Positions 1 through 64,000 of a DNA stretch of 64,000 bases are shown one piece after another (within the stretch, counting starts at the first letter, position 1; each line of letters begins with the position of its first letter). Source of the DNA: Guillardia theta CCMP2712 (taxonomy: Eukaryota; Protista; Cryptophyta); contig NW_005434651.1 in the NCBI RefSeq assembly GCF_000315625.1, positions 416,045 to 480,044 of the forward strand, read 5' to 3'. The notes under the pieces are model-generated. The model saw only the letters and a program-made list of their open reading frames with translations, was not told the origin of the DNA and did no database searches. The position numbers were made by a program, and so were the translations under genes.

Positions 1-1251
1 CGAATGTGATCAATCAAGTGCATCTCAAACATTTCTGGGTTACCTTGAGGGCAGCAGCCTTCTTAATTGCCGAAGCTTCGTTCATGTCCTTGGTGTCTAT
101 TAGATTCTTCCACTCGCACTCCTCAACTCACCAGGAGCGCTGCATTTCGATGTGCGGTCTCCCTCTCACGAAGGCGTTGGATCCTCTTTGCCAGTTCACT
201 GGCGATCACCTGCTCCTTGTTGGGTCCTTGTACCTGTGAGGTTTCAACCATGGATTGAGGCAGGCAGGAGGGAGGAAGAGATCAAGACCTGCAAGGAGCG
301 TTGCTGTGCCTGCTTGGCTTGAGACTTGGGTCTCGAAGTAGCGCTTGAGATCCCTTCATTGCTGCTAGTCTCGGAGAGCGAAGGTGTTGATTCAAACAAA
401 TCGATTTTGTGTAGAATTCCATGGAAGACGCTCTCTAGCGCGTTTCGCACCTCTGGATTTACCTGGAGCTGATCTGTAAGCCTAAAAGCAAAATTGCAAG
501 ACAGAAGAACGGACATTGCGCCGAACATGTCCGCTCTCGCTTGCCTGTCTGGACGCCACCGCACCTGTCGGGGGGTCAAAATACCGTGTACATGTTCATT
601 CTCGTTGAGACTGACCCTTCTTCGCAAAGCTTCCATGTTCGTCATTGTGTCTGTACATGATGTCATGACCGCACACCACAAGCTCCACGGCATTCTTCAC
701 CTGGCATTGCCGGCCTTGGACTGCAGGTTCTCATGCGCAACTCGTCGTTTGTCGAGGTGTAAATATTGAGCGAGCTGGCGCATCTTCATGTCCTGATTCA
801 CTCCTGCAAGAAATCCTCGTTCATCACGTGTCTGCTCAGATGCCTCGGATTGAGTTCGCTGGGCTGCTGCCACAATCGCAGCCTGAAGGAACCTTATGAG
901 GTCAACATACGTGGACGAATTTGCTACCTTGGTGGCTGCAAGCTCCGCCGCCGCAATAATGCTACTCGAGCTTGCATCAGGTCTGGCAGCTAGGAGTGAC
1001 ATCTCTTGGTGTATCGTTTCCCCGAGCTGTTTCGCCGCTTCCTCCTCGCTCGTGGCGTCTTGCCGCATCCGTCCAACATCGCCATTTGACAAGAACCCTC
1101 TTGTGAGAGCTGCTGTTGACGCGGAAGCAAGACGAGTGACGAGGAGAGATGACGGTGACTGGAGACTCGACAGCATGACACACAGGACGAGAGCTCCTGC
1201 TGCCATCCCTGCCGCTCCTTCCCGCCACCTCCGCTCTCCCCCTCCTGCCAT
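1..1251 (-). CDS. Hypothetical multi-exon protein with N-terminal hydrophobic segment and coiled-coil-like region; runs off the window start
   Basis: ORFs 697..1251 and 244..693 join across a GT-AG intron at about 651-700; further exons lie within 1-240; hydrophobic stretch ALVLCVMLSSL. Confidence 0.55.
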
Positions 1252-1284
1252 ATTTGCCGGAATTAGGCAGGCAGAGCCGAGCCG

Positions 1285-1329
1285 CCGTTAAACCGTTACA
1301 AGACAAGAGCATGCCGTTACAGACCGTTG
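1285..1329. promoter_or_regulatory. Four CCGTTR (YAACGG, Myb/MSA-like) motifs in a short bidirectional promoter
   Basis: CCGTTA at 1285, 1293 and 1314 and CCGTTG at 1324, between divergent ATGs at 1251 (-) and 1387 (+). Confidence 0.45.
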
Positions 1330-1386
1330 AGTCAGATGACTGATGATTGAAAGGTACAGACTTGTTTTTTTACTAATTTAACCAAA

Positions 1387-4300
1387 ATGGCGGCGTTAAA
1401 CGCGGCAATGCCGGTGCGGAGGGTGCTGGTGATGAGGAGGCGGGAAGAAGGTGAGGGAGGGGAGGGCGAGGGCGAGGGCGAGGGCGAGGGCGAGGAGAAG
1501 TTCTCCTTGGAGGGAAGCAGACGGAAACGTAAGACGGAAGCTCTGCGAGCTGTCCAGGAAGCTTATCAGCGAGCGCTCTTGCGGAGAGCGAAGGACCATG
1601 GGGCAACGATAGTGGACGAGGCAAGTGCCGCCGAACAGGAGCAAGGACAAGAGGAAGAGAAGAAGCGAGAGGAAAGGTTTGCTGTAGGGCAGAGCAAAAG
1701 CTCCAAGCAGCTCAGGCAGCAGATCCATGACCTTGTCAAGAAGAAGCAAGAGTTGGAGCATGCCGACCCGCCAGCCGCGGCCCTGGCAAATTCACTCAAG
1801 GTGAAGTAGACTGAAGGACACCTCTCCTGTCTCTTGCATTCATGGTGTGATGCTGATGATTCGCGCAGCCCTCGATGCCAAACAAGTCGATGCTCGCGCT
1901 CTCTCGTCGCCACAACTTCTCGTCTCCAAGGACAAGAGTACGAGCTTTCTCCTTCCTCCCTCTCCTCACAACTCGACTTTCGCAGGCTGCCATAGAGCAA
2001 GCTCATGCCTTTCGACCCCTTGCAAACTTGCCGATCGACAGTCTTGACAGCTTATCTGCTCTCGAAGCCTCTGCTCATGACTCGCTTCTCGACGTCAACG
2101 ACCGTTCACACGATCTTCTCTGGATCAAGTCTCCCTCCAATACCTCTGTCCTCGCCTGCCGCTCCTCTGCTGTGACTCCGAGGTCACTTGTCTACCTCCG
2201 TTGAGATGCGATCTCTGACCAGCCTCTAGGAGGAAGGCGATTCGCAGCTTCCAGACCAAGCAATCTGCCTCAAGGCAAGTCTTACGTCTCCTGCTGTGAT
2301 CTGAGCTGAGCTGGTAGGGTGCTGGAGAGCATGGAAAGAATCTCGGGGTTCAGCCTCCACCGTCTTTTTCTGCTTTGGGTGCGTAGAAAGAGGATGCTTC
2401 CTTGCTCTAACAGCTCTCGCAGGTGAAAGAGACGAGGAGGAGGAGGACGGCGAGTCGTCCGGGGATAGGGACATCGCTGAAGGAGGCTATCTCTCTTGTG
2501 CGAGAACATGTCCTCTTGTCTGGTTCTAATTGCCATCAGCTGAAGGAAAGATTTCGCTTCATCTTTGAAAACTCTGCAGAGGTTTGCTCCCTCCTCCTGA
2601 TAAGCTCTGTAAGACAATCAAACTGCATGTCAGGCCTTCATCTTCATGGATGTCAACGGATCAGGCGACATTTCTGTGGTGCAAACAGCTCTTGACCCTG
2701 ACCATGATCGATCCCCGCCTCTGAGCCTTTCCTCTGAGCCTTTTTGACAGAAAGAAATGCAACGAGGTCTATACCGCATGAATCTCCACGAGGTCAATTC
2801 TTCCTTTGCTGTCGCTTCCCCTTTCCTCTCTTAGTCTGCCACCTCCTACTAGATCTGGCGATGCAAGGATCCAACGTGCGTGAAGTACAACTGCCCCTTT
2901 TCTTTCGCTCCCAACCAGGAGTTGTTCCACTCCTACCTCATCCTCGACAGCACCATGACTGCTGTGAGTCTCGAACACAAAGTTGTTTCCCTGTTGATGA
3001 GCTGCTGGCAGGAAATCATCAACACAGTCGATAAAGGATGTGCAGACCGATCGGTAAGAGCGGCGGCGGAAGGGAGAGGGTGACTGAATCACTGTAAGCT
3101 TGACTCGAAAGAGTTTATCTACTTCTTCCGATTCAGAGAGCAAGAGGAGGACGACGACGAGAGCAGGAGCACGACGAAACAAGAGTAGAGGAGATGGAGG
3201 CGTATCCCTTCTTCCCATTGATTGTGCCCAGGGAGAAGCTCCGAGAAGAAAAGGAGTACTCCATCGCATGGCGGACGAGGTGATTGAAGTGATCATGACG
3301 ATCTGTCTCCTGATTCCTCGGATGTCAACTTGCTCTTTGTCTCAGAGATCGTGTGATTGCCAAAGGAAGGAACTTCGGGACAATCGAAGACTGGAGAAGG
3401 CATGCACGTGCCAAGGTGACCGTCTCCTCTTCCTCCCTCCTCCCTCCTCCTCCTCTTCCTCCCACTTTCTCCTCTGTCCTTCCTCTCATCTCTCATCTAA
3501 TCCAATGGTATTTCTCTTCTCGTTCTGCTTCTGTAACCGCCGAATGCGAGCAGGCGGGCTTGGCAAAGAGGGAGCTTTACTCGCTCACCATCGACTTGAA
3601 GCACAAGCTGCGTATCAGGTCTTGCTGTTGTCATCTTCTCTCCTTTGGCTACCTTCCCGTTCCCTGTTCCTACTTCTCTGTCTTGTGGTGGTTCTCGCTA
3701 TCTGAGAGTCATCAGGGAGGAGCGGTACAAGCTGCTCAAACAGGTTTCTGCTCTCGTTTCCTCTTGTTCCGCATGCATGCCTGCGCGCCCTCTCACTCCA
3801 TGGCAGGAGACCAAGGCAGAGAGGAGAGAACGCTTGTCTGAGGTTCGCTGATGATCTACGTCAACAAGCCACTAACTCTTTGGCAGGACCTTGAGGAGGC
3901 GATGCAGGTGACGTCAGCATGCTGGGGAGGAGGAGACAGTCACTGGGCGGCAGCGGGTGCGGAGGTGTCAGCGGGATCTCCTGGACGTGTTGCAGGACAG
4001 CGGGCTTTTCCTCGTGCTCCCGCGAATTATGAAGGAATATTTCAACTTGGATGTAGAGGTTCGAATCCTCCCCTTCCTCTTCCCCTCTCCCTCTCGACTT
4101 CCATCCTATCTGCTCGATCGTCTTCGTGAGGGTCAAGGAAGAAGACGAGGACACGGGGGGGCAGGAGAAGGCAGGGCCCATCTCACTACGGGCCCGCAGG
4201 AGCTGCAAGACGACTGTGAGAACATCGAAACCGTGCTGAATGCTGTGATGCACAAACTTGAGGAGGTGAGCATGTTCCTTTCCCTCCCCTCGCCTCCGTC

Positions 4301-5263
4301 TCCTCCTTCCTCCATCCCGCAGACCTCCTTTTCCTCCCGCCTGACGTCCTTGCTTTCAGCTGGACGACGATCAGAGAAAGATTTTGCTGCTAGAAGACTA
4401 CAAGATGGCGCATCGGAAGTATCCTGCCAAGGTAAAGATCAATGAAAGCAGCGCCTGGTATGGAGGAGCAGATGAATGAGAATCCGACCAGGCACGCGAT
4501 CCTTCATCGGAGGTGGAGACAAGCTTGAGGGAACTTGAGTTCGACGTGCAGGTTCCTGCTCTTACTGAGGAGGAGGAGAAGAGGAATAACTTGCTGAGGC
4601 AGGAGGAGCATGGCGATGACGACATGATCGAAGTAAGGAGGAGGCCCTGGAATGATTTCGACGGTCGTGAGCAGATGGTTTCAGATTTTTGGAGATGTTC
4701 ACCTGCAGCAGAAGAGCCTAGGGAGATATCGTCGCCTTCCCATGTCCCATTACAACAAGTACGATCTCCTCCTACCTTCTTTCCCTTCTCCTTTTCTACC
4801 CATCCTCTGCCTTCATTTCTCCTGCTCTCTCCTGGTCTTCGTTGACACATCTCTCAGACCCGTCTTCCAGCAAGAGGCGGTTGCAGACGCCTCCTACCTC
4901 TTCTTCTCGTGATCGCCATCTCCTGCCTCCTCCTCTTCCCCTCATCTCTTCCTGCAGGAGGCTGCAGTATGACTTCTCAGTCCAGCCCCGCCATGAAGGG
5001 CGCAAGCTCTCGCTCAGGGACAGGGAGCGTGTAAGAAGCGAGCCAGGCGCTGGCGTGTGGGTGATAGCACAGCAAGTTGGAATTTCCTCGGAGGGATGGC
5101 AGCTAGCTGCCCTGTCAGTATTCCCCCCTTTCCTGCCTCCCCGTCCTGACTCGCAATCCTTAGGGAAGAAGTCTCTTCTCCTGCACTGCTGGGCTCAAAG
5201 TGGCTTGAGCTCGATCGAGGTCAACTGTCTCCCTCCTCCTCGCCCTCCTCGTCCTCCTCGTTC

Positions 5264-5297
<34 letters not shown>

Positions 5298-5871
5298 TCT
5301 TCCTCCTCCTCCTCCTCCTCTTGCTGCTTGTCGATTCACTGATGATTCTGTAGGATTCGGTCGTCATGCAGACGTCAAGGTCAGTCTTCTCCTTGCATCT
5401 CCTCGCACACTCAGCGTGTTCTCAGGTCTTGTCATTCTCTCAGATCAACCGCAGGTGCCCTCCTCCTCTTCCCCCTCCTCCTCCTTCCCCGCTCCCCCTT
5501 CCCTTCCTCCCCCTTCTCCTCCTCCCCCTCCTCTTTCCTCTCTCATCCTTTACACTCTTAAGCCTCCTCGCTCTCTCTCGCTCTCTCGCTTCCTCCTTCC
5601 TGACTGAACCCTAGGGATGCCATTGCTCAGTTGTGCTCCGAGCTCAGCGGCCCATCGGAAGAGCAGCAGGACGACAGTCACTTGCGACTTGACTTGGCGT
5701 ATCGGCTGCCAGCGACGTATGCTGATCTGACGGAGGAGGAAGTGCGAAGGCCGTGGCTCAGGTGCTGAGACTGATAATCTCATGGACAGAAACAAGCGGT
5801 CAACGCCGTGCTCGGGCACACGAACCTGGCGTGAGGACGAGAGGGAGGATGAGGATGAGGATGACAACTGA
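1387..5871 (+). CDS. Large intron-rich protein with an EF-hand pair and coiled coils; 3' end approximate
   Basis: A chain of short exons between ~50 nt introns from ATG 1387; EF-hand-like AFIFMDVNGSGDIS near 2634-2676 and a second degenerate loop VDKGCADRS/LDSKEF near 3028-3117. Confidence 0.5.
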
Positions 5872-6123
5872 CAAGGCGGCAGGCGAGAGGAGCGATTCAT
5901 CGACGGGATTGAAGGTGAGGGAGGAGCAAACAGAACTAGTTGGCACTAGCAGGAGTCGGCTAGGAGCCGTGCCAGCCCAAGGTCAACCGGCTCGGAAGTC
6001 ACCACTGACCGTCAGTAGGAAGTTGGACAAGGGTGGGCTGTCTAGCAGTAGGAGGAGAAGAGAGTAGGACAGGAGGGGGAGGAACAGATGGACCGTCGGC
6101 TAGGTGGAGCCTTGGAGGGACTG

Positions 6124-6355
6124 GGAGGAGGAGGAGGGGCTAGGAGGCCCCCGAGGAGAGACTAGGCCCAGAGAAGTAGGAGGAGGAGGGACTGAGAGGA
6201 GGGACTAGGAGAGGAGGGGCTAGGAGGAGGAGGGGCTAGGAGGAGGAGGGGCTAGGAGGAGGAGGGGCTAGGAGGAGGAGGGGCTAGGAGGAGGAGGGGC
6301 TAGGAGGAGGAGGGACTAGGAGGAGGAGGGACTAGGAGGAGGAGGGGCTAGGAGG
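6124..6355. repeat. 16-bp minisatellite TAGGAGGAGGAGGG(G/A)C, about 8 clean units plus degenerate upstream copies
   Basis: Units start at 6221, 6237, 6253, 6269, 6285, 6301, 6317 and 6333. Confidence 0.9.
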
Positions 6356-6498
6356 ATGACTCTGACGCAGAAAGTCTCCGGTCGCTCTTCAAGCAGATCA
6401 ACAAGGACTACGACAGACCTGAGAGTCGGGCCTCGGACTCGAACTTGTAAAACTAAAAAAGAACCCTGTAAAATAAAAAAAGAGCAAATTCTCCCGCC

Positions 6499-8503
6499 AT
6501 GGCAGATCCCACGACGATGCGAATGTTGATGAGACCGCGAGGTAGAGGGAGGGGAGAGGCGATGGAAGGAGAAAGTGGGGGGGGAGGAGAAGGAAGCGCA
6601 GGGATGCTGGAAGGCAAGGGACACGCACAGGACGAAGTCGTCACTCTCATGCCCTTCCTCACGCTCGAACCTTCACGGGAAAGCAGCGTGACTGCAGGAT
6701 GCTGTCTGGAGTTTGTTGGGGTGTCGCCAGATGCCAGCGCTTCTTTGGTGCTGTTGAACACGCAGAGTGGAGAGTCCTTGCGCATCAGCACATGGCGAAA
6801 AGACCATGACAGGTACCGTGTGACAGTGGATAAGGTCGACAAAAATGGGAGCGCAGCAATCCTTGTGGACCATGTGAGGGCGTGATGCTGCGGTTCCGTG
6901 CAGGGTCGTGTTCTGACATTGGTCTACCAGGATGTGAAGGCCTTCAGAGAGATTGTTGATGAGCACCGTCTGCAAGTGAGGCCTGAGTTTGAGATCGCAC
7001 GTAAGTCCTGTTATATGTAGACACGGTCAGGAGCTTATAATCTTTCAGCGAACAATCATGTGGTAGCCCTGCTTGACACGTAAGACACATATCATGACTG
7101 GTTCTTCAACACCATCTGATCTCCTCTTCCCCCGTGCTCTCTTCAAATCTGTTATGGTCCCTCACTCCTTAGATCCAGGGGAGTCTGCCAGCGAGTACTT
7201 CTTCGATTCGACCAGGAGGACTTTTGCGCGAGGTGATCCCCTTGGCCCGACCATTTCAATCTGACGCCTCATCGAAGTGAACTTGGAGTCTCTTGCTGCA
7301 TGTCTCCCAACTCTCAGGCCGAGATCGTCGTCAGGGACTGCGGACGCTCGTCGATCCCAGCAGAACGCATGCAGGTAGTGGAAAATACTCTTTCCTTCCT
7401 CCTCTCACGTTTGCAGCTGGTGGGCTCTCAGCCCTCAACGCAAGTTCAAGGGTTCTCAGATGCTTCTGGATGGACGCTCTCTGAAGAGCTCTCTGAAGAG
7501 GAGCGACGGTGCTGTGAAACTCGGCTGCCATGCTCTCATTCTTCAGCGCAGGAGCATCATGGAGATGTTAGGAAGTGCAGTGCACAGCGCTCAGGGCAGC
7601 ACATCACTTTATGAGGTGCTCAACGAGGAGGAGGATGAAGAGCAGCAGGTGCAGGTCAATCAGGATGACGTGGTGATGACTGTTTGATCCTTCCTGTGGG
7701 TCGATCGCATGACTGGATGTTGTAGGAGGCAACGGTGAGGAAGGAGATTGAAGAGCTACACTCTTTCTTCGCTCAGGTGGGCAGGCCTGCCCTTGTGGTT
7801 ACCCTCACACCCTTGCAGTGGCTGAACGGGCTTGTCCCGATGACCGAAGAAGCCTTCTCAAGATTTCCAAGTGTGCTGGCCACGGACTTCAGCATCGTGT
7901 CCTCTGATGGGTCGACCCGACCTTTCCACTCCTCACCGTAACCACTCCACAGGTCACTTCACTCGAGAGAAGGTGCCCTCAAGATGATGTATGAGGCTCA
8001 TGCCTGCATGGGCGGATCAGCGAGTCCGATTGATATCTCCGTTCGCAACGTCAGGCTGCTTCAGGTTGTTTGCCCAGAGTTTACCTGTGCTGTCAAGTGA
8101 CTATGAGCTGGCAAGACGTTGCAAGGGAAAGAGGGGAACTCAATGATCGTTGCGTACGAGGAGATTCAAACTGTAGGCAGCGCGTACCACATTCGCCAAT
8201 CGACCGTGAGCTGCAGCTGCCTCCTGCTATCTCGCGTCTTCTGAAAACAAAGAGCAGGCGGTGCTGGAACAGACCAGGAAGAGTTCTTGTCCAAATGGAC
8301 TCTGCTGGCGTCATACCCATGAGACCATGGTACAGGCAAAAGAACCCAAGGAGGTCAACCCTGACCTTCCAGAGGGTAGCGAGGGGGCGGCCAAGGGCCT
8401 CAGCTCTGAGGAGATTGGCGTACTCAATGCGTTCGAGCGAGCTCTGCAGGAGAAGATTGAGCAGTCGGTGCTCGACGCAGTTGACAAAATGATGCAAGAA
8501 TAG
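6499..8503 (+). CDS. Multi-exon protein with a C-terminal NTF2/SnoaL-like (DUF4440 / sucrose-phosphatase C-terminal-like) domain
   Basis: Spliced C-terminus KEIEELHSFFAQWLNG...FSRFPSVLATDFSIVSSDG...IVAYEEIQ...RQST...PNGLCWRHTHET matches this family's pattern as recalled. Confidence 0.6.
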
Positions 8504-8509
8504 CTCGAT

Positions 8510-8860
8510 ACGTGCTCATGACTGCAGTGCCGCGTTTCCTCGAATCATTTCAGTCGTACTGTCAGTGTACGACGGTCCGGCGTAGTACCGATCACCGTAA
8601 CTGCCTCGCCGCCGTTGACTCGGAGGCTCCCGGAGCCTGAGTGGCGACTGCCAGCAGTGATCCCCGGGCTCCGACATGGCACCGTGCCGCCGACACACTG
8701 GCTTACTACTCAGTGTCGGACTGTCTCCGGAATCATGGCTCCGGGAGGCGGCCGACGGCCTGGCGACCGCGCGACCGTCCGGTGGCCGGCGCGGGCCCGG
8801 CCCCGCGGCCCGGCCGCGGATGACGGTCCGAATCACCGTGGCGTGACTGCTAGCTAGTAG
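8510..8860. repeat. GC-rich palindrome island A
   Basis: Dense CCGG/GGCC/GTAC words; hairpin AGGCTCC-C-GGAGCCT at 8624-8638; words shared with the other islands. Confidence 0.75.
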
Positions 8861-10022
8861 TTGTGTTCAGCTTCTTTGATGATCGATGAAATTTGAAAAG
8901 TACCCACATTTTTCAAAATATTCTTTAATAGTTGAAACCTAGGGCAAAGGATTCTTGAAATTTCTGGCCAAGTCAAGCACACAAGGACCAGGAGGAGGCC
9001 GTCACTGCTACCACCGGTACCTTCATCTGAGTTTCTTGGGGTCATCTTGGAGGTCCATCGAAGGGGTGGTTGATAGATCCACAGATGGTGGGGGTGTTCA
9101 TGGAAGGGTCACATGATTATTCCATACGTAAGTAAAGGGGTGCACTATCCTTGGGGTGGGTCCAGGTTGAGATTGTACAGGGTGGGGTACTCTAGTGGCA
9201 TTGACTTGACTGCCTGAGCATCGGAAGTGTCATTTTTGATATAGAAAAGATGGGATTTACTAGGGTAGGGTACTCCAGCTCATGTTGATGTGTACCCCTA
9301 GCCCCTCGTCTTGGGGTATAGGAATGCAGGGGGTAGTCTTACAGGGGTTATCTGAACAGTCTGATGGTAGTGAAGGTCTGGATGGGTTTTGATCATGGTA
9401 GGGGTGGTACTGTGTAGGGGTGATCATCTTTGGGTGGGGGTGGGGCGAACAAATAGGGGTGGTTGTGCAGGGGGGGGGCCGGTGGTGGATGCGGCGGGAC
9501 ATGGCACATGGCGGGAAGGAACGAATGGGAGGGGAGGGGAGGAAGAGGAAGGAGAGAGAGCAGGAGTGAAGTTCTAGGGTGTTGACATCTTCATACTTGT
9601 CAGCTCAAATGCCTCTCCTTGCTCGATGCCATCTCAAGGAGCATGCACTGGGCTACCTCGTATGTAACTTGTAGATTGCCTGAAGGGGTGTAAGGACTGA
9701 TGTGGGATGGGGTCGGTCATGCCGAGTGTGATGTGTCTCTGGATGCAATTAGAAGAGAAGTAAAGCCCGTTTTCACTTTGTCTGGCAAGTGAAGATCCCC
9801 GAGCAGGAATCAGTGAACCATTTGTTGATTTCACGTGAGCTTTCAAAGAACATACGCTCCTGAGATGGCAGCTAGTTGTGTGAGAGAGCACTTTATCCCT
9901 TATTTACAAAGGGCGGGAAGATATGTTTTGTGACCTATAATTTATCTGTGCCAGTTGTGTCATAATAGGCAAAAGTTTCTCACCATGTTGCTTGTAGGCC
10001 TTCCATCGAAGCTTCTGAACCA

Positions 10023-11914
10023 ATGATGCGCACTCTTCCTGTGCTTCTCTTGGTTGCGAATGCTGGATTTGCAGCTGCCTTTGCTCCTGCGTCCAGCATT
10101 CTCAGGGCGCCCAAGTCGTTGAGAACGCAGGGAGTCAACACTGTGCCTTCTAGACAAGCACCTTCGTTCCTCAAGGTGCGAGCAGCTGCCTCCATGCCCA
10201 TGGCTCCTGCTCTTGTGCCTGAAGGTGTGCCGTTGGAGAAGGTCAGTAACAGTGAGTTCTTCTGATCTCCTCATGGCTGATGTGCAAGACAGATCCCCGA
10301 ATGGCGTAAGAACTTGGACCTGAAAGCGTGGGCTGACGAGGTGATGGCTTGCTCATGATTCAGATTTTGAAATGACCAACATGCTGCAGGTCCGCGCGGT
10401 GGAGAAGGAATTCAGACAGAACCAGGGAGAGGAAGATGTGAAGCACATGAAGAAGATGCTCACCTGGTCGTACGTCCTGTACGCTATCGGCCTGGCTACC
10501 GCTGGGTTTGCTGTGCTTCCTTGGAACCCGATCTCTGCTCTCTGCTTGAGCACTGCTATCTGTGTTCGCTGGACCATGATTGGCCATCACGTTTGCCATG
10601 GTGGCTACAGCGCTCAGGTTTGACCATGATATGAGCCAGGATGACGAGGCTGAGTGTTTGTCTGTCAGGTTGGTGTCGACAGCCGATTCCATCGCTCCAA
10701 GTTTGCACGCGGCCCAATCAGGAGGTTCATCGATTGGTGCGACTGGATGCTTCCAGAGGTCTTGAATCGTCTCTTTCTGTGCGCTGGCTGTCGCTGAGAA
10801 CGAATCTTTGAAGGCGTGGGATGTGGAGCACAACTACATGCATCACTATGAGTTGGGAGAAGGGTCAGATCCTGATCTCTTGGAGAGGAATTCGCACAGC
10901 ATCCGTGTGTCGAATCAGCCAAAGTTCCTCAAGTATTTCCAGATGTTCGCTCTGATGGTCAGATTTCTGTGCTGCAATGGCTTTCTTACCTGCTGATGTT
11001 CTGGGTTTCAGGTCATGTGGAAGTGGTTCTATTACGCCCCCAACACTTTGAAGGAGATGTTTGCTCGCCAAAAGCTATTGGCAAGCAACAGGGGAGATAA
11101 CTCTGTCGTTCAGGTCGATTGAGAACATCCTGCTTTACTCTTGCCGTTGCTGAGATGCACGTGGACAGCCTTTCGAGCTCTCAAGGGCTCCTGGGGACTT
11201 CGGCGATGTGAGCAAGGCCGCCACGATCAAATATGTACATAGATGAATGACATTCTTGGTTTCCATCGATGACAATTTCTGTAGGTGTTTACTGAGATGT
11301 TCAAACTCAATTTTCTTCCTGCCAAAGTTGTCTTCTCCTGCTTGGCACCCTACTTCACTGCTCACTTCGTCATCACGCCCCTGATCTTCTATGCTCTGTA
11401 AGTTCTTTATTGAGATGGTTTGAAATTTGATTGACTCGCACCTCAGCTTTGGGCATGCTGTCGCCATGACTGCGTTTGCCAACCTTCTCCTTGCTGAAGT
11501 GCTCACCAACATTCACTCCTTCATCATTGTCGTTCCCAATCATGCTGGAGAAGATGTTTACAGATTCAAGACCCCCGTCAAGGTGCCTCTTCCCTGACAA
11601 TGTTAGGTGGGCTAACGGGCCGATAGGTCAAGAGCGATGAGTTCTATTTGAGAGCTGTCATCGGGTCTGTGAACTTCCGCACTGGGGGCAACGTCAACGA
11701 CTTCATGCATGGCTGGTTGAACTATCAGATTGAGCACCACATGTTTGCGGACATGTCCATGCTCTCGTACCAGCGAATGGCTCCCAAGATCAAGGAGATC
11801 TGTGACAGACATGGCGTCCCCTATGTCCAGGAGAATGTGTTCACGCGTCTGCGAAGAACCTTGCAGATTGGGGTTGGCTCTCGCTCGATGAAGGTGTGGG
11901 AGCGAGGAGATTAA
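10023..11914 (+). CDS. Plastid-targeted membrane fatty acid desaturase without a cytochrome b5 domain
   Basis: Three His boxes HHVCH, HNYMHH and QIEHH across exons; leader MMRTLPVLLLVANAGFAAA-FAP. Confidence 0.9.
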
Positions 11915-12147
11915 GAAGTGTATCGCGCCCTCACGAACATTTCTTACATTGTACTTTCATGTGGCTCATCGAGTCGAACTTTTGTTGTCAGATTTTGAGA
12001 TGTGGAAATCGGCAGCGTCCGCAAAACACTGAGATTCTTTAATAAATCTTTCCGCAGTCGGAAGGCTTCATCATTCCCATCCTAGAGACAAACAGTTGCA
12101 GCCTCCAGTGTTACGCTCGTGCCCGTGAGCTGAGCACAGAGCAGCTC

Positions 12148-13036
12148 TCATACTTTGAGCCTCAGCTTGTAGATAGATATGTTGGGACATCGATAGTGCT
12201 CATTGTGGTGTGCTAATGGGATGGTTTCACACTCGAAGTACTTTCCGATCTCCTCCAGGAACCACTCGTCCACATCTTTCCAGCGGTGCTCGTGTCCGAT
12301 GAAGACGAGGGTTTCGCGCTTGCAGGATGCCACAAGCGTCTCCACGAGCTGCTTCTGAAAGCTTACCGCATATGCCACCTCACACCCTATCACCACGTCG
12401 AAGGGGGCGCTTGACTGGAACCACTCGAAGCTCTGATGCTCTCCCCATGGCAGCTCTTCTGCCGTGCATGCGTGTTGAAGCCTGTTGATCTCTATGTTCT
12501 CTCTCAGAACCGGTACAACCTCTGCAAGCTCCGTGACGATCACGATGGCCCCCAGCATACCCAGGGTGAGGCCGCACATGCCCGTGCCAGCGCCCAACTC
12601 GAGCACCCTCTTCCCCTTCCAGAAGTCATCAGCAAAGTGCTGACGGTCTGCGAGATAGGCGGATAGCACCCTCGCACCATCCCAGACTGTGGCCTGTCAA
12701 CAATTGTTACAGGAGCAAGGCAGGGATACCATGGGAGTTCATCCACCTGATCTTCCCCGAAGTCGGAGCACTTTTGATGAATGGTAAGGGAGAGATCTGA
12801 AAGCATAAACATAAGCAAGGCAGCACAAGGTCACCAACTGCCCAATCCTTGAAGTGCACAGCAGCTGCATGATACATAAAGTGGAGTCGCAAGCCATTTG
12901 GAGCAAACACCAGAGAGATGGGAACACAGGGATCGAGACCTGGCCTTGGAGTTTCCCGTATCTCTTCCACGAATCTCTCTTGAAACCTCCTATGGTTTCG
13001 TCGCCATGCGAAGCTCTCCCCTCCAGCACTCATCAT
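12148..13036 (-). CDS. Methyltransferase-16 family (METTL21-like) protein lysine methyltransferase
   Basis: VWDGARVLSAYL, RVLELGAGTGMCGL, LPWG and FDVVIGCEVAY motifs. Confidence 0.88.
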
Positions 13037-13059
13037 GATCGCTCCCCTCCGATTCCGCC

Positions 13060-13180
13060 CCCCGCTCGCCCGGGCCAGGCTCGCCTCAGGGCCGAGAGAC
13101 TCGTCGGGCCCGGCCGGCCGCCAACAAGGGCTGAGTGACTCCCGGAGTCACCGTATGAAAAGCGAGGCGGGCCCAGGTGA
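13060..13180. repeat. GC-rich palindrome island B (short)
   Basis: CCCGGG, GGCCCGGCCGGCC and GTGACTCCCGGAGTCAC hairpin. Confidence 0.65.
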
Positions 13181-14199
13181 ATTTCGGTTCTGTGACGAGA
13201 GATGTGGACCCCAGGTCATTTTATCGTCGTATGGTGTGAGTGCGGTGTAAGAGACGAAATGGAAGTCCTAAGTCTCTTCAACAGCCTATACCAATAAAAT
13301 AAGATAAATAATTTCAATAGAAAAATTGATTAATTAACTAAAAAGCTATTACAATCCAAGGAATTCTCAATTCTCTGTGTTGATAATTTTAAGTACCCAC
13401 CCTGTATATAACCTATCGGATTCGTCATTTTTGGGGGGTTGAGATCCAAATCCTCTGGGGTGGGTGACTGGAACAAGCGAGGGTGGAGGTCGTTGATGGT
13501 CGGTAGGTGGGTCCAACTCATAAGGAATGTGGTGAGATGGGGGGGTGGGAGAAAACCAGGGGGTCAATCGTCCCAAGTAGGCTCGGGTGGGGTAGCCATT
13601 GGAAATAAGGGGTAGGGTGTGATTTGGAATCGAGGCTTGGTTTAGATCAAGGGTGGGGTCATCAATTTGGGTGGTGGGGGTGAACAGCTTTTCAGTCTCA
13701 GATAAGACATGAGATTGGAATTCAGGGGGTAGGGGTTATCAATTGAGTAGAGGGGTAGGGGTTTGCATCATGGGTGGGGGTATACATGGGGTGATATTGC
13801 CAAGTTAGATGAGGGGGTGGTGTCCCATGAGGGTGGGGGGTTACTCGGTGACGGGTAGGCTGAAATGGGATCCGCAAAGGAGAGGGTGAGGGTGTGCATT
13901 TCCCGTGCATTTGACCTCAATAGGGGTGGGGTAGGTCATCTGAAGCCAGAAAGTGGTCATGAACCCTTTCTCATCTAACCTTTTGGGTATAAAAAGCAGG
14001 GGTGTCCGGATGTATTTTTGTTGATTGGGTGGTAGTCTTCAAATTAGTACCGGTACTTTCAGAACATTTGATCTCCAGAACTAGAGTCCAGTTTGAAGGG
14101 GGGTACATATGTGGAAGGGTGGGGTAGGGAAATGCTGGGGGGGTGGGAAATGTGACATCATTTCTCCCGGGGGAGGAGCAGAGCCTCACCGACCCCGCC

Positions 14200-15242
14200 A
14201 TGCTCAGAGCCATCCTTGTCGCCGCATGCGTTGCCTCCGCCTCCGCGTTCGCGCCTGCAGGTAGCTCCTCTCTCCTCTCACATGTACCAGCGATGGAAGA
14301 GTGTGCTCTTGTATCTTGTGTGTAACTTTTTGGGTCTGGGGGGTTCTTGGGATTTTATGGGGGAGCGGCTGTTGAGCCATGGAATGATTTCTTGGGGTGA
14401 TATGGGATGGGATTAGAAGACTTTTGGATAGGATTGCACCATGTAAAAGTCTACTGTCTTGTAGCCCTCATTTATGTGCGGTTTCATGAGCCTGCAAGGC
14501 CTCGCCACTTGTAATTGATGATTTGTGAAGTGGATGGAGGTTTTGGTGGCTGTTGTGCTTGTCGCCTTCAACGGAAAAGAGGACAGCCTTTCCTGATGCT
14601 CTTGCAGGCGGATTCGCTCCTGCTCTCCGATCTGGATTCCAGGGAACCGCTGTCTCTGCTACCTCCGCTCCTGGACGCATGACCGGCCCTCGCATGGCTG
14701 AGGCCTGGGTTCGCGTTGTTCCTTCCGATCAGGTTGCTGTGAACAGACAGGCTGACAACTTGGTGTCTGGAACTGGTGAGGATGAAGTGAAGGGAGTGAG
14801 ATGTGGGTCTGACGCAGCTTGCAGCCGTCCTCGTCGGAAGATACAGCAACGGAAAGGTCTGGGCCATCTCTGCCAAGAACTCCGCCACCGGAACTGAGAT
14901 GTTCGGAGGAAGAGTTGACGAGTCTGACCTCACCATCCGCGATCCCCAGTGGGGAACCAAGTACTCCCTCGTGAACGGAGAAGTTGTTGGAAAGTGGTGC
15001 CCCTCCCCCCCTGTTCTCGGCGCTCTCATCGGAGCTATTTTCCCCCCCACCGGCGTTTGGGTTCCCCAGGTCCGCGAGCAGGTAACGGAGGAGGCAGTGG
15101 GAGAGGAGGAGCGCTTCTGACATGGGAGCAGGGCGGATATGTTGAGGTTCTCCTTGATGTCAACGCTAAGGCCGAATTCGAGAAGAAGTACTGGAAGGGT
15201 ATCTTGGACGCTCAGGGCAAGGCTGACGGAGGATACTATTAA
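14200..15242 (+). CDS. Plastid-targeted Rieske-fold protein lacking the [2Fe-2S] ligands
   Basis: Leader MLRAILVAACVASASA-FAP; first intron 14261-14607; mature part WVRVV...KVWAISAKNSATG...TIRDPQWGTKYSLVNGEVVGKWCP follows the Rieske ferredoxin pattern. Confidence 0.75.
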
Positions 15243-15410
15243 ACATTTGATTTTTTAGCCTGGCGCTGCTGGGTATATAGCACGTCTTATTGTGATTTTT
15301 AACAAATAAAAAAAAGGCAAAATGTCCATGAGCAAATGGAAGACAAGTTTCAGGGAAAGTGCAGTCATAATAAAGAAAACCAGACGTGTTTGTTCCCTGT
15401 ATTCCTCTTC

Positions 15411-18308
15411 CTACTCTCCTTTTGTTTGTTCCTGCTGCTCATTCTCGTTCTCCTTACTCATTGTAACAGTGCAGTACTCCCTGCCCATTTCATGCTCATC
15501 CTCAAAGCATGTTAGTTCACGTGCTCTTGTCAGCTCTTCGGATTTCGCCGGAGAGGAGCGTCGCGCTGACGCCTGGGAGCCTGTCATGCATGCGGCGACT
15601 TCTCCTCTCCTCGTACCTGTCAAAAAATATGGTGGTATCCTCCTCTCCTGCGTAGCCGTCAGAGCAGCAGGCGGCCACAAGGCTGTAGGAAGGACCTGCC
15701 GCTTTCTTGGAGTCGGTGCCAGAGCTGCTGTTCCCCTGCTCCTGTCTCCCCGCCTTAGGCTCGTCCCAGTCCACCAGGTGAATGGATGGGATCTTTTCCT
15801 CCTGGTCACGACATCATCTCCGTCCTCGCTTCCTCCTCCTCCCTCCTCACTTGCAGCAGCTCCCCCAGGCCAACGGTAGCTTGCTCAAGGGCAGGATCCT
15901 CTTCGCCCCTTGCTTGACCTTCTCCTCCCCTTGGTTCACTTCCTTTCCTTGTGACTTATCCGCGTGCCCAAAGAGAAAGACGTCGATGTGCATGTCGGCA
16001 GAAAGAGCTTCTGCGAGTTTCGAGCTGGTAGACAAGAGAGACGTAAGCTTCAGTGTCTCCACCACTTCCTTGGCCTGGCACGACAAGCTCACTGGAAGTA
16101 GCTGTAGAGAGCAGAAACAGCGCAAGAGCACTGCACCAAGAAGGAAGCTTGGGAGAGGAAAGGAGAGGAGAGGAGGGGAGGGGAGGGAAGGTGTGTGGGG
16201 AAGGGAGTAAGGGAGGGAGACGTAATTAGACATCTAGACAGGAAACGAACAGAAACAAACAACACAGGACATTTTCTTGACCTGATTGACCCGCGCTCTG
16301 CTGTCAAGGAGCCAGACCTGGTCAAGCTGATGCTCACATTCTGCAAGACATTTGATTCGCTTCTCTTCTCACATGACCGACATCGGAGACGCAGCTCGTG
16401 CTCCCGAAGAAGCCGACATCATCTAACCATTGGAGGAGCCTCGCTTGCTGCGGTGTCAGTCAGCCTCGTCATTGCAAGGATGATCTCGTTCTCTCATCGC
16501 ACATCGCTAGATGACGGAGAGAAGCCAATGATGAAGACATTCGATGGTTTGTACTTGTCGACCAGAGCTTTGATCGCCTTTAGTGCTTTTGGGACCTGCA
16601 GAACACATCGACCATGAAGGTCACTATCCCCCTCGTTCCTCCCTCCTCCATAGCTGCATACGTACCAAACGCGCTTGTAATTTGCTTTCCTGCTCTTTCC
16701 TTACACCTTGTGCCACCTCATAAACAATTCCTTCCAGCTCTATCCCCAGTCTCTCCTTCTTCCACTTGTCGCTTTCGTGCAATCTGCCCGTCAGCATGCG
16801 AGGTAGCAAGAAACTTTACCTGCTGCTCTCGCTGATCAGTTTCTGTCTGTCAGGTAAAGTCCAATCGATCTTTCTGCACAGGAAGCGGCTCTCCTAAGGT
16901 AGCAAGTCATCATGAAGTATCGTCATGCTCGAGCGTTACCAACGAGCGCCAGCACTGAAGGCAGAGGGACCACAATGACAATAAGAGACGAACAAAAGCT
17001 GCTGCTACAATGGCAGCGAATGTGTACATCAAGTTGTCCACAGTTGCCATTTGTGAGAAGTGAAGGAGAACTTTCGACAGACTTGTCGACGCCTCTACCT
17101 GGCAACAGGCAAATCTTCACAGAAGAAGGTAAAAGGTGAGACATACATTTCTCTCTGCTTTCGCTTTTTCCTTGGCTTCCTCTGACTTCTCTCCGGCAGG
17201 GTCTTGGGTTTCCTCCTGAATTATCGCCTCCTCCACCTCTTCGTCTGGAGGAAAGACGTGCTGGCTTCCCGTAGGAATGAACGTGGCGATGATTTGTTGC
17301 GTCGGATTGTTTCCGCACCATTCAAAGTAGTCCTTTGCTCTTGCAAGGCACTTACCCTCCACTTCTCCAACCTGCATGGTGGAATACTTGCAGGATAGGG
17401 TGAGGTCTTGGCAGCAAGAGCTAGAGGAACGACTCACCGCTATGTTGGAATCGTCTCTCAGACCATTAAAATCCGGATGGCGCACACAGCCTGTTCATCG
17501 AACAAGCATCAGAGTTCCTTCACATCTGCATGACCCTTACCGTCTAGGAAGTTGATGAAACATTGTCCGTTGCCCTGCAATCCAATCCAAGATCATTCAG
17601 TCCGGTGACCAGGAATTCAAATTCCAAGACCAAGGGATAATAGACTTTTCTTATGAGAGGATTCTACTCCTTTCCCACCTGCTCCTGCTCCTGCACTTAC
17701 CCCTGCTCCTTCTCTTGCTCCTTCTCTCTCCTTCTTCTGCTCCTGCTGATTCTCCTGCTCCTTCTCCTACTCCTGCTCGTGGTCAAAGTTGAGTGGTTCT
17801 CTTGCTTATCCTCTCGTGATTGCAGACTCTGAATGTCTTTGCTCCTACCATCCATGTACGTGACAGTTGTCACATTTTACGCGTTCACACAGCCTTTTAC
17901 ACGTTCCCTGTAGCAGCATTCACACTATCCCTGAAACACAAGACGATGACCAACTGGTAAACTAACGGAGATCCTCGAAATGAACAAAGGGGCAGTATTG
18001 GTGTGAGATAATCCCATAAAGATGACTCTACATGTTGATGATTCAGCTGAATTCTGCCGATGGACTGTCATTTTTTGTCCTGCTTTCCTCACTGCCCGCC
18101 CTTCGTATCAACCAAATTGTTCTCAACAACTTTTTCCGCCTTATAGAGTATGTCCTTCTCCTTCATGCCTCAATCTCCTCTCCCTTCCCCTCCCCTTCCC
18201 CTCTCCCTCCATCGATGCACCCTCCTCTTCCTCCTTCACCTTCACAGCAACGATGAACATCGCTCCCAGCATCCACGTCGCCAACCATCCCCTGCTGATC
18301 CCCGACAT
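15411..18308 (-). CDS. Multi-exon protein: signal peptide, Cys-rich region, hydrophobic segment, degenerate HAD-like domain
   Basis: ATG 18308 MSGISRGWLATWMLGAMFIVAV; Cys module CFINFLDGCVRHP...CLARAKDYFEWCGN; later LGIELEGIV and VPKALKAIKALVDKYKPSNVFII. Confidence 0.5.
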
Positions 18309-18354
18309 CTTCCCCGACCGGCGAGGAACTGAAGCGGGCTTGCCGCAAGTGAAA

Positions 18355-18955
18355 CTTTTCTCACTCGGCCCGCCGGGCCGGGCCCCGGCCCCGGCGGCCC
18401 CGCCGGGAGGTCCTCAGGCACTGAGTCCGAGGCCCGGCGGCCTTGCCCGGGCCGGGCAGTCCGATCACTGTCACGGCAGCCGGGCCCTCGTCGTCGGAGG
18501 CTCGAGCCGGGCCGGGTCCGCTGAACGTTCGCGGTGTACGGTCACGGACTCGGTGGCCCTGAGTGACCCGGCGACCGTAGGCTGAGGCCCACTGAGTCGG
18601 TTTCAGTCACTTGTTGAACGTGACGGTCGGCCGGGGCCGCCCCCGGCGGGCCACCCGCCGTGCCGGCCGCCTGGCGCTGCCCGGGAGTCCAGCTCAGCCC
18701 GGCCCGGGCCCTCAGCAGGCCGCCGGCCCGGCCGCAGCCTCAGTGACCGGCCGGGCGGCCGGGCGGCCCTCTGAGTCACTGAGTCACCCGCTGAGGGCCC
18801 GATCCGACTGTGTACGACGGTCACAGTGAGGGACCGTACAGTAAAGCACCGTGGCGGCGCGGCGCGGCGCTGCGGCTTGAGGCGAGTCCGGCACTGCGGC
18901 AGTGCCGCGCCGCACCTGACCGCCGGACTGAGCCTAGTACGGTATTGCAAGCCTC
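18355..18955. repeat. GC-rich palindrome island C
   Basis: Hairpin CGGCACTGC-G-GCAGTGCCG at 18889-18907; TGAGTCA at 18772 and 18780; many CCGG/GGCC words. Confidence 0.8.
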
Positions 18956-19204
18956 AGAATCAGGTTCAGGCTTCTAGCAGCGGCTTTAATTAGAACACTA
19001 CTTATCACTACTCGAATACACACAAAAACTCGAAAGGCTGAAGCATGGCGAGGCTTCAACGCCACAAGTTACAAGTTTGCCCGAACCGTCTGTTAAATTA
19101 CGGTAGTACCGTACAAGCACTGGACCGTTGAACCACCAGCTCGAATGGCCCACTCTAGTTGCATGACTCATCAGAATGCTGACAAGCTCCTATTTTTGAA
19201 CTCC

Positions 19205-19795
19205 TCAACTCGACAGCACATGATCTAGCGCTTCGTCGAAAAGATCGTGCTGCTCTCTGCTGTGCGTTGGCGACCAGTATCCCGAGCTCTCCTTGCTGGG
19301 TGAGTAAGGCCTCGCCTCGCTTGTATTGACTAGGCTCTCGATCGGCAAGAGACAGACGGGCTTCCGCCTCGCCACGCCCTCCGTCTCTCCTTCCTCCTGC
19401 CCTGAGACCTCCTCAGGCTCCTCAGAGGTCGAGTCTTCCTCACTGCCTGCCCGCCTCCCCTGTGCCAAGGACGCCTGCCGCTCTGTGCTAGCGCCTTGCT
19501 TTCGGAGGTACGGCCATCGATGGATGCCTACGCGTCTGCAAGCGCTCTTGAACGCCGTCAGCGATAGCCCCTGGGCACCTCAAGGTCAGCGGACGACCCA
19601 TGTCAGTCACATCGGCAAGCTTACAAATGTCTTGGCGGCGTCGACTTGCTTCATGTCGACAAGCTTGGAGATAGACTCCAAGGTGAGGGCGACGCGATCG
19701 GATCCGCGCTGGGCTTCTCCATGTTTCTTGCGGGGGTAGACGTAGGTGCGATGCGGGAGGGAGGGAAGGGGATGACGGGGAGGGGAGGGGGTCAT
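19205..19795 (-). CDS. RWP-RK domain transcription factor, copy 1
   Basis: YPRKK...LTLESISKLVDMKQVDAAKTF, intron 19571-19624, then GLSLTAFKSACRRVGIHRWPYLRK. Confidence 0.85.
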
Positions 19796-20579
19796 GGCTG
19801 GGTGTGGATCCAGAAGGCGGAGGAAGCTTTGAGGGGCAGTGGGGGAGGGTTATCGAGGAAGTTCTATTGAGGCCTTGGAGGGTAGATTAGCGAGGATGAA
19901 AGAAGAAAGAGCCAGTGAGAAAGAGGTCAGCAAGGATACAGGATTGCTGAGGGATAGGAGAGGTGAACTAGGGATGGATGACCAGCTTCGCCAAGGGAAG
20001 TCGTGAAGATTGCAGGAAAGGCTCTCTAGGGATCAACACAATTCAGGGACGTGGTGTGGATGGACGGGAGGACGGGGTCTTAAGAAGAGGAGGAAGGGGC
20101 GGGGGTGTGAGGGGGTCACCAAGGGAGCTAAACAGTAATTGGATAGCCCTCCAAACTTGCTTACACCAAGGTAACGTGATGTCCTTGAAAACAACACCGT
20201 ATCGCGAAGGGTTGCTTTCTTCGCCCCTGGAGTCCAAAAACACTTTTAGTCCGCTATGTCCCTTTCTCACCGAGCACCCTCCATGAGGCTAGAAAGTGTC
20301 AGGTGGCAGGATAGGCATTTTCTCATTAATTGCACTTATAGAAAACAATCTATACAATGGTATCTTGAATCCTTCGTTGATTTCGCTGACTGGCTGGCTT
20401 GTGGCAGGTTCAGAAGCGCCCGGGCCGGCGATCGGATCAGCCGCAACGTGATACATTCCCGACGGGGTATACCGAGACCCTCCGATTGGCACGTCAACAC
20501 CTCTAAAAGTCGGCGCTCGTCAAAACATTTTAGTAAAAGACGGACGTCAGGTCACGGCACCAGTTGCCATTGAGTAAAC

Positions 20580-21005
20580 TTGGGCCACAGTCAGAGATCC
20601 GCCCGGCGCCCGCCAATCTGAATCGATCGGACGGCGACCGAACCCTCGGTCCGATCCGCCCGGCGGTCACCGTGGGTTGCTGTTGCCAAAGCCGCGCCGC
20701 ACTGCAATGCCTACAGTAACTTTGAGTAACTTAGTAAAGAGCGGTGGGCCGGCGGCCCCGTGTACGGTAGCCGGCGGTACTACGGTAGTAGGCTGCGCGG
20801 CCGCTCAGGCGGCTGGCCGCACAGGCCGCGCGCGCCGCGCCCGCGGCCGGCCCTCGACTTGCGCTCCGCCGGGGGGCTGCCAGACGGTGACGCAACTTGG
20901 ACTGTGTCTGCAGTGCCCGCAGTTGGCAGGATCAGTGGGTTTGGTTGTCGCTGTCTTTTGAGACGGTAAAGGAATCGGACGAATTCCGTACTGTAGTACG
21001 GTAAA
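20580..21005. repeat. GC-rich palindrome island D
   Basis: CGGTACTAC at 20775; hairpin CCGTACT-GT-AGTACGG at 20986-21001; CGCG/GGCC runs. Confidence 0.75.
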
Positions 21006-21046
21006 AAGCTTGATGGCTCATGGAAGAGAAAATTGATTTTGATTTT

Positions 21047-21634
21047 CTACAAGATATAAACAAAGCGAATGGACCAGTATCTCGACAGCACATGATCTAG
21101 CGCTTCGTCGAAAAGATCGTGCTGCTCTCTGCTGTGCGTTGGCGACCAGTATCCCGAGCTCTCCTTGCTGGGTGAGTAAGGCCTCGCCTCGCTTGTATTG
21201 ACTAGGCTCTCGATCGGCAAGAGACAGACGGGCTTCCGCCTCGCCACGCCCTCCGTCTCTCCTTCCTCCTGCCCTGAGACCTCCTCAGGCTCCTCAGAGG
21301 TCGAGTCTCCCTCACTGCCTGCCCGCCTCCCCTGTGCCAAGGACGCCTGCCGCTCTGTGCTAGCGCCTTGCTTTCGGAGGTACGGCCATCGATGGATGCC
21401 TACGCGTCTGCAAGCGCTCTTGAACGCCGTCAGCGATAGCCCCTGGGCACCTCAAGGTCAGCGGACGACCCATGTCAGTCACATCAGCAAGCTTACAAAT
21501 GTCTTGGCGGCGTCGACTTGCTTCATGTCGACAAGCTTGGAGATAGACTCCAAGGTGAGGGCGACGCGATCGGATCCGCGCTGGGCTTCTCCATGTTTCT
21601 TGCGGGGGTAGACGTAGGTGCGATGCGGGAGGGA
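21047..21634 (-). CDS. RWP-RK domain transcription factor, copy 2 (near-identical to copy 1; start codon not found, possibly a pseudogene)
   Basis: 21081-21634 matches 19209-19762 at an offset of 1872 bp; C-terminal tail and 5' flank differ. Confidence 0.75.
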
Positions 21635-22773
21635 TGCGGAGGGAGCTTGGAGGAGCACAGATAAAGAGAGAAAGAAGGATTGGATTGAGAGAGGGAATTT
21701 TACAAGACAAAGAGGCCAGGAGTTGTTTCAAACGATGAACAGATCAAATTTGTATCTCTTGAAATTTGGTTGGTTGCTTGATCAGATTGTGGGCTTCCAC
21801 TGCGGTTCGCTGCCAGGGGAGCGAGCATGTGGTGCTGGACACCAAGTAGTAAGAGTGCTGTAATTTTACACGAAGTATCAAAAACAGTTTTATGCCTCCT
21901 TGTAAAACGATTTTTCGATTACGGTCCTCCGAGAATAACGACTTTTTATGAGGAGTTTTGTTTTCGGATACCCAACCTTCTGGCCTTCATATGAACGCAA
22001 CGATTCAGACGATTTGCTGACATCACTCGCAGGGTAGGTGGGTGGCCTAGGAAGGTAGGAGAACCTGATAAGAGCAATTGCCGACCTACTTCACTGTTGA
22101 GTAAAGAAAAACTTTCTGCCCGAATCTCCATTTTCAGAAGGGTAGGTGGGGTTCCCAGGGGCAAGGGTCGGGGTTCTTCTTAATGGTCTGGAGGGTGGGG
22201 GCTCTGGTGTATTTTCGATTCAACTGGCTAAAATGGGTGGGGGTAGGGTGAGTCATGGGAAACCGAGATACATGCTCGCCTCGGGCATGCAGAAGAAGAA
22301 CTCACAGCCCCACCCCTCCCTCCCCCTTTGGATGTAGGACTAACTACCCCACCAGTCATGAACATTCCAAAAGGGTCCTTCGAGAGCAACCTCGACAGGA
22401 GCCAGGGAGGTAGAGGGGTGGTTTTCCCTTGCAAATCCAGGGTATCAAATCAAATAAAAACAAAAATTTAAAAATGGCAAATCAAAGGAGTCATGGCAAT
22501 CCACCCTACCCCCGAGGTAAGAGATGCACCGAGAGCAACTACCCCCTATAATTAGCCGTTCGCGTTCAGAAACAGTACCCCCACCCCACCGTCATCGCTG
22601 ATATACAACCTCCCTCTGGCCTTTTTTCTTAGACCGGCTACGACCTCGTCAGAGCCACCCCCTTATTGATTTTATGGGGTTACCAATTGACCACCCTACC
22701 CTCCAATATCCATTCTATTTTTATTTTTCACGACGAGCAATCCTCTCAGATCTGCCCGCCACTCCTCCTGGCC

Positions 22774-23531
22774 ATGCTGGCCCCTCGCCTCGCGCATGTG
22801 TTCCCTCGAAAGAAGCGGGGAGAGAGCAGGAGGTTCCAGGATCATGTCTCAATCAGCTTAGAAGATATCATGCAACTATCCCACTTGCGTCAGGCTGACG
22901 CAGCTCGTACAATGGTGAGTGATCTACCAGGTCCAGTTGCATATGACGATGTGTGCAAAAGAAGTTGGTACACTGCAAGAGGTTGTGATGGAAGATAGAT
23001 GAATCGTTGCACCTCTGTCATGAAGTTTTTATGTTTCACTCTTATCTGTTCTTTTGCTCGTAGAATAACTTTGACGTTTACGTGTAGGGAATATCATTGA
23101 CAGCATTCAAAAGTGCATGCCGACAGCTAGGATTGACTCGATGGCCATATTCCAGACAGGCAGAGGGTCAATCAAATCAAGAAACTCATCAACGACTGGT
23201 ACCCTGGAGCAACTTTGAGGGCAGTGTTACATCTGTTCATCGAGATCAAAGATCTGCAGAACAACAGTTGTCCTCTTCAGATGACAACGACGAATCTGCT
23301 GAAGCATCGGATCAGGACTCAACCAGCCTCGAACTTCAAAGCACAACATCCCCGACTGCAGAGTATCATGAATTCCTGACACTGTTTGACGAAGCGCTGC
23401 TACATGTGCAGGGTTTTTCTCACAATGGTTTTCAACGTGTCCACAACATCGGTCATTGTCACAATGCTTTGCGAACGTACACAACCACGAATAGCAGACA
23501 CCTGTCACAAAAGGAAACCCAATCTTCATGA
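22774..23531 (+). CDS. RWP-RK domain transcription factor
   Basis: VFPRKK...ISLEDIMQLSHLRQADAARTM, intron about 22915-23087, then GISLTAFKSACRQLGLTRWPYSR. Confidence 0.85.
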
Positions 23532-24674
23532 AGTGCAGTCATTATCTCTTTATCAAAAGTATTCGGCTGAAAAACGTGACGCTATTCTCTGGGAACTCCT
23601 CTTCTCTTCTTTTTCTTCTCTTTGCAACCGTCTTATTCGATAACGGTCAAAATTCTGATGTTTTAGAGATACTTCAAGAGTTGTACGACTTTTCTGAATT
23701 TGTTAATACAAATGAAAACATATGAAGCAGGCTTTGTTTGTGTTTCAAATCTTTGATTTTGTTCGTGCTTATTTGGTATATTAACGCATCAGCCTGAATT
23801 ACACATGTTGTCCAGCAAATCCGGATTAGATTAATGAGTGTATCCTTGAGTTTTTACCGAATCATGATAGAGATTTTATGAGAGACATAGATCACTGGGT
23901 GCTGTGTGTAGATGTAGGTTCCTGCATACCTTGCTTCATCAAGGTTCCCACTGGGAGAAGGACATGGGCGTCGCAAGGTACCGGAGTAGTGGCTTCGAAA
24001 GACAGTCTTTTCAACGGTTGTAAAGGTGGGGTGGTTTTACCCTGTAAACCAGGGTACAACAGGCTCTGGCCCTTATGAAAGGGCCATAAGCGCCTTGAGA
24101 TCAATGTTTACATTATTTTAAGTCAGCATTTCCAAACGATTCATGTTGTTGCTCTTATCTTGCTATAACTAAATTTTATCCATTTTTTGGGATATTCTTT
24201 TTATCTCATGGGGGTCAACAAAATAAGGCGGATAAGAGGGGGATGATTCGTTGTGCGGTACATTCCTTGACCACGGGAGCGCTAGCGCAGTCAAGCGAAT
24301 GTGTTACAGAGTCCAGGGGAGGAACCGGTAGAAATAGTTGCAAGGTTGGTCGGAAGGAGATGAGTTGGAGGAGAGAAGCTGGTAGAAGGAGGATACAGCC
24401 GGCGAACTCATTGTGGGGAGAGAAAAGAAATCCTTTTGAACGACGAGGGTCAATCGTAGTAGAACGACACTGATTTCCAAAGCGAGACCTCCGTCTTTGA
24501 CTTGCAATCTAATGAAACTTCTGTAAAAAAAAAAGTAAATTCAGGGATGTGATGACGAGTTGCCAGGACAATCAACTTACCCAACAAAGTCAGACCGTGC
24601 GGAATCTTCATGTCCAGATTCAGATGACAGGTAACCAAAGTTGAAGGCGAGGGGACACAGCCTCGAATTGGATG

Positions 24675-26530
24675 TTAGCACATAAACACTGCAAGAAGAT
24701 GGATACCGGAGGGGAAACATTGCATTTTTCCTGTTCGGCAGAATCCCTCTTCCTGAAATTCAGACAGTGTTCCGACGACCGAATCTAACCCGTTGAAGAT
24801 GATTCTCATACTGCATGCGTGAAAGAACTTCGATGGAACACCCCTCATTTCAAGCTTGAGTGGAAAAAAACCGTGTCTGGAACTGTTGACAGATTGTTGG
24901 CGTCTTGGCCATACGATATGCAGCACAGCATTCCTTGCCACAGACCTATTCGACCTGTACCAATGTGACTCGCCTAGCAGCTCCCTGAAAGAGGAGGCCT
25001 TCGATTTTGATAGCCCGACAACACATTTCGATGTGAGGAAATCGTGTGAGCAAGTTAGATGGTCGGTCAGAGTGAAGCCGTACAATCCGTTAAAGCAAAT
25101 GTCGCTGGGCCCACAAATGTGCGGTTGAAAATCGCTGTGACAAGGGGAGCACATTTGAGCACTGCAATACAATATTGCATACAGATTCCATGCCTTTCCT
25201 GCCACTTTTCTGTCGTAATAATTCGTCATGTACGCCGAAACCCCGAATGTGCTGTCACCACTTACAACGACTGCATCACACTCCTTCAGCATCCACCAGT
25301 CTAAGAACACCTTGAGCGCTTCTCTGTAGTTGTTCATGAAGTCAGCATCTGCCAAGTGCTTGACGGGCCCGGGATAATGTAAAATCTTGTCAGAGTATTT
25401 GCTCTGTGCCACTACATTCACAACTTGTTCTGAATCGGTGGCTAAGAACCACACGCTTTGTCCTTGGGTAATGCCTTCCTGTTGAACGTTCAAGAAACAC
25501 AAAAGCGCAAAACATGCAATACCTTTCTCTCAATCTGTTCTGCAACGTCAAAGAACCTCGTCAAGTGAGAGATGTTGAGCCGAGACTCTTCGATGAATCG
25601 AATCTGAAGACCAATCAAGTATCGATCGTTGACCATGGCTTTTAGTTTTACAATCTCGTCTGCAAGTGCACCATGCGGACGAAAGAGAGCACTGGAAAGG
25701 ATGGAATACGTAAGATCGACATCGCAGAATGAAAAATCTGCCAGCTTCTCCTCAAACTTGACGTTCTGCCAGAGATCCGTGAATAGGCCATGAGAAGCAC
25801 GGAGCCAGATCGTGTTCGAGTTTTCGAGCTCGGCAGGAGCAAATTGTCGGAATTGCTGGCTCAATTCCTGCCCAGTGATAGGGAAAAAGTTTGCAATGTA
25901 GTCCGAATCGTTGCCGTATGGTGATATGCTACTGGACATGTGCTTTGGGATCCGCCAGTCAATCAGGTCCGAGAGGAAGAAATTGTCGATTCTAGTTGTG
26001 TCTTCCTCCTCCAAATGAATGTAGAACACTCTGTCGGTTAAAACTGCCAGCATGAAAGCAGAGACGATTCCCAACACGCGATTCCCCCATCCTGAACAAG
26101 AAAACCCGGACGGCCCGCAGGTCCATATCAGAACCTTGTTGTCTTCAGATGGCAGCCGATTTCGTCTCCTCCTGTGCGTGGCTGAGTAAGCATCCAGCCA
26201 ACGAGGAATGTGAGTTTCGAGAAAGCTCATTCTTGGGTGCATGGGATGCTGCGAGCGCAAAGTTTCTTTCCATGCGTACAGCTCGAAGCAAGCGTCCGAA
26301 TCAACATCCATAACGAGTTCATTACACAAGCCGTACAAGTCAAGAGTAGATAAGAACTTTCCATCCACCTGGTTCTGAAGTACCGCCTCCATCGTATTTG
26401 AGGACATGTTAAGTCTTTGTAACGCAAACGCAATGTCTGTTGGTTCCATCTCATCTAACATAAAACTTCCAGGAAGAGCTATGGCAACAGACGAAATCGC
26501 TATCAAAGTGATTGTGCGGAACAACGTCAT
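24675..26530 (-). CDS. Fucosyltransferase-like glycosyltransferase (GT37/GT23-like fold) with signal peptide and N-terminal SAM-like domain
   Basis: GWGNRVLGIVSAFMLAVLTDR, IGLQIR, WFLATDS and DWWML...STFG motifs; intron 25479-25522 joins the two ORFs. Confidence 0.75.
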
Positions 26531-27199
26531 CTGTTGCTCTTGGTTGAAGTGGATACGACACGAGAAGAGTGACTACAGCTTTCGTTCCCTTCTCTTCCCC
26601 CCCCTCCCCCCCGTCCTGATCCTCATGTCTGAATGACCAGCGTCGTATCTGTTCCTGTCGGGCGTACTTCGAAAAACCTATCAGCTAGCATGTTATAAAA
26701 AAGAAATGCTTTTAGCTATATAAATTTATCCAGTGCGCCTCAGAATTTGCATAGGCAAACATAAAAGGCAGAAATCCAACTTATCAATGTAAATTAGTCG
26801 CTGATCCTGGATTTCGAATTTCAAAAACCGAGTGATGCACGGTTCAGTAAGAATGTTGACATGGAGGATCGAGAGCTTGTGGAAGCCGTTCATAAGAGAG
26901 GTAGCATGCAAGGAAGGACGAAGAAAGAAGACAAACACACAGACCCAACTGGATACCTTGAAGGAAACAGGCAGAGGAAGAGGCAGAGGCAGAGTCAGAC
27001 AGCAGATAAGAAGGTGCTGAGGCCTGACACAAAGGCGAGCAAAATATAGAAAGGAGGAAAAATAAGAAATCAAGTAGAAAACAATTAGCAAGACATTGGT
27101 GGATCCCATTGGCCAATCTTTTTGTGTGAATACTCTTGTATTGCGTGTAATGTCTCTAGTCCACTTATGGATTTCGATTTTGGGTATTAATCTGCATTA

Positions 27200-29094
27200 A
27201 CAGGATGTCACGACTTGCGTGGATCATTGTTTTGAGAAATATCTAAACAACGTGTGTTGGACATGTCTGGGAGAGTGATTTACAGCCAGCCTTTGCTGCT
27301 TGTGTTGCTTTTGCTTTTCATGGATGAAGCCCTGCTATCTGATGAACGAAGTCAACTCTTGAAACAGCTCCCAGAACGAATAAAAAACTTTGAGTCTGAT
27401 TCTATTTCTTCGAGGTCAGCTACGTCATGCAATTAAATCTGTTCTGAATCTGCTCCTCTCACAGAATCGACTCCAATGTAATGGAACGTGGCAAGATCGA
27501 GGAGATGGAGAGATTGGTTGCAAAGATTTTTGACAAGAAGATTAAGCCTCATCAGAAGAAGAAGGAAACACAAGGGAAATATTCGCTCAGGCAAATGTTG
27601 AAGGAGGAGAGAGCAGCTCAGAGCGTTATCAAAAAATCTGGGCTGGGAAAGTTTGACGACTCCAAGCAAAGTGGAGGTGACTCTGTAGCCGATGATGGGT
27701 TGGAGGGTAACAGGGGGAAAAAATTGAAATCTTTGGAAAATGAGAACAAACTTCTACGTGAGCAGCTGAAGATGATGACCAAGGCTTTGCAAAGTGGGGG
27801 GATGAAGGTCGCAGAAGATGCGGAAGTCGAAGACAGGGATGGTGTGGAATCGGAAGACAGGGAGGAATCTCTTGATTCTTTGAAAGAAGAAGACTTGTTC
27901 GCTACTCACTCGATGAAGAGGAGGAGGCCTTCATGTCATACCGAACAAGATGAGAACCGTTTGCAACAGGTATGCGCGAGATAGACTATGACTTGGAGTG
28001 ATGTAAAGCTGCAGACCCAAAACCAGGATTCCAGAGAGTCAAAGAACACTGAAGCGCGGTCTAGTTTGAGAGAACTTTGTTTTGAACGAGTCAATGACAA
28101 ATCTCAGAGAAAACTCTTCGTATTGCCAGGCATAAGTGAGATGTGGACGGCTAAGCTCGCTTCCAAGCTAAAAATCCCCGCAATCGTCTTCTCTGAATCT
28201 TCTGCTTGTCTCCGCTTTGGACTCCCTCACGCCTCTCTGGTCTCTTGGAGTGACTACAAGACAGCCCTCTCTGAGATTTCTCCAGCCTTTCCTCTCAAGC
28301 AGGTAAGCTCGCTCCTCCTTCCTCCCCATTCTCCTCACACTCATACAGATCTTCGCCGACCATCCTCATTGCTTCGAGACGAGAAGAGAAGCCATCTACT
28401 ACATGCAGCTCCTAGAAAGCATGGGGGTTGGCGCTGTCGTCCTTGGGGATCGATCCAAGAGCATGACGAACGATGACGTGGTTGATGCGGACGAGTTCTT
28501 CTCTTGTTTGAAATCAGCTGTCAACGCTCGGACCAACGACGAGGTTCTCATCTTCGCACGGACTTCCATGTCCTGTCGGGGGATGAAGCCATCGGAACTT
28601 CTCGACACTGAGCGAGATATAGCGCGGCGCCTCCTAGGAGCCATGGCATGTGGGATCGACGGGGTCATCCTTGACTGTTGGAGCATCTTGCCTGAGGGCA
28701 TAGAGACGCTGAAGAGGGTCAAAGAGAGGCTTGGGAGTTCTGCCTGCGGCGTCCTATACCTGCATCCTCAACAAGAAGATGACTGGAACAAGTTTGGTGG
28801 TAAACTCAAGAATGCATTGCAGGACTTGGGATTCAAAGTGGTATGCCCCAATTGTTTTTCTTTTTGGCCGTGGCCGACGTTCTGTTGCAGATTCTTCGTC
28901 CTGATGACCTGCACCTTGCCGTCGCCTCAACGATTCTGAATAAGTTGAAGGCCATGACGACTGACCTGTCTGCTTTTCATGGAGGGACCAAAGAATCAGG
29001 TTTCAACGTTGCCTCCTCCCTCACTTCCTCTCAGGATATCAACGACTTGATTCAAACCCAACACCTTAGCCAATTAGAACTTGAAATCATGTGA
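27200..29094 (+). CDS. Charged/coiled-coil N-terminus fused to a degenerate PEP mutase / isocitrate lyase superfamily barrel; 5' end uncertain, possibly near 26850
   Basis: FVLPGISEMWTAKL, FGLPH, IFADHP, MGVGAVVLGDR, LKSAVNAR...LIFARTS and GIDGVILD follow the family's motif order. Confidence 0.65.
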
Positions 29095-29187
29095 TGCCCG
29101 TCCATGGGTCATGTACAATTATTTGAGAACTTTACTCGGATCCTCTTCATTCTATTGGCGCTAGTGTCTTTTACACGAGTTGTCCAA

Positions 29188-29900
29188 TTACAAAAAATAT
29201 CGGTTACAGTAGGCAAGGACCTGTTTGCAACGGTGAGATCTCCACCTCCGCCTCTGCATCTCCTTACGGCTGCAAGGATAGAGAAGTCGAGACTTGCCGT
29301 CAGCCTCACCCCTCGAGACAAGGCGAAGATCTTGTAGACTATCAAGGGCAAGATCATGAGTGTTCCGACCTCCTGCGGGAGCCCTTGTTTGACTTTGAGG
29401 ATTTCCACGTCCTGTTTATCATGTCAGATCCACGGAATCGAGAATAATCTTCCACCTGTGCGACCGTCTCAGCAAATGCAGGGGAGGATAGGACTATATT
29501 CATCATCGTAGCAACTACCACGCTGCAATGTTGGTCAAAATCTGGTTCTTGCTACAAGTCCGTTAATACCCGGCCAACATGGGAAAAACAGCTTGCAAGC
29601 TTGACTGATGCCTCGTTTCATCTCCTGCAATCAAGACAGTAACGAAGAGCGCCCTCTATTGTGGCATAGTGTACCATCGTGGGACGGTTTGCAACGCGCA
29701 ACAGCCGTCTTGCGTTGTTGCAGCTGCCCTGGGAGGTGGCAAGAGGAAGAGGACCAAGGGAGAGAGGAGACCGCCGGATGAGCTGATGGTTCAGAGGACA
29801 GCGAGACGCGAGGAGCTTGAAGGTGAGCGGGAAGGTAGCTCGGCGGCATTAGGAAGCCAGAGCAGCATGCGACGTATCCCACCACCATGATGCGCCTCAT
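29188..29900 (-). CDS. Small putative thylakoid membrane protein with a tripartite leader
   Basis: MRRIMVVGYVACCSG-FL, S/P-rich transit region, VVATMMNIVLSSPAFA-E, then two hydrophobic segments; spliced by eye. Confidence 0.45.
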
Positions 29901-30054
29901 TTTTCTTGGGACCGGTTGGACAACCCTCGGTACCCTACCCACCCTTGCAAAGTACAGATTAGACCCCACCCTTATGATTCCCCGTCTGATGTCAGTAAAA
30001 CTAACCCCTCCCTCACTCTTCGACGACCGTCGCACCCCCTTTTAAAATACTTTG

Positions 30055-30190
30055 GCGGGCCCGGGGCCCTTCAGTCACTCCGAGTGCCGGTACCTGTCAG
30101 TACCCGGGGCCCTCGAGGTAACGGGCCGGCCCAGTCTCGGGAGTCTCAGTGACCGATCACAAGCTCAAAAGTTTTACTCACCGGGGCCAT
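30055..30190. repeat. GC-rich palindrome island E (short)
   Basis: GGGCCCGGGGCCC, CCGGTACC, GGGCCGGCCC and CAGTGACCG words. Confidence 0.65.
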
Positions 30191-30389
30191 TCACGGAATT
30201 GTAGGTTGCTTTACAACTTTCTTTTTTTTTTTAATTGTCAGCACGACCAGGTACCACCTGCAACCTTCAGAGCACCCGCTGTCACAACCAGGATACAGCA
30301 CCCCTCTACCCCCCCTTTATATCTTTTCTATCACCGGTCATAGAACACAAAAATATTACCCCCACCCACACGCGACGACCACCCTACCT

Positions 30390-30762
30390 TGGACTACCCT
30401 GAACATTATCTTTTATGAGGTAGGGTTTGCTCCTCAACATAGATTGCGGATACGAGGCGTACATAACGCTGGGATCAGACAGGAACTCCTTCAAACCCAC
30501 CATGTTCTTCACAAACATAATCTCTCATGGCATCAAACTCTTCACCTCATCATCACTGATGACTCTCACAACAACACACGTTACATGTTGACGAGTTGAT
30601 TTCGACTCCCTTCCCCTCCGACTTTCTTGCAGGGATCCGGTGTGAACCTTGCGTCCTAGTCGAACTGCCTTCCTCCTCTTGCTCCGTCAAATATTTCATA
30701 GTTTTGTCCGATTCCTTTTTTATGCCGCCCTCTGCCATTCCCTCCTCTTGAATTCGCTTCAT
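30390..30762 (-). CDS. Possible small hypothetical protein
   Basis: Charged ORF 30553..30762 plus a downstream open segment (GEEFDAMRDYVCEEH...); no recognisable motif. Confidence 0.25.
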
Positions 30763-31054
30763 TTTTCAACCTGAACCCCTTACAATCTTCGCACAGCCCC
30801 CTTTACCCCTCACCCCAACTTATCGCTCGTATCCCAGTTCACCGCATCAGATAGTCGATGAAAAACTCTTCCTTTTAGCTGGCACAACGTACTTGATGAC
30901 ATCAACGAGGCATCATTCTTGTTGTTAGAAATCATTCGCTGTCAGACTCATCAAACATGCATATGCAACTTTTATTCTGTGCTCTCTTCCTTGCTTTTCA
31001 AATGTTCTAAGCGACATTGCCATAGGCTAAACAAGAGAGGAATCATCATACTTT

Positions 31055-32668
31055 ATGAACAAACTTCCCTTATTCTGTTTTGCTTTATCTGTGCCCTTCC
31101 AAACTTCATTGGCTTTCTCTTCCATAAAACCGTTTGCTTTATCGGGCCTAAGAGCCTCCGCTACACGGAATATCGGGCCTCCCAGTCTTTTCAAACCAGT
31201 TGCTTGTGCTAGGCAGCAAAGAACGTAGGATTTTGATGTTGAAAGAGACGTCAATAGCGAAGATTTGACTGTTTGATACAGGTTTTCTGCATTCAAAATG
31301 TCTGAAGTCAATAAAGTACGTCCCCGCACCACCTTGGATGAAATGGATGAGTCGGGAGAGCTCAAAAGAAAGAAAGCTGCTTGGTGTAATTGGGTTGAGG
31401 TACTCTTGCTTTGAAGATATTTTTGAGATCGTTTGAGACAAAACCAGCCTGGCAGCGAAAGTTTCCCTCCTGAAAAAGACAGATACCATCTGTACATCTC
31501 TTATGCTTGCCCATGGGCGCATAGGTGTCTAATGGAGAAAAATCAGAATTTCAATCTGATGATTTTTGATAGATGTTTGATATTGCTCAAGATGAAAGGC
31601 TTGGAGGACGCGATCGGTGTCAGCGTGGTCCATCCAACATGGCAACGCACGAAACCAGAAGAGGTAATACTTTCGCGCTTCTCTCTTCGTCGTGGTGACG
31701 TTTGGAGGACTAGGACGAGCATATCGGGTGGATGTTCAGAGATCCTTCCGATCCTCCAGTCTCGAACTTGAACGGTCACGGATCTTTTCCGTGCACGTAC
31801 TGCATCCCGGACACTGTCAACAACGCGAAGAGCATTCGTGAGCTGTACGAGATCGCCGGAGACAAAGAAGGGAAGTACACGGTCCCAGTGCTCTGGGATA
31901 AGAAGAAGAAAACGATAGTCAGCAACGAATCATCAGACATTATCCTGATGTTCAACTCAGCTTTCAACAGTATCGCCAAAAATCCTGATCTCGACTTATA
32001 TCCTGAAGACTTGAGGAAGGAGATCGATGAAGTTAACTCATGGATTTATCCTCGTATTAACGACGGAGTGTACCGATGTGGCTTCGCTCAGAAACAGGAT
32101 GCTTACGAAAAGGCCTTCGACGCACTTTTTGAGTCGCTAGACAGGTAAAGTGGATGCACCCTTTCCTCTTTTCTCGTTTATGTTTGGATTGTAGGGTTGA
32201 GGAGATTTTAAGCAAAAAGCGTTATCTTGTGGGAGACAGAATCACTGTTGCGGATATTCGTTTGTTTGTTACTCTGATCCGCTTCGATCCGGTAATTTGA
32301 GAAAGCAAGCTTTGTTGAGATCTAACATGTGTTTGAAGGTTTATGTGGTTTATTTCAAGACAGATCAATCCCGCATTGATGACTATCCCAATATGTTCAA
32401 TTACATGAAAGAAATCTACCAGGTGATGACTCTTGTTCATAACCAAGTTGTATGTTGAAACTCGTTTTAGATGCCAGCAATCAAACCGACGGTTATCTTC
32501 CCACACATCAAGGTTGCATCTTTCCCGTTGATATTTTTTGTGCTTACACATTTGCAGACGCACTATTTGTCCTCTCATCCGAAGTTGAACTACTATGGGA
32601 TCATTCCCAAGGGACGAAAAGTGAATTTGGATACACCCCACAACAGAGATAACATGACATCAACGTGA
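31055..32668 (+). CDS. Plastid-targeted glutathionyl-hydroquinone reductase (omega/Xi-class GST, ECM4/YqjG-like)
   Basis: RYHLYISYACPWAHR, YTVPVLWDKK, NESSDI and INDGVYRCGFA motifs; exon 31055-31224 (MNKLPLFCFALSVPFQTSLA-F) splices in frame to 31282. Confidence 0.92.
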
Positions 32669-32810
32669 GAGGCTCATGTGTCAATTCCGGGATATTAAAG
32701 AGATTACCAAACTACTTGCTTCCAAATTTTTCAATTTGTTTCTGAGATTTGAAGCTCGTTTTATCTTATTTACATCAAAGAATCAATAAAATCTGCTCAT
32801 CTTGCTTTCA

Positions 32811-33400
32811 TCAGGCACCCTCCACATGTTTCAAAGCCTCTTGAAACAATGAATTCAGCGCAACATGTGGGCTGAGGATATCCCGACCGTCTTGATCTTC
32901 CCTTGATCCCTGATCATCAACGAGCTCTTGAGCTGGGCTGTCAGGCGGAACTTGTATGTCTTTCTTCCTGACAAAAGGAACCCAAACTGAAGAGGCTCCG
33001 ATGATTGGCCATTCTGGGCGATGGTCATGCACGGGCTGAAATGTGAAATTGCGGTTTCCTAAGGCATCAAAATCAAATGTCTGTGGTGGCTCGCTGGATT
33101 CAGCCGGCTCTGTATCCAATCTTCTACGAGCATATGGCCATTTTGCAACGCCAAGTTGGCGGCAAGCCGTCTTGAAGGCCGTTAACGATATTCCCTGTTG
33201 AAATCAAAACAAATTCACATCAGTTACGCGAAGGAACAGAATAAATAGACATTTACCAGTGTTTGAGCTGCAGTCTCTTGTCGGAGATGAAAGAGATCTT
33301 GAATATCTTCCAGTGTGACGGTTACCTCCGAGCTGCTTCTGACTCTCTCCCCACGCTTTCTGCGAGGATGTACAAGTGCAAACCTTGGATGTGCATGCAT
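32811..33400 (-). CDS. RWP-RK domain transcription factor
   Basis: VHPRRK...VTLEDIQDLFHLRQETAAQTL, intron, then GISLTALKTACRQLGVAKWPYARR; ends LFQEALKHV. Confidence 0.85.
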
Positions 33401-35304
33401 GACGTGTTGCTTGTAGCCCCAGAGGATACGAGATGGATGGATATAGATACCTCTCCTTCGGGCTATGACGGCAGAGAGAAAAAAATATGTTGATCCTTTG
33501 AAGAACGAAGGATCAGCAGGAGGAAGAGATAGTTGTTGCAGATGCAGAGGATCCAGTGGAAATGAGGTGGGATCCCAACCTCAACGATGAGTTCTTGCCA
33601 AACAGCAGCAGCAATGTTAGGTCAGTGTTGGAGTGAGGAAGATAGAGGGAGGGGATAGAGGTTGTGTGTGAGACCAACGACTACCTGGCGTCTGCACGGG
33701 CAGGCGCTGAAATCGTGGGAGCAATAAAGGGAAGAGATGTGGAGGGCAAGCAAAGCAAGAGGACAGATAATTTATGATGAAGAACCTAGAACTTGAACCT
33801 TTTCGTTCTATTTTCAAATTTTTCGATGTTTAAGTTCTAATTCTAAGATTTTTCATTTGTTGAGTAGTACCAGCGCATTAATATTATACAAATACAAAAA
33901 AGAGACAAAAATAAGACTAGGAGCGACATGCGAGTTAACCCCTACCCCCTCATTTAGCCCTCATCACCCCCATACCCCTGCGTGGGAGCCGTGAGGCCCA
34001 AGAAAGAGATGCGAGTTGTCAATTACAGTAATCGCATCGCTTGAATGAAAAAACCTCTTTTCGGAGCCACTCCGCGGCCAGATACTAAAGAAGGCGCAGT
34101 AAAGCCCCAGGAAATGGCATCCGGAGACCATGCGCCGCATGTAGGATTGAAAACACAAGCCGTTTCGAATTTCAGGACGTGCCAACCGTGCTGGGATAGA
34201 GGGGAGTAAAACAGGGTAAAGAGGTTTCTGTTTACTTCTATAATGTTTTATTTCCTTAGATAGGAAAGAGACCTCAATATAAGATTTTAAAGTTGGATAT
34301 TTTATCCGTCGGAGGTCCGGATTGAGTCACGTCCAAATGGTAAAGAGCTTTTGAAGCAGTCAAATCCGAAACGTTGCATTTTGATAAGAGACAATACCTT
34401 TTGGAACATTCTAGTTTATCTCTGATAGATTTGGATACAGACAAACATGTCTGTTCCGACACGAAGGGTTATTCGCAAGCTGCTCCGTGACTCACTTTTG
34501 ACTATCACTTGTTGCGAGTGATTGTTGAAATGTATCAAGAAACTCCCCCCGACGCAACTGATGCGCATCAGATTTCGACACGAGGCACAATACGTAGTAG
34601 AGGAAACATGCAGATTAGGTGTGCAAATGAAATCAGTTTTTACTTTCAGAAAGTTTGTTGGGAATTGAACATTTCTTCATCGTGCTCATCTTTTTGAATG
34701 CAAAACGACTGCACTCCTAATTTTTCGTTTTCCGATTTAGACCAGCATCACACTGATGGGTATCTGATCCAAACTAATGGATGCATGCCAGGCCTCCCGG
34801 AATATACTAGGAGGTGAGCTTTTGCTTTGATAGAAAGCATCTTGTACCCGCGTATTTACAAAACAACCACGAGGTGTCACACCCCGAAGCTTTACGAGTT
34901 GTGAATCACCCATGAAGGTGAAATACAGTGATGTCGAGTTTACCAGCGATGCTAGATCAGCGCTTCATACAACATGAGGAGAGAACGGACCCTTGTAGCT
35001 GATGAGTCTGATCCTTAAGTAGGCTACGACAAGCCTGGGATCCTTATATAGGCTTGCTGCACGAGCACACTCGCCTCATGCGAGCTCTCGCTTCTCGCAA
35101 GCTTAGGCTGCTCCACTTCTTCCACCAGGAATGAGAACTCCGAAAACCATCCCTACTGATGAGGCGCTCAGCTCTCGGCCACCAGGGATCCGATGATATT
35201 CTACATAGAGCACATCTAGGGGCGTTAAGATACTACTCATTCTGAGTCAAGTTGAGCTCTCTGTATGTTCAGCTTGCCAAGTTGTGCTCTCGGACACCTT
35301 TTGT

Positions 35305-35850
35305 CAGTCGGACCGCGGGGCCAGGCTTCTGTTTACTAAGACGGTTATGCGTTGTCATGCGTTGACGGTCGGACTGTAGGAGCCGCCTCCGAACTTGAAT
35401 AAACTTTGAAACTCACTGACATGCTGGCCCTCCCGGGCCCGGGGCCACCCGGGGTTACCTGCCGGAAACGGTTGCCACCGTGACCCGAGCCGGTTGACTC
35501 GGTCAGGCCAGCCGCTGAACGTTTGTCTCGAAGTGACTTTCTCGAACAAATGAGAGTCAACTTGGCAAGACGAGGACAGAGTACCGTATGGTACTCAGCC
35601 ACTGGTGCACCGACTGTGGCTCGAGTCCGCCGGACCGTGCCACGGTGGCGCTGAGGCCATCCCGCATCGATGATCATCCGATGCCGGGCCCGCGGCGAGA
35701 AGCGAAAAGCCTGTGACAGTTCAACGGTTACTCGGAGAACCAATCCTGATCACTCATCTTTACTTACTCAAAGCACTCATCAGTTCAACGGTTTACTAGT
35801 TTTATGATCCCGGCCGCGGCCCACTGTCCCGGGGGCCCCGCGACTTAACT
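35305..35850. repeat. GC-rich palindrome island F
   Basis: CCCGGGCCCGGGG, GTGACCCGAG, GACTCGGTCA and GTACCGTATGGTAC words. Confidence 0.7.
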
Positions 35851-36048
35851 GACTCTAGTACTTTCACTTGGTGGGTCATGCAAATGGGATTCCAAGGGGG
35901 TGGGTGGTAAACTGACTAGTTATCAGCAGTTCAAGGTTATATGGAATTGTGATTATGTAATTTGAAATTACAAAGACAAATTCAACTCAATCCAATTGTT
36001 CGAGGAACATACCGAAACCGTAGTTGCGGCCCTTTACAAGACGTCACC

Positions 36049-38779
36049 ATGGCGGAGCAAGTGAAATGTAAGTTGCGAGGATGAGGCGAAAGTTCGCGAT
36101 GAGAGGAGGGAAGAGAAGTGAACATGCAGTGAGAGAATCGAGGAGAGAGATAGCTTGAGTGTGAGATTGAACACAGATAGAGCATCGAGGAGAGAGATAG
36201 CTTGAGTGTGAGATTGAACACAGATAGATCAAGGAAAGGAAGTTGAAGCAGGGACTTGGAATGAAGGTCTTGGTTATTGTGGGGCAAAGGGGAACGTACA
36301 AGGGAAGCTGGTAAAGATTGTCTAAATCAAAGACGATAATTCTCTTGAAGAGGTAGAGGGCGGCGGCGAGGAGAGAGGGGAGAAAGGAATTAGCAATTGA
36401 TGAGTATTCTTATCCCAACTGTCATGTCACAATACGCCAGAGTGGTAGTCGTTTCGAATGTTATATAACTATATATGACGAACAGCAAATATCGCACCTG
36501 AACCTTGCTGCTGCAGATGTGTTGGAAGAAAATGAAATGCCTAAGGCTTGGTACAACATTCAAGCTGATCTCCCCAAGCCACTTCCCCCAGTGTTGCATC
36601 CCGGGACCCACAAGCCTGTTGGCCCCGATGATCTTGCTCCTCTCTTCCCTCCAGATCTGATCATGCAGGAGGTGATGGATGGAGCTGACTGATGTCAAAT
36701 GTTGAGTTCTGACAACTCCGTCAGGTAACTCAAGAGAGATACATTGAGATTCCTCCGGAGGTCCAGCAAGTGTATAAAATTTGGCGTCCCAGCCCGCTCT
36801 ACAGAGCAAGAGCCTTGGAGAAGGCGCTTGGCACTCCTGCAAAGATTTACTACAAATATGAAGGAGTTTCTCCGACAGGAAGCCACAAGCCAAACACAGC
36901 TGTTCCTCAGGTGCTGTGCTGCCTGACAGTTCGTATTCTCAGTCCGATTGCAGGCGTACTACAACAAGAAGGCCGGAACGAAGAAGCTCTCCACTGAGAC
37001 TGGAGCTGGACAGTGGGGAAGTTCGCTGGCATTCGCAGGCTCTTGCTTCGGGTGACATAAAGATCTGGAAGTGGCGACGATGACGATGTTTCTTTGAACA
37101 GCCTTGAAGTCGAAGTCTTCCAAGTGAAGGTGTCCTATGGTATGCATTCGTTGAATGTTTTGCAGCCCTGCGCTCCTTTTGTTAACATTTGGAATTTCAG
37201 AGACAAAGCCCTACAGGAGCATCTTCATGAAGACGTTTGGGGCCCAGTGCTACCCGTCTCCGAGTGATCGCACAGAGGTCCAGGACAAGAAAGGTCAAGT
37301 GTTTGTTTGTAGTAACGACTCTCTCCAGGTGGGGAAAAAGATTTTGGAGAAAGACCCGGCGTGTACTGGCTCTCTTGGCATCGCAATTTCAGAAGCTGTA
37401 AGGAGTTGCTTTGTTCCAAATTATGCTGTTCCCTCAAGTTTGGCCATGTCAGGTCGAATCGTGCATGAAGAGCGAAGTTCCGACAAAGTACGCTCTTGGT
37501 TCCGTGCTCAACCATGTTTTGATGCATCAGGTTCTTCTTTCTTGCTGCTCTAAGTGTACACGCTGACCGCTGGTAGACCATTATTGGACAAGAAGCAATT
37601 TCTCAACTGGAGAAGGCTGGAGACTATCCTGATGTGTTGGTGGGCTGCACAGGTGTTCTCCTGTCTTGTGTTGTTGCGCCCTATAACATAAATCGACCAT
37701 GACAGGAGGAGGCTCGAACTTTGCTGGCATGTAAGCGAGTAGAAATGTTTATCAATCTTGCTCATGACTCCTACAAATTCAAGGTGCTTCCCGTTCATCG
37801 GGCAGAAGTTCCGAGGCGAAGCCAAGAAGTCTTTTAGGGTCGTTGCTGTGGAACCGGCTGCATGCCCCTCCTTGACCAAAGTCTCAAGTTACAATGAAGT
37901 CTTCTGATAGGAATGACATGTCCATGACAGGGGAAGTATACCTACGACTTTGGAGATACAGGTCAGTGACTTTCTTTGTCTGTTTGTTCCGTTCTCTTGT
38001 TCCTCTGCTTACTTGGCTTGTCAAGGCCACATGACGCCATTGATCAAATGCCATACCCTCGGCCATCCAGTAGGGTGTGTATCTTCACTTGACTGAATGT
38101 GACCACAAGCTCAGTTCATCCCCCCCCCTGATCACGCGGGCGGCCTCCGTTATCACGCTATGGCACCCCTTATCAGCCATCTCAAGGCATCATTCTTATC
38201 CTCTCAGCCCTCCCGCTCACGTTTGCAACAGGAGCTTGGAGAGCTTGAGGCTGTTGCCTACCGTCAGACGGAGGTGAAGTCAGACTGTATTCCTTGAGCT
38301 GCCCCTCACCCTCGGGCCAGTGCTTCGAGGCCGGCATTCTCTTCGCCAAGCATGAGGGCATTCTTCCAGCTCCCGAAGCCAACCACGCGGTATGCTTGCT
38401 GCCCACCTGTAACGGAGAGTGATGGAGCGAGCAGGTGAAAGGAGCGATCGAGGAGGCGCTGCGGTAGGAAGAGCAGGACAGGAGAGGATGAGCCTGACGA
38501 AAGTGCTGCAGGTGCAAGAGGGAGGGCAAGTCAGAAGTCATCCTCTTCAACCTCTGTGGTAGAGGCCCTGGCCTTGTCTTTACCGACCAGCCTCACGATA
38601 CTCCAGGTCACGGGAACTTTGACATGGCGGCATACGACAAGTTCAATCAGGTGAGGGGAACGGATCATGGCGAGGATTCTTCGTAATGGCGCGGTCGGCA
38701 GGGAGCCATGAAGGACTCGGACTTCAACGAGGAAGACATGGCGCTCGCGCTCGCCGCCACCCCCAAAATTGCCGAGTAA
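36049..38779 (+). CDS. trpB2: Tryptophan synthase beta chain type II (TrpB2), about 19 introns
   Basis: [32 protein letters not shown] (PLP lysine), [33 protein letters not shown] and PAPEANHA motifs. Confidence 0.93.
36137..36228. repeat. 47-bp tandem duplication (2 copies) in the first trpB2 intron
   Basis: ATCGAGGAGAGAGATAGCTTGAGTGTGAGATTGAACACAGATAGA at 36137 and 36184. Confidence 0.9.
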
Positions 38780-38880
38780 GATTGCAGGTTTCTTCACATC
38801 GAAGCTCCATGAGTTTATCACCATCTTACTACCAAACAAGTTTTTGCGGAAGATCGAACGGAATAGCTCACTTGCACAGC

Positions 38881-40481
38881 TCACTTGCCCTTCTTTCCCT
38901 TGCCGCCCTTCTTCCCCTTCCCCTCCTCGGCTTCCCTGTCGCTCGAGTCAGCAACGATCTCGGTACCTTGCGATCCCTTTACATCTGTGGGGCCGGCATG
39001 TCGTTGAACTTGAGTTCGAACTGTCCCTTGGTGGCCTGCCCTGGGGTCAAGATGGCAACCTTCACCCTTCCAGCAGCTCACCTTGGTCATTTCAGCAACA
39101 AATCTCTCATGGTCGCCGGACAGAAACCCGACGTCGCAGCTGCAGCAGGCTCAGAGCCACTTTCCTCACCTCCTCCCCACACCAGCCCTCACATCATGCT
39201 TTCGTCTGTGTAGCTTTCCTTGTGCACAGTGCAAATCGAGTGCAGAATCCCTGAGGCTGTGAGGGAACGCTTAAACTCCACCATATTATCCTCCTCCTGC
39301 ATCACCAGCTCCCGCAAGTGATATGGGGATGGTGACAGTCGCCGAGATCTAGCAACTAGTCAAGAAGCGGAGCACGAGTCTGTTGAGTTGTGACCTCGTT
39401 TTTGACTATCGGGAACATCTCCTTGAGTTTCTTCACGATCTCCAGCGCCTGAGTGTCGGTGGATCTGGGGAGGCGGAGAGGGACAAGCTTCAGCAGACTC
39501 TATCGCAGCCGTTGGCCATACCGGAAGGGGTCGATCTTCAGTCCTTTGATCGATTGGATTCCATTCTGGCGGCAAGGTCAAACGAGCATCGGAGGAGGAA
39601 AGGAGGGAAGAGGAGACGAAGAGCTTGCAAGTTACCTCCACTCGTGCAGCAGGGATGGGCTTGTTGGTTCCTCCCTCCATGAAGTTCCTGTTGCAAGGCC
39701 ATCCTGCCCTTCAGCGAATTGCTGCGGCGGATGCAAGTCAACCCGCAGATGTAGGTGATGATCTGCTTGGTCTTATCGTCCACCTTCTTCTTCCTCTCTG
39801 CCGCGCTCAGCTACCAGAAGGTCAAGGAGAGCCGTCAAGCGCTGCGGCAACGTTGCGATCCCCTCCTCGCTCACCTGGAACTCTCCCTTGGATAGAACCT
39901 CCTCAATACATTTGCCCATATCACTGCAGTGTCCCGGTGAGCAGCAAGCCAGCTCACCCTCCAGCACGAAGACAACCTGTGCCCGAACGCCTTCTCAATG
40001 TCTGCAGTACTCGGCCGATCTCCTGTCTTGCAGTCCTGCCTCATGCTCTCACGCGCGGTACCTCCCCTTCGCCGTGTCTGACCTTGAACATCTCCATGCT
40101 CACCAATACTTCCTCCATGCTCGCTACTCCTTCTCTGTACTGTGCATGCTTCAGATGGATCTTGGCTCACAGTTGATCGAACCTTGTCCACCATCCCAGG
40201 AAGACACATGACCTCAAACTGCATTCCTCCTACCACGTTTTTTTACGACAAGACTGCAGCCCTTGCATCGTACCTTTCTTCAGTCGGCATAGGAGAGGCT
40301 CTTCCTTTGGCCCTCCTCCTCGAAGCTTCAGTGCTGTCCACTGGACTTGTTGGTGCGATGATGGCAGGGCAGGGCATTCGATACGGGCTGGACTTGGAAG
40401 CAGCGCAGAATGAACCAAGGAGGCTACCAGGGCGAGGGCCAGGCAAGTGCACCGAATGATGCTCGTTCCTGCCGTCTTCAT
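38881..40481 (-). CDS. SBDS/Sdo1 ribosome maturation factor-like protein with signal peptide and LKLRGG leader
   Basis: LCRLKK..GGMQFEVMC, ADIEKAFG..CIEEVLSKGEFQ, KQIITYI, TNKPIPAARVE, ATVTIP and ATKGQFELKF follow the three SBDS domains. Confidence 0.75.
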
Positions 40482-40806
40482 CCTGATTCGTATCCTTCTT
40501 ACTCGGTCTTTGTCTCTCTTCCTCGTCCTCTTCCTCTTCCTCTTCCTCCTCCGCTCTGACGTTTGTGAGCTCCTTGCTAAATGCTCTATGGACTTCCTTT
40601 CTCTCGTGATCCTGGAGGGGGTGGTGGTAGGGGAAATGAGGGGTATCAGTTATGACGAAATGGCTCTTGAATATTCAAATACTTTTGGAGTATTTGAAAT
40701 TTCATGGAATTGTTTGATTGGGTACGAATTTCTAACAGGTTGAGGGAAGGGGTATTTTGAGTGTTGAGCAGAGGGTAGGGGTGGGAGCGCAAATCCGTTG
40801 CCAATC

Positions 40807-41673
40807 ATGGACGATTCAGGTCTGAGCCAGCGAGAGAAGGAAAAGCTGGAGAGAGAGAAGGTGAGAGAACTTCAACTTGTCATGGTAGTCTTGTGCTACT
40901 ATCGTCGTCGTCGTCGTCGTCATCATCATCATCATCATCATCATCATCACCATCACCATCACCATCACCATCACCATCATCATCATCATCATCATCATCT
41001 TCTTCTTCTTCTTCTTCTTCTTCTTTTTCTTTGTCTTCTTCTTCTTCTTCTTTTTCTTTTTCTTCTTTTTCTTCTTCTTCTTCTTCTTCTTCTTCTTCTT
41101 CTTCTTCTTCTCTTCCGTTATCATGATCATCGCAACCAGCAGTGCTAGGTCAGCACTAGTAATAGCTACGACAACAACGAAGAGGGTGTGGGGGATACAC
41201 TACCAATACTACCACCACTATCAACATCAACAATAGAAAGACGAACAGAACTAGATATTGCAGTTTGACATTTCATTGGACATAGGGGAAAACATGAGAT
41301 TTTTTTTCCCTCACGACCATGGTCCTCTGCAATCTTTTCATACTCCATCACTCATGCAAGCAACCACGATTCTTGTACGTGTTCGGATCCAACATTTCTC
41401 ACATCACACTTTCAATTTACTTGTCTTTCGACATGTGAAACGATCTCTGGTTTTGACGTACTTTCGATTGAGTATGATGCGCAGAAAAGGATAAGGATGG
41501 AGAACGAAATCTACTTTCGGTCGCATCCTGAGCTCGGTGAAATCATGCGAGCTGTTTCTTCTCAAGTGCTCAAGGAAGCTCCGGACGATCCCGTCAAGTT
41601 CATCATAGACTTCATGACCAACAAGAACCTTCGAGACCGGGTGGCAACCTTGACCGATGAAACGAACATATGA
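40807..41673 (+). CDS. RIIa domain-containing protein (RIIAD1-like)
   Basis: Exons 40807-40860 and 41485-41673 give LSQREKEKLEREKKRIRMENEIYFRSHPELGEIMRAVSSQVLKEAPDDPVKFIIDF. Confidence 0.75.
40900..41115. repeat. Compound microsatellite (TCG)n(TCA)n(TCACCA)n(TCT)n, intronic
   Basis: Directly visible in the sequence. Confidence 0.95.
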
Positions 41674-41980
41674 GGCCCTGATCGCTCGCTGTCGATCCAC
41701 TCTCCTTCTTCCTTCTCATATTCTTCTTCTTTCTCCCTCCTCCTCTTTCCCCCCCTCCTTTCAACTCCATTCTCGGCATCAGTGCCTCACGTTCTTGCTT
41801 CGACCTGCACTATTTCCTCTCACGTCAGCCTCGGGACCCGCCGCCTCGCCTACATTCCTAGTTGAGAAATTTATTGTACAAAAAAACTCACCCCAACGAC
41901 ATCTCTTCCAATATCCTCTCTAGCTCAACCTGTCTGTTCCTCAACCTCCCTGCTCACTTGTTCCCTGTCCCTCTCTCCCC

Positions 41981-42646
41981 TCAGCGGCCTGATGAGATGT
42001 AATACTCTGATTCAGCCTCGTCGAACACATCCCCGAGGTGATCGCACATTGACATGATCTCTTTCAGCCCCTGCTTCAGCGCCTCCGCTGCTGTCGTGTC
42101 GCTTCCAGCTGCGCCAGCCAGCGTGAGCTCGTACCGGAAGCAGCGTTTCATCCTCCTCCTCACCTTTGGTCTGGATGTGAAGGTGCATCTTGCTCTCGAG
42201 CGGGTGGGGAACGCTGTACCCGCAAAAAGTCACGTTGGGGCTGCAGCAGCTTGTCAGCGCGTTGGGGACGAGGGAGGAGGAAGAGCTCTTACTTCCTCGA
42301 GATCACGATGCGCAGAGCGTTGCCTAGCGTGTGGTCCTCGTTCCTCATGACGAAGGTTGTGCTCGTCGTCGTAGATTCCGGAGTCTGTCAGGGGAAAAGC
42401 GACCATAAGTAGAGACGGGAAGATGGCTGGAGACAGGAAGACGACAAGGGACGGAGGAGGGGGAGGGAGCAAGCGGATGAAGATGAAAGAGGAGAACAAA
42501 CGACCGGACCAGGACACAAGAAGCACGAGGAGAAGAAGCAGGATGTGAATCAACAAGAAGACGAGCAGCACTAGGAATGAACGTACAGTCTCCAGCTTGG
42601 GGAGTCCTTCATTCACATCATCTTCTTCGCCGCGGATTCCTGCCAT
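41981..42646 (-). CDS. RPC19: RNA polymerase I/III shared subunit AC19 (RPC19/POLR1D)
   Basis: EEDHTLGNALR, VTFCGYSVPHPLESKMHLHIQT and AAEALKQGLKEIMSMCDHL motifs. Confidence 0.88.
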
Positions 42647-43000
42647 GTCTGACTGGGGAGTGTTGGTAGTTGCCAGTGGGTATCGATTCTCTTCGTTCCA
42701 AAACCTCAGGATGCTTGCTGGAAGAAGAAACAGGATCAGGTTCATGGAAACCACAAATCAAGACAGCAGAGAATAAATGATCATGGAGATGAACTGGCAC
42801 GACAACTAATGACAAAACGAAGGGCGAGGGGGCTTTCGTGCTACATGCGTGCAATGTTTTCTTCCTCTCGACACGCTCTATCCAACTCAAATCTCTTTCT
42901 CTATTTACTACAGTGCATTGGCTCCTGTCTACCTGCTTGGTATGAACTAAAAATCGGGGTGACATATCTGCATCTTTCTTCGATCAGTTTTCTTCCGTGG

Positions 43001-43323
<323 letters not shown>

Positions 43324-43337
43324 GATGGAACGCATAC

Positions 43338-43437
43338 NNNNNNNNNNNNNNNNNNNNNNNNNNNNNNNNNNNNNNNNNNNNNNNNNNNNNNNNNNNNNNN
43401 NNNNNNNNNNNNNNNNNNNNNNNNNNNNNNNNNNNNN
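43338..43437. other. Assembly gap (100 N)
   Basis: Run of N. Confidence 1.
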
Positions 43438-43563
43438 ACCATCACCATCAGCTTTCATCACCATCACCATCTCATCCCTCTTATCCTCCTCTTCCTCCTT
43501 CCAGCCTGCCATCCTCTCTTCGCTCCGGTTGCATTGGCACGTGCCCCAAAATTTCATGCCATC

Positions 43564-45474
43564 ATGAGTGGCAGCGGATATGCTATAGAAAATTTGTAAT
43601 TTATCTGCTGCCCTTTTGCAAGTGTAGATAAAATCCGTGAGGCAGGCTCGATTATTATGGGGGAGGAAATTCGTGATGGAGGGGAAGGGAAGGTTATCAG
43701 AGAGGAGGGAGATGCGAAGGGAAGAGTGAGAGAAGGAGCAGGCAGGAAGGCAGGCAGGAGGAGCAGGCAGGAGGAGCAGGCAGGAGGAGCAGGTAGGAGG
43801 AGCAGGTAGGAGGAGCAGGTAGGAGGAGCAGGCAGAGCTTTACAAGATCCTTGCACACAACAAGAGAAGTTTTTGTGTGCCCTGAGGGCCCCCTCGCTGT
43901 ATTTCATCCTTCTCCCCCATGGACGAGCTTCTTACCTGGGCATGTGCGGAGGGGATGCAGCCTCCTCCCCTCCAGCCAGCATACTTCGAATCCACAAGAT
44001 GCCGAGGAATGAAGTCAACTCGATCCATAGCAGAAGGTGGAAAATCCATATGATGGACTGTCCCCGCCGATGTGACGCATCTAGCGCAGGCGAGGTGGTG
44101 CTGGAGATACCTTCACACCTACTCTTGTCTGCGGACTCAGCCATGGAGTGCAGGTTTGTTAGAGAAGTCGTCAAGGCGGCTTCGCAGGAAGACGAGCAAT
44201 TGTGTGAGAGGCAGCTTCTTTCCCTCCACCTCCTCGTCGAGAAATGGAAGGCCGAACGATCGAGATGGTGGAGGTGAGCGCAGGCTGGGACGTGTCATGA
44301 GCACCTGAACTTCGTGGGTGCCTGTCAGGTTCATCCGATCCATCCCTCCCAGCTACGACACTCTGGAGAACTGGAGTGAGCAGAGCGTGGCGCGACTGCA
44401 GTACAAGGTGACTGTCATGGATGTGAAGGGCCTCGACCTGACACTCTCAAGCCCTTCCTTGCTATCGCAGCTCGTCGCAAGCGAGTTGTCAACGACGAAT
44501 TCTCGCAGCTACAAAGGCTCCTGTCACGTTGCAAGAAGCGTTCATGGAACGAGCCGGAGGCCGCTGAGGAAGCTGAGAGGATCCAGCTCGGTTTCAGTAG
44601 CTTTTCAAGGGAGGACTACCTGTGGGCAGCAGGGACGGTAAGTACAAGGAGCTGCCACTACGAGAGGAAGAGCGGGTACAGCCTACGAGGAGAGACGGTC
44701 GGATGCCTTGTTCCTGTCCTCGACTTCCTCAATCATTCCACTGCCCCCGTTGCCGCATGTGGCTTCTGTAAGGACGCCATGGTCTACCGTGTCACCTGCT
44801 TGCGTTCCTACGAGGAGGGCGAGCAGGTGATGATTCACTACGGCAATTGGAGCAACGCAGGGCTCTTGGAGCACTATGGCTTCGTCCTAGAGGACAACCC
44901 GCTCGACTCCTGCATGCTATGGCTGCGTCATCCTCCCAACCCACCTGAGCACTTGATCGCTACCCCTACCCTCAAGTCCGAGTTTCGTCGCATGCAGGAT
45001 ATGATCATCAGCTTCGGAAAGGAGGTAGAAGAGGATGGGACGAACTCCCGCGCTCCAAGAATGGGTGAAACGAAAGCAGCATCATGGCTGGAATTCGAAC
45101 TGTACGCAGGGGACGAAGGGGCACCAGCGGAGTTGTCGTGGAACATCTTGACCTTCCTTCGATGGTCGGCGTATCTCGCGAACGGAATTTATGATGCCTC
45201 CTTCTTCGACAAACTGCTCGAGGCTGACGAAGACTCACCGGTTTCACTACAGAACGAGACGGAGGCGCTGCAGATGCTAGAGAAATCTTTGCAGAATGTC
45301 TTGTCTACCCTTGCAATTACCGATGGAGACGAAGCCAACAAGTGTGGCAACGATCATGATCGGATCGCAGTCACACTGAAAAAGCAAGCAGGGAAAATAA
45401 TTATGAAACACATGTCATGGTTGCGTCTACGTCACATTGAGCTAGAAAATGAGAAACAGAAAGATTGCAAATGA
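43564..45474 (+). CDS. SET-domain lysine methyltransferase (SETD3/SETD4/Rubisco LSMT-like); 5' end approximate
   Basis: GEVVLEIPSHLLLS, LSLHLLVEK, YLWAAGTVSTR, LVPVLDFLNH and GEQVMIHYGNWSNAGLLEHYGFV motifs. Confidence 0.85.
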
Positions 45475-45612
45475 AGACTCCCAAAGAAAACCACTGCTGA
45501 TGCTAACTGTATTGTGTATGCTGTATCACACAGCTCTGTCTTCTGGCGGTTTATCTGCGATTCATTTAACACATTCAGTCGTTCCTGATTCCACTGTTTT
45601 GTATCAGTATCT

Positions 45613-48032
45613 CTATCCCTTTACACCAACTGCCCGCTCGAGCTGTTCCCATTTCTGTTTCCTCGACAAATGCGCAGCTGCATTCCTGTCGACAGGTTAC
45701 TTTCATGCTGAAATCAGCAGATAACGTACTTCTCCATGTTCATCTTATGTTTTTGCGTGCATTCCTCCCACAACCTTGCATCCATGTCCATGAAAAGCTT
45801 TTGGACGTTGAAGGTCAGTCCATGAACAGTGCTGTGTAGATCAAAAAGTTAAATGAATGACACACATCAGTCAAATCATACCTATTCCAGTGCTTCGTTG
45901 TGTTTGCTTCGAGAGCAGGATACAACACGGGCAAAATTACGTCTCTGCTCTTAGCAATCAAGGAGACAATGTATTCGTTGTTCCATAGAAAAAGCGCTCT
46001 CTCAGCCACCTGTTTCAAATCAAAATCAACTTTTGATTCGCAATGCAGGAACAGAAACCAGACCTGGAAATGTGGGGAGTTGATACATCTTGCAATCAGA
46101 CGAAACAAGGGCTCAGCAACTTTGGCGAATTCAGCCGACTTGCACGAACATCAGAATGAAATGACAAGAAATCTTTCCAAATGGTCACCTGAGTCAGTTC
46201 TAACAACTCTTCCAGCTCATTCAAAAACATGACTTCTTTGGAACTGTTAGTATGCGGCCAGTACTTTATCAACCCTCTCAAAATCTGTCAAATCAGTAAG
46301 TTAAGTCAATAGAAGTACAAGTGGAAAGACTGACAATATCCGCGAGCTTTGGATCCTTCTCCAAATATTGAGTAATGCAATAGGATAGCTGCTGGTGGTA
46401 TTGCTGAATGCAGGAGCCTGATGGCTTGTGCAGAGGAATAAGTGCTCTTGATAGGAATTGCTTGTGCTCGTCTTTCAATGGCAATGCGAATCCGTTGATA
46501 ATGCTTCCAAGGATTTCCAGAAGCTCAGCAATGCCGTTGTGTCTCTCTGTTTCATAAATAAAGCGGTAAAAGACGTTGCTGATGGCCTATTTGACAATGC
46601 TTACAATGCTGTCAAGTTACCGAGAATAGATGCACCTTTCTGATGAAAGCACGATGAGGCATGAATTTTCCATAAATTCGGTGAAGAATGGTTTTCAAGT
46701 AGTCTCTCTCGCGTGGGTCTTCAGAGTCAAACAGCTCAAGAAATCTTGTGATCAGAGTTGTGTCGATGTACTTTCTGGCAACCTGTAGCACGATTCAAAA
46801 CATTTCCTAGAAAATTATGGATTCTTCGACCTTGGCCTCAGTTGAACCAGAGACAACGAAACGAAGAAAAAATTCGTAAACGATATGCAAGTGAGGCCAA
46901 GCCTAGAACATAGTAAATCGAAGAAATTTCAAGAAGAAGGAAAGATACAGGTTCAAGGATAGGTTCATCTTCCTCTGGATCGAACGGTGTGTCCTTTGGA
47001 CGAGCAGGCAACTGGCGAAAGATATTCGCAGAAACCTATCAATTTCCTGTTATCTTGACATCGGATTTCCATGAAAGGCAAGGACCATTGTCACAACTTC
47101 GGGCATGATTCCCTCGACGAAAGGTTGCTTTGCACTGTTCACGTAATCTACAAGCTCCAAAAGCGTCTTTCATGAAGACAGATAGATTTCAGCGACAGGA
47201 AATCATCAATCCGAAAAAAAAAACCTGTCGCTTGATTTCCTTGTCTCTATCCGTTCCTCCTCCATCAGTGAAATCGCAAATGATGCCACAAAGGCGCAAT
47301 TTTCGCACAAAAAGATTCGCACGCTCACTGTTTGGTACTTCTGTACACAGCAAATATCAGAGAAAAATTCTAAATCATGTATGAAAGCAAGACAATTCAT
47401 GACTAGGCATTCGCATTTTTTCGCTTGATTCAATCAGATCATGTAAAGAAAATTTATGATACATCAGATCATGCATTGATATGAATGAACAAATCAACCA
47501 TTCGCAGATGCTTCAATGCCAGTAGTTCAAATAAGAAAAGGGAAGACGATTAATTTCACAATGGACGTCATAGGACATGCTCAAAAATTGCCCTGTAATG
47601 ATCAACAACAAAGTCTGTACATCAGACATCCAGGACTGTGTCAGTGGATTATGCAGCTCAATACTCAGAAAACCTACTGTGAAGGGGTAAAGCACAGACT
47701 TTTGCAGGATTAATTTGAGGGTCAGAGAAGCAAGGAGATAGACACAGTATTGCGTAATATGACAATGAACTCAAGTGCATACTGATCATTTCAAAATCAA
47801 CCGATGTGACTGGGCAAATGTCAATCAACAAAGTATGGATGTGAGAAATAGGAAAACTGAAAGTGGTTTGGGCAATGCCAGAGTGCGAGAACTCAAATTC
47901 AGAAAGTATTGCTATGCAAGGAGTTTGCTCATGAGAAGCATACATATCTTAACAATCCATCAAAACGATCATTTCATCTGAACCTTTGAAGGATGGTAGA
48001 GTTTCCATAGCGTCCAGGCGGCTGCGCGCCAT
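45613..48032 (-). CDS. Protein phosphatase 2A regulatory subunit B' (B56)
   Basis: [66 protein letters not shown] and [16 protein letters not shown] motifs. Confidence 0.93.
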
Positions 48033-48954
48033 CGGCAGAGGAGCGAGCGGCCAATTCGAGGGGTAGGGGTACTCCGCAGATTATCCGAAGGTGGGGGTGA
48101 TGACCCACCTATACTCAAAATTCGTTATTGTATAATTTGAAAATCAGGGTGGGTGGAGAGCTTGAACAGAAGGGTGGGGTCACACTTGGGAAAAGCGACG
48201 GGTTCCCCAGATTTCAGAAGACAGTACCGGTGAAATGTGGATTGAGAAAGGGTGGGTACTCTGTTGGTGGGATGCAACGGGTTTGCCTGGGGTGGTGGAT
48301 GAGTTTGGTAAGCTCAGGGGGTAGGGGAAACAGCTACCCTTTCACAAATTATGATTTGAAATTTCGAAAACTAGACCATATTTCCTTCTCATAATTGAAA
48401 CTTGCCCTATTAATTTGAAATTGTTCACATTTATTGGAATGGTACATCCATGGTGGATGAATGGGTATATACTGGGGTGGTTGTAGGTCGGGTGCAGGGA
48501 CAACGGTGGGGTCATTTAGATTGACTGATGGTGAGGTTGAGCACCGGTCTGATTGTAGGGTGTGGTGACTGGTGTAAGGGGGTTTCTGCGAGGTGGGGTG
48601 GGGTCGGGTGGGATAGGAGATGGGGTGCTATAGGAGAATTGCCGGGAAGACTACTTGATGGTAGAAACGAGCGGGTGGGGGTAGTGAGTAGAATAAAAGG
48701 GTCTTTTGTTGGGGTGATCAGTGACTTTCATTTTGTAAGGTGTGTAGGGTGGGTACCAAAATCATGGATACCAGTACAGCACCACCCCACCTCAGATCTT
48801 ATTGCAGCCATACCACCGGTGGAGTTTGAGTGCAATTTGCCGGTGTACCCAACGGGTATGTGAAGCATAGTCTGAGGCGGATTACTCCTTTTCACCACCC
48901 TACCCTACTAAAATCTAGCATCGATCCCTGCAACATAGCTCATAACCTTTCGCG

Positions 48955-49385
48955 ATTCACTGAGAGTCATTCCGAGTCACTGCCCTGGCAGGGTGGCACC
49001 GCCGGGCCGGGCGCCGGGTCACCACCGGCCCGGCCGCCGGCCCGGCCCGGCCGCCGGCGGCCCGGGCCGGCCCGGTTTGAGTAACCGTAAGTTGGCCGCG
49101 GCCGGACGCACCGTCACCGTGACACTGAACAGTAGTACCGTACTATACTGCGGCGTGCCGCCGGCGGCACATCACCGTGCTGATGAGAGTCACGGGCAAT
49201 GATTCAGTGACCGCCCGGCGCCGGTCTGACCGCGCGGCTAGTACGTAGTCACTGATAGTAGTACCGCGGGCGGCGGCGGCGGAGCCTCGGAGCGCGCGGC
49301 CGCCCGGCCGGCCGGGGCCCGGCGGGCCGCGTGGCCGCGTGACACGGCACTGTGCCGCCAAAGTTTCCAGGGCTACCACCGGTAC
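48955..49385. repeat. GC-rich palindrome island G
   Basis: (CCGG/GGCC)n runs; GTAGTACCG at 49132 and 49258; GGCAC-T-GTGCC hairpin. Confidence 0.8.
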
Positions 49386-49941
49386 TTTCTAGGACGAAAC
49401 TGGGTAGATATAATATGTCAGGGTAGGGGGGTAAGTGGTACGTACTGGAGGAGGAAGCTTATTTTTGTGGGGAGGATTAGGGTAAAAGGTGGGTGGGGGT
49501 AGGGAAAGCAGGGCAAGGTAGACCTGGGGAGAAATCAAAAAGTCACGGACATCATGGGGTGGGTGGGGTGGTACATGGAGATGAGTTTTGAATGGGTGTG
49601 GTGGTGAAATTTATTAGACTGACCGAGGGTGGTCCTGGGGCAAGCAGGGGGTGGGGTAGTCGATAGATTACAGGAGGGGTACTCGAGTTTCTAAAATGCC
49701 TTGAGGTCGCAAAGGTCTTCAGTAACTAACATAGCCATTAATATTGTTATTAGGATAATTTTGTCTATTCGGAGTTCGCGCATACAGACTTGCTCACTAG
49801 CAAGAACTAAGAGGTCATAGGAAATAACGAGTATCTAGTATGGTTCTGCTATCTTAACCTATTTCTTGGTTATTAGTGAACGACCTGTTAGAGCTGTGAT
49901 CATGCAATCCTAGTAGGGGGAATGGAGGCAGGGTCGACGAG

Positions 49942-52900
49942 ATGGAGGGAGAAGGAGAGGAGCCGATAGGGGGGAGGAAGGCAGCGAAGGGTACCAAGAA
50001 TGGAGGACGTGGTTTCCCATCACTCCTGCTTGAAGGACGTGACTTCAATACGAAGCATATATGCCTCTCAACTACGATTATGGGCTGCAAGACAAGTTTT
50101 TGGAAGCTTGCCTTTTTTTGGCAAGGCACATGGGAATGAAATTTACCTATGGAGCATTATGTCCTGTACTGCAGTCGTGAAAAGTATTTGCGTATAGGAA
50201 CCAGCGGGTACTGAGACATTTTTCGGCGCTGTACTGCTCTTTGAGACTTTGCGCAAGTGAAATTTTTGGAAATGCAGAATTCCATGCAAGGATTTTTCGA
50301 TCTGTCTTCATGATTGTGATATACAAACAAAATTTATGTGACGCGTAATCAAGAAAGAAATCGTCATTCGTATTTAGACGAGGTAGAGCAGTGAAGGTTC
50401 ATTTGAGACCGATCAGTTACGGTGTTGCATATGCGGCTTTGAACATGAATTTGAAATAGCTGTGCATGTAGAGATGATGGCGTGTGCAATTAGACACACT
50501 GAAGTAGACCAGGAATTGCCGAATGCTGTCTTTGTTGTTCATGTTCAATTCCAAACTGATTAGATGCTCTTTCAGAAAAATGATGGAGAAGTACACCTCT
50601 GAATTGTTTGAAGCAAGCCCATATAGTAGGACACTATGCCGGATCTAAAGTTACTACCCTTGGCCAGATCTGATATCGTGCCGTTAAATCAATCTTGATG
50701 AGATGCCTCTGATCTAACTCATCCTTCGGTCGATTTGGAGAAGTATCTATTTCCAATTTGATTCAAAGTTTGTATCATATTCTATTGAGGCCTCAACTAT
50801 GCATTTGATTCCTGCATTCCCCACAAATTCCGAGGATACCCTCAATGATATTCTCAAAGGATTTGTCGTCATGTCATTTATCCTTTCAGGTCGCTCTCTT
50901 CTTTTATACGATTGGTTGGATTGCTGAATAGAATTTCAGGAGCCGGTTGTTTATGGCGTCGGAGAAGGAGAAGACAGTCCAACCACTCTGAGCGCCACGA
51001 GAGGAGAGACGACAACAGCTTACGACGAGCAATTGCCATCGCCATCGAGGTAAGCCTTGAGATGCTAAGTGGGCGCTGCCGCCCAGCATTGAATGAATGA
51101 ACATAGCAACGAAACCGAGAGGTGCATGCTGGAAACAGAAATGTTGTTCAGAGTCCCTACAGGGTGCCAAGAGCTGCCCCAGTAATATTTTGTTTCATAT
51201 TAATTCACTCCTCAAATGATGATTTTTTGATAGGTGGATGGAAAATTAGATGATGTTGTGATAGACATGGCAGAAATTTCATTTGATGACATTGAACTCA
51301 TGAAGGTAAAAAAACCTATCTTTTAATCATGCGTTTTACTTTCCTTTTAATGAGCATACTTGTAATCAGGAATCAAAGGAGTCTGCCTTTCATCTGAAAA
51401 ACAAGTGGTTGGAACAACAATTAAGGCTAAAACACAAGTACTTCATCAATGTTCATGCTGGTGACACGTTCTTAGCAATGTTTTGTCAGGCTGGATGCAA
51501 AGTCGGTGAAGTTGGAAGTGGACAGGAACGATCTATTTTATGATTCATTCCGATCGTTTGCCAAGTTTTCTGGTGAACAACTTCAAGGGCCGTTACAGGT
51601 TGAACAGATGCCTGCTCTTCCCAAAGACAGTCTCCTTAAGTGTGGGTATCTAGATTAAGTTCAAGAGAGAAGATGGAAGGGACGACGGAGGGTTAACCAG
51701 GCATTGGTTTATGTTGATAAGTAGAGAGGTATTGTTGTTTTCCTTGGACCATGCACTCTGAATGCACTGGTAGGTGGTCAACCCGGCGTATGCATTGTTC
51801 ACACCTGTGGGGAAAAACAGAACCTTTCAGGTTCTTTTGGACACAATTTGTTTTGTGCTGAGGGTTTCTGACTTCTCCCTAGGTGAACTCTGCTTCAAAG
51901 CATCAATCGCATCATCTCGACTACTTTCGCTTTATTGGGAGGGTGTGGGGGAAAGCCATCTTTGACGGTATTTGCTGGACTGCAAAGCAGAAGAACTTGT
52001 TCACTGCATAGTGCAGGATTTCTTGTGGAGTCAAATTTCGCTTCAACCATTTACAAAGTGATGCGAAGACCCTCACATCGTCGAATTGTTTTCCCTGACT
52101 TGATTCAACAGTACCTTTTGGAGCGTGATATAGGATTTGATGACATGTCCCGTGTTGATCCCGTGTATCATAGCTCATTACAGTGGTTTCTCGGTCAGAA
52201 TTCTCCATCTATTCCGCATGTGAGATTTGCACTTATCTTTCCGCAGACAACGATATCGAAGCTGCAGACCTGGACCTATACTTCGTTATTGAAGAAGAAG
52301 AATTCGGATCGATAGTTCAGGTTCCGCTCAAAGAGGTACCCGGTTGCTTATACATTGCCGTTTGCTTAGAACACACACAGAATGGCGAATCCATCCGGGT
52401 CACAAACGACAACAAGCACGAGTACCTGGAGGTTTCTGTTCCATTTCCCATACCCTCTTGTTTGATTACCAGCCTCTAGCTCCTTTGTGACCGGAGACTA
52501 GTCAAGAGCGTGCAGCCACAACTAGACTCGCTAAAAGCAGGTGCCTTTGAACCTCCTCGAAGGTCATCCACTAATTCAAGGGCCACCACAGGATTCTATG
52601 ACATTATGCCCCAAGATGTGCTTCTCAAGTTTACGGAAGATGAGCTCGAGGTTTTGATGCTTTTGATGCTTGTTTGTATCCCTTGATCTGATTGATGTGT
52701 AGCTGCTTCTGTGTGGAATGCCTACGATCGACATAGCCGACTGGAAGGAGAATTGCGAATACAAGGTAAACGATTGGAGTCGCCATGTCGTGTCTGAAGG
52801 GAAGTTGCAGGCGGGCTACACAGCAGATCATGAAGTGATGCTATGGTTTTGGGAGCTCGTGGAGAGTTGGGATGAGGTGCTTGTCTACTTGTGTTGGTCA

Positions 52901-53366
52901 TGCAAGAGATGACGTGCTGACAGGAGATGAGAGCGAAACTTCTGCAGTTCGTCACGGGGACAAGCAGAGTGCCAACCGGAGGCTTTAGCGGTAAAACACA
53001 CATGGTGCTTGTGCTTTTGGGACTCAAGGGACCTTACAAGGGCTCTATGGAGCCACTGGACCGAAACGATTTCAGATCATCCGTGTGTACGACACGACCC
53101 GCCTGCCTCAGGTGCGATGGATGTGGGTCAAGGGGTATGGAAAGTGAGCCACTGGGCAGGCAAACACATGCTTCAACGAGTTACTCCTTCCCCCGTATGA
53201 TAGCAAAGAAAGGCTGGCGAGCTGCCTGGTAAACGAGTCGTCTCCTCGCAGTCTTCTAAGGATATGCTAGGCTATCTCTCTTTACGACGGAGGGGATGTC
53301 TTCGGGCTGAGGTTCGTTGGCTTTACTGTGACGACCAAAACCTTGGAATGATCATATTGCAGATGA
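49942..53366 (+). CDS. HECT-type E3 ubiquitin ligase (NEDD4/Rsp5-like HECT domain); 5' end uncertain
   Basis: EDGRDDGGLTRHWF, YFRFIGRVWGKAI, IRVTNDNKHEY, WFWELVESWD, LLQFVTGTSRVP and LPQANTCFNELLLPPY (catalytic Cys) motifs. Confidence 0.9.
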
Positions 53367-53648
53367 TTTCCACGTCGGAGCTTGAGTTGATGTGCTATTA
53401 TAACAGGCGTTGTCTCCTGTACCATTAGTTGCTATGTTCACAGCAGTAGAACATTCTTCTGTGAACGCTTTCCTGTCAAGGTGTGACGCTCACTATTATC
53501 GACTTTGCACTCCGGCTGCCTTGACAGACAGTTGTCACCCTCACACAATCCATGACCGTCTCGTTTCAAACTTCATTGATCTTGGTTACGTCTGACAAGC
53601 TTGCTTCTCACATTTACAAAATTCCTATAGAAAACCTCTCCATCTCTC

Positions 53649-54707
53649 CTAATGTGCCTTTGCAACTGCATAGCCGGCAAGAAATCCGATGGCAAGAGCG
53701 AGAATGAGCTGGTAAACTCCTTTTTCTAGAAATGATGACATCAAAACATCAGTACATTCGGTCAGAAAACTGTACCTAGACGGTGCGCACGGGCCTGCAA
53801 GCATGTCAATCTTCAAGTCACAGCGTTGCTCACAATATACCGACTCAATGGCAGAGATGACCGGTGTGTTGTCTTCCTCGTTGTTAGTGTATGCCATCTG
53901 CTCATCAGCGATCAGGCTCGATTACTTGTCTCTACATCTGTAACCCGTATCCTAAACCTTTGCGATGCTCTTCGTTCTCTTCTTGCTCCCGTCATGTCTC
54001 GGCATTCACAGTTTCCTTGCTAATTCGCTCACCATCTTGCTCCTCTCTTTATGCGTTGACTACCTAGGATCCTGCAAGAATGCTTCTAGCCCTGTTGTGA
54101 CTCTTCCGAATACTAGTCTATCTGCCCCTCATTCACTCACATCGTGCACCTCCCCCCGCCCCTTCCCGCCCTCTCCCTCATTTCCATCAGGTTGCTTGAT
54201 CTTCAGGAAGCACCCGTACCCACGACAGATTTGGTGAATATCTCCTTTCTTTCGCCTTCATCCATCACATGTCCTCCTTTATGACTCTGTCCCAGAAGTT
54301 TGAACATTTCACTCAAAAAAATTCTCATCGAACTTTGCTGTTCGTTCAATGCATTCTCGTCATGAGGTCACAAGGGCTGTAGCATATACCTTACTTTCCT
54401 TCTGAAATGGAACTTTCCTTCGACTTTATCTCTCACCAGTCCATGTTTCTTAACTTATAATAATTTCTCTACTCTTCCTCTCCTTTGCATCAGGTTTGTA
54501 TTACTTCTATGCCGCAGCCTCCTTTGCTAGCTACACCCCCCCCCCCGGCCTACTCCTTCTCCTCCTCCTCCTCCTCGCTAGCATGAATCTTGTGCTTCAG
54601 TAGAGTTTTCTATCTCCCTTTGTCCCATCCTCTCTTCCTGATGTCTACCTGCTCCTCTCCTCACCCTTCACCTCCTCTCTACACCCCCTTGAAAATCTTC
54701 CCGCCAT
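53649..54707 (-). CDS. Hypothetical charged protein with a C-terminal transmembrane anchor
   Basis: Last exon ends GVYQLILALAIGFLAGYAVAKAH*; purine-rich upstream exons; ATG at 54707. Confidence 0.45.
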
Positions 54708-55899
54708 TATGCCATAGCGTTACAACCTTGTAACGGACTCTTATACGTTGCAACCGTACCCCAACCTCACCCACCCTACACCTCAATTTTGATGTACCCC
54801 AACCTGTTTAGAAAATTTGGAGTATCATCACCCGTACTTTAACAGATGATATAACCCCTACTTGTTGGTTATGTATGTCCTTTTGCTTCTCTGTGGCGAA
54901 TAAGGTGGGTAGGGGTCAAGTAAGGAAGACGAGGGGGTAGGCGACTAAAGGTGGTAGGAACAGTCAATCAGGGGGTGGGAGGTGGGTAACACTCTGGTGA
55001 TGGAGGTGGGTGAAGGTGCTGGGGGTGTAACTAGTCCAGGGGATACTAGGGGTTAGTGATGGAATAAGGTTTTAATGTGGGTGGGGGTGATTCAGTGCGT
55101 TGGGTCCAAAGAGATTTTTGATACTGTGCACAATTGGATTTGGAGGGTGGGTAGCCATTTAGAAGGGGTGATAGGAGATTCTTGGGGGTACGAGATTGTG
55201 GTGGGTGTGAGAACACGAGGGGGTGGGTGGGGTGAGGGGTGGGTGAGAGCGCGACGGCTGCGGCTGCATTGGAGAGGAAGGAGATGAGAAGGCAGGGGAG
55301 CAGGAAGGAGCCGAAAGATGACAATGCATGTGGAAGTTGCGAAAAGAAAAGAACCTGAACTGATATTTGAGATTCTGCAAACACAAATGTGAGAGATGTA
55401 AATTTTACGTGGTAGAGAATGGCGATAGTGAAGCAAAGGGACGGAAGGGTCTGATACTTGAAGAGTTGTGAAAATGGAGAATAGGCATGGAACCTGTGCA
55501 TATCTAACATGTGAATGTCTCATTTTTTGTAAATTTTTGTGTCATCGTTCCAATCGCTATCGAAGGATATCTTGTCAACAAAACTGTGTGGTCGGTGTTG
55601 AAGCGCTATGAGACAATTGTATGCCTATAATCGGCCCCTGAATGTTGGTGTAGTTTTGCGTTGAAGTTGTTGCATAATTGTACTTTTGTTTCGTCAAGAC
55701 AGGGCTCAGGTAGTTGTTTACTTGCGTGATAAGCGCAGGCTCGTGTTTTTAGATGAATCTGTGCTTGAGCATTGTAGTACAATTGCAAGAAGAAAATGAT
55801 GATGATTTCGTCGTATTGTATTGGTTTTGCCTCTTTCGCCCTAGAACTAACAGATTTTCCCGAGTGATTTGATCATAACAGCTGATTTCATTTGCAGGC

Positions 55900-56130
55900 A
55901 TGTCCAACCTCGTGCGTGGTGCTCAGGCTCATTACGGCAAGTTCTTTGCCAACGTCCATCAGATGGGTACATAACCAACCGGGTCACCACACAAAGTTGA
56001 CGAGGATGCTGCAGGCAAGGGTGATGGCATTGTGAACCTTATGGCTGCTACTATTGCTGTCGTCGGATTGGGTTCTGTTGGATACAGCGTGTGGAGCTTG
56101 ATGGGTCATGGAAAGAAGTTGCCTGGGTAA
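55900..56130 (+). CDS. 60-aa single-pass microprotein resembling cytochrome c oxidase subunit VIIa
   Basis: Exons 55900-55966 and 56015-56130 give MSNLVRGAQAHYGKFFANVHQMGKGDGIVNLMAATIAVVGLGSVGYSVWSLMGHGKKLPG; absent from the ORF track. Confidence 0.55.
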
Positions 56131-56423
56131 CCATTTTTCATGACCATTGATAATTTTTGACCATGCTAACACATGAACAGACGTGGATAAATTTGTTGTT
56201 CTAATGGAAGTCAGATCGATTGTTGGCAGTATAATCTAGAAATATCATCGCACAGTTGTCAATAAATTGTCAACACATCGAGATTCATTTTGTAGTTCAT
56301 TCCTTTAAAATGCTTAAGGGTACATGGGAGCAGCACCCATCGCACGAGGGGCACCCATGGTTGGTGCAGCGAAAGCCTTCTCGTCACCCTACAGCATCGC
56401 ATAAGAACAAGATAATTTGCCAG

Positions 56424-57460
56424 TCAGATCTGCTTGCTCACCTTGGTTGGAACGACAGGGGGCTTGTCCTCCTTGGGGTCGAGGATGGTAACGGTGTCAG
56501 GGAAGGGAGTCTTGGGTCCGTTCTTGCCCTCAGGATCGTGGGGAAGCATAATCTTGAGGCGGATACCCAAAACACCCTGCTTCATCATGACGTGGCGAGT
56601 AGCCTTGTCGATGAACACCTGACGTAACTTCAGCGGGCAACAACCTCCACGGCGAGTGAATAACCTGAGCGGGTCTACCAGTGGTGATGAGAAATCCAGA
56701 CTTGAACTTCATCGACTTGGCACGCTGAACACGAGCCTTTCCAGAAACTATAACCTCAACCCCCAGGGCACCGCTCTCCATGACAAAGCGGATGACACCA
56801 TAGCAGGCCCTGCGGACCTGAAGACCTCCGAGAAGCTTGAATTTCAAAGACTCAGCCTGAGCCATGGCAGAGAGACCACGGTTGTGGACACGTTCCGCGA
56901 ACATCTCCACGGTTCCCTCAGCAAATCCAAAACGCTTCTGGACAGCCGAAGTGAGCTCGCGGATGCGCTGACCCTTCTCGCCAAGAACTTCGCGGGTCCT
57001 GGTGGCACGGATGATGATCTCCGTCCTCATGGGGGTACGGCGGATCTCAACGCCAGAGTAGCCATCCTCAGCGAGCTCGTGCATGAGCATCTCATTGAGC
57101 TCAGCATAGAGCACTCCGTCTTGTACGAACTGCAGGACCCGTCATGTCAGGTAAAATGTCTCACGGAGGTTGAAACAATATGTCAAACACATAGTGATGA
57201 ATCAATATACATGAAGACATCGTCTGAATACAGAGGGAAAGCAAAAAAATGTATCGAACAGTTTTGCTCCTCAATGAAAAGGTGCAGACAGAGCCAACCT
57301 ATCACTGTGCAGATACAACCACTACAAGCAAGCCATCTCTCTTGTTCGCACTGAAAGTTGCACATCATTCAGGTTTTTCGCCCGTGCATGGCTGATCATC
57401 GCATGTATCTTCCCTCCGCCGCCATACCTTGCGCTTCTTCGAGATGGGGTTCTGCGGCAT
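56424..57460 (-). CDS. RPS3: 40S ribosomal protein S3
   Basis: [41 protein letters not shown] and RAKSMKF motifs; first intron 57130-57427. Confidence 0.97.
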
Positions 57461-57854
57461 CGTCTGCGATCTGTGAGACGCCTCTCGTGCCCGAAAAAAA
57501 AAGCCTCATCCGTTGCGTGACGTTACGAACGTTAATTCTTCGTTATGGCAACCGCTTTCGGTTACAGGAAATAGCATACTCTGAGGGGGGCTTGAGGTAT
57601 ACGTGGAGGCCATGGGAGGAGGGAAACATGGGTTTGGGAGGAGGGCTGAGGCCTGGGGGCAAGCGTAGTGACAGCCAAAGGACGGGGGTAACAGGAGGGA
57701 GAATACGTTGAAGGGAGGAAGAGGGATAGGGGGAAAGATATAGTGCGGCAGTTACAAGGTGGGGAGGTTGGAAGGGAGGGGCATGGTGACTGAAAGGGAT
57801 CTTTCAGCTGAGGGTTCGAGTCGGTGAAGGTAAAAGACTTTTTTTCACAGGAAA

Positions 57855-59197
57855 ATGAGCTTTGCCGATCATCATGCAGCATATAAAGTTTCTTTCTGCA
57901 ACGTGCTCATGTCTGCAGTCTTCTTGATACAGGTCTTTCCGGCAAATTGTTTTGTTCCCGTATTGCACTTCTCACCCTCAAAGCAAACTACCCAAACATG
58001 TACTGTAGCCTCATCTAGTTTCGCTCGTGTGAAAGTCAAAAGTGATCGATTGATGAACAAACTGAAAATGAGTCTTCCTAATCAACAGTCTGGAGTAAGC
58101 GCCGGGAGTGATATCGCTGCTAAGTTTGATGCTATCAACTCAAATCGTCGGGACATCTCAATAAACATCGGTACCTTGCTTCTAGGTGTATGAACATTGT
58201 AACTTGAATGTTAGGACTTGTTGACAAGGCAGGAGACAGTCCCTCCAGCAGGATGCCCTGGGAAAAGAAAGTTCTGTTCATCAGACATGGTGTGACGGAG
58301 ATGAACGAGTACCTCCGGTCGGTGCCTTACGGAAGCAAGGACTTTGTGGATCCGGGGATGAGGGACACGAGATTGACGGTGACGGGGCAGGAGCAAGCAG
58401 CAGAACTGGGCAAGGCGATGATAGAGCAAGTGGAGACATGGAAGGAGAACGGAGAAGGTTTGGATCTTATTGTCAGCTCCCCACTCTCCCGTGCGCTGGA
58501 CACGGCTCAACTCATCTTCTCGGGCGAGAACTTGAAGTGCATCCCGCGTCGAGTGAATCCACTCGTGAGGGAGAGGATGTGGCTGTCTTCCGATGTTGGC
58601 ACTCCGACGTCTCAGCTGCGGTCCGCGTATCCTTCCTGGGAGTTTGGGGACATGGAGGACGTCTGGTGGTACACGACTGAGGATGACTGGCAGACGAAGG
58701 AGTGGCGGAGGTTTGAGACATCCTGGTCATTTGCTGTCATTGTGTGACCTTGCAATGCAGTCCTGGTCGATACGTCTGTGCTGGAGAACCAGAATCGGTG
58801 TTCCGGTGAAAGTCCGTCGTCGACCCACGGACTGAGTTGGTGATACGTGCGTTATCCAGGAAACGACTGACGGAGTTCAAGAACTGGCTGAAGGTGAAGC
58901 CCACCGATGATGTTGGAATGGTTCCCTCGGATTGCTTACGAGATACTAACAGACGCGAGAAGAGCAGAGGATCGTCGTGGTTGCTCACTGGGGTGTCATC
59001 TATGCGTTGACAGGTTGCCGTGTTGGTTGTGAACTGAGTCCTCATGCTGACTTTCACACCACCAGGTTTAAGTCTGAGGAATTGCCAGGCTCAGGTTGAC
59101 CATTGTTTGATGAGAAACGATATCGATCTCACTGGATATGTTTCAGGAGATCAAGCTTTCCACCCTCTTAGAGCAAGATATTTTTTCGACGGATTAA
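57855..59197 (+). CDS. Histidine phosphatase / phosphoglycerate mutase-like protein, probably plastid-targeted
   Basis: FIRHG, DTRLT..G..QA, IVSSPLSRALDTA and VVVAHWGVI motifs; leader ...VFPANC-FVP. Confidence 0.85.
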
Positions 59198-59264
59198 ATG
59201 ATTACGTGATGATTGTAAATGATTGCAGCATGAGGGCACACATACTGCGACCGCAGTAAGAGCT

Positions 59265-59950
59265 TTAGGCTCAGTCACGTCACGCCTGAGACTCCAACCT
59301 ACCAATCCGGCCTATGATCACTGATTGAATGCGGAGTCCGACGGGGGCCCGGCCGTTGGATGGTCCCGGAGTCCGGCCATCGGAGCCTGAGGCACGGGAC
59401 TGAGTCAGCGCAGACCGGACCGTACGGTACTGGCCGCCGCTGTCAGTGGGCCACTGAGACAGCTGCTTTGAAAACGCCGGGCTTGAAGCTCGGACCGTGC
59501 CGCCGATGACTCTCATCACTGTGTCAACTTGCGGCACCGTGCCGTCGCTGCCGCACGATCCGGTCCCGGGATGGCACTGCCAGCGGCGAGGGGCCGCCCC
59601 GAGCAAAGCTCCTTTTGCTCGGAGGACGTCACTGACTCGGACTGTTGGAGTCACACTGTGCTGTCACAGTGACGCGGCACCGAGAGACAGGCCCTGAGGT
59701 AAGCTAACACGGCCCGGACTCCGGGAGCACATCAGTGTCTGGCCCGGGCAGCGCCTGAGACTCGGACCGGCGGACCGGCGGTGACGGTACCACGCCGTGA
59801 CGCCGCCGGTGACGCATACCGTACAGTGTGTCACAGTGACCACTCGGAACCCGGACTCCTGAGAACTCGCCGGGACCAACACCGTGAGTGCACTTGAAAT
59901 CCGACATTGTGAAATGTGCGGCAGATGGGGGGATGAGGGGCCCCGAGTCA
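59265..59950. repeat. GC-rich palindrome island H
   Basis: GGCACCGTGCCG at 59533; GTCACAGTGA at 59663 and 59830; CGGAGCCTGAG at 59381; TGAGTCA at 59401. Confidence 0.8.
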
Positions 59951-60123
59951 AGTTGTGTTAAACTCTGTTATGCGTCACCCTGCGTACCAAGAGGCAGACA
60001 TGGCGGTGAAGGGGAGGAGGAGCTGATGATTTCCTGCGAGGGGAGGGGGAGAGGCAAGCTGTAAGGAGCAGGACCTGTGTCCTCCTGTCTGTGCCTGAAC
60101 CCAGGAGCAGTCTGCTAGCTGAG

Positions 60124-63100
60124 ATGTCCTTCAAAGTTGCCGTTGGCGTGCTCTTGGTACTCGTGGGAGCAGTGGAGAGCAGGTTGATAGGGCTGTACCC
60201 TTTCGAAGGCGATACGGTGGATCACAGCGGGTATGGCAATGACCTTGAGAGCGCTTCGATGTCCTTTGCAAGCTTCCCGCCCGATTTCAAGATTCATGGG
60301 AGTTATGCTCGCTTTCTTGATACGGTAGATCAGTATTGTTTCAGCACGAATTTTTCCTTCCCAAGCCCATCTTCCGACTTTGAATTGACGGTTGAGTTCT
60401 GGGCTCAGATGAATGACAGCACTTGTATATTCAGCGTGCTCAGCCGCGAGAATGATTTGATCTTGAACTTTTGTCGCGAGATTGCGACAGAGAGATGTTT
60501 CATGACGTATGACGGGGTGCAGTACGATGTAACGGCCTCCAATGGAATCTGTGCAAAGCGCAATGACACAACGTGGCATCACTTTGCCATCGTCAAATCG
60601 AACTCAATGCTGATCTTCTACTTTGATGGTCAGCTGCAAGACAGTTATGTATTGCCCAGCGTTTCTACGTTACCTGGAGTGCTGTGGATCCGAAATCTGC
60701 AGTCTGACAGCCAGCCTTTTGTTGGCAACCTGTCGGAGTTTCGAGTTTGGAATACTTCCAGGACTGATGCGGAGATCGTCCGTTACATGTTTGATAGGAT
60801 CCCGTTCATCGAATGCTCCAACAGCAGCATCGGCAAGATCGTAGCCGGAGAGGTGGTGTGTAGCTCCTGCCCTCAGGCGACATACAAATCATCAAACGAA
60901 TGTCTATTTTGCTCGCCTGGTCACATTCTTCTGGAGAACGCGTGTTCTCCTTGCGAGCTGGGGAAGTTCAAGGCCTCAGCAGAGCAAGGTGCATGTGAGG
61001 ACTGCGCTGCAGGTCACTACAACGACCAGCCGGGATCTTCTGCTTGTTCGACATGTCCGGCTGGGAAGTACTCGGGCACATTGGGAGGAACCTCGAGTGA
61101 CGTTTGCATGCCATGCTTGCCGAACGCTAGCTCAGCGCCTGGGAGCATCTCGGCGGACAACTGCAGTTGTGTGAATGGGTTCGAAGAGATAACAGGGCGA
61201 TGTGTGGACTTGGGTAAACTTGTCAACGAAATCGCTCTGAGATTTCTGAGATCTTTCTCCTCAAGGTGCCTTCAGATTGAGACGGACGTGTCTAGCTGTC
61301 TTCGAAGACGATACTTCTTGTATCCGAGGTTCGTCTTCCAGTCTCGACCGTGACGATTTCTGACGTTTCTTTCAAGATTGTCTGAGCTTGACTTGCGTGG
61401 ACAATCAAGTCTTTCAAGCCTTCGACCCACAACTTCAGACGTCCCATGGCGTTGTTATGAAACTTCAGTGGAGCAGGGTAAGGAAACGCCTGCTCCTCTT
61501 CCCTCCCTTATGTGCTTCTCAGGTCCCCTCCAACAGTCTGACGGAAAGTTTCACCACGACCGATCTGTTCACGGACCCTCCAGCTATCCAGGTAGACCGG
61601 GAGAATTTAGATCTCCAGCAGCTCACATCCACGGCAGGACAACCACCTCCTGCTCCAGCTGATGGCTAACAGGAATGGCATTGCGAACTTCAGCGTCACC
61701 GTCGGCAATCGATCGGCAGATTTCTTGACGATCCGCGTCCTACCCGTGAACGACCCTCCGACTCTTGTCTTCTCCCCTTCGTGGACGGGGGAGATTCTCC
61801 TGCAGGAGAACGCAGTCAACGTGGTCGAGTGGAAGGTAGCGACCAACCTGTCTGGGGTACGTCTCGGTCCTGGAGGGTCGAGTGTGTGTGTTGAGCTCGG
61901 TCTGGTGCAGGGGGGATGGAAAGAAGACCAGGACATGATGTTCTTCTCATGGAAGCAGGTGGACGGCGAGCCCGACCTGATTAGAGGTCTCGACTTCGAA
62001 ATCTTCCCCGCGCAGACCGCTGACGATGCTGCAGAGATGCGTTTCTTCTGCCATGTCTCCCTCGTCGACGTGGCGTCTTTCTGCTCCCAGGGCGAGGACG
62101 TGAACCTGCTCGTCACCCCCACCCCCTTCAAGTTCGGCCAGGGGACCTTCCGCGTCATCCTCCATGACAGCGGGGGGGTGCAGAATCGGGGGAGGGACGC
62201 CAGTCCTTTCAACCTCACCATCCGTGTCCAGTCGCTTCCTCGGCTTCACCTCGCAGTGGAGTTCCCTTGTGACCTGGACCGCGGGTTCTCCACCTGCCAG
62301 TCCAGCTTGAACTTGATCCAGGGCTCGTCCTGCGACGGCGACTACGAGTGGAGGATGATGCCGTGAGTGACGTGGCGCTGGTGGGGTAGGAGCTGACTTC
62401 TGCTGGCTTGCAGCTCGAGGTCCCCATGGTTCGAAGACAGGTTCCAGAGCTTCTACCTCCCCGTCCTGCGCTCCTGCAACTTTTCCGGGCCCAATGCCTA
62501 CCGCTTCTCCAACTTCACCCTCTTCCCAGGCGAGCACGCTAACTCCTCCGTCATCCCAGTCAACCAGTCGCTCATGCTGGACTTCGTGTCCCCCCCGGCC
62601 CTCCGCGACCGAGAGCTCGCCTTCGAGCTGACGCCAGAGGCTCTCGGCTGCTACGACTTTCAGCTGCTGCACGTCTTCGCTGACAATCGGCGCGTCGCTC
62701 ACAACCTCAGCATCTGCGTTCAGCCCCCGCTGTTCAACGCCACATCATCTATCAGCCTGCTTGGAGGGAGCGGGATGAATCTGGTCCCGACTGCTGTCTC
62801 CGAGTTCAGCGACTGGCCCTGCCTGTTCCTCCCGATGCTCGTCGGCCTTGAGATCGTCAGCGCCAGGGACTCCCAGGGTGTCTTGCAATGTGACCCGAAG
62901 TTCCGTGACTGCAAGTGCGTTGCACGAGATTGGAGTCAGGTACTGCTCTTCGTCCTCTTGTCCTCGTCCTCGTCCTTGTCCTCGTCCTTGTCCTTGTCCT
63001 CGTCCTCGTCCTCTTCCTCTTCCTCGTTCTCCTGTTCAACAACGCCACCGTCATTCTTGTCGCTCACATCATAATGCAGATGCAGTCCGAATATCAGCTC

Positions 63101-64000
63101 ATCCTCGACTACGATCTCCTCATCCTGAAAGCTTCTTTCCTCTCCAATCGCTCACTTTCCATCACAACAAGAGACTTCTTTACTGGCTTCTCTCCTGCTC
63201 ATGTAGCTTCCTCCTCCCACTTCTCGTCGGCGCTGACGCCTCGTCAGGTTCTGCTGCTCGTCTACGGCATCCCGACGTTCTCTGTCCCTACCGTCGTGCA
63301 CATCCTGCCTGTCAACACGTGAGTTTGAGCTGCGAAAAGAGTTGACACGATGTTTGTCGTTCCTTCTTGTCCCTCTAGTTCTCCTCCTCCTGCTCCTCCT
63401 GCTCCTCCTCCTCCTGCTCCTCCTCCTCCTCCTCCTTGCTTCTTGTCCTGCTTGTTGCTGTATCACCTTCTCAAGCTCCTGTGCCCTTCATCTTCATCCC
63501 TTCCGCCCCCGTCCCCCGCCTTCCTCTGACTCTTCTCGTCCTCACAGGGCGCCATCCTTTACTCTCAAGTCCAACGTCACGGTGACCCGTTCTCTCCCTT
63601 GCCTGACCCTCTTGACCCCCAGCCTCCAGGTCCTTCAAGGAACTTTCTGCAGGGCTCAGGGGGGGTGGGACCTCTCCTTTCCCAACCTCTCGCTCTCCGC
63701 GCCCTCCGGCTGTAACTTCCTCTTCCCCGGCTTCGCCTCGGACATCCTCCCAGGGCTCCCCGAGCGCGAAGTTTGCGGCAACTGCCTCGGCTCAGCTTCC
63801 TGCCAGCAGCAGGCAGTGTATGCTCGGGCATGCCAGCAAGTTTCCTTCGAGCTCTTCGTGGAGAGAAACCCCTTGCTCTTCCATGAGTTCCCTTCCATCT
63901 CCACCTCTGGAGCCCTTCAATTCATCCTCAACCCGGTCGAGAGCGGAGAGGTATCCCATGTCCTCCTCCTGCTCCTCTATCTGCCGATTGTCCTTGTGCC
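60124..64000 (+). CDS. Large secreted/surface protein: signal peptide, LamG/ConA-like domain, ephrin-receptor-like (GCC2/GCC3) Cys repeats and cadherin/Ig-like repeats; runs off the window end
   Basis: IGLYPFEG, TVEFW, WHHFAIV, FYFDG and GNLSEFRVWN; CxxCxxG repeats; IRVLPVNDPP. Confidence 0.8.

Follow-up and report, generated by a model that had tools for sequence, protein, structure and literature searches.

Eight GC-rich intergenic islands in a 64-kb window of the Guillardia theta nuclear genome are mosaics of short odd-length palindromes, most of them beside a gene start

The 64-kb stretch of Guillardia theta DNA analyzed here (the window) contains eight GC-rich intergenic islands, A to H, each 0.12-0.7 kb long and spaced 2-14 kb apart (Table 1). 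Their GC content is 0.58-0.75, compared with 0.51 window-wide. The orientation of the gene beside island A is set by the desaturase C-terminus (11627-11911, plus strand). Beside island B, the Methyltransf_16 Pfam match lies in the minus frame 12151-12696 (E 9.5e-27); the RWP-RK domain beside island C is in the minus frame 19208-19579, and downstream of island F, a PALP N-terminus is found in the plus frame 36713-36994. The two RWP-RK paralogues match at 99.6% in a block (19209-19762 versus 21081-21634), and an independent 2011 DNA contig spans 20278-21110, covering island D, with 0 differences. An assembly gap (43338-43437) starts 19 bp past a (CT)n microsatellite (43001-43318). Islands G and F are 5.5 and 7.5 kb away from it, respectively, and it has no bearing on any island.

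Table 1. Islands and associated features in the window. An odd palindrome consists of an arm, a single central base, and the reverse-complement arm.
Feature	Coordinates	Strand	Odd palindromes, observed vs expected	Description
Island A	8510-8860		5 vs 0.58 (arms of at least 5; shuffles)	Spacer from the stop codon of a plus-strand gene (8501-8503) to the 5' side of a plus-strand fatty-acid desaturase gene; GC 0.67, CpG observed/expected 1.17; right flank G-skewed
Island B	13060-13180			Short; immediately upstream of a minus-strand Methyltransf_16 gene
First exon, minus-strand gene left of island C	18239-18315	-		X7 contig record 17, positions 1-77
AGTTTCACT	18348-18356	-		Oriented and richer in AT; lies at the edge of island C nearest the gene; candidate core-promoter element
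Island C	18355-18955		11 vs 1.45	Untranscribed spacer from a minus-strand gene 5' end (18315) to the 3' end of a minus-strand RWP-RK gene; GC 0.75; local fold z = -3.1
19-nt odd palindrome CGGCACTGC-G-GCAGTGCCG	18889-18907			In island C; longest perfect one in the window's islands
Island D	20580-21005			Spacer from the 5' side of RWP-RK paralogue 1 to the 3' end of RWP-RK paralogue 2, both minus strand
Island E	30055-30190		2 vs 0.16	Short; AGTTTTACT element on either side (29994-30002, minus; 30170-30178, plus), both pointing outward
Island F	35305-35850		5 vs 0.68	Upstream of a plus-strand PLP-dependent enzyme gene; GC 0.58, the minimum of the set
Island G	48955-49385		13 vs 1.14	Most CCGG/GGCC odd palindromes; then a strongly G-skewed GGGT zone, plus strand; fold z = -3.3
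Island H	59265-59950			Spacer from a plus-strand histidine-phosphatase gene to a plus-strand LamG/ephrin-receptor-like gene (Pfam)

The RNA evidence is sparse, at 165 placed reads. Reads of the RWP-RK gene end near 18967, at the edge of island C (depth 21 in bin 18967-19163), and RNA depth is about zero throughout the island. On the other side, 40 bp away, an X7 transcript contig starts at 18315; its GT..AG introns lie on the minus strand, the first exon being followed by an intron of 665 nt and then by introns of 46-51 nt. This is the sole transcript 5' end mapped in the window, and since trans-splicing is common in this species, affecting about one fifth of genes (PMC5619915), transcript ends are to be read with care. 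RNA reads restart at about 20940-21330, just past island D. Words sampled from island H were all present in two independent 2011 DNA runs and occurred in none of 13 RNA-type assemblies (6 studies; three assemblies of only about 1 Mb); GC-rich hairpin DNA is under-represented in Illumina libraries. The islands are untranscribed spacer, reaching from the poly(A) end of one gene to the next start or lying between two starts.

The sequence-only reading had placed every island on the 5' side of at least one gene. Pfam-oriented genes put a 5' end beside A, B, D, F, and H, and RNA does so for C, so the claim stands for six islands; for E and G it is not contradicted, the link to a gene start coming from an edge motif or flank skew only. 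The flank on the transcribed side is usually a G-skewed tract, as at the right of island G (GC skew +0.64; 28 GGGK versus 0 MCCC). A vocabulary scan found no island in either of the convergent spacers, at 11.95-12.15 kb and 61.35-61.6 kb (n = 2). At least one divergent promoter region, an AT-rich one at 26.6-27.4 kb, is likewise free of islands, which shows that islands are not required for transcription.

The words reported as common to the islands were all found exactly where expected: GTAGTACCG at 8582, 19103, 49132, and 49258 and in reverse at 20775, GTGTACGACGGTC at 8565 and 18810, GGCACCGTGCCG at 8678 and 59533, GTCACAGTGA at 18820, 59663, and 59830, and CGGAGCCTGAG at 8631 and 59381, none of them occurring elsewhere in the window. 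Against dinucleotide-preserving shuffles of each island, 141 10-mers were common to at least two islands (24.9 ± 6.3 in shuffles) and 18 to at least three (0.18), and 40 12-mers were in common (2.0). The excess persisted without GC-only words (10-mers with at least four A/T, 27 versus 2.8 ± 2.2; shuffle maximum, 13), and size-matched genic controls showed word sharing of just 1.4-2x, with no 10-mer in three or more segments. A fixed vocabulary had been proposed together with its own refutation, namely, words no more frequent than in such shuffles; sharing lies far above that level, so the proposal is not refuted. In a leave-one-out test, the 6-mer vocabulary set all islands apart from the other 200-bp stretches of the window, without exception and also where these were GC-rich; island B, for instance, scored 1.23, versus a control maximum of 0.04. 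No remaining stretch came near island level, and the list of eight is complete for the window. We conclude that the islands form a discrete class of sequence that recurs and is built from a shared vocabulary.

The islands are not copies of one another. In all-versus-all blastn, the only matches were low-complexity ones of 60-75%, scattered over many offsets and over both orientations, which excludes collinearity, and the longest exact word in common between islands is 13 nt. With neither collinear copies nor consistent terminal repeats nor target-site duplications, a MITE or another DNA transposon was rejected, as the sequence-only reading had anticipated for ordinary transposons. Its statement that terminal repeats are absent holds for consistent ones; the sole candidate is a weak inverted pair of 20 nt at the ends of island F (35303-35322/35834-35853, 75% complementary). 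SINEs and Helitrons were also rejected, as the islands contain no tRNA-like sequence, Rfam family, or collinear copies. Tandem Repeats Finder (TRF) arrays were confined to 48997-49075, part of island G, with none in the other seven islands, which is not a satellite. An Rfam scan at the gathering threshold gave 0 matches and thus no structured-RNA gene. The earlier finding of no credible ORFs was borne out: island ORFs have flat GC at the three codon positions, without codon periodicity, and ten of them gave 0 Pfam matches.

Odd palindromes with arms of at least 5 nt numbered 49 in the islands, compared with 6.1 ± 2.3 in dinucleotide shuffles and with 13.7 ± 3.8 and 26.2 ± 5.9 under order-3 and order-4 Markov models, respectively. 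Even palindromes (15 versus 11-18 under Markov models) were at expectation, although they were nonetheless 2.6-fold above dinucleotide shuffles. Gap-3 palindromes were likewise enriched, while gap-0 and gap-2 palindromes were not, and in the rest of the window there was no excess of odd palindromes (ratio to shuffles, 0.8). The word "palindrome" in the first description was therefore apt and can be sharpened, since it is specifically the odd-length palindromes that define the islands. This grammar is a new result beyond the first observation.

Odd palindromes with arms of at least 4 nt cover 27% of island bases, and in island G 40% of the bases lie inside odd palindromes. The units are 9-19 nt long, have 4-nt arms of more than 20 kinds, and vary in order and orientation from island to island. 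Recurrent words include GKCAC-N-GTGMC, GTAC-S-GTAC, CCGGA-S-TCCGG, and GGCC-S-GGCC. GKCACNGTGMC has 7 matches versus 0.19 expected, six of them within islands A, G, and H (in H, GTCAC-A-GTGAC twice and GGCAC-C-GTGCC once); 16 of the 20 window matches of CACNGTG are inside islands, and GTACSGTAC has 3 matches versus 0.04 expected. Island B carries a 17-nt odd palindrome, GTGACTCC-C-GGAGTCAC, at 13135. Identical half-sites reappear across islands with differing central bases, and the palindromic words do not favor either strand with respect to gene direction. Compared with shuffles, the fold energy z was negative in 7 of 8 islands (Stouffer z of about -4.7). By contrast, structure is avoided in GC-rich genic DNA, where z ranges from +1.5 to +6.5.

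The CpG observed/expected ratio is 1.05 in the pooled islands, 0.70 outside, and 0.64 in GC-matched genic DNA; the TpA ratio is 0.89 in islands versus 0.53 outside. Outside the islands, the depletion of CpG could reflect a methylated genome or other causes, such as codon usage. The islands fall within the CpG island definition of Gardiner-Garden and Frommer (length of at least 200 bp, GC above 50%, and CpG observed/expected above 0.6), six of the eight being 351-686 bp long but B (121 bp) and E (136 bp) shorter. Association with transcription starts was found for A, B, C, D, F, and H, with one transcript 5' end mapped. This dinucleotide signature together with the position makes CpG-island promoters the nearest known kind, rather than leaving the islands in a class without precedent. 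The sequence-only reading was right in seeing a discrete, recurrent, non-transposon class. As in vertebrates, discrete GC-rich blocks (here 0.1-0.7 kb) with a CpG ratio of about 1 stand in a CpG-depleted genome at gene 5' ends, are non-collinear, share short motif words, have a G-skewed transcribed flank, and are missing from some promoters. Unlike vertebrate CpG islands, they belong to a cryptophyte alga, are relieved of TpA depletion too, and appear to take up the entire spacer, as far as the poly(A) end of the upstream gene. To our knowledge, saturation with odd-length palindromes is not a described property of CpG islands, and in the literature we found no description of promoter regions designed as odd-palindrome mosaics.

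The reading that we favor, and to which we give about an even chance, is that the islands are CpG-island-like promoter/insulator spacers bearing orientation-independent sites for dimeric proteins. They would act like CpG-island promoters, as GC-rich spacers beside gene starts that are not depleted in CpG or TpA, composed as mosaics of short odd-length palindromes drawn from a genome-wide vocabulary. The dyad-symmetric words would be landing sites for dimeric DNA-binding proteins in either orientation, and the putative bound proteins would keep the spacer accessible, mark out the promoter, and shield it from read-through by the upstream gene. Recurrent half-sites with a variable central base are how sites of dimeric proteins behave, which supports a binding-site role, as does the absence of strand bias in the words. 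In yeast, Reb1, Abf1, and Rap1 sites in nucleosome-depleted regions serve as promoter openers, insulators, and roadblock terminators. The proposed function resembles these in orientation independence, in the terminator-to-promoter spacer, and in the compact genome; however, the yeast regions are AT-rich with few defined sites, whereas the islands are GC-rich and consist almost wholly of dyad words to which proteins may bind. Among the roles offered at the outset, "regulatory hub or boundary" fits the positions best.

The main rival is a mutational process that generates palindromes, which we regard as possible but on the unlikely side. Open, unconstrained spacers would be driven up in GC, by GC-biased gene conversion at promoter recombination hotspots or by the absence of transcription-coupled C-to-T decay, and a templated process (quasi-palindrome correction, strand-switch synthesis, or hairpin intermediates of cut-and-paste transposon excision) would keep writing and perfecting short palindromes, so that the vocabulary would reflect which hairpins are stable rather than protein binding. 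Excision of the hAT type forms a flank hairpin with one unpaired tip base, which would yield the odd center. The preference for a 1-nt center over an even one is general across many unrelated arms, of more than 20 kinds, and this points to a generating process that is independent of sequence and not to a host of unrelated proteins with the same geometry; the gap-3 enrichment, absent at gap 0 and gap 2, fits triloop-type hairpins. The favorable folding, set against the avoidance of structure in GC-rich genic DNA, the nearly unconstrained dinucleotide signature, and the lack of word orientation relative to genes point the same way, as does the fact that the islands next to the two RWP-RK paralogues have nothing in common despite the 99.6% identical block in these genes. 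However, purely local duplication would not predict identical 11- to 13-mers with a variable center in separate islands, no 8-bp direct repeats flanked the palindromes examined by eye, and arms of 7-9 nt are long for excision footprints. GC peaks at recombination hotspots in promoters of dogs, birds, and yeast likewise show a sharp GC rise in promoter-proximal open DNA, but GC-biased conversion predicts GC enrichment and not a shared palindromic vocabulary, and alone it does not account for the missing islands in two convergent spacers and in one AT-rich promoter spacer.

It is improbable that the islands are clusters of tiny mobile palindromic units homing to intergenic DNA, whether heavily decayed MITEs or a eukaryotic counterpart of bacterial REP/BIME mosaics or of fungal mitochondrial GC clusters. 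They share with bacterial REP/BIME (PMC2817692, PMC3733652) a strictly extragenic location and a build from clustered short GC-rich palindromes, which occur in both orientations, follow a site-dependent mosaic order, and include units common between sites, a likeness in architecture only; the weak inverted repeat of island F would also suit mobility. True REP/BIME was rejected, as REPs are stem-loops of 20-40 nt with a conserved GTAG/CGTC tetranucleotide head and an associated tyrosine transposase (RAYT), whereas the islands lie in a eukaryotic nucleus, their units are shorter (9-19 nt), far more diverse, perfect with a single central base, and without such a head or any conserved longer unit, and there is no sign of mobility. 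No transposase gene is linked to any island within the window, and the 13-nt limit on exact words and the lack of collinear blocks and consistent ends speak against mobile units in general. GC clusters of fungal and green-algal organelles (PMC3162594, PMC4524435) are also short GC-rich palindromic repeats in intergenic DNA, but they form recognizable repeat families in organelle genomes, whereas the islands are nuclear and at gene 5' ends. Least probable, in our estimate, is a primary role as replication origins, DNA-modification targets, or three-dimensional chromatin boundaries rather than as promoters. Spacing of 2-14 kb and dyad-rich, structure-prone DNA are compatible with such roles, but promoter function explains more simply why the islands fit gene 5' ends so tightly and are missing from convergent spacers. 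CpG-island promoters in other eukaryotes are often also origins, and the two kinds of role are not mutually exclusive.

If the islands are promoter spacers with protein-binding sites, as we favor, an AT-richer oriented element, AGTTT(N)AC, at their gene-proximal edge may serve as the core promoter. At island C, AGTTTCACT precedes the 5' end of the mapped transcript by about 33-41 nt. Its relatives are at 20565-20581 (minus strand) and at both elements flanking island E. Relative to gene direction, strand bias was 11:1 for TTACT and 8:0 for TTTAC (uncorrected p of about 0.007).

Each of the five words that the sequence-only reading had quoted as common to different islands was found exactly at its given positions and nowhere else in the window. 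Word sharing was counted across the eight islands (GC 0.58-0.75) with both strands pooled, and a dinucleotide-preserving shuffle of each island served as the null. As that reading had proposed, sharing lay far above the shuffles: at k=10, 141 words occurred in at least two islands (24.9±6.3 in shuffles) and 18 in at least three (0.18 in shuffles), and at k=12, 40 words occurred in at least two (2.0 in shuffles). The islands also had in common 27 10-mers with at least four A/T (2.8±2.2; maximum of 13 in 200 shuffles), showing that the sharing is not merely CCGG/GGCC low complexity. Size-matched genic segments, GC-rich or not, shared 10-mers at only 1.4-2x the level of their own shuffles, and no 10-mer was common to three of these control segments. 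Chance and low complexity were ruled out, since the sharing survived removal of GC-only words and was absent from genic controls.

Each island in turn was left out and scored with a 6-mer log-odds vocabulary trained on the other seven. The left-out island scored 0.71-1.85 per base, whereas the best non-island 200-bp window, with 32 windows of GC at least 0.60 included, reached 0.09; this gap remained after GC-only 6-mers were dropped. We conclude that the islands are a discrete class and that the list of eight is complete for the window. Furthermore, independent 2011 runs covered 20278-21110 and 18706-19238 with zero differences and contained all sampled island H words, so the islands are real DNA and not an assembly artefact. 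The original observation was thus confirmed and sharpened, within one 64-kb window.

Features of the window (window coordinates; strand of the gene or element)
Feature	Position	Strand	Description
Island A	8510-8860	+	Upstream of fatty-acid desaturase gene (Pfam)
Island B	13060-13180	-	Upstream of Methyltransf_16 gene (Pfam)
Island C	18355-18955		
Island D	20580-21005		
Island E	30055-30190		
Island F	35305-35850	+	Upstream of PLP-dependent enzyme gene (Pfam)
Island G	48955-49385		
Island H	59265-59950	+	Upstream of LamG/ephrin-receptor-like gene (Pfam)
G-skewed tract	9000-9300	sense	GGGT/GGGG-rich, just downstream of island on transcribed side
G-skewed tract	18000-18350	sense (minus)	As above
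G-skewed tract	36000-36500	sense	As above
G-skewed tract	49390-50000	sense	As above
AGTTT(N)AC(T)	18348-18356	-	AT-richer
AGTTT(N)AC(T)	20565-20581	-	AT-richer
AGTTT(N)AC(T)	29994-30002	-	AT-richer
AGTTT(N)AC(T)	30170-30178	+	AT-richer
Simple array	6177-6356		16-bp G-rich repeat, 11.5 copies
Simple array	40920-41115		TCA/TCT trinucleotide runs; extreme codon-position GC in all frames
Simple array	43734-43835		13-bp AGGAGCAGGCAGG repeat, 7.9 copies

Inverted repeats with a stem of at least 6 and a loop of at most 8 numbered 71 in the islands (15.3±4.6 in shuffles), at a density of 21.5 per kb within islands and 2.3 per kb elsewhere. When palindromes were sorted by arm spacing, the excess was concentrated in odd-length palindromes, typically an arm, one central base and the reverse-complement arm. 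Counts were compared with dinucleotide shuffles and with strand-symmetric order-3 and order-4 Markov models trained on the islands themselves; even palindromes showed no excess under the island-trained models.

Palindromes in the islands with arms of at least 5, by gap between the arms
Gap	Observed	Shuffles	Order-3	Order-4
0 (even)	15	5.8	11.2	18.0
1 (odd)	49	6.1±2.3	13.7±3.8 (max 23)	26.2±5.9 (max 43)
2 (even)	18	6.0	9.2	13.0
3 (odd)	26	5.9	9.6	15.0

With arms of at least 6, 20 palindromes of gap 1 were observed versus 1.8. Where the arms held at least two A/T, there were 12 of gap 1 (versus 1.9; maximum of 6 in 300 shuffles) and 9 of gap 3 (versus 1.6), with no excess over expectation at gaps 0 and 2. 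The central base was C or G in 94 of 107 cases, versus about two thirds in shuffles. Taken singly, seven of the eight islands showed a significant odd-palindrome excess, the exception being island B (121 bp). Odd palindromes reached 14.9 per kb in islands versus 0.86 per kb outside, where they were slightly rarer than in shuffles (0.8x), and those with arms of at least 4 made up 27% of island bases. Local folding was modestly better than in shuffles in 7/8 islands (z -0.9 to -3.3), and GC-rich genic controls avoided structure (z +1.5 to +6.5).

Several of the words quoted in the sequence-only reading make up all or part of an odd palindrome, namely GGCAC-C-GTGCC, GTCAC-A-GTGAC and CGGTA-G-TACCG around GTAGTACCG. 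In different islands, some half-sites reappear with differing central bases. GKCACNGTGMC had 7 matches in the window (0.19 expected), 6 of them inside islands A, G and H; CACNGTG fell inside islands in 16 of 20 cases, the islands being 5% of the window, and GTACSGTAC had 3 matches (0.04 expected). A strong odd excess, with even palindromes no more frequent than the k-mer composition of the islands predicts, is an unusual statistical signature and points either to a binding geometry common to the sites or to a particular mechanism of DNA repair or replication. Full-text literature searches yielded no account of islands like these in the nuclei of cryptophytes or other algae, although the 2012 genome paper or its supplement may contain a remark; as far as found, the odd-palindrome grammar is apparently undescribed.

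The window is eukaryotic nuclear DNA of 51% GC. Gene orientation was taken from Pfam matches and RNA, because a codon-usage strand map was too noisy, and raw RNA reads and transcript contigs were compared over 16.8-22.7 kb (165 reads). In this thin sample island C had zero RNA coverage. On its left lies a minus-strand gene whose transcript contig starts 40 bp away, at 18315, the sole mapped 5' end; over 16.8-18.3 kb this contig shows minus-strand GT..AG introns that measure 46-51 nt except for one of 665 nt. On the right of the island, RNA reads of the neighbouring gene end 12 bp away, at about 18967, and that gene is also on the minus strand, with an RWP-RK domain on the minus frame at 19208-19579. 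Island C therefore spans the interval that separates the 3' end of one gene from the start of the next. Island D is placed likewise between two tandem RWP-RK paralogues, and the words of island H were found in 0/13 RNA-type assemblies (6 studies; three assemblies of only about 1 Mb). No island lies in the two definable convergent spacers (11.95-12.15 kb and 61.35-61.6 kb), nor at 26.6-27.4 kb, where the spacer is divergent and AT-rich and adjoins a GT37-like gene. The islands are thus 5'-linked, yet not present at every promoter. The claim that they are intergenic and on the 5' side of a gene held for A, B, C, D, F and H by Pfam or RNA.

Composition also set the islands apart. CpG observed/expected was 1.05 in islands, against 0.70 elsewhere and 0.64 in genic DNA of matched GC, and TpA was 0.89 in islands versus 0.53 outside. 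The transcribed flank showed sense-strand G skew at A, B, C, F, G and H, with a GC skew of +0.64 to the right of island G; for the gene on the left of island C, the G-rich tract forms the start of its 665-nt first intron. GC-rich island words had no strand bias relative to gene direction. Directional promoter words were rejected: with seven islands oriented to the downstream gene, asymmetry ranked 56/64 at k=5, not above other assignments. The only strand-asymmetric exception was the AT-rich TTACT/TTTAC words. The element AGTTT(N)AC(T) lies at the gene-proximal edge of C and D and on both sides of E, directed at the gene, and in island C the copy precedes the mapped 5' end by about 33-41 nt. 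It is a weak candidate for a core-promoter element at about -35, judged from a small sample and a pattern picked post hoc.

All-versus-all blastn between islands gave only alignments of 60-75% identity, in both orientations and at many offsets, which is typical of short common words and not of collinear copies. A consistent terminal inverted repeat was not found in the islands, the lone candidate being two 20-nt stretches, 75% complementary, one at either end of island F. The asserted non-collinearity and the lack of terminal repeats and target-site duplications were thus upheld, with that one weak pair as a qualification, and decayed transposable element copies were ruled out on these three grounds. 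Paired palindromes with flanking 8-bp direct repeats, as in a hAT footprint, were sought by eye and none was seen; the overlapping palindrome pair at 18889-18908 is a tandem 8-nt unit. TRF detected a tandem array in island G and none in the remaining islands, Rfam and ARAGORN found nothing across the window, and island ORFs had equal GC at all three codon positions and zero Pfam matches, in agreement with the earlier statement that they are not credible. Tandem repeat, ncRNA, tRNA-derived and coding identities were ruled out by these analyses.

CpG-island promoters fit the islands better than any other known kind, given their positions, size, CpG signature, G-skewed flank, non-collinear shared motifs and the existence of island-free promoters. 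The odd-palindrome grammar of these cryptophyte islands is unlike CpG-island promoters. Our verdict is that the islands are CpG-island-like promoter spacers with odd-palindrome grammar as a new element. The sequence-only interpretation was partly supported: it was right in seeing a class with a shared vocabulary that is not an ordinary transposon, but the match to CpG-island promoters places the class close to a known kind.

Half-sites that recur around a freely varying centre, without a set orientation, resemble sites for dimeric proteins. In the compact yeast genome, opening and insulating factors work in the spacer between the poly(A) site and the next start, and the islands occupy the same kind of spacer. 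Dimer-like half-sites and this position lead us to prefer a model in which the islands may act as binding platforms and insulators, which we give an even chance. Its main rival, a mutational process that writes palindromes into open, unconstrained, GC-drifting DNA, would account for the diverse arms, the common preference for 1-nt and 3-nt centres and the better-than-random folding, but not for identical 11-13-mers that reappear in different islands; we consider it rather improbable. Mobile mini-units resemble the islands in their REP/BIME-like architecture but fail on unit length, conservation and ends. Possible replication-origin, modification or boundary roles would not exclude these readings. 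Bolder still, and unlikely in our judgement, is the idea that the grammar is more than incidental. In one version, a dedicated process would write arm-N-arm' palindromes into the open intergenic DNA of cryptophytes, as a nuclear eukaryotic counterpart of bacterial REP/BIME mosaics or iterated hairpin-repair footprints; in the other, a lineage-specific dimeric protein family would read a 5-N-5 code by which promoters and gene boundaries are set throughout the genome. Either, if true, would be an undescribed way to build and mark eukaryotic intergenic DNA.

To our knowledge, cryptophyte promoter architecture is essentially unknown and cryptophytes are still without routine genetic tools. A class that marks gene starts and is seen from sequence alone could improve gene-boundary annotation in Guillardia and relatives. 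The same class would offer promoter and insulator candidates for building transformation vectors, and motifs such as GKCAC-N-GTGMC and GTAC-S-GTAC would be concrete starting points in the search for the proteins that read them.

Relatives were seen outside the islands, and none of the searches recovered a relative's island. The SET/LSMT-like ORF at 44380-45471 has its best named homologue in the cryptophyte Hanusia phi (67% identity); together with the 46-51 nt introns and the 51% GC, this makes the source a cryptophyte, very probably Guillardia theta. Metagenome scans queried with window proteins found no relative, ten island ORFs were absent from the protein collection searched, and length-filtered protein searches beside island H gave no match. 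An environmental contig (L001; ENA ERZ930064, PRJEB17505) is 97.0% identical to 43808-45632 over an 1826-bp alignment with 48 mismatches and 4 gaps that spans no island; a close strain or species is therefore present in public environmental data. The freshwater metagenome run X6 contains a strain that is nearly identical and another whose divergence reaches about 6%; among the matches listed, contigs taken as the divergent strain's did not turn up over the islands, which has no bearing on island conservation.

Blocks of 39-47% GC (23000-28000, 30500-35000, 45500-48000 and 50000-52500) alternate with blocks of 50-58% GC, and the island-free divergent spacer at 26.6-27.4 kb sits in an AT-richer one. 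A (CT)n microsatellite (43001-43318; 318 bp) is followed by 19 bp and then by a 100-N assembly gap (43338-43437), which is probably due to this repeat; the gap, with island G 5.5 kb away and island F 7.5 kb away, has no bearing on the island finding. Inside the 665-nt intron, a (CCTGCT)n-like repeat at 17588-17784 had a depth of hundreds to about 1,500 in all four runs, versus about 5-10 nearby, indicating multi-copy or low-complexity sequence in genome and metagenome. A 554-bp block (19209-19762 and 21081-21634) recurs at 99.6% identity and with sharp ends in both of the tandem minus-strand RWP-RK genes, and its surroundings, islands C and D included, are unrelated between copies; from the sequence, it looks like a recent gene conversion or partial duplication.
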